Origin: Mytilus trossulus
Lineage: Eukaryota
Assembly: GCF_036588685.1 (NCBI RefSeq)
Contig: NC_086373.1
Coordinates: 29,078,001 to 29,142,000, forward strand
Direction of reading: 5' to 3'
Length of the DNA: 64,000 nt
Shown here: in pieces, positions 1 to 64,000 of the stretch
How positions within the stretch are numbered: position 1 is the first letter of the stretch
Layout: each line of letters opens with the position of its first letter
The notes under the pieces: generated by a model
Told to the model about the DNA's origin: nothing
The model's database searches: none
What the model saw: the letters and a program-made list of their open reading frames with translations, nothing else
Made by a program: the position numbers and the translations under genes

Positions 1-1136
1 ACCAGACACGCTACTATTAGTTCTTGCATTAATTTACATTTCTTTAAGGGGTTATAGCTTCTAGACTTAAATTTCTAGAAGTATTGGTGGATCTTACTAT
101 ATTGAACATTTCGGTCGTTCAAAACTTCTTTATATCAAAAACAGATTTAAAGGTAAGAACCAAAAACTGAGAAATGTCATCATTATTATTATTATTTTTT
201 GTTGGGCAATAACTTGTCTGAAATTACTCACATGTAGTCCTGGATCTTGTTATCGTGTTTACTCCTAGCAGATTTGCTGCAAGAACTGCAGTTTATCTAA
301 ATGTTTTATTTTTAACCATGGCAGCCATGTAAAGTGACAAAACCGGAAGAAAACAATCTGTAATCTGTATACTAGATTTCATACAGATCATACACTGAAA
401 GTTTTGTTGGAATTAGTTCAGTTGTTTCAGGGGAGAACATCTCTGAAAATGTTTACGACGTTGACAACGGACTCTAAGTGATGGCTATAGCATGGATGGG
501 CTTATGGAACAAAAGACTGGAAAAGTATCGTATGCACAAACAAAATACTGAATGAAGTACTTTGAAACACAATGGTTAATAGAATGGTTTATCAACTTCT
601 TTCCATTTGTTTTCTTTACACTAGATAAAATAATAATGATTGAACTCATCATAATATGTGTCGAAAGGAGGTAATAGCTTTTTATAATTGGAACAGTTGC
701 AATAAATGCAGGGGACGAAAAGGGACAAAGTCGAAATCAAAATTTAATTTTGAAATATCTTACTATTGCAAATACAGAAATCACTATTCGCAGTGTAAGT
801 GATACCATCTAAGACCATGATTTACCTTTCATATATTGACGTAGTAAATAAAATGTATGGTGACGTCTTTATTTTGAAACAATATCAAGGTGCGATTAGT
901 GTGCTCTTTATATCTACTGGTGACAAGGTTCTTCTTCAATAAACTAACTATTTATACGGAAATCTCAGGACAACCAATTATTATATTTTTCTACTTTAGA
1001 TTAGTAAACTATCATTAAAATGTATAACATAATTATTGTAAGTTGTAGTAGATGTTTGTCAGTATCTCTATAGTTGTACTTGTGTCATTAAATACCATAT
1101 GATGTGGTCATTTTCGCATTATTTTTCATATTGCAG

Positions 1137-1357
1137 GAACACATTTTTGATAAATCAACTGCAGGCGTTCAGTTAAACCCAAAATTGCATGTCACAACAT
1201 GGGAACCTTACAACCGATCAAGTACTTTGTTTATCAGCAGATATCGTAATAGCACTACATCAGTTTCCGACAGACATAAATACGTATACATGCCTGAACG
1301 TACGGTTGTCGGAACAACAACTATTCACGGATTTACGGCATGCAGGGGATATAGAAG
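1137..1357 (+). CDS. Penultimate coding exon of GT92/DUF23 glycosyltransferase gene A
   Basis: ttgcag acceptor before 1137 and AG|gtaaac donor at 1358. Reads EHIFDK...RHKYVYMPERTVVGTTTIHGF..., resembling the GT92 'K.i..P.rv....H' segment. Ends in phase 2, matching the exon at 4568. Confidence 0.8.
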
Positions 1358-2284
1358 GTAAACAAATCAAATAATAATACGCAACAATGAAACTGTTGAA
1401 TATTGTCACATTGGAGGCAACAGTAATTGAATGTTGATCGACTATTGTTTGTTCAGTTTGAATACAGAACAGAAAAGATAAGAAAACTCAAAACATTTCT
1501 AGAAATTCAAACACAGCAAAATCTGATGAAAATAATAAAAACTTGTTAACAATTATATAGATATAGAACAAATATCAATTCAAACTTCGTAAATCATGCC
1601 ACGTTCATAACACTGTACAATTCTGTTTGCCAAATTTGCTAAAAAGAAAATTATGATACAAAAGCAGGAGTAAATAATAAAATTCAGACTGAGGCGATAT
1701 TTTCCCTATAATAGTAACTAATGGCGTTCAATGTTTTTTTTTCGTAAAAAATTAATAAACTAAATATTTCATGCATGTTCAGGACGAGAACAAAATACCA
1801 ATAAATAAAACAGGTAGGTCGTATTATACTGCCCGTCTAGATACGTGTGCGGAAAATTAGACTGCCACTAGAAACAATGTCATTGGAATAAGGAAAGACA
1901 TTTTGCCTTGCAACAGGCCACGTACGGATGCCTCAATACGTTGTTGTAAGGGTTTTTGACGTACAGAGGGCTTTACACATTCTTAACACGAGTAATAACA
2001 TAAAACGTCCTCATTTCACCCGGACCTGACTGCGAACTAACTGGACTTGCACAACCAAACGGTCGCCTATATTTGGCTGGTGTTAAACCGCTGGTAGGTT
2101 GAATACAATAGGATATCAGATGTTTATTAACTTTGTAACTTTTTGGGGTCGGCTGAAAATGAAAATTATGTTAGTTAAATCAATCAAATATAGTGGATGA
2201 CAAACAATCCAAGTTAACTGTAGTTTCAATTTATAAAGGTTAGTCATAAAATATTACGATGCACAATACTCAATAGGGATTGTT

Positions 2285-2650
2285 CCCCGTCAACATACAA
2301 CATGCACAATTTAAAATAACCTACGACGTAATTATTTGCACATTAACACCAAACATTGACAATTAAGAATAAACTTCGACGTAGTTAGTTGGACATCAAC
2401 ACGGAACATGGATAATTAAGAGATAGCGATGATGTACTTAGTTCGGCATTAATACGCAACATGGACAATTAATAATAAGATATGACGTAATCAATTGGAC
2501 ATCAACACGCAACATGGACAATTAAGAATAAGCTATGAAGTAATTAGATGGACATCAACACGCAACATGGACAATTAAGAAAAGTTTTGATGTGATGAGT
2601 TGCACATCAACACACAACATGCATAATTATAGAATCAGCTACAAAGTAAT
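2285..2650. repeat. Minisatellite, 53-bp unit, ~7 copies
   Basis: caacacgcaacatggacaattaagaat recurs at 2291, 2344, 2397, 2450, 2503, 2556 and 2608. Confidence 0.9.
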
Positions 2651-4567
2651 GGCAAAATAAAACCTAAAGGGATCTTTATAATTTGAAACAACAAATTTTT
2701 ATTCTTTGACCTGAAACAAGAGCTCTCATCATGCTCTTATGTGTTAGTACTTTTAGCACACTTCAATGCATTACTATGAGAAAGTTATATTATTTCAACG
2801 TACATATATAGTTTTTTTTTTATTCTATTTGTATATGAAATGAAGTAATTGTTTTTTTCGCTTAAAATCGATTACTAGTTTCATAATTCATACGAGTAAA
2901 AAAAAAAACTTTTATGGATTATTCACCTGGTACCTTTTGATAGCTATAATGCGTGTGTTTTTTTTACCTATATGTTCTCCAATTCATCTGTATTGTAGTC
3001 CTTTAATGTAATGTTGTCATTTTAATGTTATATTTAGCATTGCCATAAAAGCGGGAGGTTTGACTATTCACAAAACCATGTTCAACCCACCATTTTTGTT
3101 CTTAAAATGTCCTCTACCAAGTAAAAAAAAAATTGCCATTGTTATATTATACTTCGTTCATATGTGTGTTACATTTTAGTGTTGTGCCTCTGTTGTGTCG
3201 TTGAAACACTTGCTTAGGACCACTTATTTACCACGGCTTGTTTAGATAATGAAAAACATAATGCAAAATTATCAATGTTGATTGATTGATTGACTGAGCG
3301 GTGTTTCATTCCACTCTTAGCATATTATTGCGGTTGTTTTGTTGCGGTCAGTTTTTATTTGTGGAAGAAGCCAGAGTGCACACAGAGAACAACTCATCAT
3401 CAGCAGGGAAAATAACCATTCTAGTTAATTAAACCCATGTGCATGGTTCGAACGCTCAGCTTAAGTGTTGACATGCTAATGAATCAGTAGTTGAACTACT
3501 CTACCACTCGGTCAAACATCAGTTGTGATTTTATATTTGTTTAGTTACTTTATATAAGGTTATACTTTTCACTTTTGATTCTATTTTCATATATATTGTG
3601 CTTTAATCCTTGAGTAAATAGTGTACCTGTATTGTTTGCTGGTATGAAGCCTTTGTAATTCATATTGCAATATCATATCCGTTCTTCTTCTCTTTTTTTT
3701 GCCTTATATAAGTTTTTTTCAAACAATGTTTTGTTCTGAAAACTAATGAAGAATCCAAAAGAATAACGAAAGTTTTAACATTGCAAGTGGTCACGTGCCA
3801 ATAGCTTATCTTTGTTTATTCAAACACTTGTTTTAACAAAATTAACTCTGGCAAACAAAAGCATTTACATTGTACAATATGTCCATTTTAAAGAAGTGCA
3901 GAAGAATTAAGATTCATAAGATTATCGGTACCCATATGAAACACTAGATGATCTTTTTCGACAATTAGATTTACCCCAGTGATGACCAATAATTAAAAAA
4001 AACCAGTAGTTTACCGCTGTTGAAAATTCACAGATAGATTGAGTGAAAATAAATCCGGGTTAAAAACTAAAACCGAGGGATACACATCAACTATAATTTG
4101 GAAAATAGACAAACAACAGAAACATTAACATGCAACAAAAAATCAAACGATAACTCACCAAGAATCGAAAGTTATAAGATAACAACTGTGATTTTCCTGT
4201 CTTGGTACTGGACATTTATATGAAAAAAAGGTGAGTTGAACCTGGTGTTTTGGTTAGGCAAACCTCGCGCTTTTATGGCAATATTAAATAAACCACTAAA
4301 ATGATTACATTACATAAAATATATGAAAACAAAAACAAATGTTATAGAAATTCGAAGAGCCGATTTAACCAAAATCACCTAAAGTGTAGCCAAATTCTAA
4401 CAAGGAATACGAATTTTGTATTAGGAAGAAAATAACTATCTTTACATTAATAGATTTTAAGTGTTTTTCTTTGGTTTGTGTGTTCTGTATACGTCTGTGT
4501 TGCTTCATTTGTTTTCACCTTTCTTTAGTTAGTTATCACTACAACTAATAACGACTGTTTATTTCAG

Positions 4568-4790
4568 ACATATCGCACAATCAACTGTTTTAGACTTTCA
4601 TCATTATCGGTCTTGTGCAAAAAGTTTTGTCAAATACCAGTCGGCTCTAAACAGTGGGCAAAAGCAAACAGTTGGAGATCTATGTGCAGATTTCAGACAA
4701 TATTCACAAGACGACATCAACGTTATTGGTAAACAAATTGAAAAGAATGTTCTCAAAGTGAGAGAACAATTAGGTATTACATATCAATAG
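4568..4790 (+). CDS. Terminal coding exon of GT92 gene A
   Basis: atttcag acceptor. The phase-2 join gives R-HIAQSTVLDFHHYRSCAKSF...KNVLKVREQLGITYQ* (TAG 4788-4790). HHYR is the C-terminal GT92 motif. Missed by the ORF track. Confidence 0.8.
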
Positions 4791-6121
4791 TTATGATATA
4801 TAATGACTTTATTTTTTTTATATTTCAAATCACAATTGTTTGTTCGCAGGAGGTTTTGGCTAACCACAAAAAAAGGTTCAGCCCAACATGTCTTGTACTG
4901 GCTGTTGTATTTTGTTTCATTTCAGTGTTTCTGTTCGATTCATAAAAGAATTCTGTCGAATCAGTATGATCCTAACATCGTAACACAGTACATGATACAT
5001 ACATGTGCATTCTGTATAAATAACTCGTCGAAATATTGGCACACAATGTTAGATCTGTATATTTGCTTGGATTTGAACTCATACTACTGAGATATCGTGG
5101 CATCAAATCGCCTTGCACTCTTCCCGACACGCTAGAACACCTATGCTTTACACAATTAATAAAGCTTTTGATGGCTGGATGTTATATGTATTTTTAAAAA
5201 TTAACGCCTAAAAAAGGGTAAAAACAACACAGAAATAGAAAAAAAGGGAACATCAAAAGTAAATATTTTTGAAGATTTTGGATACTAGAAATTTTTAATC
5301 GGTACGATAACGATGTAAAATAAATTATAACAAATCTTGAAATATATTTAATAACAACCTAACACCGCATCGCTTGTATATTTCTAAAATTTCATAAATG
5401 ACGTAGGTTATGTAATAACAACAGAGACTGAATACATTTAGGTAAACTTTCAGCAGTGTGATTATGGGTATTTGAACCAGGTTAGACATTTTGTATTGTT
5501 CCGGCCGGTTGTAAGTGAATTGGATGTTCTTGTATGAGTCGACGGTCCTTTACTTTTCGTTTTGTGTCTTTATTGCTAGGGTGTGCTATGCGTGGGTTGA
5601 GGTTCACACCGTGCGGAGAAAATGTTTTGTTTTAAGTGTGTGCTTCTTTCGCGTGTGTTAATCGGTCCCGATAAGGTTGTGTTACCTATTTCAAAGTCTA
5701 TCCAAATAATTTTAGCAAAGAATCCCGATCAAGCCGGTACTAGGGGCCTTTTTTGTTGTACGTGTACATATTTTGTGCCATGGATAAATACACCATAGCC
5801 TTTCAAGTTTGTTTCCGTGACTGGACGTGGCAGTGAACTTATACATTGTACATCCCACAAGAATATCACACTATAATATAAATATGTATAAACTAGAATT
5901 TTAGAGTTTACAAAGGTAACGAAATAGCAACAGAGACTGCGTAGTAATATGATATATCTCCCAAATGAACTGCATTGCATATTTCGATTTGGAAGGTGTG
6001 ACTTACGTTCATAGTCGTTACCATGGCTTTTAAAACAATTTGAACTGGCTGTTCTGACACACCAACATACTGTTTAAATAAACTCATCATACATACCAGG
6101 ACTAAATTGTATATATATTAT

Positions 6122-6165
6122 ACGCCAGACGCTTGTTTCGTCTTCAAAAGACTCATCAGGGACGC
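6122..6165 (-). ncRNA. Hammerhead ribozyme, family A, core intact, stems I/III slightly decayed
   Basis: Minus strand GCGUCC-CUGAUGA-GUCU(UUUGA)AGAC-GAAA-CAAGCG-UC/UGGCGU. Confidence 0.75.
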
Positions 6166-6189
6166 TTGAATCCAAAAAAGTTATGTATA

Positions 6190-7468
6190 CCCATGGAAAA
6201 AAGTAAAACCAAATTAAAATTGAAATTAAAAAAACACTCTTTATTTTTTTCTTAAATAATTTGTTAAAATAGAACTAGTTAAACAATATTTAAATATCAC
6301 CTGAGTTTGATCATTAATTATCGATTCGATAAGTTCTTATCTGCACATGCAGCTACTGCACCCGTAAACAGCAAAACAGTTGTTTTAATTCTCATTGTTT
6401 TCAACACTTTAAATAACCAAGTTTATAAAGTTTTGTGATTGACACCTTGTAATGGGTCCTCCGCAATCTTAACCGCAGCAAACTGGCATTTTATCAGCAT
6501 GAGAGAAGCAGGAATGTCGCTGGACAACCGCACGTGTTGTCGGTCATCACTTTTCCACTATTAGTCGTTTTGAGAATAGAAATCATGCAATAAACGATAT
6601 AAAAGACTATCCGAGACCAAAAAGACCCCCTATGCCATCTGCTAGGGAAAATCAAGCATGATGAAGCTTAGTTAAAAAGAAACCCATTGCATACAATACA
6701 AACCTAAAACGAGAGTGGTGGGCATACAGGAGCTTTTTAACAATAATTGTTCGAGATCGACTCATCTCTACTGGTTATTGTGCGATAAGACCATTTCGGG
6801 GACCTTTGATTACGAACAGACACACATTTATTTGTATCCAATGTAGTGCAGAGCTCGCCAAAATTGGAAATAAGCATCGTGGAGGAAGATCCATTGTTGA
6901 AATGGAATTCTGTTTATCTTCCTTGGCCCGATCATAGCCCGGCTTTGAACCATATCGAGCATATATGGGACACTATTGGGTGTTATGTGCGCGAAAGGAC
7001 ATCCAGTCCAAACACGTGATGAAATAAACAATGCCCTTCAACAGAAATGGTCGCTACCTAAGCAACAAATAAATCGATTTATGACAGGAATCATAAGACG
7101 TTAAGTGTCGGTTGACCGTTTGAATGGAGACTGTGAACAAAGTTTTTATTTTTTGGCGTATAACGATCAACCATGATGTGAACAATTATCTTAATATTAA
7201 TTTTGAAATGTCTGACATTGCAAAGTTCGACTTTAGTAAAAGTTGTAAAATGCAGTTTTTTTGTACAAATAACACTTCATTTTGTTTTTACACCTGAGGT
7301 TAGATAAATTATTTTTTTTCAAACATTTTTTGTTCGTTAAAATGCCAATGTAATCATAAACTATGTTTCAATATTATTTACAAATATTTTATCATATTCC
7401 ATCCAAAATAAAAGACTGATTTCTCAAGTTTTAAAAAATCAAGGTGTTGCAATATTTTTTTCCATGTG
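6190..7468 (+). mobile_element. Decayed Tc1/mariner DNA transposon
   Basis: TA|cccatggaaaaaa ... tttttttccatgtg|TA termini. Relic at ~6917-6980 reads LPWPDHSPALNHIEHIWDTIG, matching the Tc1 WPxxSPDLNPIE motif. Confidence 0.85.
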
Positions 7469-7633
7469 TATATCGAAAAAAGGCCAAATGAATTACGAAG
7501 TTGAAGAGCATTGGGGACAAAAATTCCTAAAGGTTTTGCCAAATACAGATAAGGTAATATATGCCTGAGGTAAAAAAAGCCTTAGTATTTCAAAAATTCA
7601 AAATTTTGTAAACAGTTTATTTATTAATATAAA

Positions 7634-8912
7634 TGTTCCAGGCCGTATGAGTATTTGGACAGAACGCGTACGGTCTGGACCTTATGCATACTTTTTTCAA
7701 AATACTCATACGGTCGGACCGTACGCGTACGGTCTGACTAATAATAAGAAGTTGGTGAAGTTTAGTAAATACAAATGCATATAACAGATCAACATAACAT
7801 AACTTGATATAAAAAAGTGCAATTGTAATTGAAATAATTTTTTTATATTTTAACTATTTAACAAAATCACGGTTATTAAATCTGTTAATCTCTTGTATCA
7901 AGCATGTCGATCAGTAAAAGTTAACATCAATTGAATACGATCACTGAAATTGAGGATATCGGAAGTAAACATAATGTGAGAGAAGAACTGTTTTCAAATA
8001 TTTAGCAACTTTACAAAAAAAATGCAAATGCAAAGAAAGATGTATAAACTACAAACATTTAAATGTAAAAAATATTACGTTACTTGTGGAAAAAAAAGTA
8101 AAATCACAAAAATACTGAACTTAGAGGAAAATCAATACGGAAAGTCCCTAATCACATGGCAAAATCAAATAACAAAACGCATGGTTCTATAGCGCTAACT
8201 CTCTCTCTTTAATAACAGTCTCATCAAATTCCGTTATATTTACATGATGCGTTAAATAAACAGCCACACTTAATAAAATAGTCAAAATACTGGTACATCA
8301 GTCATCATCGATAACAATTTTAAAAGGGACAATTTAACAGAACACAAAAACATCTATCTACGAACACATGGATTGACTTGAGTGTCTGACCTCATAAAAT
8401 TTGTATACGACACATAAATTTGTCGTTCAATGTGCATACAAACAGTTTTAAAATTTACATAGGCAATTTAAGCATACAGAGTTAAAAAATCAAAAGTATG
8501 TAAGAACAAATTACAGAAATAGACTGAGATTTGAAATAGTCCAAAAGTTATAGGTAGAATTTATGAGAATCCAAAAATACTTAATTCCACTACGCGAAGA
8601 AACAAGCGATAAAGAAGCAAGCGTCACCTTGGGCGAGAGTCCCAAAATATATAGGCTTCAGTTATACAATAAAAACAGTTAATTCTTTATTGTTCGTTTG
8701 TTCATTAAATTACTCTAATTGTAATAATAACAATTTGTAAAACTAAACAAATAAATTGTGATAAATGTTTATTTAAATTTAACCCATATGATGACATGTA
8801 TGGTTATCTTGTACTAGACCATACGTGTATACTCATACGGTCCGACCGTACGCGTATGGTTGGACCGTACGAGTATACGTATACGGTCCAAATACTCATA
8901 TGGTCTTGAACA
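7634..8912. mobile_element. Non-autonomous TIR element with TGT..ACA ends (Ginger-like)
   Basis: TIR tgttccaggccgtatgagtatttggac / gtccaaatactcatatggtcttgaaca, subterminal cgtacg repeats and near-TSD taaa/taac. Contains a further repeat at ~8092-8600 (also seen at 24121). Confidence 0.75.
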
Positions 8913-9339
8913 TAACCATATCAATGATAATGAATGTCAGCACGAAAGTGCTGACTTCTGAGCTGGTGATACCCTCGGGGAAATAAATCTCCACAAGCAA
9001 CTGCATCGACCCAGTGGTTGTTAAAAAACTCAACATAGATACCAGGACTAAATTTTGTATATACGCCAAAAGACTCATCAGTGATGCTCGAATAAAAAAA
9101 AGTTAAAAAGGCCAAATATAAACCATTCACACTGTAGGAGATATGTATTCTTGTAACTAACATTGCAAAATATGATGTGCTTCGTCGTGTGGAGTGCCTG
9201 TTAAAAACAGGGGTATTCAGTACTTGCCTGCTAGTCAGATATCGTTTGGTTCAGCTTCCGTTAGAAAATCCTATAGACAAAGAGCCAGATTAAGTCGATA
9301 AATCAGCTACTATACGTGTTTAAGCTTGTGGGTCTACAG

Positions 9340-9640
9340 GTGGCTCGGGGAGTATTTTTGTTTCTATATTGTAAAAGATCATCTCGACTAATGTTGTTGG
9401 CACGAAGGAATCCTTTATAAATGTATTCGATTCTGTAGCACTACTACAGGTACGAAATTGTTGGTGTCTCCGTTTTGGAGTATCCTTGGTTGAGACAATC
9501 AGGTTGTCCGTATGGACGGGATACGATACAGGGAATGCTCTTGGATAAATGTCTTGGATGACAACCCAAAAGAGAAAGTTATCGATGTTTGTCTGTGAGC
9601 TATGTGGATATGATTCCATCCTTCACTTGAGTAGCAATGT
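9340..9640 (-). pseudogene. Possible decayed CR1-group LINE 3' end
   Basis: ...HQQF...NTFIKDSFVPTT resembles the 'H......yk.SFfP.ti..WN' terminus. Confidence 0.35.
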
Positions 9641-10189
9641 CAAAAGGTGTTAAAAATGAGAGGCAAAAGTTACTAAAGGGACAGTCAAACTCATTGATTA
9701 AAAATAACTGACAATGCAATGGCTAAAAATGAAAAAAAACAACCAGCCAAATAATAGTTCACATGCAACAACATAGAAAACTAGACTAAATAAAGACTAA
9801 ATAAAGACAACAGTAGTATAACGCTGTTAGAAATTCATATAGATTGAGAGAAAAAAACAAATCCGGGCTACACACTAAAACTGAGGGAAACACATCAAAT
9901 ATAAGAGGAGAACTACGACTCAACAGAAACACAACATTAAAATGTAACACACACAGAAACGAACTATAATATAACAATGACCATTTTTCTGACTTGGTAC
10001 AAAACGTTTTAATAAAACAAAATTGTGGGTTGAACATGGTTTTGTGGCATGCCAAACCTCCCACATTTATGGCAATGTTAAATATAACATAAACATGATA
10101 ACATTACATGATAGGACTACAATACAAATGAATGATAGAATATATAGGACAGAGAAACGCACGAATAAAAGCTAAAAAAAGGTGCAAGG

Positions 10190-10675
10190 TTTAAAATTCA
10201 ATACGCCAGATGGGGGTTTCGTCCACACAACACTAACCAGTCACGTTCTAATGAATGAAAATATTTCGAAAGCCAAAAAAAAAAAAGGTACAAAGTTGAA
10301 GAGCATTGAGGTCCACAACTTCCAAATATTTGTGCCCAATAGGGCTAGCGTTCTCTGCCTGGGATAAGTAGTTATCAAAGGTACCAGGATTACAATTAAG
10401 TACGCCAGACGCGCGTTTCGTCTACATAAGACTCATCAGTGACGCTAATATCAAAATATTTATAAAGCCAAAAGAACAAAGTTGAAGAGCATTGAGGATC
10501 CAAAATTCCAAAAAGTTGTGCCAAATACGGCTAAGGTAATCTATGCCTGGGATAAGAAAATCCTTAGTTTTTCAAAAATTCAAAGTTATGTTAACAGGAA
10601 ATTTATAAAAATGACCACATTATTGATATTCATGTCAACACCGAAGTGTTGACTATTGGGCTGGTGATACCCTCA
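10190..10675 (-). mobile_element. Retrozyme-like tandem (family A) with two HHR positions (10202 decayed, 10402 intact)
   Basis: Direct repeat of tacgccaga..tttcgtc..aaagttgaagagcattgagg..gcctgggataag about 200 bp apart, then the conserved ctggtgataccctc core. Confidence 0.8.
10402..10445 (-). ncRNA. Type I hammerhead ribozyme, intact (family A)
   Basis: Minus strand GCGUCA-CUGAUGA-GUCU(UAUGU)AGAC-GAAA-CGCGCG-UC/UGGCGU: full core, stems I and II paired, palindromic stem III. Confidence 0.9.
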
Positions 10676-11417
10676 GATCATTCTTATTATTTAGAATAAT
10701 TCATACTTTTGCAAACATTATTTTTTCTTATAAAATGAGTATATAATAGATATAAATAATAAAACCGGTGACTAACTACAAAATTAAAACAAATAAATAA
10801 TTAACCTATACCAGTTTATACAAATTCGCAGCCGCGTTAGCCTAATCGATAAACGCAAAAATGTAAGTGACGTCACATTTGAATTTCTAATCATTTCCCA
10901 AAAATAAGATAGAATAAGGATATAATTCAAGATTATGTTGATATAACATTTATTAATAACACTGAAAATTACATTACTAATTAATATCAAATTGTAGTAG
11001 TAATTAGATAAGAAATTAATTATCTAGCTATGTCGGTATTTCTTCTCAATCAAACTGTAAACCAAATATATCGTATCAATTTAGTCGAATAAAACTAAAA
11101 TCTAAATGAACTGGTTGATCAATTTTCTTTACCATAACACATGAATTCAACAACAAAAAATAAAATTTGCAACTACAAATGAAAAGACATATGACAATAC
11201 CGATGAAAATAAACAACTATTTCATCAATACTAAATGCATACACAGAGCAACAGGAACACCCAACTTGAAGTGGTCGCAGGTGATCCAGAAGATTAAGCA
11301 GATCCTGCTCAACATGTGTCACTTGTCGTGTTGCTCATGTTGTTACAAACCCGGTATATAGTCTAATTCTGTTGGTCACATTCATGAAAAGGGAAGGTAA
11401 TTGTAGTTACAACGTTA

Positions 11418-11546
11418 GGAACATATCCGATATCATCTATGAAATGGTTATTCCATAACTATCAACCAACTCATGATGGTGTCCGTAAAATTGACGAAGA
11501 GATGATTTCAACTTTACCATTTGGAACTCTTGATTTAATAGCTTCC
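11418..11546 (-). pseudogene. Penelope-like RT C-terminal fragment
   Basis: Minus strand reads KLLNQEFQMVKLKSSLRQFYGHHHELVDSYGITIS, resembling the 'LL.QGy....L.ksf.kFy.rh..l..kY' end of invertebrate Penelope-like RTs. Followed by a non-coding tail to ~11200. Confidence 0.55.
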
Positions 11547-13596
11547 TTATAAATCAATCTTAAAAACGAATCTCCATTGTTTAATACTGTAAATTGTGAT
11601 TCTCAATATGTTAAATTACCGCTCTATATTTCCGTTCCATGACATTTACTGATACTGTATATTACTTTGAGACTTTTCACAATGATTTAAATTCTTGATT
11701 AATTGTACAATATCTTATTCTGGCTTTTTTTCTTTTACACTTGTTTTGTTCATGACGAGTTTTTTAGTCCCTGATACATTTTTGCAAGAAACATTTAATG
11801 TACAATCTGCTTTCATGCTAATGCAAAATGCTCAAACAGGTTAATCGCATGATATCCATTTGGAGAATACCATAGGTAACTGTGTGATATTCAATAATGA
11901 GCAAAATCATTCCCATATAGTAAGTTATCAAATACTCTAGCATGCTAGATTCGTTAAACATAGAAACCAAATGTTGAAACATTTAGTCAGAAAGTAAAAT
12001 CTGATTGCGAAAAGTGAAATTAAAGGATAATGGTAACTTCTTTGTCTTTTACGTGAGAAGTTCCTGTATGAAGTAACTTAAAGCCTCATCTGTATAAAAG
12101 AAGAAGTCGAAAAAACAAGGAACGGACTTGGTTGTTTGGGATTATTTATAAAAAAAAAAAAAAAACGTCTTCTGAAAATAAACAAAAGTGTTGTCAGTGA
12201 AAAACAAATCAAGTATATAGATGGTGTTAATTTTAGATAATTGTTTCTTCATTCAGATTTATTTTAACACAGATTGGTTTATTATTCAACGCTATTATCA
12301 CTGCAATTACAAGGAAAATATATAAATTACGAACTTCGAAATACATCTCAGGGGCGATCAGAATATTTTAAACTTAAAGCTATTGTTTAAAAATCTGAAA
12401 CACGATAACACGCTTTTTAATTTAATAAGATATTGAAACAAATTGTCTCTTCTTATTCCGATTGCAATGTTATTCACATTGTGTACTTAATCGTCTAAAC
12501 AGTTCTGTTTTACAGATTAATTGTTTATCGTTACTGCCATTGGCAAACACGTCTCTGAAACAATTGCTGCTCCCATGCAAATGAAGCTTCCGAAAATAAT
12601 ATTTGGGTTTTAAGGAACGGCACGACACATATTTATCTACTGTAATTTTAACTTCGAGCATTACAAATAGGAAGAAATTTGGTCAAGTTTAAATGATTCG
12701 AATAGAATTTTTAGAGTCTTTTCTCTTGTATTCATCATATTTTATGAAAACAACAAATTCAGATGTAAGAAATGGCTTATATCAAATAGAGATTGATTGT
12801 TTAAATTACAAATTAAATAATGATTTTTTTTAATAAAAAAATAAAAATGTCAGGTATTTGTTGTACACTTTGTTGTTAAAATTTCAGAAAAACAGCATAT
12901 CCATTGACTTCAAAATAGTTAAATTAATGTTCACCAATATACAAAAATAGTTGCATGTTGTATAAGCAAAGTTATGTATCTATATTATTATTTTATAAAC
13001 AGTTACGAACACACATCTTATCCAAAATGCACTAAAACGATTGATAATAAAAACTAAACATGATTTTTAAATTAGGAAAAATATTGCAGTCTAAAACAAA
13101 AGAACACAAATTTTGGTATCTTATTTATCCCTTGTATTGATAATATATTTAATTTCAGAGGTACACACAAAGTACAAATTTTCCTTGTCGGCATACGATT
13201 TCAAATGAGTTTAAGTCAATGTAACACAAATGAAGTATTTGTAATTGTAAAGACACACTCTAAGAAGAAAAATGACTTCAAATGATTTTGTTTTGACATA
13301 AATTACTCAGAAAAAATATTTTTTGCGAATTATTATGCTAGAGTTATATGTAACCATTCCAAATATCAGAATTTTGAATATACAAGTATCCCTCTGATTC
13401 GTGAATATAATTAATTAACTGATCGATCGGTGATGGCTGTCATCAAAACTATCCCTGGTGAAACCATCAGATATCAAGCTCACATCACAGATCATTTACC
13501 AATCAGTCAAGGAAACGCCCTCAGGTTAAAAGTACTGTAGACAAACGTCTTTGTGGATATTTTGTTCAAGGGGTAATTATTTTACTTCTTTCCTGT

Positions 13597-13850
13597 TTGA
13601 TTGATTGTTGGTGTTTTAACTCCACTTCAAAGCGCCATTTTTTTGGATATATCGTTGCGGCCAGTTCTATTAGTGGAGGCAGCCGGAGTGTCCGGAGAAA
13701 AATACACCAATCTATCTTCAAAAGGAAAGCTTACAACTTGGGAAAATTAAGATTTGAGTCGAGTGCCCCCACACAAACGGTTCGAACTCACAATCGCAGT
13801 GTTAACTGGCTAGTAGAAACTTTTTAGATGACTCGATCATCGAGTCCCTT
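13597..13850 (-). mobile_element. tRNA-derived SINE (V/Meta-type central domain)
   Basis: Minus-strand B box gagttcgaacc, central ttttctccggacactccggc..cctcc and (aatc)n tail. An older copy lies at ~3278-3512. Confidence 0.65.
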
Positions 13851-14414
13851 CCTCTTGTACCAAACCGTAAGTGTATTTGGAACAAATCATCAAGTTGCTT
13901 TTGTAACTTAGTTTTATCTAGAGCACTCAAAGACAAATATTTGAAGCCAATGATTTATACATTCATTACTAAGTAGGAGTATAAATTCGTGTTTCATGCT
14001 TTTCGTCAGTTAAGTTTAACTATACAAAATGAATACACACATTGCTTGGAAGATTTGGCACTAATTGATACATACTTTTTTATCAGTACGTAGTTGTAAA
14101 TGCATACAGTATTTCCATTTGAGATCATCACGTGGACATTTTCAATAATGATAAAGAACAACATTTTGAGGTCTTAGTAAAGTTCTGGAAAGGAAATAGT
14201 TAAGTATTGAATTATGATGTATGCACTGTCTTTTATGCAGCTTTATTCATTACCTAAACCGTTAAGCCTAGATGACAGATCAAGATCAGGTTATTTGGAC
14301 GCATGATATCTTTTTATAATGTTGTTTATACAATTGTAACAGTAGTTTGCGTGAAGAAATACGCCTTTTCCAGTATGTTTTTTACTGTAGCTGTCTATTT
14401 CTTTTTATCTGATT

Positions 14415-14476
14415 GTCACTGATAAGTCTTATGTATACGAAACGCGCGTCTGACGTATCTAATTATAAACCTGGTA
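14415..14476 (+). pseudogene. Inactive hammerhead relic, family A
   Basis: GUCA-CUGAUAA-GUC..UAC-GAAA-CGCGCG-UC/UGAC, with a G8A core change and a stem II mismatch. Confidence 0.6.
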
Positions 14477-17400
14477 TATATATACTTTCCGAATCAGTCT
14501 GTTTAAAGTTTTGGTAAAATATTGAAACAAACCAATATGATAGCACTAATATATAATCTAACCAAAAACTTGTGAATAGACATACCCGTAGTCAGTGGGT
14601 TCGTCCGAAACCCCCTTGAAAACAAATAAGCACTGTTAAAGTCAATGTTCTGTTCGAATTGTGACTGTTAAAGTCGAGTTTGGGAGTCCAACGAACCTCC
14701 CCCTCCCCTTGGAAATTCCTGGCTACGGGCCGGATAGAAAAAGAAACTGTTGGAACCTCTTGTCTCATTAGCGTCATAAACTGAACAAGAATAAACAACA
14801 TATTCACTATATATTATATCAATGAAAAGAATGTACTATTTATCCTTAAAAACTTGAAAACGTATTCTGTTATCATGTATCAAACTATTTCAGCTATATT
14901 ATCTTTTATCCAATATATGTTTGCCCATATATTATATATTTTATTTTTCATAAAATGTATATTACTTACTATTTTTTTCATGTGCAAATAAAATAATAAT
15001 TCAGTTGTGACATTTATGATTAGCAGACATTTTTATCAGCACAACATTTTTATTATTTCTGTTTGAGGAAAATATGCTTACAGTTTTAATTTGAATAAAT
15101 TTCTCTATTCGTATAAGACAGATCTCAAAGAGATGTTGCCAAATTATTATCATTACAATGTTTTTTGTTAATTTAGTGATAACAATTCCGAATAAACAGC
15201 AATGAACGATCTAAATTTGTTAATCTGTAAATATTTTAGATCATTTAATGCTGTTTATTCGAATTTTCATTGACGCAATCGTTTTTGTAACGTCATAGCT
15301 GTCGTCGGCGTTAAAGTTTAAGAATTGTGCGTGTTCATATCGCACATTATTATTTTTATTTGAAGCATATTTTTGTCATGTTTAACAATTTTTTAGAATA
15401 GTGCCAACGTCAAAACTGGTGTTAGGTTTTACTATTTTATTATATATTTTCAAGATTGGTATAGTTTAATCCAAGTAGATTGACATGATTCATTAACCAT
15501 CACAATCATACTGATGGAAGGATATCTGTTATCCGAAATATTTTTAAATACATTATTTACATTTATAGTTTCCTTTTTTATATTGGTGCTGTTTTGTACA
15601 TGAACACTATTGAACATGGGAATACTACTGTTGCCTTTATTTAGGCGTTTATATAATTGATTTAGTGTGTACATGTATCGTTACCCGTAACGATCCGACA
15701 AATCGTATATATATACAACTTGCCGCAATTTTTATACGTGTGCATGTCGCTGTAGAAGGGTCTAAATACATGTGGCACAAACAACATTTTCAATTGACCA
15801 AAAAAGAGAAAAGGTATATTGTCACAAAACGCATTTGACTGACAGGACGAACAACTGATGTTCCTAAATCCTGCTGACTGACATTGACGATTGCCAAAAA
15901 CATTTATCACAAGATGTAACAAAGTGGGTCTTTATATTAATTTAATACCAAACATGAAAACATCATGATGTTATAGTCTAACGGCTTTCAGTAGGACAAC
16001 CGGATGTGCCTTTTTGGCCAAAATGTGATTCGGCGGCGCTCAGTAGTCCTACGCCGAAAATTGGACTATTTTGCGTCGGCCCACGTCAGCTGAAAAATGG
16101 CGCGCTTTTGTACAAAATATTCATTCGTTTACAGCAAAGTACCGGCGGTCAATGCTGTTGATTGTAAGCACATGTATAAGAGAAAAATATATGTGTTTAC
16201 TTATTATTTTCATGTGTGAACAAAAAAATTAAAGAAAATCTTATTTTTTCACATCTGAACATAATATGCCGGAATCGACCCCATCCGATGTTGTGTCAAT
16301 ACATAGATCAACGTTGTCAATTTCCGGCGCCGAAAATGTCAACGTAAAATGTCAGTAAAAGTTGGAATCTTTTTCTTCTTTGTAGACTTTGTATAAATTT
16401 TGTTTATCTTAATGTCAGGAAAGTCAGGCAGTATGTTGAAACCATATCAACGTTATACCAAACCAGGCTTTACTTGGTAAACTAACAGTTTAAGGCCTGC
16501 ATTAACATCATGAGATTGTTGACATCGTACTTTAATAAAGTTGAGAAAAGATTCATTTCGTGCATATTGTTACCGGCCGCTGAGTTTTTGAAATAAACAA
16601 CTTATCTGTTTGGTCATATCGATTTCTTTCATAATTTTCCTTTCATTCATTAATACAGTTATCGTTATGTGTTTTGTTTCTTTTTTTGTCAAAAGGGGGA
16701 GGGGGGCTTGCTCTTTTAATTTTATCAAAGGTATGCGTAATTTTTAGGACTTATGGTTCTCAATTTCTGATTTGCAGTGAAGGTTCAGCCTCTTCATGAC
16801 TTTACATATATATTTCAAATCTGCAGTTTCTTAGGAAAATGATTATTTATGATTACTATATTAGTATTACATATACATGTATCTATGCATAGGGGGGAAA
16901 GGGGCGACCATTTGCTATTCTAGGTGGTGCGAAGAGAATCCTGGTGTATTTGTACTAGTATTTGTCTGTCCTAGGTGCTCTACCTTTATATCCATTCAAC
17001 AGTAGGCCTATATGTTCATCTTTTTTTTTGTTATTTTGTTTAATGTTAATTATTTGAATGAAGTATGTACAAATCTATAGTAGGATTTTTTTCTGGATTG
17101 ACTATTAATCTGCATCCATTGCATTATATGCTTTTATTTTTAATTAAACATATTTCACTTTTGCACACAGACACAGAATATTCCTTTTCATGTAGTTTTG
17201 TGTCATGTTATTTAGGGGTCTTTTATATACATGTAGCTTACTATACGTTATTGGTTCTGCTATAGTAAATGTTGAAGGCTGTCAGAGATCTATATTAAGT
17301 CATTTAGTATCTGGCGAGGAGTTGTCTCATTGGCAATCATACTCAAACTTCTGATTTTCATATTAGAACTGTAATCAAGCCTTAAGCAGGCAAACTAAAA

Positions 17401-17730
17401 GGGAACTGTAGTACCTATAGTAAATAACTTATTACAAAAAACTGTTCCACTTGTAAAAAAAATCAATGAAGTATTTTAAATGATATAATGTAGCTAGCCA
17501 TATGGAATATGTTTTATATGTTGTGCATCTCTTTTCTCCTTTCAGTCACAGGGGCTATATTCAAAGCATGGTTGTTTATATTATACATTTGTAACTGGTC
17601 ATAGGATATATACATGTAGTAATGCAGTGTTGAATACTGATTCTCCTCTCCCTAAATTGATAGGGATAAAAGAATTAAAATTCTTTTACTAAATCTCAAT
17701 AATAGGGCAAAAGTGAAGGAAATCAATCTA

Positions 17731-18359
17731 ACGTAAGGGTACCCAAATTGCACCGAGTACCCAAGTTGCACCTATAAAAAAATAGCAACTGAAATTTTAC
17801 AAGAGTTCCTAGAGACTAAACAACTTGTATTTTTATGATTTGATACTATGCACGTATTTCAACATAGGTTAACATATTTATATATACACAAAACATTCAC
17901 AGTATTTATCAACAGATGGACTGTTGACTGAAAAAGCAAAATGTACGAAAACGTCACCATGCGACGTCATCAAAACGTCACCTTTTAAAAATTAGCAAAT
18001 ACAATATGTTATAAGTATCCCGTTCGTAAAATATGAAGAGTAAGCATGGACTAGTATCCAACTGTTCAAAATATTTGAAAAAAATAAACAAAAGCTCGGT
18101 TATTAGACTTTTGACAATGTGAATTTAAGAATGGATGCAATTTGGGTACTCCTCATTACAGATTCAATGGATAGTTTGGAGGTTGATTCAAACCCATTTT
18201 TTTATGACTCAATATGGATTAAAAATTAAACTGGTGTACCTATACAATAAAGAAGGATAGGGCTACAAAATAAACACATTAAGGACATTTATTTCTTGAT
18301 CATAAAACAACGTAGGTGAAAAAACTGTCAAAATAGGTGCAATTTGGGTACCGTCACGT
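17731..18359. mobile_element. MITE
   Basis: TIR acgt..ggtacccaaattgcacc / ggtgcaatttgggtacc..acgt flanked by TA. Confidence 0.75.
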
Positions 18360-18730
18360 TAAGCACACTATTGTTTCTGCTCTGACAGACATGTTTTCTG
18401 CTCTTTGATAGGGTTGTCTCTTTAACACCTTGCCCATTTTCATTTTCAATTTAATAGATAATTTAAGTATGTGATATGTGATAAGTATCCAAAAGTGAGT
18501 TTATTTGATCAAATTCATCCTTGTGATTCAATTCTTGAAAATAGAGTTTTAAAACATATGGGTAAAAGGTAAGAGTCTTATTTAACATGAAAATAGTCAA
18601 ATAATTCTGGAATGGTAAATCTTGAATTAGCCAAAAGGTAAATGTGAGATTTCTTTAAATTACACGCATGCAAAATAAAAGGGAAACACTTGAGTCCAGA
18701 GGGATATATTCGTTTTTCAGAAGTATACAA

Positions 18731-19839
18731 TACAAGAGTGCACACGCTGAAATGTCTCACTTTTTCTTTACTTATCATTGATATTATGTTGATGGTCCTA
18801 AATATAAAGCTTTATTACAACTGTCACACAAACTTAACATTAAACAAGTAAACAAAACATGAAACAAGTAAACAAAACATTAACCAATGAACCATGAAAA
18901 TGAGATAAAGGTCAGATGAACTGTTACAGGCAGTCATGTACAGGAAACAAATCTTCCATACACCAAATATAGTTGACCTATTGCTCATAGTTTAAGAAAA
19001 CAGACCAAAAAAAACCAAAAACTTAACATTGGACAATAAACTGTCAAAATGAGGTCAAGTTCAAATAAAACCTGTGTGATTGACATATAGATCATAAAAT
19101 ATTTCCATACACCAAATATAGACCAATTGCATATAGTATTAGAAAAAAACACCAAAAATCAAAAACTTTACTTTTACCACTGAACCATCAAAATGAGGTC
19201 AAGGTTAGATGACACCTGCCAGCTAGACATGAACACCTTACAATCGTTCCATACACCAAATACAGTAGACCAATTGTATACAGTATAAGAAAAACAGACC
19301 AAACACAAAAACTTAACTACATGTACATGTATAACCACTGAACCATGAAAATAAGGTCAAAGTCAGATGACACCTGCAATTGGACATTTACACCTTACAG
19401 TCCTTCCATACACCAGCTATCCTAGACCTATTGCTTATACATGTTGTATCTGAGATATGGACTTGACCACCTTGTTCACTGATCCATGAAAAGAGGACAA
19501 GTGAAAACTGTCTGACGGGCATGAGGACCTTGCCAGGTATGACATTCCAAATATAGTTATCCTATTACTTATAATAAGAGAGAATTTAACATTACAAAAA
19601 ATCTTAACTTTCTTTACAAGAAGTCACTGAACCATGAATATGAGGTCAAGGACATTGGACATGTGCCTGAGAGAAACTTCTTAACCTGAGGCATCTATAT
19701 ACCAAGGATGAAGCATCCAGGTCTTCAACCCTTTAAAATATAAGTCTTTTGAGTAGTTACCTAACCCCACTTCCATAGTGGCCAGACCACTATTTCTTTG
19801 TAGAGCTTTCTGCAACAAAAGTTGCAGGTTCAAGAAAAA
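18731..19839 (-). mobile_element. HINE-like element with internal ~150 bp tandem repeats
   Basis: Terminal hairpin ctgcaac-aaaa-gttgcag. Repeated accatgaaaatgaggtcaagg / ccatacaccaaatatag units. Confidence 0.65.
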
Positions 19840-22800
19840 TGAGGAATCTTATTAAGTATACAACAGTGATATTGCTTTGAAACTTTTTTTTCAAGAAAAC
19901 AACTGAGTCAATAATCTTTTTTTTTTTTTTAATAAATAAGGTGATATTTCACTTGTGCACATTGTAATGTTGATGAATCTTGCATATATTTCAAAATCCT
20001 CTTTTTACTACACATTGAGCCCATAGTCAGCTTAAGTTTCATTTATTCAATCCTGCATAAGTTCGACAAAAATGTCTGCTAATAAACAATTGAACCACCT
20101 CGGTTACCATTCTGTACATGAATATATCTCATTTTCATTTTCATATTCATTGCTGATTCCAGGTATCAAAATTTTAATCCTCCAGTAAAATTATTCTTCT
20201 GACCATGCTGACAGTGTACTGAAAATTAAAACAATAAATGTGTTATTAAATTAAGTTTGTTGATTCAATTGAAAAGTAATGATAAATGATAAATGATGAT
20301 TTTAATATATTATATTTCATTGTTATGGGCATCATTGACCCAAATATGGTCTGCTTAAATCATTCTCTTACATGTATCTGAAAAAAAATTCAAGTTTATT
20401 TAAACACTTCTGACATTCTCATGGATATGAATATGATGCACATCATATAAGAGTTAATTCCCTTATATTGTTTTAAATCTTTATTAACGAATCTTAAATT
20501 ACTGAACCCTTCATTCTTGAAATTAAGTTTTAAATCCAAATGAAACTATTTTGAAATTATACAGCATAGATAATACATGTAGCATAAAATCTTTAAACTA
20601 TTAAAAGTATACCATTTGGTCTTAAAGTCTGTGTATGATTCTTGGACCTATAAACTATAAATTTTAACTTCCATTCCAAATTTATTCCATTGGCTATTTT
20701 CCTGTCTGACTGTTATTTTCAGTCTATTTCATTATCAAAATAGTGTTAATTCATATTTGTGAGATTGAAATCATAGCGCATTGTAAAATAACACACTGGT
20801 GTTACCCTGAACAGACACATTTGGATTTCTTACCCTAATCATGTTAATATATTCTAGTCATCTTGTTTTCTATTTTAAACAAAATAATTTGACATTCCAT
20901 TTGATTACTGTTTTCTTGCTGTATCATGTATGTATATCATACCTTTTATACATGTATATATGTGCATGTACTGCAATTGTTTTTGTTGGTATATAAAAGT
21001 CCTCTGTTTTGAATTTTTGATTCATAGTGAACATCTTTCTCCATCCTGTAAATATAAAGCAAATGTACATACAATTACTAAATCTATAATACTAAATTAT
21101 TCAAATCAAAATTGAATTAATTTTGCATTGTTATTATCAACACATGAATACAAATTTGCCAAATAAATTACCAAAAAAAACATATTTTCTTGATCCAATG
21201 AAAACCCATCGGTGGCTGTAGACTGTTGTCTGCTCTTTGGTTGGGTTGCTGTTATCTTTGACACATAACCCATTTCCATTCGAAATTTTATATATCTATT
21301 ATTATAAATTTCTGCTCAATACATAAAAGTTACAGGCAAAGAAAACATGTATTATAATAGTGTACAGTGTACATAAATATATGCAAGCTGATTTTTTTTT
21401 ACAGTTTCAGGGCACTCACAACCTTTTTTTAATTTGAATCAATGAACCACCACTGTCATAACACCATTATTTTGATAATGTTATGATATCAATCAAGTTG
21501 GAGTATATTTTTTGAAAGAAATTAATATTGTCAATGGATTATCATTTCTAAGTAGCATGATAATTAGCATGATTAGTTGTAAAAATATATAACTATAGCC
21601 TATAGGCATGATAGGAATAATATAACATAATGGATATAAAGAATCTGTACAGGCATATCACATTTGTAATAATTCCTGGTCATGAGATACATGTACATGT
21701 ATAAGCTCTGAAATGGGTGGATGATTCAGTGGTTAATTTCAATGTGTAAATTTCTTTTAAAATATGAGATATGAATTTAGAGGATGCATAGCTATCTATT
21801 TTTTTTGTGTATGGGAAAGAGGAGCCTGTGCCTGTACCTTGTATTTTATGTTTATGAAAGATTTAATTTTTATGAATTTTACATTTTGGTGTACATATGT
21901 TCATGACATATATATATGAAATCAGGGACACAAATATTTTTTTCCGAATGAAATATTATACCTGGTATAAAACATCCAACAGTAAAAGTGGGTCTAGTGG
22001 CGGATCCAGAAATTTTCATAGGTGGGGGCCCACTGCCTGACCTAAGAGGGCTCTAGTCACGCTTCATTGATTCCCTATGTAAGCAACCAATTTTTTTCCC
22101 AAAAAGAGGGAGCCTGCACCCCCCCCCTCCCCCTAAATCCGTCTATGGGCCAGTATGGGGTCCACTTTTGAGTTGAACCCGAGACGTTCATCAAAATTCG
22201 TGGTGCCTCAGTAGCCTATATTTTTCAATTTATGGGGCATTGAAATTACATGTGTACCCCCCTTTTTCGAGAACTTGCAATCGGCATGAAACGTGATCAT
22301 ACGTGCTTTCGAATTTGATTCATTAGGGTCCGTATTTTCACTTAGAGATTTACAATGTTCTATTATCTGAGCAAAAAATGAAAGCGTGAATATTTTCCAT
22401 GGAGATCGTGAAGAACACCTTGACCAGTTTAAAAACGGATGTTGACAACTTGTGTGGGTATAGTATTTCCGGAGACAAGTGCGGATACCTTAGACCGAAA
22501 TCCGAAAGTAATTCACCAGTATATGAGTCGTATATAGTTGATTCAATACAGTATATTATAAGGAAATGATGATATATTGGATTTCTATTTTCATGTTTGA
22601 TTTTATTTTTGCCGTTTAAATCATTTCTTTGGATCCGACTTATTTGATAGTAATTTACTAAAATATCTGGTATAAACCATTACCTTTTGTGTTATTCAGC
22701 ATAAAGATTAAGCATCCAAGAATGTAATTAATGCAACTTTTCAGCATGGAATGCCAAATCCAACGTCAAATAATGGCCGCCATTACGTGTTGACAACGTC

Positions 22801-22994
22801 GACTAGTGAACCGTATCACTGAGCGGCGAAATCCTTACTCAGGCGCTTCCGGTTGTCCTACTGTTTGTGTTGTGTTTATACATACGTATCTCCAGCAAAA
22901 CACATAATACATCAGGGTATAGTTCATATGCGTTAACTTCTATTCTCTGTTAGCATTTATCACGTCATGTGCCAATGTTCAAACACATATTTAA

Positions 22995-25900
22995 TAGCAG
23001 TTCTCTGTAACCACCAACCAAGTTGCGGCACGCATAGTCTCAGATTTTCTTGAAACTTGTTCTGTTGGTAGCTATCGATAAACTAACAAGAAAAATGTTG
23101 ACAACATTTTTGTTTATGCCCCCGTTGCCATGGTTACGGGTCCCCTTGGATTTTGCCCCAAAAATATTTTTCGAGGATAAAAAATGACCCATTTTAAGCT
23201 GTTATCATGCATCCATTTCAAGTTTAATGAATATTTTAACTATAATTCATTAAAATATAACACTTTATGAGTAAGATAAAAGATAAAAATTATTCTGACA
23301 AAAGGGGAAAAAGGGGGCAGCACTGGTTCTAATAGTGGAATTTTCCCTGATTTCAAAAAGGCAAATTATAGGCATTTTGCATGGCATAATTTTACACTTT
23401 TGCATCCACAACCAATTATACTAAACTGATAAATGTAAATTATGGCTGTTGCCCAGAAATAATTTATCATTAAAGGTTTGGGAAATAGGTTGCTAGGGTG
23501 GTTGCTATGGGAACATAAAAGTGTCTTTTTTTGTATTTTGAAGAAAAATTTTGACATTGCTATTTGAATAGTTTAAAAACAGTGACAAATACCAAATAAA
23601 AATCAATTGGGACATGTTGTGCATTCAATGACCTGAAAGTTGACCTCAAGGTCAAAGGTTTTTAATGACCTTGACTTTGACCTTAGGTCTTTTTTTTATT
23701 TAATTTTGTTAGAAATTTTATCAAATAAACCCAAAATGTATTTAGAAAAAGTGTTAAGACAAAATTTTGTCTACATTTTGTTTAGAAGCAAAATGCCAGA
23801 GGTCAAGGTAATGTTAAAAGTTCTTAGCAACGACCCTTACTTGATATAAAAGTACCTAGCAACCATGCTTAGTTGGGTTCAGATTGATACAAATTATGGT
23901 AAACATCCTAATTAAAAGTTGAGGGGTCAATATTTTCAGCATTAACTTTACCAGCCATTCTTATATAATCAGAAAATGCATGGCAACCATCCTTGTATTG
24001 GTGCTTTACTAAAGTTTTGATTCATTCTTCTATTTAGACTCTTCACTAGATTTCTTTAAATAACAGGTATTGTGTTTCTTAAATAATTCACATACATTAG
24101 TTTACTCATTAATCGCCAGCAAAAAGTAAAATCACAAAAATACTGAACTCAGAGGAAAATCAATTTGGACAGTCCATAATCACATGGCAAAATCAAAAAA
24201 CATAACGCATCAAAAACGAATGGACAAGAACTGTTATAGACAAGAACTGTTGTAGACAAAGCGTTGTTTCCTTTTCTTGCTTGAATTACAAATGCTGTTT
24301 TTTCAAAGTATTTCATCAATTTTACGAAAAAATACCAGTCGAATCATCATATCATCTACTAGGGGGGCTCCTGTTTTACATTTATGTTCTTAATCTTGAA
24401 TCTTCAACGCATGTAGAAAAGTAATGTAACAAAACATTATTTTTTATTGAAACTTATATGGATAAATGAACAACTTAATAGTAAAAATTACCAACAAGAC
24501 TCCATCATTTACTCAAATATTTGAAAATTTCATTTTACTTCATATAGGCGGTTTGCCTTTAAATGAATACTAGTACTTAAGGAGAAAAATTCAAATAACA
24601 GCATTTCTCTTGTTTCCTTATCCCAATTATGTACTCTTTTTTTATAGTTACTCTTGTAACTATAAATGTTAAGCTTATTCTATATTAATGTATTTAGGTT
24701 AATACTAACATAAACGATAGTTACCCCAAATTGACCTTAAAGGGTATTTATTCTTAATAGGGGTTGTCAGATGAATCTAGCGCCATCTTGGAGTGTACAA
24801 TCAAAGTACCAATTGGTCTTGATATTTGCCTAAATCGGCAAAGGAGAATGTACTTATGAAAATGGGCGTGTTGGCCCTCTTTCAAAAGAAGTCTTAATTC
24901 AAACCATTGCTAGCATTAGTAAAGACAACTTAGAAAAAAAACAAATTTTTGGTTCCGGTAAAAAAAATGTTGCCTAGCAACCATTTTTACTACATGATAT
25001 AATTTGCACATAGGAAATGATGTCTCTGTACAAATAACCATATTTTCCATATAAGATAGTTGGTTTGAGAATAACTTGAAGTTACAAATGAATATTTACT
25101 TCAATTTGAGTTCACAAATTTCTAATCAACTACTTAGCTACAGAAATATTCCTGAGCAACGGTTATTAAAAGGTAATGTGTGTCCTCTGAAGTATGAATC
25201 TAGCAACATAAATTTCATAAAAAACAATAGTCCTTAATTTTTGATGAAATTTTTCTTTTCAAATGAGCCATTTGAGGATATATTACTCTTTCAGTAAAAG
25301 AAACATACTGGACTAATAGGGAATTCATTTTTATTATTATTATTACTTGCAGCGAGAAAACTAGTTCAGTAGCACCATTGTTTCTTTTTATTTCTTAAAA
25401 CATATGATGTAACCTATCTTCCCACAATTATTCAAAATTCTTTCTCAAAGAATTTTTGTATGCACACAAGTATGTTTTTTTCAAAATCAAATCTAACCAA
25501 ATTTTGGCAATTTTCAATGACCCGTAGCTTGTAAAATAGCACGGTGACCCAACTTTTTTATTATATTTAAAAAAAAAAGCATAGTAAAATCTTTATTTTA
25601 GCAAATAATAGGAAAATTCTGTCTCAACACACACTTTCTCCTCTCTTATAAATAGCGTTAGAGTTTACTTTTTTAGCAAATGTAATAATCCTATATTTTT
25701 GAACCAAAAGGGCTCCTGAGTGGCCTAGTCTGTTCGATTACTAAATCTCAATTGGCACTGAGACTCTGTTAAAATAAGTATGTTTTAATATTCTTTTTTA
25801 ATCTTCCACTGTTGATATACAAAAATAGCAATGGATAGATGCAAGGTAGTTATATTAGTGAGGAAAGAGCATTTTATCTTTTGTGATGGGGAAGATAGAA

Positions 25901-27670
25901 GTTTAACAAAATGAATGTGATAGTGTCTTGATCTGCAGATAAATAATATTGCCCAAAACATGCTAAAAACAAATTTTTGTACATTTAGATCCACATTTGA
26001 AACTATTTAAAATACAAAAACAGTGTGTATGCAATAAAAAAAATCGACGAAAAATATGAAATAATCAAGCCTTATTTCTCGTTTTGTTTATATAGATTAG
26101 ACCGTTGGTGTTCTCGTTTGAATGGTTTTACACTTGTAATTTTGGGGCCCTTTATAGCTTGTTGTTCGGTGTGAGCCAAGGCTCCGTGTTGAAGGCCGTA
26201 CTTTAACCTATAATGGTTTAGTTTTAAATTGTTATTTGGATGGAGAGTTGTCACATTGGCACTCACACCACATCTTCCTATATCTATTATAAGTTAAAAC
26301 GATTGAAAATAAAACTTCAAGCATTTTTTCATCTTTTGGTATCTTTTTCTATAAAAATCGCTCATACGGTTACTTGGTTATATTTTTTTGAAAAATATTG
26401 ATTTCAGTTGAAATGATTGGACTTTTTATGAATGAGAACTCACTTTTGTCCCATGACTGTATGTGTAATCAGTCTAATGAAATCAAATTTGCTATATTAT
26501 TTACTTTTCCGGATAAGACATGTGTTTTTAATATATTTTTTTTCTCATTTTTGTCCAAATGAAATCTAAAATAAACTGTTGCTGTTCAGTTTTTCTAAAT
26601 AATTAATTGGTTGCTATGCATTTTTTCAATATAAAGCGATGGTTGCTAGGCATTTTCCTAATTTTAATATGTGGTTGCTGGGCAGTTTTACACTTTAAAT
26701 GAATGATTGCTTCTTATGTGATGACACCCTTTAGACCTCTGAAGTTAGGTCTATGTAATAGTTTATATAGTCCTGAATGTAATCACATATAGTTTCTAGG
26801 TACATTTTTTATCAAATAAGGGTGGTTGCTAAGCACTTTTGAAATGACCTTGACTTTTTATTTTTCATATGTTGATAAGAAGTGACTTAAAACATCCTGA
26901 TGATTTTCTCATTGTTAAGTAGCCTCTTTCTATTATAATTCCTTTCAAAATTCAATTAATATACACAAAGTCAAAGGTCAAGGTCATCAATGACCTTTGA
27001 CCTTTTGAAAAATTCATGGTAATTTAATTGCCAATATTTTTCACATCATAGTTATTCAATAATAATTACTTTTTGTGGATTATTTTAATAAAATTGCTAC
27101 ATTTTGGAGGTAAAAAGGCAAAAATTACATATTTTTGTTTCCATAGCAACCATCCTAGAAACTAATTTCCCAAACATTTTGTTTTAATTTTTTTATTAGA
27201 AGCATCGATACTTTTCATTCATAACCACAGGTTAAATGGAGGTGGATGCAAAAATGTCTAATTTGTTCATACAAAATGTGTAAAATTTGTCTCCGGAACT
27301 ATATTGAAAAGTTACCTCTGTTTCTGCGGTTGTGACAATATTCAGCCAAAATATTTTTTATATATGACATTGATTTTTTGTTTTTTAAGTTTCATGTTTC
27401 TAAAAAATATTTACAAGTATCATTAAATAAAACCTAGTTTTGATTACGAATGACTGCAAAGTGGTTGTTTTTTCGATGCTAAATTCCTCAAAATTTGCGG
27501 GAAATCTAATTCACTTGGTTGCCATGGCAACCATGACCTAGCAACATTTGGGTGGGCATTTTTCTTACTTTTTTACATGATCACATGTTTTGGCTAAGTT
27601 TCGTGAAAATCGATGACTATGCGTGCCGGACCCCCTATATAAAACGGTTGGTGGTTACAGAGAATTGCTC
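22995..27670. mobile_element. 4.7 kb foldback-type TIR element
   Basis: TIR agcagttctctgtaaccaccaacc / ggttggtggttacagagaattgct, TTAA-like flanks, and ~900 bp imperfect inverted arms. Confidence 0.8.
26072..26290 (-). repeat. High-copy interspersed repeat (agatgtggt..tgccaatgagacaactctcca family)
   Basis: Related copies at ~28312-28455, 29405-29682, 31318-31575, 32912-33085 and 61786-61960. Confidence 0.8.
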
Positions 27671-30600
27671 TTTAAAACATTACTACAGCTTGTGAATTGT
27701 TGTAGGATTATTTTTTGTAAAAAATATTATGTATGGAGAATTTCATAAAAGGTATCAAAAGCCCTCTCCCTTTTTCAAAGTCCGATATTTGTTTCCTTTC
27801 TGTTAAATTCAAGTATTTTCGTATCTCTGGCCTCAGACCACAATTATTCTTCTCCTTTGCTACAATGCATCTTTTGGTACAAGCCAAATTAAATTAAAAA
27901 TGTGCACCGCTTCAAACATGAAATAAATGTCACTACTTATATATAAACCATTATTAGTCTAATAAATATGCTTCTAGAACAATCCATTTTCTTTTTAGAA
28001 CCTTTTTACATGCCAATGGTAGGATATGAATCTTGTATAATTGATTTAGACCGACTAAGGCTAATTTGAGGGATGGTCGGAGGGGTCCTGATCCCGAAAT
28101 CCCGGGCTTAAAATATGAAACCCAAAATGCAGAACTTGAAGAAATTCATATCCCGAAGTCCCGTAAGTATCAATCCCCAAATGCCAAGCCTAAAAACAAT
28201 CGATCTCGACGCCCCGAAAAAGGTCCTGCTCCCTCTAATCTGTATCCTACTTTCATTTTTGCCAAATCACTACTTTCACTTTGAACAATACATTTGTATG
28301 CCCTATATATAGGCATTATATAGCTTGTTGTTCGGTATGAGCCAATGCTCCGTGTTGAAGGCCGTACTTTAACCTATAAAGGTTTACTTTTTAAATCGTC
28401 ACTTGGATGGAGAGTTGTCTCATTGGCACTCACACCACATCTTCCTATATCTATTATGTATTCTAGTCTATGCATCCATGAGTTCGTTCGTTCGTATGTC
28501 CATCTGTCTGTCCCGCTTCAGGGGAAAGTTTTTGGTCGAGGTAGTTTTTGATGAAGTTCAAGACCAATCAACTCGAAACTCAGTAAATGTAGTGCCGATG
28601 TTGCTACGGACACATTCTTGTTTCCACATGTTTTACTTATTTCAATTATATGCAAATGGTATGTCATTGACTCCTTTTAAATAGTAAATATTTCAATGAA
28701 AGAAAACAGTAGACAGAATACAGGGAGTCTCTATATATTAGTGGTATAATCGTAGTTTACGTGTAGATCAACACAAAAACCAAGTGTCCTGTCTAGAGAG
28801 GCATAATTGGTTGTGGTTCTTGCGATCTAAACACCATGATATGGAGAAAGCTCTGATTGTATTATCTATTTTTCATTTTTGTTATCTATCAAACGATTGG
28901 TTGTACCTGTGGATATTTCAAACCGGAAGTCTTATCTATGACTAAAAGTCAGTCTGACGTGGGAATCAATATCCGGACTCCTTTTTTGTCGTGTTTCTCC
29001 AAGTATATCTCAATCTGAATGATCATAAGAATGGATTACAAATGCGACTATGCATGTAACCTATAGAACACAGATCATGAATTAATAACAGTTGAATAGG
29101 AATGAAAAATATAGATTAAAACAGAACGCATTATTGATATGCATTTTGCAATTGAGAGAGATACAATTATTGAAGGTGGAATGTGTGCATCGGGTGGTTA
29201 ATTTAGTATAAGAAATGTTTTTTTTCTATATATTGATGTACTTAAATATGCTATGCAAATGTTTTGATTTAAGGGGAAAATTTGTTGTTATACTTTTATT
29301 TTGTGTTCACCTAACTTGTTGTATATTAAAACATAAACAAATATACATACAAGACTCTAGGTTCTAAAAAGTGCAACTGAAAAGAACATAACAATATAAA
29401 AAAAGAAAATGTGGTATGAATGCCATTGTGATACCTCTTCACAAGAGACTACCTGACGCAGAAATTAAAAATGATAGGTCAATTTACGGTCTTCACCAAT
29501 GAGCAAAGACCGTACCGCACAGTCCGCTATTAAAAGGCACAGCAATGACAAATGTAAGACAATTCAAACTAAAATAACTAGCGGCCTAGTTTCTGTATCA
29601 CAAAAATAATTTAGATCTCGAACATATAAGTAACACAACAACGAAAGACAACCACTGAATTGCAGGCTCCTCACTTTGGACAATATTTCATTGGCGCAAA
29701 AATAAAACCTTTAGCGCTAATATATCAGGAAAATACCGGTAAATAGTATAAAATATATATTTTAAAAAAGACTTTTGATAATAAAAGTTTGTGTTTGCAA
29801 AATTAAATATATTCCTCAGCAATCAGTCGACATTAAACCACACAAGTTATGTTAAAACCTTAATGAAACACAGTTCTGTTATAAATAAACCTGATCATAA
29901 CACTTATAAGGAATTATGAAAGAAAACAGTTAACACTAGAGTTATTCAATAAAGCATGAAACACTATTGTAAAGTATACCCTTAGATAAAACTTGAAAGC
30001 GACGGCCCTGATGTATTCATATCTGTTCACTCTACTAACAACTGATAAATTAAAGCAGTCATTAATAACCATTCAGTGATTACAAACACTTTGCTTATCA
30101 TTCTAGGGGTATGCCCTTTTACAAATGGAAAAAAATGGAATATTTTTTTAGTTTCTGATCTCATAACTTAAGTTTGTCTCCACTAAATACAATGAAAATT
30201 AATGTGTATACAATGCTCATTACCTCTAAACTCAGTTTAAGTTTAACTTTTGGCAGCTTCATTTTTTACAGTTCTTGATTTATGTCCCTTTATAACGTTA
30301 TATGATAGCGGGGGCGTCATCTTTGTCCCTTTGGACACATTCCCCATTCTTTTTCTTTTTAGAAATTAATGAATAAGGGAAAGAGGGAGGTGAAAACATT
30401 GGGGAGAGTGTCAATTTTTCTCATTTCAGAAATTAAAAAGATTTCTTCAAATATCTTTTTTTGAAAGGATTAATATTCAACAGCATAGTGAATTGCTCCA
30501 AAACAAAAGCAAAACAAATATTCTAAGTTCATTAGACCGCAAATATTTTAAGTTCATTAGACCAAATTCATTCTGTGTCATAAACTTGAGCTGTGTCAAC

Positions 30601-32084
30601 TATGTAGTCACAATCCAAATTCAGAGCTGTATCCAGCTTGAATGGTGTGTCCATACTAGCCCCAATTCAACCGTTTAGGGTTCCACCTCTGAAGTCATAT
30701 AAATCTGCGCCCTGTGGAGCATCTGGTACATTATTTTTTTTTTCTTAATTTGTGTTTATTGACATTGTTATATTTACTGTTAATTACTACACTTTCATAC
30801 CACAACACATATTGTATTGGTACAGGTATCACTTATATTTGTCTGCATATAACAAAACAAAATGAAAAGGAATGATTTTGCATTACCTTTTGAATACTAC
30901 ATGTATGACTATTTAGATACTTAGACATATTAAGACTAAATTAGTAGATGTTGATAATATTGGCTTGACATGCTTGAAATTCTATCAGATTACTTTTGGA
31001 GCAGTTATGAGTCTTTGAAGCGTGCTCACAAAGGTTATTTTGGTGAAATCATTTCCTATTGCCTCGACCAGCTTTGGAAGAGATATAATCAAATAATTGA
31101 TAAAAATCAGCACAGACTATTCAAATTAATTTCCTAGATCATCTGTTCCCAAGAATGTCAGGCATTGCCATTATTAAAAACCAATAAATGTGTTCTAATC
31201 TGAGGAACAATTAGACATTTTAACACAAAAATATTACTAATGATACTGACGATCCACGACAAAGTAATATACATAGAACCATTTAGTTCTTTTAGAATAG
31301 TAAGCAAATACATATAAAAAGAGATGGTATGATTACCAATGAGACAGTTTTCCACAAGAGACCAAATCGACACAGATATTAACATCTACAGGTCACAGTA
31401 CGACAATAAACAATGAGCAAAGCCAATACCGCATAATCAGCTATTAAAGGCCCCGAAATAACAATGTAAAACAATTCCAACCAGAAAACTAATGACCTTA
31501 TTTTTTTTACAAAATAAACAAAAAACTAATATGTAACACATAAACAAACGACAACCACTGAATTACAGACTCCTTATATCATGGTCTCAAAACTAGATAT
31601 CATCTTCCATTTAGAAAAAAAAACACATGAAAAAAAGAACCTATTATGTGTTGCTCTCCTAGATACAAAATGTATCCAAAATCAAAGATGTAAAACATAT
31701 TCTATCATAATCATTAGGTAACTAATGTAATTACTGTCTCCTCAATGCCCTTCTTGAACATAAAAAAAAATCATAAATAACACTCCTAATGCTCAGATTG
31801 GTTGTCATCGTGCAACACAGTTAATAACACCATGTTGGAAAAACATAGAACTCTTTTTGTCATAAGACACTGTAAAACATCCAAACACTCATCTGTGTTC
31901 ACACTTGTTTCTGTTAAGAATATATTTCAATTTTCGCAGAACAAAAATGTGTTTAGTGGCACTACAGCAAATGTTATCTATATGTACTGACCACTTGCAA
32001 TTATTCTAAGATCGATAATGAATAATAAGAATTCATGAACCTTAAGAAATCTAATTGGCATTTCTGACGAGAAATTTTCAATTG

Positions 32085-32531
32085 GCATGTGTCCGTTTCA
32101 GATCCGTTCATCATCCGTTTTATCCGTTATACGGCCAAAAGAAGTCCGTTTCAGATTCGTTCAACATCCGTTTTATCCATCAAACGTCCGTTAGAAGTCC
32201 GTTGGTGAAGTTATCTGCCAGACCTACAACGGATGTATAACGAACACGTAACGGATACAAAACGGAAACGAAACGGACGAGTACCGTACAAGACGGACGT
32301 CTAACGGACGTCCAACGGACATTTTATCCGTTGGACGTCCGTTCAAAGTTTTGAACATGCTATAAATTTTCCATCGGACAGAACGGACATCGATGGATAA
32401 AACGGACGCTTAACGGACATGCAATGGGTATGGACGGACGCCAACGGACGTCTAACGGACACGCACAGATTGAAAAACAGTTATTCGTTAGGCGTCCGTT
32501 CGAGCTATCCGGTAAGGTGTGACCGAGGCTT
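32085..32531. mobile_element. MITE remnant with tccgtt/aacgga inverted microrepeats
   Basis: Many aacggac/gtccgtt units, ending gtgtgaccgaggctt. Confidence 0.6.
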
Positions 32532-32680
32532 TAACATTGAAACTGGTAGATTTTGTAATATTGAAAGAGAAAACAGATTATGTAATATGTGTAATAAAAA
32601 CATGATTGAAGGTGAATACCATTATATTTTAGTATGTGAGAAATATTCTGATATAAGGAAAACATATATAAAACCATTTA
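32532..32680 (+). pseudogene. LINE ORF2 C-terminal CCHC zinc-knuckle fragment
   Basis: IETGRFCNIERENRLCNMCNKNMIEGEYHYILVCEKYSDIR. Confidence 0.75.
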
Positions 32681-34399
32681 CCCTTGAACAGTTTCTTTAT
32701 AGTAATCCAGAATGCCAGCGTTTCTGGAACACATCTTATGAAGTATATTGTTTACTGGGATTAAAACCATCAGACATCCAGTAACGAATGAAAAGCAATA
32801 TGTTCAGAAAATATTCCATTAGATATGGATTTCGATACGGAAATAAAGTCTTCGTATCGCCCTATTACTTTTAGTTTTGCTTCATAATTTTGCAATAGTT
32901 TATAAATATAAAATGGTATGATTGCCAATGTGACAACTCTCCATAAGAGACCAGAATGCCACAGAATTTAACAATTATAGGTCACCGTATGGCATACAAC
33001 AATGAGCAAAGTCCACTGATACCGCAGAGTCAGCATTCAAAGGCCCCTACATGACAATTCAAAACAAGAAAACTTACGACCTAATGAAGTTCATTTTTTA
33101 AATTCCGTTTGACATACTTCTTCTACATAATCCCCACTGACGTTTTGATATATTTTGTTCTTCTAAATTTATATTTGGTCTTTAACCTTTTCCATGCATT
33201 ATTTTGAGTTTAGTTACTTTAACTCCGAAAACGTACAGACAGATATGCAAACTGACCAGTGTTTTCATCGAAAACATTATTTCTAAAACTTAATGTTTGT
33301 GGACAAACATAATTGTCAATAGTGTGTATCAAAATGCTGTCTTCATTATAGTATTATGGTATAGTGATAAGACATGTACCTATCTGAAATAAAGAATATT
33401 AATATTTTGAAATGGTAGTTGAAAAGATATAATGTCAATGGGTGTACATGTCAATGGGTGTATATGAATTGGCATTTTTAAAAAGGTGTATGTATTATAT
33501 GATATAGGAATCCCAGAAATAAAAAAAATCTTTTGACTTGTACTTGGAGGCTACATAATATGTTGATTTTCTTTTCTTGTACCTATAGGATAATGCAGTC
33601 TTATAAATACGTTTAATACCAACAGGATTTACTATTTGATACAAAAAAGGTAATAAAAATACGGATATTTCTTAAAATTGATGGTCATCCTTTAAATCCT
33701 TCACAAATAACGGTCACCTATTTACCAACCACGGTCATCTATTTACCAATCACGGTCACCCTTGTTATATGTTACGGTTATCTTGAAAATATTTTAATCA
33801 CAATTTCCAGTTTCATACACATTTCTCGGTGAATATTAATGATTTCCGTGTGAATCTTGTATGTATTTACATCGTACCAATGTATGCTTTTTAAAGAAAA
33901 TGATATAGAAACACTTAAACAGACAAAACAAATAATATTTTTCGTCCGACATCTTGGGATAACCGTAAATGCAGTTACGGTCATCAGTTTTACCCAAGTG
34001 ATACAGTAAATATTTTTTTTCTTTTTGAAGAGTATCATTTAACAACAGTCGTTTAATTACATTACGATTTGTTATATTGATGAACAGGCACCCCATAATT
34101 GAGAAACATGATGATTTATTTGAAATATGGGAAAAATACCAGTCAGAACAGATAATAAGAGCTATTTTTTTCTCGGTCCTTGGGCTTTAGATATCGAGCG
34201 AAAACTTTACGTGTTAACATGTCTTAAGAATGTTTTCTTTTACTAGTTTTAGCTGTAAATAAACTTTTAAAAGTATGTCAATGTGCTAAAGAATGATCTA
34301 TGCAATGATTTTTAAACTTTTAACTCTGCGAGGTCAAACATGGCGGTCCCAAGCCCTGATAAAAGAGGTGGTCCTCCTTTTTCCTAAAACCAAATATTG

Positions 34400-34590
34400 C
34401 AAATGCGCAAGTGTCCTATGTGAAAAGCGCAAATGTCCATTCTTAAAAAGCGCAAATGGTCTATGATTTAAAGCGCAAGTGTAAAAAGATTAAAGCGCAA
34501 ATGTCCTATGAAAACGCGCAAACGTCCTGTGAAAAAGCGCAAATGCCCTTTGACAAAGCGCAAATGTCCTATGAAAAAGCGTAAACGTCC
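34400..34590. repeat. ~20-bp tandem array aaagcgcaaatgtcctatga
   Basis: About 9 imperfect copies, probably transposon subterminal repeats. Confidence 0.8.
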
Positions 34591-34606
34591 CGCGCCGGAG
34601 TCAGGT

Positions 34607-34864
34607 GAGGTAAAAATCTGTGATAATGAATTTTAATCCGAAATCACAAATTACAATAAAAAATGTGATAACGAGTTCCACGAATTGGTTATAACGAATA
34701 TAATCTGTTATCACAATTTTAATTCGTTATCACGATTTTAACTCGTCTAACTATATAATTGGTTATAACAGGTTATATTCGTGATAATCTGGATTTCGTG
34801 ATTACAGTTTTCATTGTAACTTGTGATTTCGGATTAAAATTTATGATCACAGATTTTTTACCTC
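34607..34864. mobile_element. Palindromic MITE
   Basis: gaggtaaaaatctgtgataa..atccgaaatcacaa / ttgtgatttcggat..atcacagattttttacctc. A partial copy lies at ~35897-36025. Confidence 0.8.
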
Positions 34865-36531
34865 TGGGAATAGTATATCTAACTATATATATGTCACAGC
34901 TCACCTGAACCACAGGGTTAAGAAGCTAGTGAGCTACTACACAATGTTTATTTGCACAAAACATAGATCAAGTTTGAAATTGGTTGGTGTCACTTTTACT
35001 GTTTTTGAGATGTACCGCCAATTTACCAAAAACATTAAATAAAAAAGTCCCTTTACCGGCTAAGTGTCCAATCGGTATTGCTAAATTTTAAAATTCATCA
35101 CCTTTAATTGCTTGTGGTCAATTTTGTTTCACTTGGCCAAAAGGTTTTTTAAGTGAAGATTTTTTTTCTTAAAGTTATGAACAGCGAATGGTGAGGATAA
35201 AAGCTCACTTATATTATAACAAAAAGTAGATTGATATTCGTGTACTCCCTTTATTATAACAAATGTATTTGACTCATTACAACGATGTGGATGGTATATG
35301 GATTGTTGGTATATTGTGAAATTAGCCGTTGTGTTGATTCCCGACAGGCTCTCAACAGACGAACTACATCTGTGAGAGCTGGTACTGGGTCTTTGCATGA
35401 TGTGGGGAAACTAGCTGTGACAATGCCAAGGATGGTACATGACATTGCTGCCGATATAGAGGCCGGCCGGGATCGACTGACATCTAGAATATCAAGAAAC
35501 GCGCGATTAATATCATAGCGGCTTGATCAGTTTATATACTAAGTTCTGAATGTCCTAGTAACCCATAGCTGACTGTAACAAACAAAAGATTTGCCGAAGA
35601 AGGCTGACCTTTGTCCTAACTCTTCAGATGTTCTATATAACTCTACTAGACATATATATATATATATAATTTGGCAACTGTTAAAGTCTCACTGTACAGA
35701 CAAGTTCAATAGTTTATAAAAGTGCTTATTTGACATATTTGAAATGTACTACGCTTGAAAAATGTATAGAACATTTAGACAATAATTCTATGTAAAATAG
35801 TTTACAAAGTAGAACCCACATACATCAACTAATAAACTATATGAAATAGAATAAATTTCATTTTTCTATTACAATACTCAACCCGATGGTTAAGATGAGA
35901 TAAAAATCTGTGATAATGAATTTTAATCCGAATAAAAATAATTCCGCAAATTCGTTATGTTATCACAAATATAATCCGTTGTAACCAATTTTACAATTCG
36001 TTATTACCATTTTAATTCGTTATCGCTAATAACAAAAAAATAAATATTTTTGGGAGGTCCTAAATAGGTTGCCGTAGTATAACAACCTAACATTGAATGT
36101 ATATAAGAATCACTCTTTGAACAAATCGTATATGCATACATCATAAATCGAGTCTCATAGCTGGACATCGAGAACGTAGAAACATCTATGACTTCATCGT
36201 ACTTTACTGGTGCAAGCAAATTGGTACCGTTAATCATTTTTACTACCACTGGGTCGATGCCTCCGGATCGATCCGCTGGTGGACTATTAGTCCCCGAGGG
36301 TATCACCAGCCCAGTAGCCAGTACTTCGGTACTGGCATGAACATACGGATTTTTTGGTGTTATTAAAATTTGCTGTTACAAAATATTAGAATTTATTATA
36401 AATTAAGGAATGTATCTCCCTCAAACAAAGCTCTGATTCCTTTCATGGATTTGGCCATAATTTTTGGACCTTTTGGGTTATAGCTCTTCATCTTTTTTAT
36501 AAGCTTTGGAGTTTGAATATTTTGGCCACGA

Positions 36532-36567
36532 GCATCACTGAAGAGACATGTATTGTCGAAATGCGCA
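36532..36567 (+). ncRNA. Hammerhead ribozyme, family B, 5' part (split by L2; remainder at 39851-39858)
   Basis: GCAUCA-CUGAAGA-GACA(UGUAU)UGUC-GAAA-UGCGCA, then LINE sequence. UC-UGGUGC resumes after the LINE tail. Confidence 0.85.
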
Positions 36568-36702
36568 ATAAGGACCAATCTATGTTTAGTGAATGAATCG
36601 TCTGCCTATGAAAATGAGGAATTTAAATACGATTTAAAATTCAAAGGCCAACCACTCACCTTCTTTACACCTGCATCTGTATAGGAAATACGTAAAATTA
36701 TT

Positions 36703-38234
36703 TTGAAAGCTCCAACCAAATCATGCGAGTTAGACCCTCTTCCGACAAATATACTAAAACCGTGTCTAAATAGTTTAGCTACCGTCATCACCAAGATAGT
36801 GAACTTGTCACTGGAACAGTGTTGTGTACCATCATCTTTGAAGGAGGCAGTTGTCCGACCACACTTGAAAAAAGTTGGTCTAGACAAAGAGATATTGAAA
36901 AATTATAGACCAGTCTCTAATCTTCCGTTTGTATCTAAAGTGGTCGAAAAAGTCGTCGAAACTCGCCTTGAAAACCATCATACGTCAAACTCTCTTCACG
37001 ACAATGTACAATCAGCTTACCGTGCGTGTCATTCGACCGAGACAGCATTGTTTCGTGTGCATCATGACATCACTGTCGCACTTGATAACGACTGCTGTGC
37101 CGTTTTACTCATGCTAGACCTATCGGCTGCTTTCGATGTTATCGATCATCCTATTCTCATAAAGCGGATGGAATACTCTTGTGGGATAACCGGTACAGCA
37201 CTCAGTTGGTTGAAGTCATATCTCGAGATGAGGACTCAGCGAATCGCCATTGGTTCTGTTCTTTCTGATGAGATTCGTCTCCTATTTGGTGTTCCTCAAG
37301 GATCGGTCTTGGGACCAAAACTTTATTGTATTTTCGCAAGACCAATTGGCGAAATATGTAAACGACATAATATGTGCTATCACTGTTATGCAGACGACAC
37401 ACAAGTTTATCTCGTCTTTAAACCACTTGATAATTGGACAACTATATCTAAGCGACTCGAGGCTTGCGTTGCTGACATCAGCAAGTGGATGTGCTCGAAT
37501 CTGTTAAAATTGAACGAGGACAAAACGGAGCTGATAGTGTTTGCTCCAAAAAAACGAGTGAAGAACCTCTCAGACTTGCATCTTAATTTTGGTGGAAACG
37601 TTGTCAGTGATACTGAGTGCGTAAAAAACCTAGGCATTTATTTCGAGAAATCTTTGGCAATGGACAAACAAATTAGCGCTGTTTCAAAATCATGTTTTCA
37701 TCAGATAAGAAACATTGGACGAATTCGTCCTTTTATTACCGAAGAAGCATGCAAAACATTAGTATGCTCCCTTGTAACCTCTCGTTTGGATTATGGGAAC
37801 GCATTGCTGTATGGACTTCCATCAACTACTATTCAAAGATTACAGCGAGTACAAAACACTGCAGCCAGGGTCATTACAAGGAGGAGGAAATACGACCACA
37901 TAACGCCAATCCTAAAGTGTCTACATTGGCTCCCCGTAACATACAGATGCCAATATAAACTCCTCGTCTATGTGTTCAAGGCTTTGCACGAGGAGGCACC
38001 GGTCTACCTACAAGAACTCGTTAATATATATAAACCAATGCGAACACTCAGATCAGAAAATGCCATGATATTATAAACACCACGTGTGAGAACAAAAACA
38101 TATGGGGAGAGGAGATTCGACAAGCAGCATCCGTTTTATGGAACGATTTACCATGTGATATCCGGAACATCCATTCTGTGAACGCTTTTAAGAAACACCT
38201 GAAAACTCATTTATTCAGACATGCTTTTTCATAG
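36703..38234 (+). pseudogene. L2 ORF2 reverse transcriptase, disrupted
   Basis: 457-aa open segment 36703-38076. There is an in-frame TAG just upstream, a TAA at 38074-38076 and a frameshift near 38125 before the natural stop at 38232-38234. Confidence 0.9.
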
Positions 38235-38486
38235 TTTTAAAATATTTTATATCACTGTAATTTTTGAAGTTTTAAGCAAATACTTTTTTTGAATTTTTTA
38301 AGCAAATATTTTCTGAATTTTTTAAGCATATATATTATTTTTTTTTTAGCAAATATATTATTTTTTTTTTATGAATTTTTAAGCAAATATTTTTAACTTA
38401 TTTTTATTTATACGGGTTCAATGTCTCCTTTATTTTCAATTTGAGTGTTGATCAGTAAACTTAATAGTACACTTTTATATGTCATT

Positions 38487-39683
38487 TATAAGGTCTTTCC
38501 ACTTTTCTGTGGAAAGACCTATTGTTTTTCTTCTGATTATTTTTTTTTTCTTCCGCCTAATTTTGTTCTTGCGATAAACATTTGTTTCGCAATATGTCGC
38601 TTAGATATTTTGTATATAATATCGAACAGTTTATGAGCTTTTGAAATTTACCCTGCGTAAACGAATACTTTTCTTTGTAGGAGTTATCTCCCCAAACACT
38701 GTTTTCCTTGTTATCGCATCTCCTTCGCAACCGTAAAAGATTATGACAAATTTATTTTACAAAATTGCTCGTTATATCCTTCGCATGATTTGTCCTATTT
38801 TGACCGAAGCGATATGACCGCTCCATATGAGAGTTATTTCCCCTTATGCATCTGATATAAGTGATATGAATTTCTATCTTATAAATCATAAGTGATAGAG
38901 ACCTAGGATCTTTTGATTTGAGGTCCCTGGTCCCAAAAAATGAAAATTAGGTCAAGGTCAAAGGTCAAGGTCATATTCTAATATTTGAATTTGGCTTATT
39001 TTCACTTATATCCAAAGACTGTATAAGATATCAACAAATTATTTTTACTAAATTGTTAGTTGCGACATGTCGTAAGATGTAAATTTTGATTGCAAGCGTA
39101 CGTTGAATGTAAAAGGGAGTTTTCTCCCCTCTTGTATTTAAAAATACGCGTTTGGTGATATAACTCATTAACTAAATATAATTAAGACCTATGGTCTTTT
39201 GATTTGAGGTCCTTGGTTTATGACCTTGAAATTGATCTCAAGGTCATAGCTTAATTTGACGTTCTAGATTTTGACCTTTGCTTTTATTCTATATGTATAC
39301 ATGATAAAGACATACAACTTTTAGAAAAAGGTATCAAACCATTTAACCTTGAAAAAAACCAACCGGAAGTGACCTTTTGTAAACTGGAAGAAGCTATTTT
39401 TTTGTACTTATTAATATAAAAGTATATAGAACCAGATATTTTTGGAATCAGTGTCAACTAAATATTCAAATATAATCGGAAGTAACATTTTTCAAACCGG
39501 AAGTAACAAATTATCTCCCTTATTTAAAAAAAATGTATGGAAACAATATATTTTTGGAATCAGCTTACTAGGAGCTATCATTTGACGATTGAAATGACAT
39601 TTTAAACTTGGTTTCACAACTTTTCATATCAAAATACATTGTTTTGATGGAAAGACCTTCAATTGTTCTCTGAACAATTGGTT
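38487..39683 (+). mobile_element. Helentron-associated non-autonomous element (HINE/DINE-1-like) nested in the L2 3' UTR
   Basis: 5' aggtctttcc..ggaaagacct palindrome/subTIR, 3' ggaaagacctt subTIR plus hairpin caattgttc-tct-gaacaattg, with T-rich ends. Confidence 0.75.
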
Positions 39684-40165
39684 TTTAATTTTAGATTATG
39701 TTTGTTTTTATTAGGATCTCATAACATGGGCTTTCATATTTTATTGTTAATACTTGTATATCTGTATGAATATGTTGTAAAGCGCTTAGGGTAATTTTTG
39801 ATATTATATAATGCGCTATTATAAATACTGTATAATAATAATAATAATAATCTGGTGCAAGAAAATTGGTACCGTTAATTTGTTTACTACCACTGGGTCG
39901 ATGCCTCTGCTGGTGTACTATTAGTCCCCGAAGTTATCACCAGCGCAGTAGCCAGTACTTTGGTACTGGCATGAACATACGGATTTTTTTTTGTTATTAA
40001 AATTTGCTGTTTTAAAATATTAGAAATTATTAGAAATTAGGGATGGATCTCCTTCATGCAAAGCTCTGAATCCTTTCAAGGATTTGGCTATACTTTTTGG
40101 ACCTTTTAGATTATAGCTCTTCATCTTTTTTTTTAAGCTTTGGATTTCAAATATTTTGGCCACGA

Positions 40166-40209
40166 ACATCACTGAAGAGACATGTCTTGTCGAAACGCGC
40201 ATCTGGTGC
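40166..40209 (+). ncRNA. Hammerhead ribozyme, family B, one stem III mismatch
   Basis: ACAUCA-CUGAAGA-GACA(UGUCU)UGUC-GAAA-CGCGCA-UC/UGGUGC. Confidence 0.8.
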
Positions 40210-41889
40210 AAGAAAAATGGTAGCGTTATTTTTTTTAATTGAAATTGAATATGAAAAATGAACAAAACAACTACGACCGTTAACAAAAGTGATAATCATA
40301 TACAAACGTTAAACACAAACTGGATAACAGACCAATCCCGCAGAAGGCATTATTTAATAAAGCATAACAAAAACAAAAAAGCTAGCACGAAATTACTAGT
40401 TGAGGAGAAAAAGGATTGTCATTTTAATGTCATTAAATTTTTAGTTTTAATATGTATAAAGTGCTTTCGCATAATCGAGTACCATAGCTGGACATCTGAA
40501 ACGTGGTTTCCTCAAAGAAACATCTTTGGCCGAGTTCAAATAAAACTCTCTAGTTAATTTTACTTACTCGGGTTTTAACAAAACGATTTTACTTGAACCA
40601 CTCGAGTTAACCCCTCTTACCCTGGTTCCAACCCTCACCGAGCTAGGTTTAAACTCGAGAAACTCTTGAATGACGTCAAACCAATGAAATTTTTTTTTAT
40701 TTTTTTATGCTTGGTCAGGGCCTTAGAGTTGCTTAGAGTTCCAAATATCAACTCTAGTTCGTTTACGTGATAATCTATTAACTCTGAAGTCGATTGAATA
40801 GTTTCAAGTGTACTCGTCCACAGATTTTATTGTGTACTTACTAAAATAAATCTGAACATGCTGAAATAGAACAAATCAACTACGGCCGTAAACAAAAGTG
40901 ATAAAAAAAAACACGCTGAAAACTAACTGGGTCACTGACAAATCCCGCTGAAGGCATTAATATTCAATAAAGCATAAAAAAGAAAGCTTTCAAACTCAGT
41001 GAGGAGAAAAAGGGTTGCCATCCTAAAAATCTTTTGAAGTATTCAAATGTGATAGAAATGATTTCATGCAATTACTTTTTCACCAAATACAACTTTTTTC
41101 CAAGGGCTCGATGGTGACCGAAAAGAAATCCAACTATATATTATTGCTGTTATTAAAATTTTAGTTTACATATCTTTGACTGAAAGAGCATTCGCATATA
41201 ACATTACAACTTAACATTGTATATCATGTATATAAAATTCACAAATTTTATTAATCGTATTTCATATATTATATCGAGTCTCATAGATGGACATCGGAAA
41301 CGTGATTTCCTCGAAGAAATACTTTGATTTCAATGTGTACCTTTTTAAATCTAAAAACAAACAAAAAAACAACGACCGCAAACTGGGCAACAAACAAATC
41401 CCCTTGAAGCAATATTAAATAAAGCATTACAAAACAAGAAAGCCTTCATAAAATTACTCAATGAGGAGATAAAAGGTTGTTATTTTAATGTAACGTTTTG
41501 GTGATTTGTTTCAAAATCTTTTGAAGTATTCAGATGTAATAGAAATGATTCCATCCAATTACTTTCTCATAAAATACAACTTTTCTTCAAGGTCTCGACT
41601 ATCACCGAAGAAAAACGTAACTGAAAGGTTAATTGTTGACATTAAATTGTGGTTTTGATTATGTATGCAAAACGTAATTTAATTCAAAATCATATCTATT
41701 GATACAAAACTTTATGTTTAGAGTTACATACTCATATCTTCTTCTATCCATGTCCTTTATAGTCTGTAAATATCGTTTTTTATGTCCTTAGTGCAAATTA
41801 AATAAATAAGCGTAGGATTGACAACGTCATTTTGATTAATTAAAAGCAGCAGCAGATAACCAATATTAACATCACATTAAATTATAATA

Positions 41890-42314
41890 AACTAGAGGCT
41901 CTAAAGAGCCTGTGTCTCTCACCTTGATCTATATGCATATTAAACAAAGGACACAGATAGATTCATAACAAAGTTGTGTTTTGGTGATGTTGATGGGTTT
42001 GTAGATCTTACTGTACTGAACATATTTGCTACTTACAATTTTCTCTATCTATAAACTTGGCTCTTTAGATACAGAAGGAAACATTTTGTAAAAATTTACC
42101 AAAAAATACCTAATTAATGAAAATTGTTAAAAATTGACTTATTTTTAGATCTTACTTTGCTGAAAATTATTGCTGTTTACAGTTTATCTTTATCTATTAT
42201 AGTATTCAAGATAAAATCAAAAAATGAATTTACCCATTACGGGGGGGGGGGGGCAGCGACCAAACAACCAGTTGTCTTATTCATCTGCAAATTTCATGAC
42301 CAGGTGAGCTAAAA
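41890..42314 (-). mobile_element. HINE-like element
   Basis: aactagaggctct-aa-agagcc hairpin plus ctcacct at one end, and caggtgagctaaaa at the other. Confidence 0.6.
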
Positions 42315-44204
42315 AGGGTATTAAATCGTTGTTATTGAAAAGACATCTGAATTTGAACAAAATATGATAGATATCAGTTGCATGTTACGTGATATCTCAC
42401 AAAATTATTTTCTAGACTCACCTAGTTTGTAAATTTAAATAGTCATTACTATGTATGATATTCTCCTAGGGATTAAAGGTTAGAAGTTTATTTAGAATAA
42501 TTTTCATTTTAATGATAATAGAATTTTTACAAACAGAGAATCTGGTTAAAAATTTCAACCCCTCCCCATAATAAGTTACGTGGATGTTTTTCTATGCCAA
42601 AAAATCATTTGATCAAATTAGAGAGTTAAGAATAGATACATTTCTTATCAAATAAGAGAGAGCACTAAGTGTGCATGTAACATGAAAAACGGATATCTAT
42701 ACATGTAAGTCACAGTATAATTCTAATACAGTGTGAATCAGTAAGATTCTAAAATTATAAAACACGAATGTGTTGTATCTGGCTTGTTTTAAGAGTGAAT
42801 GAAAAGTTTTCCATTATTAAATTTATCCGTTATAATGTCCCTTTATTGTAGCGACATATTAAGAAACTTCACGTTATTTTTTTTAAAACTTGAAATGAGT
42901 ATTAATGACGATTGTTGGTATTTTCGTCTGATAAACGGAGGAAAGGATTGTTTTTGCCTCAAACCTATCAAAGATGAAGTATTTAAGATTATGCCATCGA
43001 TTTGCAACAACACATACAACTATCAAACGAATTAAATGTTTACGAAAATTATAATGTGGATTTTAACCAGGAAATAATTACTTTATACAGTTTATTTTTG
43101 TTATTTAATGTTTGCTTGTTTTGTGTTTTATCTTGTCTCACTATTTTCTATATAGACCACCTTGCTAAGTTATAATTTTACTAGGTTAACTTTTATATAC
43201 CTGTCTTTTAATTTTTCTGATGTGCTTTGTTATATTCGAAGTGGCTCTGTTCTTATACATGGCACCAATGTGTTATTTTGTCTCGGTAAATGATTGAGCA
43301 TATATTTGTTTGTTTTATAGTGGTTAAGATGATACCACTGATGTACCCAAATATTTGACTTTTTATCTATCAAATCTGGGGTTTTTTTTCACACATCGTT
43401 GTCAATATACAATTAATGCGACTTTCGTACAAGTGAGAGGTTTAGCTAGCTTTAAAACAAGGTTGTTCATTTTCTGCCTAAGAAAATGTCTGTTCTAAGT
43501 CAGAAATATGGCAGTGTTATTCACCAGATTGATATGTTTCAGCTTTTGAATTTTGATATTTGATTACGGACTTTCCGTTCTGAATTTTCCTCGAATTTCG
43601 GAATTTTTATAAATCACTTACATTGTACTCTTAGGAACATTCAGTCAACGTCTAGATGAATTAAACCCAGTAGTGTCAAAGAGAACATTTTTAATGTTAG
43701 CAAAAATGATGAACAAATTTTATAAAATTGTCTTTGAAGGACTATTACTCCTAAATGGTTAAATTGACAATTTCGGTCACATAACGGTACCATACCATTT
43801 CATAAAAATAGATTATTTTGGACAGTTATCCTGCAATAGGTGGTCATTTTTGGACTGAAAAATCTTAACCAGAAAATATAACTTATTCATTCTAATACCT
43901 CATGTTTCTTTTGCTTTAACTTCTATGGTTGAAAGAATAAAGGCGAAAAACTGTATTTGGCCCGTATGGTATATTTTCAGCCATGTCGGCCATGTTTTTA
44001 AATAGATTATTAGTTCGGATACAATTTACAGACCAGTAACCTTAAGGAACATTCAGTCAAAATTTGGAAGTACTAGGACAACTAGTTTCAGAGGAGAATA
44101 TTTTCAAAGGTTAGCAAACATGATTAATAAGTTGTGTAATTTTGTCTTTCAAGGGCAAAAACTCCTTAAAGGGTTAACATTTTCATTTTAAAATTTGTAC
44201 ATCT

Positions 44205-44762
44205 TTATTGGAATTTTGGGTCTTCAATGCTCTTCGTCTTTACTTTTTTACATGCGTGCACTGGTAGTCTTATGTGGACGATACACGCGTCTGGTGTATA
44301 AAATTAAAAGCCTGTTACCTTTAATAACTATAAGCATGTCATAATGTTCTACTGTATTGTTAATTTTTGTATTTCTCTATCCTGCATGATTTTCCATTTG
44401 TTTGTAGTGAAGTCTTGTCATGACATGATGTCATTTTAGTGTTATATTTAACATTACCATAAAAGCGGGAGAGTAGGCTAGCTAAACAACCAGTTTCAAC
44501 TCACCATTTTTTTTCTTAAAATGTTCTGTACCAAGTCAGGAAAATGGCCATTGTTATCCTATATTTCGTTTCTGTGTGTGTTGCATTGTCGTTTTTTTTT
44601 TTTTTTTTGTTGCACTTTATATATAATTAGTATATCTGTTGTTTCGTTGTTTTCCTCTTATATTTGATGTGTTTCCCTCAGTTTTAGATTGTTACCCGGA
44701 TTTTTTTCGCTCTCAATCGATAAATGACTTTCAAACAGCGGTATACTACTGTTGCTTTTATA
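44205..44762 (+). mobile_element. HHR-relic element with ~450 bp 3' extension (common interspersed repeat)
   Basis: Decayed HHR at ~44257-44297, followed by a repeat ending cagcggtatactactgttgc. Other copies at ~2925-3205 (+), ~4000-4330 (-), ~9800-10250 (-) and ~54052-55540 (-). Confidence 0.6.
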
Positions 44763-45586
44763 CTGCTGAATATATGATCATTGCTAATAGTTTTCACGAT
44801 TATAACCAAAAAAAAATGTCCTTAAAATTCCAAATTAAGTGTCAGCATCCTTTCAATTGCTTGTTCGGTTCGTCTATGAATTTCAGAACTGATACAACTT
44901 GACCTATTGAACCTTTTTATCCTAGACGGATGTGCTCTAAATTTTTATTTTTTTTAAATAGAAGCCAAATCTGCATATGACCCGATCCCTGTGTTTGTTG
45001 ATTGTTTGTTGATTGATCAAAACTTCGGTGACAATTTATAACCAAGTTATTATTAGCATGATAAGGAACATTCAGTTAAATTTTACAGGTACTTGGTCCA
45101 GATGTTTCAAAGCAGAAGATTCTTGAAATAGTTAACGACAAAGATGACGACGACGACGACGACGAAGACGACAAACGACAAGTGATGGCATAAGCTAACA
45201 TGGTCCTTAATACCAGTTTAACTAAAACATACAAAAAAATTCAAACATTATGCATGTTTATAGGAATGATTCTTCCATAAGATAAAACATAAACATGTGT
45301 ACCGAAATATTTAAGAATAAATTCTGTTTTGACCGTTATTTGTTTTTACTACCCTCATATCTTATGTATTTTTTTATGTAAATTCAGTTGTGGCTGTGTT
45401 CGTTTGTCTATTGAATTGGGCAGATGGCATAAAAGTCAAAGAGACTAAAAAAGACCTGCAATGTATGTTACTCAAAAGAAATAGGTTATGAGTACCATTA
45501 TATTCTAGTCTGTAAATGTTTTAGTTCAGAAAGGGAAAAATACATGTTACCGCAATATTTGGCATTTTAAACTTTTTTGGATTCGA

Positions 45587-45630
45587 GCGTCACTGATGAG
45601 CCTTGAGTAGACGAAACGCGCGTCTTGCGT
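45587..45630 (+). ncRNA. Hammerhead ribozyme, family A, core intact, single mismatches in stems I and II
   Basis: GCGUCA-CUGAUGA-GCCU(UGAGU)AGAC-GAAA-CGCGCG-UC/UUGCGU within a short retrozyme fragment (45560-45670). Confidence 0.7.
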
Positions 45631-47149
45631 ATATACTAAATTTGGTCCTGGTATTTTTGATGAGTTTATTGTCAATAAACATGCAAATACTGCAAAGTTA
45701 ATCAGTTATACTCATCAACTGAGATTGTTGTAATAGAAAACTAGCAACTATACCCCATCTCTATATTCTGACAATGGTCGTAATATATGAAGAATCATAT
45801 TATACTTCGATGTCCAGACAAAGTAAACATAATGTAAACTTATAAACTATATACATTGTAAATCACTAGAAGCAACTTTCACTCATATTATAGGTCAAAT
45901 TTGACTTCTTTTACAAAAGATAGTTTATTTAGCAAATTTCCATTAATGCAAAATAAAAACAAAGGAACCGTAAACACTGAATCAATATTTTGTTTATTCT
46001 TTCATCAAGTTTGAAATATACCCCGCTTATCATAATAAACCATTACGTTTATTCAGCAACTATAATTAACAAATCAATAAGTCACGATCAAAAGACAATT
46101 GTTTATTGGATAAAGTTTATCGAACATGATGATTGGAAATTTACAATAAGTATTGGGTCACGTGCCGAGTGGCCCGCAGTGATTAAAAAGTCTTTTATTC
46201 AATATTATCATATCTAGTTATACCATTATATTTATGAGTTACATATTTATATGTACAATTTTTTTATGGTCTGAATACATCGTTTTCATGTCCTTAAAGC
46301 AAATCAAATATATCCGCGTTGCATTTTGCAGCCAAATATAAAAGATCAAATCATAATTGACAACGTCATTTTTAATAAATAAGAGGCACCAATAGATTGC
46401 AAATATTCACATACAATTAATCCATAGAAAATGAATGATATTAAATAGTCATATAAAAAGACATTATCATTTGAACAAAATATGTCAAATATCCGTTTCA
46501 TGTAACTTGATACCTTACTACAGGATTGTTTAGACGATTGCACCTAGTTTGTAGGTTTAAATAGTCATTATTATGTATGATCTTTCTCTAGGGATTAAAG
46601 GTTAGAAATGAACAAGATGATTCAATGTTTAAACCAACATACGATCATTAAAATGTTAACACCTGATTTCACACGAAGAATGAAAATAGTTCTTTTATGT
46701 TATAGATAATGCATAATTTAAGGTTTTCCCTTGGTGTGTTATACGACAAAATAAAAACCTCCCAAACTTAACATTATCTGAATTACATATTACCAATGTT
46801 TTTTTCAACTGATCGGGCAGAGCTTACGTTTCAATTTGCATAATGACAGTCTATTCAAAGATGTGTGTGACACGGATGATTGTCGTTATAATTATTATTA
46901 TTGATTTCTAATCACCTATCAAATACAAAAGAACTGAGTGTATGATACAGGACGAATAAAATACCTAAAATAAGATGTATAGCATTAAATGTGCTAAAGT
47001 ATAGTAATTTAAAGTATCGGCTATTGTATTATTCTGTTTGAAACTTTTCTGATTGTGACATTTACTTTAAATGTGATTTATAAGAAAGAAAAAACATAAA
47101 AAAATGAAATGTTTGGACCCTATTTTCCATGATTTTATGATTAGAATTA

Positions 47150-48215
47150 ACATTCTTAAACTTTTATTTTTGTGGAATAAGAATGCAGTTATTGATTAAT
47201 TTTGATACAAATTAGTAATCGTCATATAATTAAAGTACTTTTTGTACATCAGGATTGGCTGTTCCTTCATAAAATATGCTTATTTTAAGAAAAAAGATAT
47301 TAAATTTTTGTACACGTTGCCTAAAATGCAAATATTTCTTCATTTTACTGAAAATTATTGATCGCCATTGGATTTTGGTACTTTTTTTAGTTAAGAATAG
47401 TTTTTTTCAGTAAAATTTAAAGAATGTCAGCGAAATCAAACCAAAAGTGTATTCGCTTGTTTAAAACAACCAAAATTATTCTTCATTTTATTAAAAAGGA
47501 TACTTTTTATTTGAAATAACTTATTTTAACCATCTTGAGCCAATTCTGCAAATTAGAATTGAGATATAATGAGAATTATATTACTTAAACTTTTATTTTT
47601 GTGGAATAAGAATGCAGTTATTGATTTGTTTTGATACAAATTATTAATCGTCATATGATTTTAGTATTTTTCGTACATCAGGATTGGCTGTTCTCCATAA
47701 AATATGCTTACTTTGAGAAAAAAAGATATTAAATTTTTGTACTCGTTGCCTAAAAATGCTAATATTTCTTCATTTTACTGAAAATTATTGACCGCCATTG
47801 GAATTTTGTACATTTTAAAGTTTAGAATAGTTTGTTTTCATAAATATAAAAGAATGTCAGAGAAATCATATTACAATTTTATTCGCATTGTTCAAAATAA
47901 CCAAAATTATTCTTCTTTTTATTAAAAATTGTACTTTTTGATTTAAAATCAGTTATTTATACCATCTTGAGACAAGTCTGCTTATTAGAATTGAGATAAT
48001 ATGAAACTTAAAATACTTAAACTTTTATTATTTTGAAATAAGAATGCAGTTATTGATTTATTTTGATACCGATTGTTAACTACCATATGGTTTCATTACT
48101 TTTTGTTCATCAGGACTGCTTGTTCTTCATAAATTATGTTTACTTAAAAGAAAAAGATATAATTTTTTTTGTACGCGTTGCCAAAAATGCAAATAGTTCT
48201 TCTCATATTGGAAAG
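47150..48215. repeat. Tandem repeat, ~430-bp unit, ~2.5 copies
   Basis: cttaaacttttatt..gaataagaatgcagttattgatt at ~47155, ~47584 and ~48016. Confidence 0.9.
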
Positions 48216-49375
48216 TATTGTAATTTCAATTGCAATCAGATGTTATAAATGATTTTCATATGTTTTTTGGTAGAAAATGTGAATTATTCAAGAATAAATC
48301 TGCTTAAACTTATTTCTTTCGTTTTAAGGAATATATTTATGTTGACCACTATTCGATTGTTGTACTTTTTATTTTTTTTGGAGTAGTTATTTTTTTAATA
48401 AGGTAAAAAGGACTATCAGAAAAATATAATGTAATGTTGTTTGCACTGTTTAAAATTATTCATATTACTTTGAAAAAAACAACATGATTTATTTTTTTTT
48501 ATTTTTTATTTTAAAAGCTTCGATTGTGACGGGAACAAAGAAAGCCCGTGATTATTATAACTTCTTTTTTTTAAAGAATTTTATGATAATAACGATACAA
48601 AAATTGAAAATATTGAAAAAAAATCTACCATATTTTTCAATAACTGATCCTTTCATTTTGTTTTTTTCCGAGTATGTTTAGAAAATGATAAAATCAAAAT
48701 CGCAATGTACACACCGTTTTAGAAGTCGCAAGGTTTGAAAATATAAAACCTAATTAAAACGAAAAAGATCATTCTTTAATGATGATATTTTAATTTAGGT
48801 TTTATATGTACATTTCTTTTCATTTCAATTTATAAAACTTTGCTAAATAATTTATAAAGAAAAAGTATCATTGAACGTTCAATTTTCACGAGTCGCCATT
48901 TCAATTAAATTAAACGAAACTTAGATTCTTTCATTTGTATTAGTTTATCATGTGACGTATTAAAGTTCAATCCGTCATTAAGGTCGATCGGTTCAATCCG
49001 CCCGATCAGTCCGACCAGTCAATTACTTTTACTATAAGTCTGACGGATTGCTGACGTGAGTTTGACGCGAACTTGACTGATCGGTGACTGATCGATGACC
49101 GCTGAAATAGTAACGCCTAAAGTTGCAAGTACTGTAGTAAAATATAAATGACTGCAACATTGCAACACAATGATAACAAACAATTGTCCCAATCAATCTT
49201 AATTAATTGCAAGTATGTTAATTTTCTATTGAAAATATGTACAACAATCAGTCTGACAACTCACTTATTTACGAAAAGGGTTAAAACCCCACTGAATAGA
49301 TTTCTGCCAACTCGGCCGACTTAAAAAAATATCTTGCTTCCTTTAAGTATGTTAAATTACTAATTGTGTTATTCA

Positions 49376-49447
49376 GTCGGCATGATGTAGTGGTATATGT
49401 CGTTGGTTCCTATGCTAAATGTCTTGAGTTCAAATCCCAGTATAGAC
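49376..49447 (+). other. tRNA-like sequence (pseudo-tRNA or SINE head)
   Basis: A-box-like tgatgtagtgg and B-box gagttcaaatccc over 72 nt. The acceptor stem is imperfect. Confidence 0.4.
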
Positions 49448-50034
49448 ACTAATTTTTTTCTACGTAAACTTTGATAGATAGTCTTTTCCGTATAATTAAT
49501 TATAAGTTTAAAGTGAATTTGACATTCCCGCCAAAATGTAACAGAACTCAGGAAAGCATGCAGAACAAAGAAACTCAAGCTGGGTGATCTGGTAGGGGTG
49601 ATCCGGCTGAGATCACCTAGATCACCGCTGATAGAACAAAGGAGCTGGGATATAAGATACATTATCAACTTTTACTAAATTTTTCTATACACGAAAGTAG
49701 TTCATATCTAGCTATTCGTGATCATACGTTTATTTTTACATGAAAAAATTGCTGTTTTTACCATTAATGTATTTGTTAAATTCGTATGTGTTTATTAAAA
49801 TTCATTTCTGAACACTGCATTAGCGTCTATGCCTTTTTGTTTTTAATTTGATATATGAGTACTGTTATGAATAGAATAGATTAAGATAATTAGGAAAAGA
49901 TTTATATGGTATTTATAAGTAAAAGTAAATTGTAGCACATTATTTATTGGAGTGATTGATTCTAGTTTGCAATTGTTTTTCCATTTGGAGAAAACTATGG
50001 GTCCCTCATCAAATTCCTTTGCCGTTAATCGGTA

Positions 50035-50077
50035 CGTGATTGATGAGTCTCATTTAGACGAAACGCACGTCTGGCGT
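50035..50077 (+). ncRNA. Degenerate hammerhead, family A (C3U)
   Basis: UUGAUGA-GUCU(CAUUU)AGAC-GAAA-CGCACG-UC/UGGCG, followed by the family A flank aattataatcctgg. Confidence 0.6.
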
Positions 50078-50382
50078 ATTAAATTATAATCCTGGTTCAT
50101 TTGATAACTGTTAACCCATGAAATTTGTAAAGATATTGTACTCTTTGGTAGTTAATGTCGAACGATCTTGAAGCGTATACGTGTATTACGTTCTTGTAGC
50201 GTTCATGTAAACGCTAGACATACGTTTGAGCTGGATTAAAATTTGTATGCTGCATAAAATTTCCTCGAGTTGTAGCGTTCACCAAGCGTATACCTTTGTA
50301 TTTCTACGTACTTTAATCTTGTGCAACGCGTTTAACGATTGCTTAGCGTTTCTCTGGCGTGCAACTAACGTAAACCGACATT

Positions 50383-50423
50383 GTCACTGATGAGTCGTTA
50401 TTATACGGAACGCGGGTCTGGCG
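50383..50423 (+). pseudogene. Inactive hammerhead relic, family A
   Basis: GUCA-CUGAUGA-GUC...UAC-GGAA-CGCGGG-UC/UGGC, with GAAA mutated. Its 3' flank resumes at ~50860 after a MITE. Confidence 0.55.
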
Positions 50424-50433
50424 ATGTTGTACC

Positions 50434-50858
50434 GGCGTCACACATCATCGTATAGCTATATCGGGCGTGTTAAAAAATCATGTGCGCTGCTGGCGTTTGT
50501 CTAACGTAGATGGTATGCACGCTAGGAAGGAAAAAAGTTTCTTGAACTTTTTGAGACCCATCCCGGTCGTTTCTTGGACGTTAAATTATGGGGTGTTTGT
50601 TACAAACACCCGCATACGTTTAAGTTAAAAGTCAAACGATCTTGCAGCGTATACAACATGCCTTAAAAGTGTCTAAAACGTACCTGTAGCGGGTTAAACG
50701 CGTTCGTAGCATATGTATTGCTACGTACTTCAAACTTATGCAACGCGCGTTTAACGCTTGCTTAGTGTTTCTTTGGCTTGCAACTAACGTATACCGACTT
50801 TGTCAATTGTCTCTGTACGTTTTGTGCACGCCGGTCTATACGCCAATGTGTGACGCCG
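50434..50858. mobile_element. MITE
   Basis: TIR cggcgtcacaca / tgtgtgacgccg. A partial duplicate lies at ~50145-50385. Confidence 0.7.
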
Positions 50859-51029
50859 CTATTATAAAATGTAATCCTGGTACCTTTGATAAATATTAGG
50901 GTATCGAACAATTCGAGTCTAAAAAAGTAAGATTAATTAAAACAAGTGATTTTACAAGTGTTTTTCGACCTATCATTGTTAAACACATTAACTTTTAATT
51001 GGTTCTTTGCTCCAGTTATATTTTCCATT

Positions 51030-51520
51030 CTTTACTGTAGAACAAAGAAAGAGGATTGTGTCATCAGCCAATTTGAAAATTGTTAGACTATGCTTTCTTT
51101 TACGGTGAGGACTATAAGTTTCTAATATCCAGCCGTTATTAAACAGGCATCCTTTATTATCATTTATAAAGTTTTTACCTAATTTAAGGAAGAAATGTGG
51201 TACTCCAAATCTTAATAGGGTTGCATACTGAAGGGACATTTCTAAAGAATCAAAGGCTTTGGAAAAGTCTATGAACAAAAAAAAACCCATCTGTGTTGAA
51301 TTTATCTGAGCAGTTTATTATTCTTGAATCAAGCGAAAGTTAAAACCTATGTACCGAATTTTTATATATCAATTCTGATCACTATGAATAAATTTGGACA
51401 AAAACTCCTTTAACTCCGTTGCGCTAAATCGATAGGCCGTAAGCTTAGTGTCTACATTTAAAAAAGTGATCGGCCTGTAGTTATTAAATGATAATAGATC
51501 ACTTAAAGATTATGTCTAAA
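51030..51520 (-). pseudogene. Decayed L1/Tx1-type LINE RT fragment
   Basis: Minus strand reads NYRPITFLNVDTKL (~51445-51485), FIDFSKAFDSLE and LADD. Confidence 0.75.
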
Positions 51521-53399
51521 CGGAAATCGAGTACAGGCTTCTGAAACAAAAATCATTTATTGTTAAATTCAGATGTTTGAAGTCAACTCTTAAATTAATG
51601 CAACAAAACTTTTCAGATAGCATTCCCTGAACCATTTGTTAAAATGTAACTGCATCTGGTTTGATAATGCCCTACAAGGTGCAGTCAAACTCTACTTATT
51701 TCGAATGTGCTATGTATAAAGTCACAACACAGCAATTGACTTGAATTGGGACAAACATTTCGTTTCTGCGTTATATCTTTTGTTTTTGTGCTTTATAATC
51801 CCCAACTACCATTTTGGGTTCCCAAGTATGTCTTTCCAATGCTAAGTTTTCAATAAAAATATGTCAATTATGCAGGCAGTTTTTTTTAGTTCAATAAGTA
51901 CAGCTTAAAATCAAAGTTCTTCTGACAGATGAGCAACTTCTGCTTACGTCAATTGAGGACTACAAATACGTAGTGATTTCGTCAAATATTATTTCAGCCA
52001 TAGTCAGGGTTTGATGTTATGCTACCTCTTAGTTTCTAGAGGGAAATTGTAACTTTCATATTTTTCAGATATCCTAGTTAATATTTCTTCATCAATATAA
52101 AATTCAAGAAATAGGTGTGTATGATAATATTTATTAGCCAGACCTCACTTTATGCCTATCGTAATTCAATTAAATTATTTCATGATATTTAATAAAACAC
52201 TCATCTTTGTTCGATGATTTCATACATTCAATCTTTTTTTGAAACAGCAATAACCTACAGGTGGCATCGACACTCTGAGTGTTTGAAGTCGTGACATTGG
52301 TTTTTATATTCAAAATAAATTTATTTGTTTATACTCGTAGTGTACGTATACAATTACGATACTCTACTCATTGCTATGCATTAGCAGTTCTCTGAAGTTG
52401 TTGATATGTTGCCTTTGGGTCTATGTTTTCAAGTTGTAACCTAACAGTCAAATGCTGCCTGTATGAATCAGTTAACTGTTATAACGATTTCTGGAGATGC
52501 TTGTTGACGCTTTAAACGGAACATGCACTTTGCGAAAGTTTACTGCTTTATTATTTTTGCTTTATGTTTACTTTTTATTGTCATTTATTTACCGTTTGTC
52601 TGTTGTCGAATCACTAATAAATACAATTAAAATTCGATTCCGATATCCCTCTACGAAGACATACTAATTATTAAGAGTAAGGTAAACATGTCACCGATAG
52701 TTGTACCAAAATACAAATTTATCTTCTTTTGGAATTAAAAATCAGGAGGAACATATTGGAAAATTTTGCTCCAGTATATACAGGAACTTAATACAAAAGG
52801 ACCATTATCCTTAGAAAAATGGACGGACACATTTAGCAAAATTCAAACATAAGGATGTTGTTAAAATGTTTTTGGATCAATATTGGACCAAATCAGTGTG
52901 TGTGAGAGAACCAAGAAAACGAATACTGGCTGCGTACCTTCATGTACAAAATTCATCGACAGAACCTTGCAATCATGAAGTGACATCTTTTTCCGATTTT
53001 TAGCTGCTGACTTATGTACACTGGGCATTTCAATTTCAGATTCGAAAACAGTTGTATCAGTTTATCATGAACAGTAAAATGTCTAGCATGACTGAATTTC
53101 CGGAAAAATTGTTAAAGAAAAAAGGAGCATGGAATGAAAAAAAAAATGCGAGTTGCATAGATCAAGAAACCTAACTATGGGTGCAAATCCCCATTCTACC
53201 AACGCCAAAAGCTACCTTGACACATGGAACTCTGATCAGATTTAAATTGAATGTGTGTTGGTGGTTTAACATCATATTTCCTAAATATAAACATGGTTTA
53301 TAGAGAAGTTCAGTTTTATTTTTACAACAAAACAAAAGGAAGGGACCGATTTCATTGAATTCTCTTAAACAATAATAAGTCAAAAATATGTGTGATATG

Positions 53400-53732
53400 C
53401 CGTAAACAAATTAAAAATACTTTTAATAATTTCATGCGCCCAAAGCTCTATTCTTGATTTACTTTCATCAGAAACGTTCAAATCCCAAATCCGAGGCTTG
53501 TAAAAGTATCGAAACAATTGAAGAGCTATATGACAAAAATACCTTAAAAAAAACCTCCTAAATTCATATAATGTCAACTTTGCCTGAGGGAGTTGCATTC
53601 TTAGTTTCTTTATAATTTCAAAATTTATAAACTGACAATTTTAGAAAGGTTTGTTATAAATCATGTCAGTACCGAACTACTGACTACTGAGCTGATGCTA
53701 TCATTGGGGACTGATAGTCCACCAGAAGAGTT
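53400..53732 (-). mobile_element. Decayed retrozyme-like unit with HHR relic at ~53436-53478
   Basis: Minus-strand CUGAUGA with decayed stems, plus the shared core gactactgagctg..ggggactgatagtccaccag and gaagagctat motif also seen in family B. Confidence 0.55.
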
Positions 53733-54148
53733 TTGTATCTTAAATTTTTCTTTGAATTAACCCTTTTTCACAGGAAACCATTTTTTTTTCAAATCGAAAG
53801 AGAGCTTTCTTCTGATAATCCCAATATTGCGTAAAATCACATGGGGCAGTTCTGAATTCCATCACAATAACCGTTGGCTGATCAATAAATTTTCTCTAAG
53901 GGGTCCACTGACTGCCTAAGAGGGGCCCGTTCCAGTCATGCTGCAGTGAATCACTATATAACCAAACATTTGTTTCCACAAAAAGGGGGAGGGGGCTACA
54001 AAAACATGTGAATCCGCCTCTGCATGATTACTTTTTTTGTGAAGCATATAAATAAAGGCAACAGTAGTATACCGCTGTTCGAAACTAATAAATCGATAGA
54101 AAAAAAAATCCGGGTTACGAACTAAAACTGAGGGAAACGCATTAAATA

Positions 54149-55200
54149 TGGAGAACTCTAAAGTGCGATTGTACTCTAAGTGCGATGGTCACGCTAAAGT
54201 GCGATGGTCTACGCAAAGTACGATGATGTCTCACGCTAAAGTGCGATGGTTGTTTTTTCGCTAAAGTGCGATGGTTGTTTGTTCCCTAAAGAACGATGAT
54301 ATTTCGCGCTAAAGTGCGATGGACCAAAGGGTAAGAATCGAGGGCTTTATAATGAATGCTTAATTAAATGTTAAGAAACACTCAATGCAACAATAGTCCT
54401 TTTGTATAATCTAGTATTATAAGGTGTATACCATAGAAAGGTAGTATAATTTAACAGTATGTTAAGTGAATTATTCTTAAGACCGTTATAATTACTAAAA
54501 CGGAAATTAAGGTGTCACAGGATACTATATATTTCTTGTAAATGAATTTTTGACAACTCGTGCGTATTAAATATAATTGGTGAAGCTTGCCGTACACAAT
54601 CTATCGCGTATGGGAACTACACATTCATGTTATATTTTCCGGCAATGTACAAACTATTGTTTTAGCCGATAGTTTATAAATTACGCATGCAAATATGTAC
54701 CTGTATATTGCACACGTTACTTTTCAATAAAAGTGACATTTTAATGGGAACCGCAAAATGAACTACAACATAAACATGATAAATTATGATTCAAATTCAT
54801 CTATTTGCTTCCAATAAAAGCAGGATACAGGATATATTTGTGAATACTACTCGTATGTTTAGGGCCTAAAGTAAAAAGGGTCGACTGCAGGATACAAGTT
54901 ATTCTTACAGCTACCAAAATAAAACACCTTTGCTTTAAGTTTTAAATAAATTAAGTCATTGTCATTTGGTTTAAATTTCTTAATCAAATATTTGTAATTT
55001 GACTACCGGCGTGATTATTTTTAGTTTTTATAAACATTGATAAACGACTGATAACGTTATAATCCAAATACATTTATAACGTCTATACTTTCGCAGACCA
55101 TTGGACTTTAGCGTATGGGAACATCGCATTTTATGGTAAACCATCGCACTTTAGCGTGACATCGTACTTTAGCGTCCCCATCGCACTTTAGAGTCCTACA
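54149..55200. mobile_element. Non-autonomous TIR element (Ginger-like) with taaagtgcgatgg subterminal repeats
   Basis: tggagaactctaaagtgcgat / atcgcactttagagtcctaca termini with a 4-bp TSD AATA. It splits a host repeat. Confidence 0.8.
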
Positions 55201-55699
55201 AATATAAAAGATGAACAACGACACAACAATAAAATGTAAAACGAACTAAGCCTTAGACAAAATCCGATGAGATTAACAAATATAACATCAAAACTAAATA
55301 CATGAATATGGGATAGAAAAGTACCGTGAAACGTCTTATAGTGATGTGAATTCCCACTCAAATATTAGAGGAAACCAATGACACAACAGAAATACAACGT
55401 TAAAATGTAACGAACACAGAAACGAACTGACATGTTCCTGACTTGGTATAGGACATTTTTTAAAGAAAAAAATGATTGTTTGAACCTGGTTTTGTGGCAT
55501 GCCAAGCCTCCCGCTTTAATGGCAATGTTAAATATAACTGTTGTGAACTTACCTATTTATAAAACAAACGGGTCCGAGTGGGCAAAATCTTACATGGGGT
55601 TCACAAAAATATATATACCCCGGCAGTTTCCTGAATATATACTGACAACTCTGTGTTGTTATCCAATCACAAACCTAGACACATTTGTAATCCGTAATA

Positions 55700-56301
55700 T
55701 ATATATATATATATATAAACGAGGCTTAATTGAAAACTAAGTTCAAACCTACGATTGCGTCGGATAAAAACCGCAATTTTTATACTTGTGCATGTAAACC
55801 AAATTTCGTTGTAGAAGGGTCTAAAAACAGCACAAACAACATTTTCCAAAAGACCAAAAAAGTGAAAAAGTATATTTAAACAAAACGCATTTGACTAACA
55901 GGTCGAACAACTGATGTTCTTTAACCCTGCTGACTGCCATTGGCGATTGCCAAAAAAATTGATCACAAGATGTAACAAAATGGATCTTAATATAAATTTA
56001 ATACCAAACAGAAAAATAATAACTTGTGGCCACGATGTTATGCCACAAACATACGGTGACAATATTTTTTTACTACACCAGATCCGGATTTCGACAATGA
56101 ATGTCTCTTCAGTGATGTTAGGGATCAAAACGGTATTTGGAAGGCCATATAAAAAGTACCCTCATTTTTAGATAAAACTCTTGAATTTTAAGAGTCAATA
56201 TAGGATGAACGGATCATATAAACCGGAGGGAATATATGATACAAGCCCAAACGAAAATATATCAACGAGTCTAAATTGAAAACTACGTTCAAACCTACGA
56301 T
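55700..56301 (-). mobile_element. Retrozyme-like unit (family C), ~546 nt period
   Basis: Direct repeat aattgaaaacta(a/c)gttcaaacctacgat at ~55728 and ~56275, flanking the HHR at 56075. A related HHR-less copy lies at ~15680-15960. Confidence 0.7.
56075..56118 (-). ncRNA. Type I hammerhead ribozyme, intact (family C)
   Basis: Minus strand ACAUCA-CUGAAGA-GACA(UUCAU)UGUC-GAAA-UCCGGA-UC/UGGUGU, with all stems paired. Confidence 0.9.
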
Positions 56302-56302
56302 A

Positions 56303-56507
56303 TATATATTAATGAAATAAAATAGTAAAATAAGTTAAAAGTTTTACAGTTCCATTCAATCGATCTCATCCTTCCATTGGGACTCTTCGGGATAACTGAT
56401 ATGGTGCGTTATCAGTTATCCTGAAGAGTCCCAATGGAAGGATGAAATCGATTGAATGGAACTGTTAACTTTTAACTTATTTTACTATTTTATTTTATTA
56501 ATATATA
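56303..56507. repeat. Near-perfect ~100-bp-arm inverted repeat with an 8-nt spacer
   Basis: Arms 56303-56401 and 56410-56507 differ at only a few positions. Confidence 0.95.
56413..56464 (+). ncRNA. Hammerhead ribozyme (family D) in the right arm of a long palindrome
   Basis: CAGUUAUC-CUGAAGA-GUCC(CAAUGGAA)GGAU-GAAA-UCGA-UU/GAAUGGAACUG. Stem I is bulged (CAGUU/AACUG) and stem III is the palindrome AUCGAU. Confidence 0.7.
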
Positions 56508-59500
56508 CATCTGCACATGTGAAATTTATTTTTTACGCCTATATATATAGAGAGAGAGATTTAGTGGCAATAAGAAAACACAATAAACGTTATTAAAATA
56601 TGATACGATACTCGAATACATATTTTTTTAGATACTAAGGACCATTAAAAAAAAGAAAAACGTAACTTCAAATATGGAACCCTTATAATGTACACGTACA
56701 GTTGGAAAGCAGGTCACGGTTTGACCCCAAGTTTATCAGCAACAATAGAGTCACGTGACCGTGAAAATGCAGTAAAAAAAAGGACGAGACAAACCTCATT
56801 TTTACTCTCTATATACTATTGTCGTAATAATAACTTATTGACCTAAATAATCTTGAGTATCCATAGTTTATTCTCGTCAAAGCTCACACATCAAATAAAA
56901 GTCCTTTATTCTTTATTTTATCTGCAAACTTGGAGTTTGGGCGAAAATTGTCAAGTCTCCTGATCGAAACATCTATATATTTACGAGGAAACTAAAAATG
57001 ATGGGCTGAATTTAAATTTAATAAACCATCTCATTAAGACCAACACTCGATATGAATATCTCGGCAATAGAATGTTGGATACGCAAACGTCAAATTGATT
57101 TCAAAACGAAGCGGTGGTTTTGATGCCGATTTGTGCAAGTTGTTATCTCCCCTTAATATCACCTGTCAAAAATAAAAACCCAGCAAAATGCACAAAAAAT
57201 TAGAAAGACAATAAACGAAACTCGATATATAACTATGTTATGATAATATAAAGAAAAGATACTTCCCTATTTTTCAGAGAAGGACTAAATATATAAAATT
57301 AAAAGACAAAATATAAGTAAAAAAAAACCAATTCAGAAATGTGGATCATGACACCTACATGTAAAACTAAAAACCTAGCTATATTGAAAGAAATTAGATC
57401 TGGTGGATGAAATATACTACATGTAATTTTTATATTTGGGATCATTCCTAGCAGAATTTTTTTTAACACTTCTGATAATATTTAATGCAATAAAACATAG
57501 TTTATACAATTTGAATAATCTTTCTGAAAATTGATATAATTACCAGATACATGTAAATAGTACTGATCATATATATTTTATATTCTATAAAGTGTGACGA
57601 AGAGTCACAACAAATTTCTTCAAATAAGAGAGCCTTTTAACCTTAGCCTATGTTTCTTTATAGTTGAACAGTAAAATACAGAAAAGGGATTTATTAGTTT
57701 TATACCTAAAATATTGACAGAAATTCAGTACAAAAAATATGCTTTAAATTATAAGTTAAACTCATACAATTTTGAATTTCAGAATCATTATTATTGTAAA
57801 ATTAAACTACTAGATTAGCTTGTACTGTAGCCCTTTGTCTTATTTCTCAGGGTATTTTATAGATTGTGAAAGTAAACTTTTTTGGAAAAATGGGGCTTCT
57901 TTGAACCTTGAACAGGTTGCTATATCAGCTGCTTTAAAGTATTGCATATATTCTTTACCTGAATACTAGTAATAGGAAATGAAATGAAACTGGTGGGACA
58001 AATTGTGTGCATTTTACTTCAATAATGATCAATGATGCTCAAATTTGACAAGAATTTGCCATTGGAATAAATTCAATTTTGTAAGAACACATCTCTATGA
58101 ATTTACTTCTTGTTTGGCTGACTTGGCTTGATAAGCTAGTTTTTGCTCTTATCAATATAGCTTACTAAGTAAAGAGAAAATAACATAAGCAAGATTGTAT
58201 TAACTGACCTTCATTTCCTTTTTTCATATGTTTTTTTCCTACAGAATTTTCTTTGCAATGCATTTTCTTTTGCTATTTTTGTGCTTTTGTCCATCCATAC
58301 AGTAGGCTATCAATAATTTGTCAGATCTGTCAGAATTTTCCAAGACGTTTAACTTTAGCTTTAAACGCAATAAAGAAGATCTTTGTTTGTTGTTTCACTT
58401 TTCCAATGTGTAAATTTTTACTATGCACATGACCCTGACACATATTTTGTTGTAAACGTTACATGACGTATGTTGAAAAAAGAAAACAATGTCACCGTCA
58501 ATTTGTGTAGGGGATCAACAGGGGGTTTTGTTGCTTTAAAATACAAGTATCGTATTCAATAGTGAAAATCCACAACTTTTAATCAAAATTTCATTCATGT
58601 CTTTATTAAAATCAGTATTTTAGAGAACTTTGAAATAGGAACAATGATAAGAAGCTAAACTTCACTGTTTTGAAGTAGAAACGTAGCTAAAACCAGATAC
58701 AAATTGGCATGGCTGGTGGTCACTCAAATTGATGTATAAAAGTAAAAAATAATGGCTTCAAAAAAGTGTAAAAATTTGAAATAGGTTTCCCGGTTTCATT
58801 TAAGATTATTACCGTTCTTTTCTGTATTTGGATACGCAAACGTCAAATTAGGAAAAATCGATTTTTTTGAAGAAAAAAAAGATGGCTATTTTTTTAGATA
58901 GGACAGGATAAAGGAATAGCATTAACAAGCTATTTTTTGTAATGTTTGTATGCCGTAAATAAATTATATTGGTCACAAAACCTACAAATTTTTAAATTTA
59001 ATTATAATTAAAGCATGACAAGTTGCAAAAAATACTTTAAACGTCAATCTTTTAGCCGATTGATTTGGCGAACTTTTTGACGTTACGGACGACTGTAGCG
59101 CCACCTAATTAATCCCCCCTGCTATTGTTGCTGCTAGAGCTTGACGACAACGGCCGTATCGAAGGACTTGCTTTCCAACTGGTAGGCGCGAAGAAATGAA
59201 ATTGTATGCATACCAATTTAATTTGAATAGATTAAATCATGATTGCTATCATGCTAATGCATAATTGTATATGATTCAACTTATGTTTTAACACTAAAAT
59301 CGACATTTTTCATTGAAAATAAAATTTAGGCAAAGGTGAGTCGAAATAATTTAATGGTTCATTTCAGTTCGTAGTACAGTTGGAACAGTATCAAATATAG
59401 AAGGCGCTCATTGATTTTCAGTCAGTTCTACCATTCACATTAACATGGGGTTTCAAACGGTATGCTATGAAAGAGTGCAATGTTGTTTTTATACTTGACT

Positions 59501-59598
59501 AAATGTATTTAACAAGATTTTGGATTCATTACTATATAATTTTGCTTGATTGATTTGAAGGAAACAAATCGTTTTGAAACATAACGTCAACAAATACA

Positions 59599-59685
59599 AT
59601 GAAAAAAACTAGAAAAGTGTCCTCATTATGCCTTTTTCTTATTTTTGTTATTTTACACATGGTTTGCAAAAGAAACTACGTTAAG
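59599..59685 (+). CDS. First coding exon of GT92 gene B (type II membrane signal anchor)
   Basis: ATG at 59599 gives MKKTRKVSSLCLFLIFVILHMVCKRNYVK (basic tail plus hydrophobic stretch). Ends AAG|gtaagt, phase 0. Confidence 0.7.
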
Positions 59686-60130
59686 GTAAGTCTTTAGTCT
59701 ACCTACTCAGTTCTCGCATCCACACATAAACACACATACATTTATTTTACATATTTATGCAACGATATTATATATAGTATCTGCCGAAGTTTGATAGTTA
59801 TCTCTGTGTACTCCACCAATTATGGCCGCAATGAAAAAGTCGAAGGAGCAGAAAGTGGTTTTAGAAACTAACAATTAATGAATATTTGATAGTTATTATG
59901 GACATAACGAAACTGAACGTGGCATTATGGGCGTAAGTGTATGAATTATTGAAAGTCACACATATTTAGTATCATCAACAAACGGTAGAAGAAAAACGTT
60001 TTTCATACACATCATTCAATTGCAAAATGGATCAGTGTGAACATCATAAATATCACAAAACCTAACACAAATTGCACAGAAAAATAATACAATTGAAATT
60101 GCTACCTAACAGTATTTTGTATCATTTCAG

Positions 60131-60699
60131 AATATAGAATCCTGTTATGAAACTGTACATGTATTCTCTGCAGTAGCACAAGCAAAGACAAAATGGAGTT
60201 TTATAGAGAGTATTGTTCTTGATGTTCTGGATGGATCTAAACATTCTTATTGCGACTGTTGTATAAATGGGTACCAGGGAACACCTATTTATCGTATAAA
60301 TGCTGTTGTGAAGGAGACCTATAATCATAACAGTGAATTCACTGACTTAATAGCAAGACAGTTCAAGTGCTCTGTAAAAAATATTGGTTTTAGGATGGTA
60401 AATATACACTTAATTGGAAAAATTGAATCGTGTAGTATTTCGTATAATCTTCATCCTGTTTTATACCCAGAGATAAAAGAAAACGGATTCGGAATATGTG
60501 CAAAAATAGCCTACAATTATCTTAACCCATTGCACCTTATTGAGTGGTTTGAATATCAGAAAATGATGGGTGTAGACATGGTTTTTATATCTGTACAATC
60601 CTTAAATAAAGACGCTAATAAAGTTTTGAGACATTACGAAAGAGAAGGGATTACAACACTGATTTCTTTTCTAAATAACATGCCCGGGAAATTAGATAT
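60131..60699 (+). CDS. Large internal exon of GT92 gene B
   Basis: atttcag acceptor, phase 0. Open frame NIESCYETVHVFSAV...FGICAKIAYNYLNPLHLIEWFEYQKMMGVDMV...VLRHYEREG, matching the GT92 'C......iEW.Ey..l.Gv' block. The 3' boundary is uncertain (60695 or 60699). Confidence 0.85.
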
Positions 60700-62017
60700 G
60701 TACTTGGAAAATATTTAAAAAACTACAATACTTTATTCAATTTGATAATAACTTTAAATAAGTTTTTGTCTCCTCAGAAATATTATATAACGTACCTATC
60801 TGGATTTACATAACAGATGAAAGATAATTACATGCCATACGAAAATCACACAAAGAATATTTGTGTGTACTGCACTAGAAAATTTCCAATAAAAGAGGGA
60901 CAGGGATGTTCAAATTCATAAGTCGAAAAATTTTAACAACGCAATAGAAAGTAGACATTGCAAATGACGCAGACAAATAACATAAGATAAAACAAAACAA
61001 AATAAAAGACCAAGCAGCACATTCCTAAATAAGAAAAGAAAGTCGATAAAATATGGCTAATATCAGCTAAAAAGCAATTAATCTGTAAGATCATTTAAAC
61101 TACCCCAAAAACTCTTAAATACAATAGACAAAGAATTAAGTGTTTATTATGTATAGTTTTTGCAATAATCATAAAGTGTCGACAAAAATCGATAAAAAAT
61201 GACGTCCATAATATGAAGCACCAGTCCCACTAGACCACAATCGCACCAAGTTCATCGTGATCCAAAACAAATTTAGATCGTGGCGAGGTTGCTGTATGAG
61301 CGGCATGCAAATGCTAATTTTCGTTTCTTTCATGTTGCTTCTGCGTCCTCATTACGCTTCAACAACGATAACTCTACGATTATACCAAGTTCTCGACACG
61401 GTTATTCTACGACTTCACTACGATTATCACGATCTTTCTAAGCTCATCACGTCTTCACTTCAACCATACAACGATTTAACCGATTGCAACACGATCTTAC
61501 CACGCATCCACTACGATTTTGTTACGCTCTTAACACGACCATACTACGATCATACCACGTTCATACCGCGATCTTACTACACTCCAATCGAGTTCCATAT
61601 AAATACTGTATAATTCCTTCTATTGCTAATTGATATTAAAGTAGAGTTTCTCGGACACAACGCAGTCATGTAATCAAAATCTACGTTGTGTCTTGTGTAC
61701 TATCATTTGTCTGTTTGTCTCTTTCATGTTTCGTTATGGCGTTGTCAATGTTGTCGTTGCACAAATAAGTGAGCATAATTTGAAAATGAGATGTGGTATG
61801 ATTTCCACTAGATACAAACTGACTTGGAGGTTTAAAACTACAAAATGTAAAGGTCTGCATACGGACTTCGACAATGAGAAAAAAAAACAATACCAAACAG
61901 TCGGCTATAAATGGTCCCGAAATGACATAATTTAAACAACCCAAAATGAGAAAACTAAAACGTATATTCTTTTAATGCACAGTTCCAAAACTAAAATTAT
62001 GAAACTGTATAATAAAT

Positions 62018-62158
62018 TAAATAACACATATATAGGAGGGTGATAGAGCAGATTGTTACCCCTCGAAAAAGCATTGCCAATATTGGCTTCTCCGCGGTTG
62101 ACAATGTTTTTTCGGGGTAACAATCTGCTCTATCAGCCTCTCAGCTATGTGTTATTTA
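62018..62158. mobile_element. Short palindromic MITE in a GT92 gene B intron
   Basis: taaataacacata..tgatagagcagattgttacccc / ggggtaacaatctgctctatca..tatgtgttattta. Confidence 0.75.
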
Positions 62159-62409
62159 TATTCTAGTATACACATTATTTTGAGGTCACCCCTATAGCGT
62201 AGTATTTAAATTGTAGTCGTTCTCGTACTCGGAGTCAGGTAGTTATTGTAAATCTCTATCAACCACTTGATGTTATAAATTAACAAGCCTTTTAAATCCT
62301 TAATTTATGTACTAGTACTGTAAAAGTGTCAAAATAGCATGGAAAACATGTTTATCTACTGTAAAGTGAACATACTTTTTCATCAATTGTTCTTTTTTTT
62401 TTGTTTTAG

Positions 62410-62579
62410 ATAGAGGATTTACATTACAACAATGGCATTACCACCAAAGTTCCCATGATGAACAGGTGGCTGTTTACTCATGTAAAGAATTTTTTCAAGG
62501 ATTCGCTTTTGTGGCGATCATAGATTTTGACGAAATCATCGTTCACGATACATTTTCAAAATACACACAAATACAAATG
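62410..62579 (+). CDS. DxD-motif exon of GT92 gene B
   Basis: Polypyrimidine tract plus ttag acceptor. Reads RGFTLQQWHYHQSSHDEQVAVYSCKEFFQGFAFVAIIDFDEIIVH...QIQM|gtaact, with a GT-A DFDE motif. The acceptor could be 62409 or 62413. Confidence 0.85.
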
Positions 62580-63117
62580 GTAACTATGCATAGAAAGTAG
62601 ATGATATATTTTGAACATTAAAACGATTAGTTCAACAAAGAGATCGATAATGTAATAATGCAAAATGAGCTTAGAATAATATGAGGCAGGAATTACCTGT
62701 GAATGGGGACGAAGTCTTGATTATTTTTTTTTTAAATCAACAATGTTAAAAAGAGAAACGAAAATACAGTTACGTTTCCGATTTTGGTTCTGTTGTTAGG
62801 GATTTTAGTTGTGACGTTATTTAAGTTATGACGTCATATTCAATGTAAACAAATAAACGCTGTCATCAGGTAACGTTTTTTTTAATAACAAACATTTTTT
62901 TTAAATGAATTAGTATTAGTTCCTTTTTTAGACTGATAAATTTTAAATATATATTTTATTCAAAGTCTCATGTAAACAAGACCGGAAACGGAAGTAGATT
63001 TCTGCGCCGAACCGGAAATTCAAAAACTCGACAAAAAAACATTAGTCCAATAAAAAATTCGGGAAATTTTCCCGATTATTTTTTATTTATTTTTTTATTG
63101 AATTTTCTACTGTAATA

Positions 63118-63439
63118 NNNNNNNNNNNNNNNNNNNNNNNNNNNNNNNNNNNNNNNNNNNNNNNNNNNNNNNNNNNNNNNNNNNNNNNNNNNNNNNNNNN
63201 NNNNNNNNNNNNNNNNNNNNNNNNNNNNNNNNNNNNNNNNNNNNNNNNNNNNNNNNNNNNNNNNNNNNNNNNNNNNNNNNNNNNNNNNNNNNNNNNNNNN
63301 NNNNNNNNNNNNNNNNNNNNNNNNNNNNNNNNNNNNNNNNNNNNNNNNNNNNNNNNNNNNNNNNNNNNNNNNNNNNNNNNNNNNNNNNNNNNNNNNNNNN
63401 NNNNNNNNNNNNNNNNNNNNNNNNNNNNNNNNNNNNNNN
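63118..63439. other. Assembly gap
   Basis: Run of N. Confidence 1.
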
Positions 63440-64000
63440 AGGTATTTTAGTAGAGTTTTTCCTGTAGATTTTGATTTGGTTTACAATTTTTTATCTTTTT
63501 ATGTGTGTGGTTTTCTTGTTATATCTGTAACAGTCTTGTCTATTCTTTCACATTACAATATTGTGAAGTTAAAGGGAAAGATGACTTGCTTGACCGATAA
63601 TTGATGCATTTGGGTTACATGTGAGACATTAATCAATCTACTATCAAATGTTTCTTTTCATCGTATATCATTCAACTGCGTATACGACGGATGTCACCAG
63701 TGGAAATGAAACTTTTAAAAGATCTGCCCTAAGTTTTCTATGGAGTGTATTGTGAATTGGATGTTTGTCCTCGCTTTTTGTCAATGATTTTGATTAACCC
63801 CTGTTATCTTCCCCTCTGTTTACATGACTTATGTAACAACCGAATACACTTGTGTTTCTTAAATCGTGTTATTGTCCTGTTTTAAAAATAATTTGATATT
63901 TTGGTATTGACAAAACTCGAGTCTCTAATGAGTATAACTTGGATATCTTCGTGCAATGTACCAAACTAATTTCCATATATTGTTATTGTAAATAAAATTA

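What the first reader, a model, noticed from the sequence alone, without database searches (positions are those of the whole stretch)
6122..56464. About 15 minimal hammerhead ribozymes from at least 4 families, with covarying palindromic stem III
Seen: CUGANGA..GAAA..UH cores at 6122(-), 9062(-), 10202(-), 10402(-), 14415, 36532, 40166, 44257, 45587, 50035, 50383, 53436(-), 56075(-), 56347(-) and 56413. Stem II swaps between families (GUCU/AGAC, GACA/UGUC, GUCC/GGAU). Stem III differs in sequence but is self-complementary in the best copies (ACGCGCGU, AUGCGCAU, AUCCGGAU, AUCGAU). Known: minimal type I HHRs with a palindromic stem III occur in Penelope-like elements and non-LTR retrozymes, cleave as dimers and yield circular RNAs; such retrozymes have been reported in mussels. 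Inference: several distinct self-cleaving retroelement lineages coexist here, and stem III identity could limit dimeric cleavage to same-family partners.
Basis: partly seen in the sequence, partly recalled or inferred. Interest (0 to 1): 0.85.

Follow-up and report, generated by a model that had tools for sequence, protein, structure and literature searches.

The report
Mussel hammerhead retrozymes and Penelope tails
The window holds a few intact and many decayed copies of self-cleaving hammerhead ribozymes carried by mobile elements already known from mussels (retrozymes and Penelope-like elements); three of the families seen here are not in the published mussel description.

Summary
All 15 sites exist. 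A covariance model recovers the 13 retrozyme-type sites and no others. Only 2 are fully intact (10400-10447-, 56073-56120-) and 3 are near-intact. One is cut by a LINE and 7 are dead relics. The pair at 56347/56413 is a head-to-head pair of 5'-truncated 3' tails of a GIY-YIG Penelope-like element (PLE).

Family A (354 nt) is the published Mytilus retrozyme. Families C (350 nt), B (573 nt) and B' (548 nt) are further tandem retrozymes. Genome-wide there are about 38,000 motif matches against 2 in the control.

Stem III is an 8-nt palindrome in every amplified lineage. All three inner pairs differ between lineages by compensatory changes, which fits the known double-hammerhead dimer. Stranded RNA reads show B and C transcribed in ribozyme sense, but no read ends pile up at the cleavage site.

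Insertions have fixed 3' ends and variable 5' ends; B ends in (TA)n, as the PLE tails do. This fits PLE-type reverse transcription of uncut or circular RNA.

The idea of family-specific dimers is thermodynamically plausible for B against A/C, not for A against C, and is untested.

The kind is known, and this scan has noted it repeatedly elsewhere in this genome (e.g. s1-820520, s1-818521).

The parts
6077..6184 (-). Family A (subfamily A2, the published type): 3'-terminal fragment covering unit positions 299-354 plus about 50 nt of tail. Near-intact HHR at 6120-6167.
   Evidence: blastn to the array monomer; CM 57.3 bits; sequence
7480..7630 (-). Family A body piece (unit positions 148-298). 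It is collinear with 6077-6184 and 8909-9119, so the three form one array of about 2.2 units broken by two insertions of about 1.3 kb.
8909..9119 (-). Family A2 piece (290-337, then 6-152). The HHR at 9037-9089 lacks its 3' half: no GAAA and no cleavage site.
   Evidence: (25.1 bits)
10163..10753 (-). Family A1 rearranged mini-array. Intact HHR at 10400-10447 (GUC, cut between 10408 and 10407). Dead HHR at 10201-10248.
   Evidence: 96% identity to the 354-nt array monomer; Rfam RF00163 33.0 bits; strict scan; CM 75.3 and 21 bits
14402..14476 (+). Family A1 3'-terminal remnant (306-354 plus tail). The HHR has G8A and a stem II mismatch and is dead.
   Evidence: (47 bits)
36207..36567 (+). Family C unit 1. 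It starts at the first base after a cleavage site. Its HHR (36530-) is cut inside stem III (AUGCGCA^UC).
   Evidence: 87% identity to unit 2; junction read; CM 37.4 bits
36568..39848 (+). LINE insertion that splits the C dimer: RVT_1 ORF at 36703-38076 and a (TAA)n 3' tail. It is not part of the ribozyme element.
   Evidence: Pfam RVT_1 E=5.6e-28; (TAA)n followed by 'TC TGGTGCAAG'
39849..40235 (+). Family C unit 2 plus a tail of about 30 nt. Near-intact HHR at 40164-40211 (ACGCGCAU, AUC).
   Evidence: 65.1 bits
44199..44331 (+). Family A 3'-terminal remnant with a dead HHR (CUGGUAG, GAUA).
   Evidence: (27 bits)
45556..45670 (+). Family A2 3'-terminal remnant. The HHR at 45585-45632 has an intact core and one mismatch each in stems I and II.
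   Evidence: 20.5 bits; 64.9 bits
50032..50118 (+). Family A1 3'-terminal remnant (318-354 plus a 44-nt tail). The HHR carries C3U and is dead.
   Evidence: 25 bits; 45.3 bits
50379..50426 (+). Family A HHR relic (GGAA in place of GAAA). A matching tail piece lies at 50863-50897.
   Evidence: (30.2 bits)
53434..53728 (-). Strongly decayed A/C-like copy: body at 53597-53728 and an unrecognisable HHR at 53434-53479.
   Evidence: 12.5 bits, E=0.13
55713..56301 (-). Family B copy of 1.07 units (unit positions 332-573, then 1-374). Intact HHR at 56073-56120 (GACA/UGUC, AUCCGGAU, AUC; predicted cut between 56081 and 56080). Related RNAs are transcribed in this sense.
   Evidence: 91% identity to the 573-nt array monomer; strict scan; CM 67.1 bits; RNA depth 150-850 in ribozyme sense
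55690..55715 (.). (TA)n microsatellite at the 3' end of the B copy. All 9 B/B' ends examined are of this type and lie at the same unit position.
56299..56412 (-). Left arm of the palindrome: a 5'-truncated 3' tail of a canonical GIY-YIG Penelope-like element (PLE-D). The HHR motif is mutated (CCGAAGA, GAGA) and there is no tail extension.
56410..56549 (+). Right arm: the same PLE-D 3' tail with an intact HHR core (CUGAAGA, GUCC/GGAU, AUCGAU, AUU at 56421-56453). A tail extension of about 40 nt is present at this end only, followed by TA repeats.

Best explanation
The 15 sites are copies of four lineages of hammerhead-bearing retroelements in a mussel-like genome (1.30 Gb, 14 large contigs).

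Thirteen sites belong to non-coding non-LTR retrozymes:
- Family A: 354-nt unit, GUCU/AGAC, ACGCGCGU, GUC. This is the published Mytilus retrozyme.
- Family C: about 350 nt, body 70% like A, GACA/UGUC, AUGCGCAU, AUC.
- Family B: 573 nt with an unrelated body but the same ribozyme stems as C, AUCCGGAU. A sister lineage B' elsewhere in the genome has AUCUAGAU.

The other two sites are the arms of a head-to-head pair of 5'-truncated 3' tails of a canonical RT/GIY-YIG Penelope-like element whose 3' UTR carries its own hammerhead.

Shown here:
- The motifs and their state at each site.
- The tandem arrays and genome-wide copy numbers.
- Compensatory changes in all three helices.
- Strand-specific transcription of B and C.
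- Fixed 3' ends with variable 5' ends.
- The (TA)n junctions of B.
- The link of the palindrome motif to a PLE open reading frame.

Inferred from the literature and from anatomy:
- Multimeric transcripts cut themselves at NUH. Two ribozymes most likely pair through the palindromic helix III, as in the double hammerhead.
- Monomers are ligated into circles.
- A PLE-type reverse transcriptase starts at a fixed internal site on uncut or circular RNA and runs round it. This gives tandem arrays with one fixed 3' end and random 5' truncation.
- Because the ribozyme lies just upstream of that 3' end in A and C, truncated insertions leave 'ribozyme plus tail' stubs. Most of the window's sites are such stubs.
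For: Motif and chance:
- Strict scan: 2 hits against 0 in 30 simulated sequences.
- Genome: 37,915 against 2. GACA type: 10,290 against 0.

Identity of A:
- The published Mg353 sequence and its primers match.
- Arrays have a 354-355 nt period.

Other families:
- B arrays of 573 nt and C arrays of 350 nt.
- B' has 739 copies in arrays of 548-553 nt and is 90% identical to B.
- Units have 33-38% GC and no ORF longer than 105 codons.

Covariation:
- 94% of cells are paired, against 14-46% for the slid controls.
- Six pairs change on both sides: one in stem I, two in stem II, three in stem III.
- Non-palindromic stem III intermediates number only 9-46 copies each, against 3,087 (B), 5,295 (C) and 739 (B').
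- The minimum-energy homodimer of each family is the double hammerhead.

RNA:
- Depth over the B copy is 150-850 with about 6% of two stranded runs read, at 8-11:1 in ribozyme sense. Flanks are near 0.
- The two letters that turn AUCCGGAU into AUGCGCAU occur in equal read numbers (300/299, 147/145, 64/64, 99/99).
- Reads with C-family flanks run across the cleavage site.

Insertion anatomy:
- 25 of 27 independent A copies end 38-46 nt after the cleavage site, with 5' starts scattered over the unit.
- 9 of 9 B/B' ends lie at one unit position and run into (TA)n.

PLE link:
- In L039 the motif lies 74 nt after the stop of an ORF that carries GIY-YIG (25.7 bits). That ORF is 54% identical to another PLE ORF.
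- The 3' UTRs are homologous.
- The sister lineage shows linked C3-G8 to U3-A8 and U-A to G-C changes.

Literature:
- Palindromic helix III and dimers (PMC4209133).
- Mussel circular RNAs (PMC7229834).
- Internal initiation by a PLE reverse transcriptase (PMC11167929).
Against: - No read starts or ends pile up at the predicted cleavage site 56081|56080 (table 6). In vivo cleavage of B and C is therefore not shown. Circles, uncut multimers or library bias could each explain this.
- Reads that 'go back' 538-546 nt fit tandem DNA as well as circles.
- The published A ribozyme cleaves from a single-copy construct, so dimers are not obligatory.
- The compensatory changes amount to about three lineage-level events. 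They are not independent replicates, and two of them are transitions at CpG sites.
- Within family A the central double mutant ACGUACGU has only 10 scattered copies, which is no more than neutral decay would give.
- No autonomous partner was identified. A fragments are not enriched near PLE genes: 4 of 30 loci, where my rough estimate of the chance number is about 3.7.
- B lies near PLE genes in 3 of 30 loci, but it is not part of their conserved 3' region.
Confidence: 0.82

Rival explanations
1. Helix III works as a lineage barcode. Each family's palindrome lets its ribozyme dimerise and cut only with its own kind, and new lineages arise by swapping one pair of the palindrome.
For: Stem III duplex energies: A/A -13.3, C/C -10.5, B/B -10.9, B'/B' -7.4, against A/B -0.7, C/B -1.0, A/B' +1.4 and B/B' -2.8. 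B and C share identical stems I and II and differ in the ribozyme helices only by the G-C to C-G swap in stem III, plus one letter of loop 2. Hybrid stem III forms are rare, 9-46 copies each.
Against: A/C cross-pairing is strong at -8.9. In tandem transcripts the partner is the neighbouring unit of the same molecule, so no discrimination is needed. The rarity of hybrids is what simple descent from master copies predicts. There is no experiment.
Confidence: 0.2
2. The ribozymes act as monomers, with helix III as 2 bp plus a tetraloop. The full palindrome would then be a by-product of CG-rich sequence and descent, not a dimer interface.
For: The published mussel ribozyme cleaves from a construct with one ribozyme at about 0.1 per min. 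That paper describes invertebrate helix III as 2 bp capped by a tetraloop (PMC7229834). Within family A the central double mutant shows no excess, with 10 copies.
Against: Pairs 3-6 and 4-5 of the 8-mer cannot form in a hairpin. Even so they change only by compensation between the amplified lineages: GC to CG, and CG to UA with 739 copies. From the single-mutant counts (38 and 46 among 3,087) I estimate that independent mutation would give about 0.6 copies of that double change. Monomer folds do not form helix III, whereas homodimers do. Single-ribozyme transcripts can also pair in trans in vitro.
Confidence: 0.25
3. The palindrome at 56299-56549 is a foldback or MITE-type DNA element that carries a chance hammerhead-like string.
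For: It folds into a hairpin of -151 kcal/mol and hits plant miRNA hairpin models. Stem I is interrupted, pair 10.1-11.1 is G-U, and RNA depth is almost nil.
Against: In L039 the same arm continues upstream into a GIY-YIG ORF on the same strand. The arms are truncated at variable points at the centre, leaving 0 to 1 kb between them. A tail of about 40 nt is present at one end only, and the ends lie in TA repeats. These are published PLE hallmarks (PMC8557442). The sister PLE keeps the motif with linked U3-A8 and G-C changes.
Confidence: 0.04
4. The arrays are ordinary satellite DNA that grew by unequal crossing-over, and the ribozyme is a passenger without a role in spread.
For: Arrays reach 15-19 units of near-identical sequence. 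DNA-level expansion of existing arrays is likely to add to copy number.
Against: There are thousands of dispersed short copies on all chromosomes. Their 3' ends are fixed and their 5' ends variable. They are strongly transcribed in one sense. The published circular RNAs exist for A.
Confidence: 0.1
5. The motifs are chance matches in AT-rich repeats.
For: Rfam at its gathering score reports nothing in the window.
Against: 0 hits in 30 simulated sequences. Genome counts of 37,915 against 2 and 10,290 against 0. CM E-values down to 1e-22. Compensatory changes in the helices.
Confidence: 0.01

Closest known systems
Non-LTR retrozymes of Mytilus galloprovincialis (Cervera and de la Pena 2020, PMC7229834; construct Mg353, HHR A and HHR B)
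   Same: Family A has the same ribozyme sequence, cleavage site, flanks and unit length of about 350 nt. It also shares the low GC content, the tandem repeats and abundant RNA.
   Different: The paper reports about 5,000 motifs in two families that share the same stems. This assembly holds about 38,000. They include GACA/UGUC-type families C (5,295 copies), B (3,087; 573-nt unit, longer than the 170-400 nt range the paper gives) and B' (739), which the paper does not describe. The fixed 3' ends and the (TA)n junctions are not described there either.
Minimal hammerheads of Penelope-like elements (Cervera and de la Pena 2014, PMC4209133; Craig et al. 2021, PMC8557442)
   Same: The palindrome arms match on several points: a ribozyme in the 3' region of an RT/GIY-YIG element, a short palindromic helix III (AUCGAU), inverted 5'-truncated copies, a tail of about 40 nt at one end, and a microsatellite target.
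   Different: Pair 10.1-11.1 is G-U. Stem I is 2 bp, then a loop, then 5 bp. A sister lineage carries U3-A8 in place of C3-G8.
Double-hammerhead dimers of newt satellite 2 and avocado sunblotch viroid (Forster et al. 1988, as cited in PMC4209133)
   Same: Helix III is weak or palindromic and becomes a long helix between two ribozymes of a tandem transcript.
   Different: Here helix III is a full 8-nt palindrome. The mussel A ribozyme is reported to cleave from a single-copy construct as well.
Rfam RF00163 Hammerhead_1
   Same: The consensus core, the GUC..GAC stem II and the ACGCGCGU stem III are those of family A.
   Different: The best window copy scores 33.0 bits, below the gathering score of 34. 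The B/C types and the PLE type score lower or not at all.
Plant LTR retrozymes (PMC4918200)
   Same: They are also non-autonomous retroelements whose transcripts are cut by hammerheads and circularised.
   Different: The plant elements have type III ribozymes within LTRs, a primer-binding site and polypurine tract, 4-bp target duplications and Gypsy-type mobilisation. None of these is present here.

Membership tests
Hammerhead ribozyme, type I | Conserved core CUGANGA ... GAAA ... NUH in the type I order (stem I open) | tested here: met
   Intact at 10400-10447(-), 56073-56120(-), 40164-40211(+), 45585-45632(+), 6120-6167(-) and 56421-56453(+). Mutated or truncated at the other 9 sites.
Hammerhead ribozyme, type I | Three helices supported by compensatory changes | tested here: met
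   94% of cells are paired. Six pairs change on both sides, spread over stems I, II and III. Slid controls give 14-46%. Caveat: only 3-4 lineages.
Hammerhead ribozyme, type I | Score at or above the Rfam RF00163 gathering threshold | tested here: not met
   The best window copy scores 33.0 against 34 bits. Elsewhere in the genome 42 of 74 scored candidates pass, so the family passes but the window copies just miss.
Hammerhead ribozyme, type I | Site-specific self-cleavage | tested here: inconclusive
   RNA read ends do not pile up at 56081|56080. The A-type sequence was shown to cleave in vitro by others (PMC7229834). B, C and PLE-D are untested.
Animal non-LTR retrozyme | Short non-coding tandem units of low GC, each with one type I hammerhead | tested here: met
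   Arrays of 354, 350, 573 and 548 nt units. GC is 33-38% and no ORF exceeds 105 codons. B at 573 nt is longer than the published 170-400 nt range.
Animal non-LTR retrozyme | Abundant RNA of ribozyme polarity | tested here: met
   B and C: depth 150-850 with about 6% of the runs read, 8-11:1 in ribozyme sense, flanks near 0.
Animal non-LTR retrozyme | Unit-length circular RNA | not testable with these tools
   Reads cross the cleavage site and 'go back' one unit. Tandem DNA templates give the same picture. RNase R treatment or 2D gels are needed.
Penelope-like element (canonical, with endonuclease) | RT ORF with a C-terminal GIY-YIG endonuclease upstream of the motif | tested here: met
   Met in a longer copy, not in the window. 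L039:1607-2098(-) has GIY-YIG at 25.7 bits (cut-off 22.6) and is 54% identical to a 588-aa PLE ORF. The motif lies 74 nt after the stop. The RT part of that copy was not seen. The window holds tails only.
Penelope-like element (canonical, with endonuclease) | Inverted 5'-truncated copies, a 30-40 bp tail at one end, and a microsatellite target | tested here: met
   Head-to-head arms separated by 0-1 kb. The 40-nt extension is present on the right arm only, and TA repeats lie at the ends. The hallmarks are as described in PMC8557442.

The most novel reading that the evidence does not exclude
The 8-nt palindrome of helix III is an evolvable self-recognition code. A single compensated pair swap (G-C to C-G between C and B, C-G to U-A between B and B') would create a ribozyme that dimerises only with its own kind, and this would found a new retrozyme lineage. 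The lineages would then be copied by Penelope-type reverse transcriptases that start at a fixed internal site on the circular RNA.
Probability: 0.15. Interest if true: 0.65.

Novelty: new member of a known kind. Interest (0 to 1): 0.3.

Why it matters
The kind of element is established, so the window adds examples rather than a new principle.

What could be useful:
1. A chromosome-level mussel genome holds roughly eight times more hammerhead motifs than first reported. This includes three expressed or amplified retrozyme families (C, B, B') that are absent from the published description.
2. The families form a natural series of compensated helix III palindromes. This makes the dimer model, and the specificity idea, directly testable with a handful of constructs.
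3. The fixed 3' ends, the variable 5' ends, the (TA)n junctions and a Penelope tail pair in the same microsatellite give concrete genomic support to the proposal that Penelope-like enzymes copy retrozymes from uncut or circular RNA.

Tried and rejected
- Rfam at gathering score found no hit in the window. Only the permissive mode showed three sub-threshold Hammerhead_1 matches.
- I first read the 56347/56413 palindrome as a MITE or foldback with a chance motif: long hairpin, weak stem I, no RNA. I dropped this after finding the GIY-YIG ORF upstream of the same arm in L039, the homologous PLE 3' UTR, and the one-sided 40-nt tail.
- Comparing mutation density in core and non-core positions among 78 PLE-D copies is uninformative. 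Inserted copies decay neutrally whatever the master copy does.
- Counts of hybrid stem III forms do not separate selection from simple descent. Within family A the central double mutant has 10 scattered copies, which is no excess.
- A search for further large families with G-S...S-C stem II found 33 hits against 5 in the control, mostly mutated A copies.
- RNA read ends gave no sign of cleavage.
- The 'goes back' joints cannot tell circles from tandem templates.
- In the 30 GIY-YIG loci held, A fragments occur at about the chance rate. B occurs in 3 of 30 loci but outside the conserved PLE sequence.
- Only one canonical ribozyme of another type was seen there (L063).

Full report
**What is at the coordinates**

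The window is AT-rich (68% A+T) with one N gap. It lies on the largest contig of a 1.30-Gb assembly with 14 large contigs. Reading the 15 sites shows the order expected of a type I hammerhead: stem I 5' strand, CUGANGA, a stem II hairpin, GAAA, an 8-nt stem III, NUH, stem I 3' strand.

A strict scan asked for an exact core, stem I of at least 4 bp, stem II of at least 3 bp and stem III of at least 3 bp. It finds two sites, 10400-10447(-) and 56073-56120(-), and none in 30 order-2 Markov simulated sequences.

Rfam at its gathering score finds nothing. In permissive mode Hammerhead_1 scores 33.0 bits (cut-off 34) at 10402-10445(-), 25 bits at 50034(+) and 20.5 bits at 45587(+).

I built a covariance model from 26 distinct copies, five of them from this window, and ran it with filters off. 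It finds 12 sites at E<1e-3 plus 53434(-) at E=0.13. The positions are therefore right and complete.

The state of the copies is less good than the finding implies:
- Two are intact.
- Three are near-intact (40164+, 45585+, 6120-).
- One is cut by an insertion (36530+).
- Seven have a destroyed core or a deletion (9037-, 10201-, 14411+, 44252+, 50032+, 50379+, 53434-).

**What the elements are**

Genome-wide, the pattern CUGANGA-GWC..GWC-GAAA-N6-UH occurs 37,915 times, against 2 for the reversed control. Many hits lie in tandem arrays.

- **Family A** (GUCU/AGAC, ACGCGCGU, GUC) forms arrays with a 354-355 nt period. Its ribozyme and flanks match the cloned Mytilus galloprovincialis retrozyme Mg353 and its primers (supplement of PMC7229834). 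Both published flank variants are in the window.
- **GACA/UGUC-type ribozymes** number 10,290 against 0 in the control. Subtracting them from the total leaves about 27,600 for the A type.
- **Family C** (AUGCGCAU) has 5,295 copies in arrays of 350 nt. Its body is about 70% identical to A.
- **Family B** (AUCCGGAU, AUA or AUC) has 3,087 copies in arrays of 573-578 nt. Its body is unrelated to A.
- **Family B'** (AUCUAGAU) has 739 copies in arrays of 548-553 nt and is 90% identical to B.

No other large family with a G-S...S-C stem II exists: 33 hits against 5. Units have 33-38% GC and no ORF longer than 105 codons.

The 2020 paper reports about 5,000 motifs in two families that differ only in loops 1 and 2 and the top of helix I. 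In the paper library searched here I found no description of C, B or B'.

**The copies in the window**

- 10163-10753(-) is a rearranged A mini-array, 96% identical to the array monomer, with one intact and one dead ribozyme.
- 6077-9119(-) is an A array of about 2.2 units broken by two insertions of about 1.3 kb.
- 36207-36567 and 39849-40235 are a C dimer. A LINE (RVT_1 ORF at 36703-38076, (TAA)n tail) sits inside AUGCGCA^UC of the first ribozyme.
- 55713-56301(-) is 1.07 units of B with an intact ribozyme.
- The remaining sites are stubs of 75-130 nt that hold only the ribozyme and the roughly 40 nt that follow it.

**Why stubs: insertion anatomy**

In 27 independent loci, fetched around top Hammerhead_1 matches, array coordinates and PLE genes rather than chosen for their ends, 25 A copies or arrays end 38-46 nt after the cleavage site. 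Their 5' ends fall anywhere in the unit, and length ranges from 0.8 to 19 units.

All nine B and B' ends in hand lie at one unit position (about 374) and run into a (TA)n microsatellite. These include the window copy and a tail-to-tail pair of arrays in L033.

A fixed 3' end with variable 5' truncation is the signature of target-primed reverse transcription. The fixed end is not the cleavage site, and the copies run through that site. The template was therefore uncut or religated (circular) RNA.

A purified Penelope-like enzyme starts reverse transcription at fixed internal sites of its RNA, and genomic insertion ends coincide with those sites (PMC11167929). Microsatellite targets, (TA)n among them, are described for Neptune and Naiad elements (PMC8557442). 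This supports, but does not prove, the published proposal that Penelope-like elements mobilise retrozymes (PMC7229834; bioRxiv 10.64898/2026.07.22.740005).

An earlier follow-up of this scan on other DNA of this genome reached the same reading for a 566-nt family (s1-820520). I saw that note only after my own analysis.

**The palindrome at 56299-56549**

I first took it for a foldback element with a chance motif. The motif CUGAAGA-GUCC..GGAU-GAAA-AUCGAU-U has 38 exact copies. Anchoring on the flanks alone gives 78 copies, with U or A at position 17. These are often head-to-head pairs with 0-1 kb between the arms.

In the longer pair L039, the arm continues upstream on the same strand into an ORF with a GIY-YIG domain (25.7 bits, cut-off 22.6). 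The stop codon lies 74 nt before the motif. That ORF is 54% identical (E=2e-46) to the C-terminus of a 588-aa ORF of another PLE family, and the two 3' UTRs align.

In the window the right arm has a 40-nt extension that the left arm lacks, and both arms end in TA repeats. Inverted 5'-truncated copies, a one-sided tail of 30-40 bp and a ribozyme near the 3' end are the published hallmarks of Penelope-like insertions.

The sister family carries UUGAAAA and AGCGCU. Among 126 copies of the two families, C3/G8 goes with AUCGAU and U3/A8 goes with AGCGCU. In the 100 rows listed I saw four exceptions. So the tertiary 3-8 pair and a helix III pair both covary.

The window arms themselves are dead tails, with almost no RNA. 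Together they would fold into a hairpin of -151 kcal/mol.

**Helix III and dimers**

On an alignment of 26 distinct copies, 94% of cells pair, against 14-46% for the slid controls. Six pairs change on both sides: one in stem I, two in stem II, and all three inner pairs of stem III.

The stem III differences between lineages are:
- C-G to U-A between A and C.
- G-C to C-G between C and B.
- C-G to U-A at the centre between B and B'.

The inner two pairs cannot form in a hairpin of 8 nt. Their conservation therefore fits an intermolecular helix, the double hammerhead long proposed for metazoan type I ribozymes (PMC4209133).

Non-palindromic intermediates exist only as 9-46 scattered copies each. 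For B' the double change has 739 copies; from the single-mutant counts I estimate that independent mutation would give about 0.6. The predicted minimum-energy homodimer of each family is the double hammerhead, 5-12 kcal/mol below two monomers.

Limits of this evidence:
- It amounts to about three lineage-level events.
- The A-to-C and B-to-B' changes are transitions at CpG sites.
- Within A the central double mutant has only 10 scattered copies.
- The published A ribozyme cleaves from a single-copy construct.

**Specificity idea**

Computed stem III duplexes are -13.3 (A/A), -10.5 (C/C), -10.9 (B/B) and -7.4 (B'/B'). Cross pairs are -0.7 (A/B), -1.0 (C/B) and -2.8 (B/B'), but -8.9 (A/C).

B is thus orthogonal to A and C, while A and C are not orthogonal to each other. 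Since neighbouring units of one transcript can pair, discrimination may have no role. This remains a hypothesis for the bench.

**RNA**

Two stranded RNA runs and one random-primed run with the same species label were laid on 55400-56800.
- Depth over the B copy is 150-850 with about 6% of the stranded runs read. In bin 56105-56151 it is 575 against 74 in one run and 847 against 76 in the other, in the direction that means RNA of ribozyme sense.
- The flanks and the Penelope tails are near zero.
- Hundreds of reads match only the 42-nt ribozyme and continue into family C flanks on both sides, crossing the cleavage site.
- The two letters that separate AUCCGGAU from AUGCGCAU occur in matching read numbers in every run and direction.
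- No pile of read ends marks the cleavage site.
- Reads that go back 538-546 nt fit circles and tandem templates equally.

So transcription of B and C is shown. Cleavage and circles are not.

**Verdict**

The elements are of a known kind and one family is the published one. The window adds members (C, B and a Penelope-like tail pair) and illustrates their decay.

The points of some interest are the compensated palindromes, the fixed 3' ends with (TA)n junctions, and the U3-A8 variant in a sister Penelope-like family. The scan has flagged the same elements many times elsewhere in this genome.

Noticed in passing
L044, L060-L064, L067, L072 (3' UTR about 110 nt after the PLE stop); genome list: A canonical GIY-YIG Penelope-like family carries UUGAAAA in place of CUGAAGA, i.e. 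U3 and A8 instead of the C3-G8 tertiary pair. It also has stem III AGCGCU instead of AUCGAU. The two states are linked across 126 copies; in the 100 rows listed I saw four exceptions. This looks like a natural compensated core variant.
   Followed up: partly
L001-L035 and L059, L069: 25 of 27 independent family A copies or arrays end 38-46 nt after the ribozyme cleavage site (...CCTTTGATAACTATTTAC), while their 5' ends are scattered over the unit. One copy (L023) has flanks that look like a target duplication of about 30 bp.
   Followed up: partly
L033:6586-6640; window 55690-55715; L042, L072, L074-L077, L034: All B and B' ends lie at unit position about 374 (GACTCGTTT|ATATAT) and run into (TA)n. 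In L033 two arrays meet tail to tail across one (TA)7 run in perfect mirror symmetry.
   Followed up: partly
window 36568-39848: A LINE with an RVT_1 ORF (36703-38076) and a (TAA)n tail is inserted exactly inside stem III of a family C ribozyme (AUGCGCA^UC).
   Followed up: yes
window 56299-56301 and 55713: On the minus strand the 3' end of the left Penelope tail (..TAATATATATATC) abuts the 5'-truncated start of the B copy. The B copy in turn ends in (TA)n. Both elements seem to have entered one ancestral TA microsatellite.
   Followed up: partly
L063 (minus strand, position 2539): A further canonical hammerhead (stem I UUCUGU/ACAGAA, stem II ACCGC/GCGGU, stem III AGCGCU, cut after CUA) lies next to an inverted Penelope-like fragment. 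This is a fifth ribozyme type in the genome.
   Followed up: no
window 56153-56173: Most RNA reads of family B carry a 21-nt duplication relative to the window copy (joint 56173 to 56153: 217 and 402 reads). The expressed copies therefore differ from this one.
   Followed up: no
G000: There are at least 149 GIY-YIG matches, with open frames up to 1,056 aa. Both C-terminal (canonical) and N-terminal (Naiad-type) arrangements occur, often as tandem pairs about 4.3 kb apart or as inverted pairs. Penelope-like elements look recently active in this genome.
   Followed up: partly
window 47145-48202; 2282-2650; 18954-19318; 8819-8886: Unrelated tandem repeats: 432 nt x 2.5, 53/159 nt, and 144 nt x 2.5. 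A short hairpin also hits miRNA models weakly.
   Followed up: no

What the first reader, a model, noticed from the sequence alone, without database searches (positions are those of the whole stretch)
36532..39858. L2 LINE inserted inside the AUC cleavage triplet of a hammerhead ribozyme
Seen: the intact sister HHR reads GAAAcGCGCA-TC-TGGTGCAAG (40192-40212). The first copy reads GAAATGCGCA (to 36567), then 3.3 kb of L2, then the (TAA)n tail and TCTGGTGCAAG (39851). The break lies 2 nt 5' of the scissile bond, with no TSD beyond possible 1-nt A microhomology. Inference: either a chance DNA insertion that destroyed the ribozyme, or an RNA-level chimera formed by template switching or ligation at ribozyme-generated ends, which would link L2 RT with retrozyme mobilisation.
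Basis: partly seen in the sequence, partly recalled or inferred. Interest (0 to 1): 0.8.

Follow-up and report, generated by a model that had tools for sequence, protein, structure and literature searches.

The report
Young LINE inside old mussel retrozyme
A young, 5'-truncated LINE retrotransposon inserted as DNA into a much older tandem pair of self-cleaving "retrozyme" repeats in a mussel genome and split one hammerhead ribozyme; it is an ordinary nested transposon insertion, not evidence that the LINE moves retrozymes.

Summary
A retrozyme monomer ends at ...GAAATGCGCA (36567). A 3.28-kb insert follows, ending in (TAA)6. The retrozyme then resumes at TCTGGTGCAAG (39851), and an intact sister hammerhead lies at 40166-40209.

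The insert is not all LINE. It is about 2.1 kb of a 5'-truncated, decayed RT-encoding LINE (36568-38489 plus ~39690-39850). A younger 1.2-kb repeat is nested in its 3'UTR.

The RNA-chimera reading is not supported:
- The two flanks add up to an intact site with no base lost or gained.
- The TC that precedes the cut lies on the wrong side for ribozyme-made RNA ends.
- The 5' junction has a 2-nt CA microhomology.
- The LINE carries 0.58% private substitutions, against 4.9-6.6% for the flanking monomers (Fisher p about 1e-9), so it arrived much later.
- The junction is unique in the 1.3-Gb genome.
- None of 29 other 3' ends of this LINE family lies near a retrozyme.
- Interrupted retrozyme copies are no commoner at this site (7) than at two control sites (12 and 22).
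- Retrozyme arrays have their own constant 3' end, 33 nt past the cut, without a (TAA)n tail.

An empty allele could not be tested. The scan holds other first-stage notes of retrozymes beside or inside LINEs on other DNA of this genome; I did not check them.

The parts
36207..36567 (+). Retrozyme monomer 1. It starts at or 1 nt before the hammerhead cut position and ends at GCGCA, 2 nt before the cut.
   Evidence: It is 90.6% identical to monomer 2 and differs from the family majority at 17 sites (4.9%).
36532..36567 (+). 5' part of the split hammerhead: helix I 5' strand, CUGAAGAG core, helix II, GAAA and the UGCGCA palindromic loop.
   Evidence: by homology to the intact copy. One search finds no hammerhead hit in the split copy.
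36566..36567 (+). CA microhomology at the 5' junction, shared by the retrozyme and the LINE.
   Evidence: In one search, 12 other LINE copies align from query position 27, which is window 36566.
36568..38489 (+). 5'-truncated LINE, part 1: RT region, ORF2 C-terminus and the start of the 3'UTR.
   Evidence: One search gives RVT_1 at E 5.6e-28. One search shows 94-98% identity to other copies. One search shows in-frame stops at 36682-36684 and 38074-38076 and a frameshift near 38120.
38490..39689 (+). Nested 1.2-kb non-coding high-copy repeat inside the LINE 3'UTR (the right end is uncertain by a few nt).
   Evidence: One search gives 1629 candidates. Searches show that other LINE copies are contiguous across this point, and that other copies of the repeat are 95-98.6% identical.
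39690..39832 (+). LINE 3'UTR end, ...TTATAAATACTGTA.
   Evidence: at least 225 candidates and 40 scored copies, all followed by (TAA)n-like tails in unrelated flanks.
39833..39850 (+). (TAA)6 microsatellite tail of the LINE.
39851..40203 (+). Retrozyme monomer 2. Its first bases, TC then TGGTGC, are the 3' part of the split hammerhead (U16.1, C17 and the helix I 3' strand).
   Evidence: 2146 candidates in the genome; 23 sites, 6.6%, off the family majority.
40166..40209 (+). Intact type I hammerhead at the junction of monomer 2 and the tail. The predicted cut lies between 40203 and 40204.
   Evidence: RF00163 at 21 bits, E 0.017, full model 1-45, below gathering score because helix III is minimal.
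40204..40238 (+). Terminal tail of the array, about 33-35 nt past the cut. This copy is decayed, so the end is approximate.
   Evidence: about 20 other arrays end at the same point...CCGTTAATTTTATT.

Best explanation
The site held an old retrozyme array of two units plus the usual short tail. A copy of a (TAA)n-tailed LINE family later integrated there as DNA by target-primed reverse transcription.

Inferred steps of the integration:
- The bottom strand was nicked opposite A|TC.
- The (UAA)n end of the LINE RNA was copied from that nick.
- Synthesis stopped about 2.1 kb in, which gives the 5' truncation.
- The cDNA end was joined to the upstream DNA through a 2-nt CA microhomology, without a target-site duplication.

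A third element then inserted into the LINE's 3'UTR.

The LINE separates GAAA and the loop from the U-C cleavage dinucleotide and the 3' strand of helix I. This kills one of the array's two hammerheads, so monomer 2 can no longer be cut out of a transcript.

The position 2 nt from the scissile bond is most likely a coincidence.

Shown: the anatomy, the relative ages, the uniqueness of the junction, and the lack of positional excess. Inferred: the order of the nicking and joining steps.
For: - Exact continuity of the flanks, GCGCA|TCTGG, with TC on the right.
- CA microhomology at the 5' junction.
- A true family 3' end plus (TAA)n, found in at least 225 places with unrelated flanks.
- Only about 17 copies reach this far 5', which is typical 5' truncation.
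- LINE private substitutions are 8/1389 (0.58%), against 13 and 19 of 347 for the two monomers. Fisher p = 1.2e-9.
- The two monomers differ from each other by 9.4%, whereas other arrays are 96.6-99.6% identical within themselves.
- The pattern of LINE 3' end followed by the retrozyme start occurs once in 1.3 Gb.
- None of 29 other LINE 3'-end loci holds a retrozyme within 1.5 kb.
- Interrupted copies number 7 at GCGCA|, against 12 and 22 at two control positions.
Against: - No empty allele was seen. Logan contigs were too short to bridge either junction, and the assembly holds no second haplotype of the locus.
- The insertion point coincides with where the retrozyme's terminal tail begins, and a chance hit within ±2 nt of the cut has a prior of only about 1.4% (5/353).
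- The age argument assumes that the monomers were close to the family majority when they were inserted.
- The control counts could not be inspected letter by letter and may include indel variants.
Confidence: 0.85

Rival explanations
1. Break capture. An endonuclease of the retrozyme's autonomous partner (Penelope-like or similar) recognises the tail region in DNA. It nicked the array at the start of the tail, and the LINE cDNA was captured at that pre-made break without its own endonuclease, which would explain the missing TSD.
For: - The insertion lies exactly where the 35-nt tail unit (TC...TTTTATT) begins.
- There is no TSD and the 5' junction has a 2-nt microhomology.
- The literature reports that Penelope EN needs the tail sequence for cleavage, and that two RT start sites bound the tail (PMC11167929).
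Against: - There is no excess of interrupted copies at this site compared with two control sites (7 against 12 and 22).
- About half of this LINE family's copies also lack a recognisable TSD.
- No partner element or endonuclease was identified here.
Confidence: 0.09
2. Single-event cDNA or RNA chimera. One reverse-transcription run copied retrozyme RNA, switched to LINE RNA at or near the ribozyme-made end, and switched back. All three parts would then have been inserted together, which would link the LINE RT to retrozyme mobilisation.
For: - The junctions lie close to the hammerhead cut.
- The array itself starts at the cut position, 36207/36208.
- One other array (L016) carries a foreign 456-nt repeat unit joined at ATCTGG.
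Against: - Ribozyme-made ends would put TC to the left of the LINE and TGGTGC directly after (TAA)n. Here TC is on the right, and the site is rebuilt exactly.
- The LINE is 6-9 times less diverged than the flanking monomers.
- The junction is unique.
- Retrozyme arrays end in their own tail, never in (TAA)n.
Confidence: 0.03
3. Assembly artefact. The LINE was placed between two retrozyme units by a mis-join of repeats.
For: All three components are high-copy repeats, and no read or contig bridging either junction was recovered.
Against: - The junctions have the exact anatomy of a real insertion: a family 3' end plus tail, a microhomology, and exact target continuity.
- Run X1 covers both outer array ends with zero differences.
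- The contig is 113 Mb long.
Confidence: 0.03

Closest known systems
Metazoan non-LTR retrozymes of mussels (Cervera & de la Peña 2020, PMC7229834)
   Same: - A tandem repeat of about 353 nt.
- A type I hammerhead with minimal helix III and a palindromic loop.
- Thousands of copies (2146 candidates; at least 2412 hits to one anchor).
- A mollusc host.
   Different: This copy is an old, decayed two-unit array, and one of its two ribozymes is split by a LINE.
Nested insertion of a CR1/L2-type LINE with a microsatellite tail by target-primed reverse transcription
   Same: - 5' truncation.
- A defined 3' end followed by (TAA)n.
- Microhomology at the 5' junction.
- A short or absent TSD.
- Hundreds of dispersed copies.
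   Different: The only difference is the target. Clade membership (L2) was not tested by phylogeny.
Penelope-like element insertion layout: pLTR, 30-40-bp tail, hammerhead (PMC8557442, PMC11167929)
   Same: Retrozyme arrays here show partial tandems, 5' truncation and a constant extension of about 33-35 nt past the hammerhead cut.
   Different: An earlier scan note points to a HERO/R2-group LINE with ribozyme-bearing pseudo-LTRs as another candidate partner; I did not test it.

Membership tests
Hammerhead ribozyme, type I (RF00163) | Conserved core CUGANGA ... GAAA ... UH cut site, in the right order, with helices I and II | tested here: met
   the full-length model match at 40166-40209 shows CUGAAGAG, GAAA, AUC then UGGUGC, with helices I and II paired.
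Hammerhead ribozyme, type I (RF00163) | Score at or above Rfam's gathering threshold (34 bits) | tested here: not met
   The score is 21 bits, E 0.017, and one search gave no hit at gathering score. The shortfall comes from helix III, here one pair plus a GC palindrome. The literature describes this for animal retrozymes and PLEs (PMC7229834).
Hammerhead ribozyme, type I (RF00163) | Self-cleavage | not testable with these tools
   This needs in vitro transcription. A mussel retrozyme of this kind was shown to cleave in PMC7229834.
Metazoan non-LTR retrozyme | Short tandem units (150-450 bp), each carrying a type I hammerhead across the unit junction, dispersed in many copies | tested here: met
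   a 353-nt unit, arrays of 1.1 to more than 9 units on many contigs.
Metazoan non-LTR retrozyme | Expression as monomeric circular RNA | not tested
L2 clade of LINEs | RT domain of non-LTR type | tested here: met
   PF00078, E 5.6e-28; thousands of bivalve RT relatives, none named to clade.
L2 clade of LINEs | AP-endonuclease domain N-terminal of the RT | not testable with these tools
L2 clade of LINEs | 3' end with a short microsatellite tail instead of poly(A) | tested here: met
   (TAA)n-like tails on 25 or more copies.
L2 clade of LINEs | Phylogenetic placement of the RT within L2 rather than CR1, Rex1 or another clade | not tested
   No reference LINE library was available. The C-terminal ...LHWLPV... 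and ...RTKTYGERRF...LKTHLF... motifs resemble the CR1/L2 group from memory only.

The most novel reading that the evidence does not exclude
The start of the retrozyme tail, 2-3 nt before the hammerhead cut, is a recurrently nicked DNA site, cut by the endonuclease of the retrozyme's autonomous partner. The LINE was captured at such a break. Retrozyme arrays would then be fragile sites that trap other retroelements.
Probability: 0.08. Interest if true: 0.6.

Novelty: already known. Interest (0 to 1): 0.15.

Why it matters
If the RNA-chimera reading had held, it would have named a reverse transcriptase that moves animal retrozymes, which is an open question. It does not hold. This locus shows only that retrozyme arrays, like any repeat, are hit by later transposons, and that one hit can silence a ribozyme.

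The useful by-product is a description of how this mussel's retrozyme arrays end. They have a constant tail 33 nt past the cut, variable 5' truncation, and no (TAA)n. That argues against this LINE family as their mobiliser and fits the Penelope-like layout proposed in the literature.

Tried and rejected
- **Empty allele from public runs:** four DNA runs from four organism labels were laid on 35700-40700. Only Logan contigs of about 100-400 nt were available and none bridges a junction, so the test is inconclusive.
- **Second haplotype in the assembly:** the unique flanks match only themselves.
- **A second 'AATAATCTGG' site on C7:** it proved to be a native hammerhead with GCGC deleted, not a LINE tail.
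- **TSD-less insertion as a sign of an unusual mechanism:** rejected, because only about half of this family's copies show a TSD-like match.
- **A sharp natural 5' boundary of retrozyme copies at TC:** 37 of 55 foreign junctions keep TC, but a control position gave 22 hits, so any enrichment is modest and I do not rely on it.
- **First control pattern for left junctions:** it was mis-designed, because the family majority base differs from monomer 2. It gave only a copy count of at least 2412.
- **Naming the LINE clade through a protein word search:** only unnamed RT proteins came back.
- **Search for the rebuilt empty site:** I did not type a joined empty-site sequence to search for it, because joined sequences are not to be typed.

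Full report
**What is there**

The window is C1:29078001-29142000 of a 1.3-Gb assembly. The public runs that hold it are labelled as molluscs.

At 36207/36208 a retrozyme array begins with (C)TGGTGCAAG. Monomer 1 ends at ...GTCGAAATGCGCA (36567). Then come 3283 bases of other sequence, ending in ...ACTGTA(TAA)6 (39850). The retrozyme resumes with TCTGGTGCAAG (39851), runs through monomer 2 to 40203, and ends with a short tail at about 40238.

Rfam finds a type I hammerhead at 40166-40209. It matches the full model with the core CUGAAGAG...GAAA...AUC then UGGUGC, but scores only 21 bits (E 0.017), below the gathering score of 34, because helix III is minimal. The first copy gives no hammerhead match at all.

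**The insert is composite**

- The ORF at 36703-38076 carries RVT_1 (E 5.6e-28).
- The reading frame is broken by in-frame stops at 36682-36684 and 38074-38076 and by a frameshift near 38120. The ORF2 C-terminus ends near 38234.
- Other copies of the same LINE family are contiguous from 38489 to about 39685-39690.
- The 1.2 kb between those points belongs to an unrelated high-copy repeat with 1629 candidates, whose other copies are 95-98.6% identical to this one.
- The last 137 bases before the tail are a true family 3' end. There are at least 225 candidates, and every scored copy carries a (TAA)n-like tail in an unrelated flank.
- Only about 17 copies reach as far 5' as 36566. Their homology starts at 36566, so CA (36566-36567) is shared by the retrozyme and the LINE, a 2-nt microhomology.

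The LINE proper is therefore about 2.1 kb, 5'-truncated and dead. I could not verify the clade name 'L2'. The protein search returned only unnamed bivalve RT proteins.

**DNA insertion or RNA chimera?** Four lines of evidence agree.

1. *Geometry.* Hammerhead cleavage leaves ...GCGCAUC>p and HO-UGGUGC.... A chimera made at those ends would read ...GCGCATC|LINE...(TAA)n|TGGTGC. Instead TC lies to the right of the LINE, and the two flanks add up to GCGCA+TCTGG with nothing lost or gained. That is what insertion into an intact DNA site gives.

2. *Age.*
   - In a four-way comparison with three other copies, the window LINE has 8 private substitutions in 1389 sites, 0.58%.
   - Monomers 1 and 2 differ from each other at 9.4% of sites. 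Other arrays are 96.6-99.6% identical within themselves.
   - Against the majority of 68 other monomers, the two have 13 and 19 unshared changes in 347 sites and only 3 shared ones.
   - In all they differ from the majority at 4.9% and 6.6% of sites, against a median of 1.6% (range 0.6-4.0) for the other monomers. Fisher p = 1.2e-9.
   - The array is therefore old and the LINE young, and the nested repeat must be younger still. A single-event chimera predicts equal ages.

3. *Recurrence.*
   - The pattern 'LINE 3' end, up to 60 nt, CTGGTGCAAG' occurs once in the genome, apart from two unrelated hits.
   - A second AATAATCTGG site is a native hammerhead with GCGC deleted.
   - None of 29 other loci with this LINE's 3' end holds a retrozyme within 1.5 kb.

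4. *Position.* Copies in which the 14-mer ending in GCGCA is followed by five non-native bases number 7. The same measure at two conserved control positions gives 12 and 22. Interruptions are therefore not concentrated at this site.

**The missing TSD is not special**

Among 25 copies of the family with both ends in hand, 13 share a string of 6 nt or more across their ends, against 28% of mismatched control pairs. The window copy has none.

**What the retrozyme arrays themselves show**

About 20 independent arrays end at the same point...TCTGGTGCAAGAAAATTGGTACCGTTAATTTTATT, 33 nt past the cut, and are followed directly by unique DNA. Their 5' ends are spread over the unit, and they hold from 1.1 to more than 9 units. 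Many 35-nt 'solo tails' also exist. None ends in (TAA)n.

This is the layout described for Penelope-like elements: partial tandems, 5' truncation, and a 30-40-bp tail bounded by RT start sites (PMC8557442, PMC11167929). PLEs have been proposed as the partners of animal retrozymes (PMC7229834; bioRxiv 10.64898/2026.07.22.740005). It gives no support to mobilisation by this LINE family.

The LINE does sit exactly where the tail unit begins. That keeps alive a small chance that it was captured at a break made by the partner's endonuclease. The position counts do not support a hot spot. The apparent clustering of retrozyme 5' ends at TC (37 of 55) is at most modest when set against a control position (22 hits, whose letters I could not see).

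**Consequence for the locus**

Before the LINE arrived, the array had two hammerheads flanking monomer 2, so a transcript could release one 353-nt unit. The LINE now separates GAAA and the palindromic loop from U16.1-C17 and the 3' strand of helix I. Only the cut at 40203|40204 remains possible. This is inferred from the structure and was not tested.

**What could not be done**

- Public runs gave only short Logan contigs. Run X1 covers both outer ends of the array with zero differences, but nothing bridges either LINE junction.
- The assembly has no second haplotype of the locus.
- I did not search for a typed, rebuilt empty site, because joined sequences are not to be typed.

**Verdict**

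The cause is ordinary: a nested, late LINE insertion into an old retrozyme dimer, whose closeness to the scissile bond is best read as chance. Earlier first-stage notes in this genome list other retrozyme-LINE neighbourhoods. I did not test them.

Noticed in passing
window 38490-39689: A 1.2-kb non-coding repeat (1629 candidates; other copies 95-98.6% identical to this one) is nested in the LINE 3'UTR between CATTTAT and TTTAGAT. Its type is unknown.
   Followed up: partly
L002-L030 (about 20 arrays on many contigs): Retrozyme arrays share a constant 3' end 33 nt past the hammerhead cut (...CCGTTAATTTTATT). They have variable 5' truncation and no (TAA)n or poly(A), which is the Penelope-like 'tail' layout. 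35-nt solo tails are common (L101, L110, L114, L120, L122, L125, L128).
   Followed up: partly
window 36200-36215: The array in the window begins at the hammerhead cut position (A|CTGGTGC, 36207/36208), with no upstream ribozyme and no clear TSD around the composite.
   Followed up: partly
L016:2553-3017 (G000:C2, about 90302950-90303420): One unit of a 456-nt high-copy repeat sits between a long retrozyme array and its terminal tail. The repeat has 1741 candidates at 96-98% identity, is tandem elsewhere, and has no hammerhead by Rfam. The unit is joined at ATCTGG on the left and ATCTAG on the right, which could be a 6-bp TSD or a unit swap at a shared motif. Unresolved.
   Followed up: partly
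G000:C6:51630692-51635157: A satellite with a 35-nt period contains AGTAATCTGGTGCAAG, the same 11-mer as the retrozyme start.
   Followed up: no
window 40245-40430 and G000:C1:56459823-56462511: The right flank of the array is 75-85% similar to a tandem repeat of about 530-nt period elsewhere on the same contig. 35760-35880 and 40525-40700 belong to other dispersed repeats (117 and 134 candidates).
   Followed up: no
G000 (one search list): About eight other loci show a retrozyme copy ending right after GCGCA with unrelated sequence, for example C1:713739, C1:59673034, C2:93332782, C3:55156346, C6:82715515 and C12:41171147. They may be tail-less ends or later interruptions. They could not be fetched.
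   Followed up: no

What the first reader, a model, noticed from the sequence alone, without database searches (positions are those of the whole stretch)
56303..56507. Long palindrome with one intact and one core-mutated hammerhead on opposite strands
Seen: ~100 bp arms. The right arm encodes CUGAAGA..GAAA on the + strand. The left arm, read on the - strand, has CCGAAGA..GAGA, so two of the few arm differences hit catalytic core positions. It abuts the family C retrozyme, whose own HHR is ~300 bp away. Known: Penelope-like elements often leave inverted pLTR duplications and their pLTRs carry HHRs. Inference: an inverted pLTR relic of another family. A read-through transcript would form a long hairpin that sequesters the ribozyme and could be a Dicer/ADAR substrate.
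Basis: partly seen in the sequence, partly recalled or inferred. Interest (0 to 1): 0.7.

Follow-up and report, generated by a model that had tools for sequence, protein, structure and literature searches.

The report
Head-to-head Penelope retrotransposon stub in mussel
This DNA palindrome is a short, broken-off, head-to-head insertion of a Penelope-type jumping gene, one of dozens in this genome; its two ribozyme mutations are likely ordinary decay, and the lopsided ends of the copies suggest the element is likely copied from both sides of the cut DNA at once.

Summary
The palindrome is real (z -29). It is the clipped 3' end (pLTR, with a minimal hammerhead) of an endonuclease-bearing, Neptune-like Penelope element, inserted head-to-head in a (TA)n tract; a near-complete RT/GIY-YIG copy lies elsewhere in the genome. 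The right arm keeps a 32-nt tail (56508-56539); the left arm lacks it. This layout is published (PMC8557442, PMC3846280). The core mutations are unremarkable: of 28 pairs, 16 have two intact cores, 11 one, 1 none, as independent decay predicts. No RNA read covered the left arm or the unique flank (other individuals). The useful part is the census: 43 of 45 intact head-to-head insertions have exactly one tailed and one tail-less arm, either arm can reach further 5' (17 vs 11), and four junctions have no loop. This fits one RNA primed twice, from both target strands at two UA tracts, better than snap-back (inferred). I found no paper stating this, but the scan has reported the same reading in at least 11 other genomes. 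Known kind; low-to-moderate interest.

The parts
56300..56412 (-). Tail-less arm: inverted copy of the element's 3' end, ending outward at the internal TATATA, which runs into target (TA)n at 56300-56310
56347..56398 (-). Hammerhead motif of the left arm, with U4C (56389) and A14G (56365); predicted inactive
   Evidence: A14G abolishes cleavage (PMC4889925); U4C lowers it (PMC3088659)
56402..56412 (.). Head-to-head junction with a 3-nt overlap (56410-56412); the left arm reaches about 12 nt further 5' in the element than the right arm
   Evidence: inner ends at reference 3536 vs 3548
56410..56539 (+). Tail-bearing arm: 5'-truncated pLTR of a Neptune-like Penelope element (subfamily B)
   Evidence: 96% identical to the 3' end of the ORF-bearing copy L032
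56413..56464 (+). Minimal type I hammerhead motif: intact core, 4-bp stem II, palindromic 6-nt helix III region, predicted cut after 56453 (U17), interrupted helix I
   Evidence: position and fold shared by sister families with compensatory changes
56508..56539 (+). 32-nt PLE tail, present on this arm only
   Evidence: compare PMC8557442 and PMC11167929
56540..56549 (.). (TA)n target, right side
55707..56301 (-). Neighbouring family C retrozyme (546-bp unit plus 45 bp; hammerhead 56076-56117). A separate element that shares the (TA)n target
   Evidence: family RNA abundant, with 546-back joints

Best explanation
The palindrome is a dead, 5'-truncated, head-to-head insertion of the 3' end of a Penelope-like retrotransposon with a C-terminal GIY-YIG endonuclease, likely made by twin priming on one RNA. 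Shown: family identity, (TA)n target, one tailed and one tail-less arm, and arms of the same subfamily. Inferred steps: (1) the endonuclease nicks both strands of a (TA)n tract; (2) each TA-ending 3'-OH pairs with one of two UA tracts about 30 nt apart in the tandem RNA, one before and one after the tail; (3) both cDNAs copy the same upstream pLTR, the distal one displacing the proximal one; (4) both stop early and their 3' ends are joined by microhomology or end joining. The hammerhead came along as part of the pLTR, and U4C and A14G likely arose later as neutral decay. I put family identity at about 0.97 and twin priming at about 0.65.
For: Family: L032 has an inverted tail-less arm, then pLTR, ORF1, a 746-aa ORF (RVT_1 E 6e-8, DKG motif, CX4CxxC linker, LIY-CxxC-YIG), pLTR and (TA)n; relatives carry PF01541. 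End rule: 61 head-to-head versus 5 tail-to-tail junctions in 107 blocks. Of the 45 with both outer ends intact, 43 are tail + tail-less, 2 tail + tail and 0 tail-less + tail-less (P 3e-11 against independent choice; 16 junctions with a truncated end left out). Of 28 pairs whose inner ends differ by 15 nt or more, the tail-less arm is longer in 17 and the tailed arm in 11; snap-back of a tail-primed cDNA allows only the latter. Four junctions are loop-free palindromes centred on self-complementary words (L207, L232, L255, L257). Overlaps of 2 nt or more occur at 12 of 16 insert-free junctions against 17% by chance (15 junctions with inserted bases left out). Both arms are of one subfamily in 28 of 28 pairs, and the window's arms share two minor variants. 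In the two tandem copies seen (L032 and sister-family L162) the tail is followed by TATAT(A) inside the element. The two sister-family pairs that could be read show the same one-sided tail (L164, L170). In vitro, a PLE cuts and extends both strands and starts at two sites bounding the tail (PMC11167929).
Against: Later deletions at palindrome centres can shift inner ends and blur the length test. Two insertions have tails on both arms. BLAST overlaps can overstate microhomology. Shared variants cannot separate one RNA copied twice from fold-back or gene conversion, and 4 of the 7 sharing pairs share only a common variant. In PAc, priming is at sites not homologous to the cut DNA and start-site use does not differ between strands (PMC11167929). 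The core is mutated more often than the rest of the arm (27/943 vs 112/6797, P 0.012; P 0.26 without U4, which is hit in 8 of 84 copies), so decay is not perfectly uniform. The TATATA after the tail was seen in only one tandem copy of this family. The GIY-YIG Pfam hit (E 0.003) is below the curated cut-off.
Confidence: 0.68

Rival explanations
1. Same element, but the inverted arm arises by self-priming (fold-back) on an antisense template or on the cDNA, and the endonuclease then resolves the hairpin at the internal TATATA, removing one tail.
For: Proposed in PMC3846280 (self-priming on an antisense template) and PMC8557442 (tail from EN-mediated resolution). It also explains same-subfamily arms and junction microhomology. 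The internal TATATA resembles the target.
Against: Sense-cDNA snap-back is excluded wherever the tail-less arm is longer (17 of 28). Four loop-free junctions are hard to prime intramolecularly. Family reads lay in one direction only (taken as sense under the usual stranded protocol). An antisense-RNA version is not fully excluded.
Confidence: 0.22
2. A selected regulatory hairpin: read-through RNA sequesters the hammerhead and feeds Dicer or ADAR, and the left core was inactivated for that purpose.
For: A transcript across the locus would fold into a -146 kcal/mol hairpin. Both core changes are A-to-G on one strand or the other. A 5'-UTR intron of the GT92 gene is not excluded.
Against: The core-state split matches chance. 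No reads over the left arm or unique flank in 3 RNA runs. A>G is not the leading substitution in the family (5.2 per 1000, against 13 for G>A and C>T). The two changes lie on opposite strands, so one edited RNA cannot explain both.
Confidence: 0.04
3. A self-contained fold-back MITE-like family that moves as a unit.
For: At least 13 other short palindromes of similar size exist. Three loci share one odd junction.
Against: Junctions differ between loci, and arm lengths run from about 40 nt to about 2.8 kb into the RT ORF. The ends are asymmetric, not terminal inverted repeats.
Confidence: 0.03
4. An assembly or library fold-back artefact.
For: No contig in four DNA runs spanned the junction (contigs break at repeats, so this is uninformative).
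Against: The arms differ at 6 columns, the mirror stops at the element's end and does not continue into the flanks, the right flank is single-copy, and the same rule holds in 43 of 45 insertions.
Confidence: 0.02

Closest known systems
EN+ Penelope-like elements with an inverted 5'-truncated pLTR and a one-sided 30-40 bp tail (PMC8557442 Fig. 2 legend; Adineta Pen2a_Av, PMC3846280; D. virilis Penelope, PMC2377424)
   Same: Head-to-head inverted copy, tail on one end only, partial tandem pLTR-ORF-pLTR in the full copy, hammerhead in the pLTR.
   Different: This copy is truncated inside the pLTR, so only the palindrome remains. No target-site duplication is readable because the target is (TA)n.
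Neptune clade of PLEs (PMC8557442)
   Same: [quoted passage not shown]
   Different: No tree against named Neptune or Nematis references was built, and the linker is shared with Nematis. L032 has an upstream frame overlapping the RT frame. No Repbase name could be checked.
Poseidon PAc of Anolis (PMC11167929)
   Same: Two end points bounding the tail; both target strands cut and extended; hammerhead not needed for insertion (one palindrome here has the same core mutation in both arms, L003).
   Different: In PAc the start sites are in an AC-rich stem-loop not homologous to the target. Here both end points are UA tracts that could pair with the (TA)n primer.
Minimal PLE hammerheads (PMC4209133)
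   Same: Type I core, palindromic helix III needing a dimer. That paper already notes dual motifs 100-700 bp apart on opposite strands in Schistosoma.
   Different: Stem II is 4 bp, helix I is interrupted, and subfamily B has U at position 17.
L1 twin priming
   Same: Both target strands prime on one RNA, giving an inverted 5' segment joined by microhomology.
   Different: In L1 the two segments do not overlap. Here both primers start about 30 nt apart and duplicate the same sequence.

Membership tests
EN+ Penelope-like element | RT domain with DKG motif in the parent element | tested here: met
   RVT_1 E 6e-8 above cut-off; DKG motif in the 746-aa ORF of L032
EN+ Penelope-like element | C-terminal GIY-YIG endonuclease with CCHH (two Cys between GIY and YIG) | tested here: met
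   LIY-CxxC-YIG and downstream His residues by inspection; Pfam GIY-YIG E 0.003, below cut-off; many close relatives carry PF01541
EN+ Penelope-like element | Partial tandem forming pLTRs | tested here: met
   L032: pLTR at both ends of the ORFs
EN+ Penelope-like element | Inverted 5'-truncated copy and a 30-40 bp tail at one end | tested here: met
   32-nt tail; 43 of 45 intact head-to-head insertions
EN+ Penelope-like element | Hammerhead motif in the pLTR | tested here: met
   Motif at 56421; two sister families have one 208-234 nt after the EN with changed stems, one with a U3-A8 core. None was found in several more distant relatives among the 20 loci.
EN+ Penelope-like element | Target-site duplication | tested here: inconclusive
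   Both flanks are (TA)n; no empty allele was found
Neptune clade | CX2-5CxxC linker before the EN | tested here: met
   CX4CxxC; shared with Nematis per PMC8557442
Neptune clade | (TA)n insertion preference | tested here: met
   TA tracts at the outer ends of most copies listed
Neptune clade | RT phylogeny with named references | not tested
Monomeric active hammerhead | Stable helices I and III | tested here: not met
   Helix III is 1 bp plus a palindromic tetraloop; helix I is 2 bp, an internal loop, then 5 bp; the HHR-like fold is 4 kcal/mol above the MFE
Monomeric active hammerhead | Self-cleavage | not testable with these tools
   No read-end peak at 56453, but depth was only 2-5
Non-LTR retrozyme | Head-to-tail tandem units each with a hammerhead | tested here: not met
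   The two motifs are head-to-head on opposite strands
MITE / fold-back DNA element | Fixed-length copies with symmetric terminal repeats | tested here: not met
   Different junctions, graded lengths, asymmetric ends

The most novel reading that the evidence does not exclude
Neptune-type Penelope elements integrate by twin target priming on one RNA. Both nicked strands of a (TA)n tract base-pair to two UA tracts that bound the tail. That single step would explain the inverted pLTR, the one-sided tail and the microsatellite bias, and this mussel family gives a countable genomic record of it (43 of 45; either arm longer; loop-free junctions).
Probability: 0.55. Interest if true: 0.5.

Novelty: new member of a known kind. 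Interest (0 to 1): 0.28.

Why it matters
The locus itself is an ordinary fossil. Its family bears on a question the field calls open: how PLEs make inverted pLTRs and a one-sided tail (PMC8557442). The end census favours two primers on one RNA and suggests a direct test, since both end points are UA tracts matching the target. The value is confirmatory. The scan has reached the twin-priming reading in at least 11 other genomes, and what this family adds is the (TA)n-targeting case with target-complementary start sites.

Tried and rejected
Rfam at gathering threshold: no hit in the window. Core-mutation enrichment in one arm: rejected. ADAR signature: A>G is not dominant. Two leads from earlier scan notes were tested on 84 arms picked by exact 3' motifs. 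Ends per nt at risk were 0.012 at the predicted cut (ref 3588-3596) and 0.011 near an initiator-like TCAGTT (ref 3545-3559; motif label recalled), against 0.005-0.008 in neighbouring bins. This is at most about twofold on 8 and 9 ends, so neither stopping at the ribozyme cut nor run-off at the RNA start is shown here. DNA contigs of four runs did not span the junction, which is uninformative; they do show A rather than T at 56453 in most family copies. The search for an empty allele through the right flank found only this locus. PDB sequence search with the EN: no hit. No earlier scan notes near this place. Pyatkov 2004 and Evgen'ev 1997 are not held; Arkhipova 2006 and Evgen'ev and Arkhipova 2005 were not seen. 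Any of these may already state a two-primer model. No supplements were read, and those of PMC4209133, PMC7229834 and PMC8557442 may list this family.

Full report
OBSERVATION. The arms 56299-56401 and 56410-56511 are 94% complementary and fold to -146.5 kcal/mol, z -29. The + strand has CUGAAGA at 56421, a 4-bp stem II, GAAA at 56444 and a predicted cut after 56453. The - strand copy has U4C and A14G. A14G abolishes hammerhead cleavage (PMC4889925, passages) and U4C lowers it in vitro (PMC3088659, passages). Rfam gave no hit. The genome has 1.3 Gb, and its proteins match Mytilus entries at 88-97%, so the host is inferred to be a Mytilus mussel.

WHAT IT IS. The 221-bp stretch has 85 matches in the genome (40 of 209 candidates scored, a lower bound), including at least 13 other short palindromes. 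Longer copies run upstream into an RT frame. L032 shows the whole layout: an inverted tail-less arm, a partial pLTR, two upstream frames, a 746-aa frame, a pLTR with tail, and (TA)n. That frame has RVT_1 (E 6e-8), a DKG motif, a CX4CxxC linker and a GIY-YIG with two cysteines between the motifs (Pfam E 0.003, below cut-off; relatives carry PF01541). By the criteria in PMC8557442 (passages) this is a C-terminal EN+ PLE of Neptune or Nematis type, and the (TA)n target favours Neptune; no tree was built. The window's right arm is 96% identical to the 3' end of L032 and continues 32 nt past the mirror (56508-56539) into (TA)n; the left arm stops at the internal TATATA. An inverted 5'-truncated copy with a one-sided 30-40 bp tail is the published PLE layout (PMC8557442; PMC3846280, passages; PMC2377424, passages). 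Opposite-strand minimal hammerheads 100-700 bp apart were noted in PMC4209133 (parts 1-2 of 4).

THE RIBOZYME. Two sister families (61% ORF identity, and about 51-54%) carry a hammerhead 208-234 nt after the endonuclease, with different but paired stems, a palindromic helix III and the same tail layout; one has the U3-A8 core. Several more distant relatives among the 20 loci fetched showed no motif. The motif is therefore a real pLTR hammerhead by homology. It has a 1-bp helix III, an interrupted helix I and U17 in the window's subfamily, whereas most family copies in four DNA runs have A there. Single motifs of this type showed no cleavage in vitro (PMC4209133), and in PAc the hammerhead needs protein and is dispensable for insertion (PMC11167929, parts 1-2 of 4). 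The two motifs here are on opposite strands and cannot form the cis dimer.

ARE THE CORE MUTATIONS SPECIAL? I aligned 96 arms and dropped 7 (duplicates or misaligned). Of 85 covering the core, 62 are intact. Of 28 head-to-head pairs, 16 have two intact cores, 11 one and 1 none, against 14.9, 11.1 and 2.1 expected by chance (computed by hand). Two or more core hits among 5-6 differences has probability 0.09-0.125. Against pure neutrality, the core shows 27/943 substitutions versus 112/6797 elsewhere (P 0.012). This is driven by U4 (8 of 84; P 0.26 without it) and is unexplained. A>G is not the leading change.

IS IT TRANSCRIBED? In three raw RNA runs (other individuals, perhaps another species, about 6% of each read) depth over the right arm was 1.6-5.4 in one direction, zero over the left arm and zero over the unique flank 56606-56672. 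The neighbouring family C retrozyme reached hundreds, with 546-back joints; such retrozyme RNAs are described in Mytilus (PMC7229834, passages), and a preprint argues that animal retrozymes derive from PLE pLTRs (10.64898/2026.07.22.740005, part 1 of 5). Hairpins reverse-transcribe poorly and those animals may lack this insertion, so this is weak evidence. The nearest gene, a GT92, starts at 59599; a 5'-UTR intron is not excluded.

HOW IT FORMED. Of 110 merged blocks, 3 duplicates were dropped, and the other 107 held family hits, with 61 head-to-head and 5 tail-to-tail junctions. Sixteen junctions with a truncated outer end were set aside. Of the remaining 45, 43 have one tailed and one tail-less arm, 2 have two tails and none has no tail (P 3e-11 against independent choice). 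Among 28 pairs whose inner ends differ by 15 nt or more, the tail-less arm reaches further 5' in 17 and the tailed arm in 11 (an earlier, smaller census gave 31 of 33 and 13 vs 11). A tail-primed cDNA that folds back can only give the second pattern, and an internally primed one cannot regenerate the tail from sense RNA. Four junctions are loop-free palindromes centred on self-complementary words and one has a 1-nt loop, as expected if two equal 3' ends anneal. Overlaps of 2 nt or more occur at 12 of 16 insert-free junctions versus 17% by chance; 15 junctions with inserted bases were left out, and BLAST overlaps may overstate this. Both arms belong to one subfamily in 28 of 28 pairs. In L032 and in a sister-family tandem the tail is followed by a TA tract inside the element, so both end points are UA tracts. 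With the in vitro result that a PLE cuts and extends both strands and starts at the two sites bounding the tail (PMC11167929), the simplest model is one RNA primed from both target strands, one primer per UA tract. This is inference. Centre deletions can shift junctions, and antisense self-priming (PMC3846280) with endonuclease resolution (PMC8557442) is not fully excluded.

PRIOR ART. Searches for Penelope with twin priming or both-end priming gave no paper that, by its listing, states this model (listings only). Key older papers were not available. I wrote the hypothesis down before reading the scan's notes. Those hold 23 findings with these words in at least 11 genomes, and the 8 shown all reach a twin-priming reading; they are not independent evidence. 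Two of their further claims, stopping at the ribozyme cut and run-off at the RNA start, were tested on 84 arms chosen by exact 3' motifs. They gave at most a twofold excess on 8 and 9 ends, which is not shown here.

VERDICT. Observation confirmed; Penelope reading supported; regulatory hairpin and meaningful core asymmetry not supported. New member of a known kind, interest 0.28.

Noticed in passing
family-wide, hammerhead position U4 (window 56422 / 56389): U4 is substituted in 8 of 84 copies (6 to C, 2 to A) in both subfamilies, against about 1.7% elsewhere. Unexplained hotspot.
   Followed up: partly
L161-L164, L179, L180: A sister PLE family (61% ORF identity) carries a hammerhead with the U3-A8 covaried core and A at position 7, plus the same tail layout.
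   Followed up: partly
L032:3292-4550: Two upstream open frames (178 and 266 aa, RGG-rich end) overlap into the RT frame: a possible frameshifted ORF1 with no Pfam hit above cut-off. Its 5' part was found in only this copy.
   Followed up: no
window 55707-56301: Family C retrozyme RNA is abundant (depth in the hundreds, mostly one direction) with joints going back 546 nt, as expected of tandem or circular RNA. Family C ends abut many family D insertions through shared (TA)n.
   Followed up: partly
window 36538, 40172 (+); 6159, 10439 (-); 36685-38076: Four more hammerhead motifs, and a 463-aa RT ORF (RVT_1 E 6e-28) lying between the motifs at 36538 and 40172.
   Followed up: no
window 59599-62579 (+): Glycosyltransferase family 92 gene, 76-88% identical by exon to Mytilus proteins; first coding exon 3.1 kb downstream of the palindrome.
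   Followed up: partly
L293, L295, L297: Three loci share one junction in which the tailed arm is only about 8 nt long, probably re-copied as a passenger.
   Followed up: no
L252: Four copies of one truncated arm in a local tail-to-tail amplified array.
   Followed up: no
window 54140-55210: Imperfect inverted repeats built of short tandem subrepeats, about 1 kb apart: probably another transposon's ends.
   Followed up: no
P0014, P0019, P0085 and others: Close relatives of the PLE protein are filed under bacterial gill-symbiont names, probably host contamination of those assemblies.
   Followed up: no
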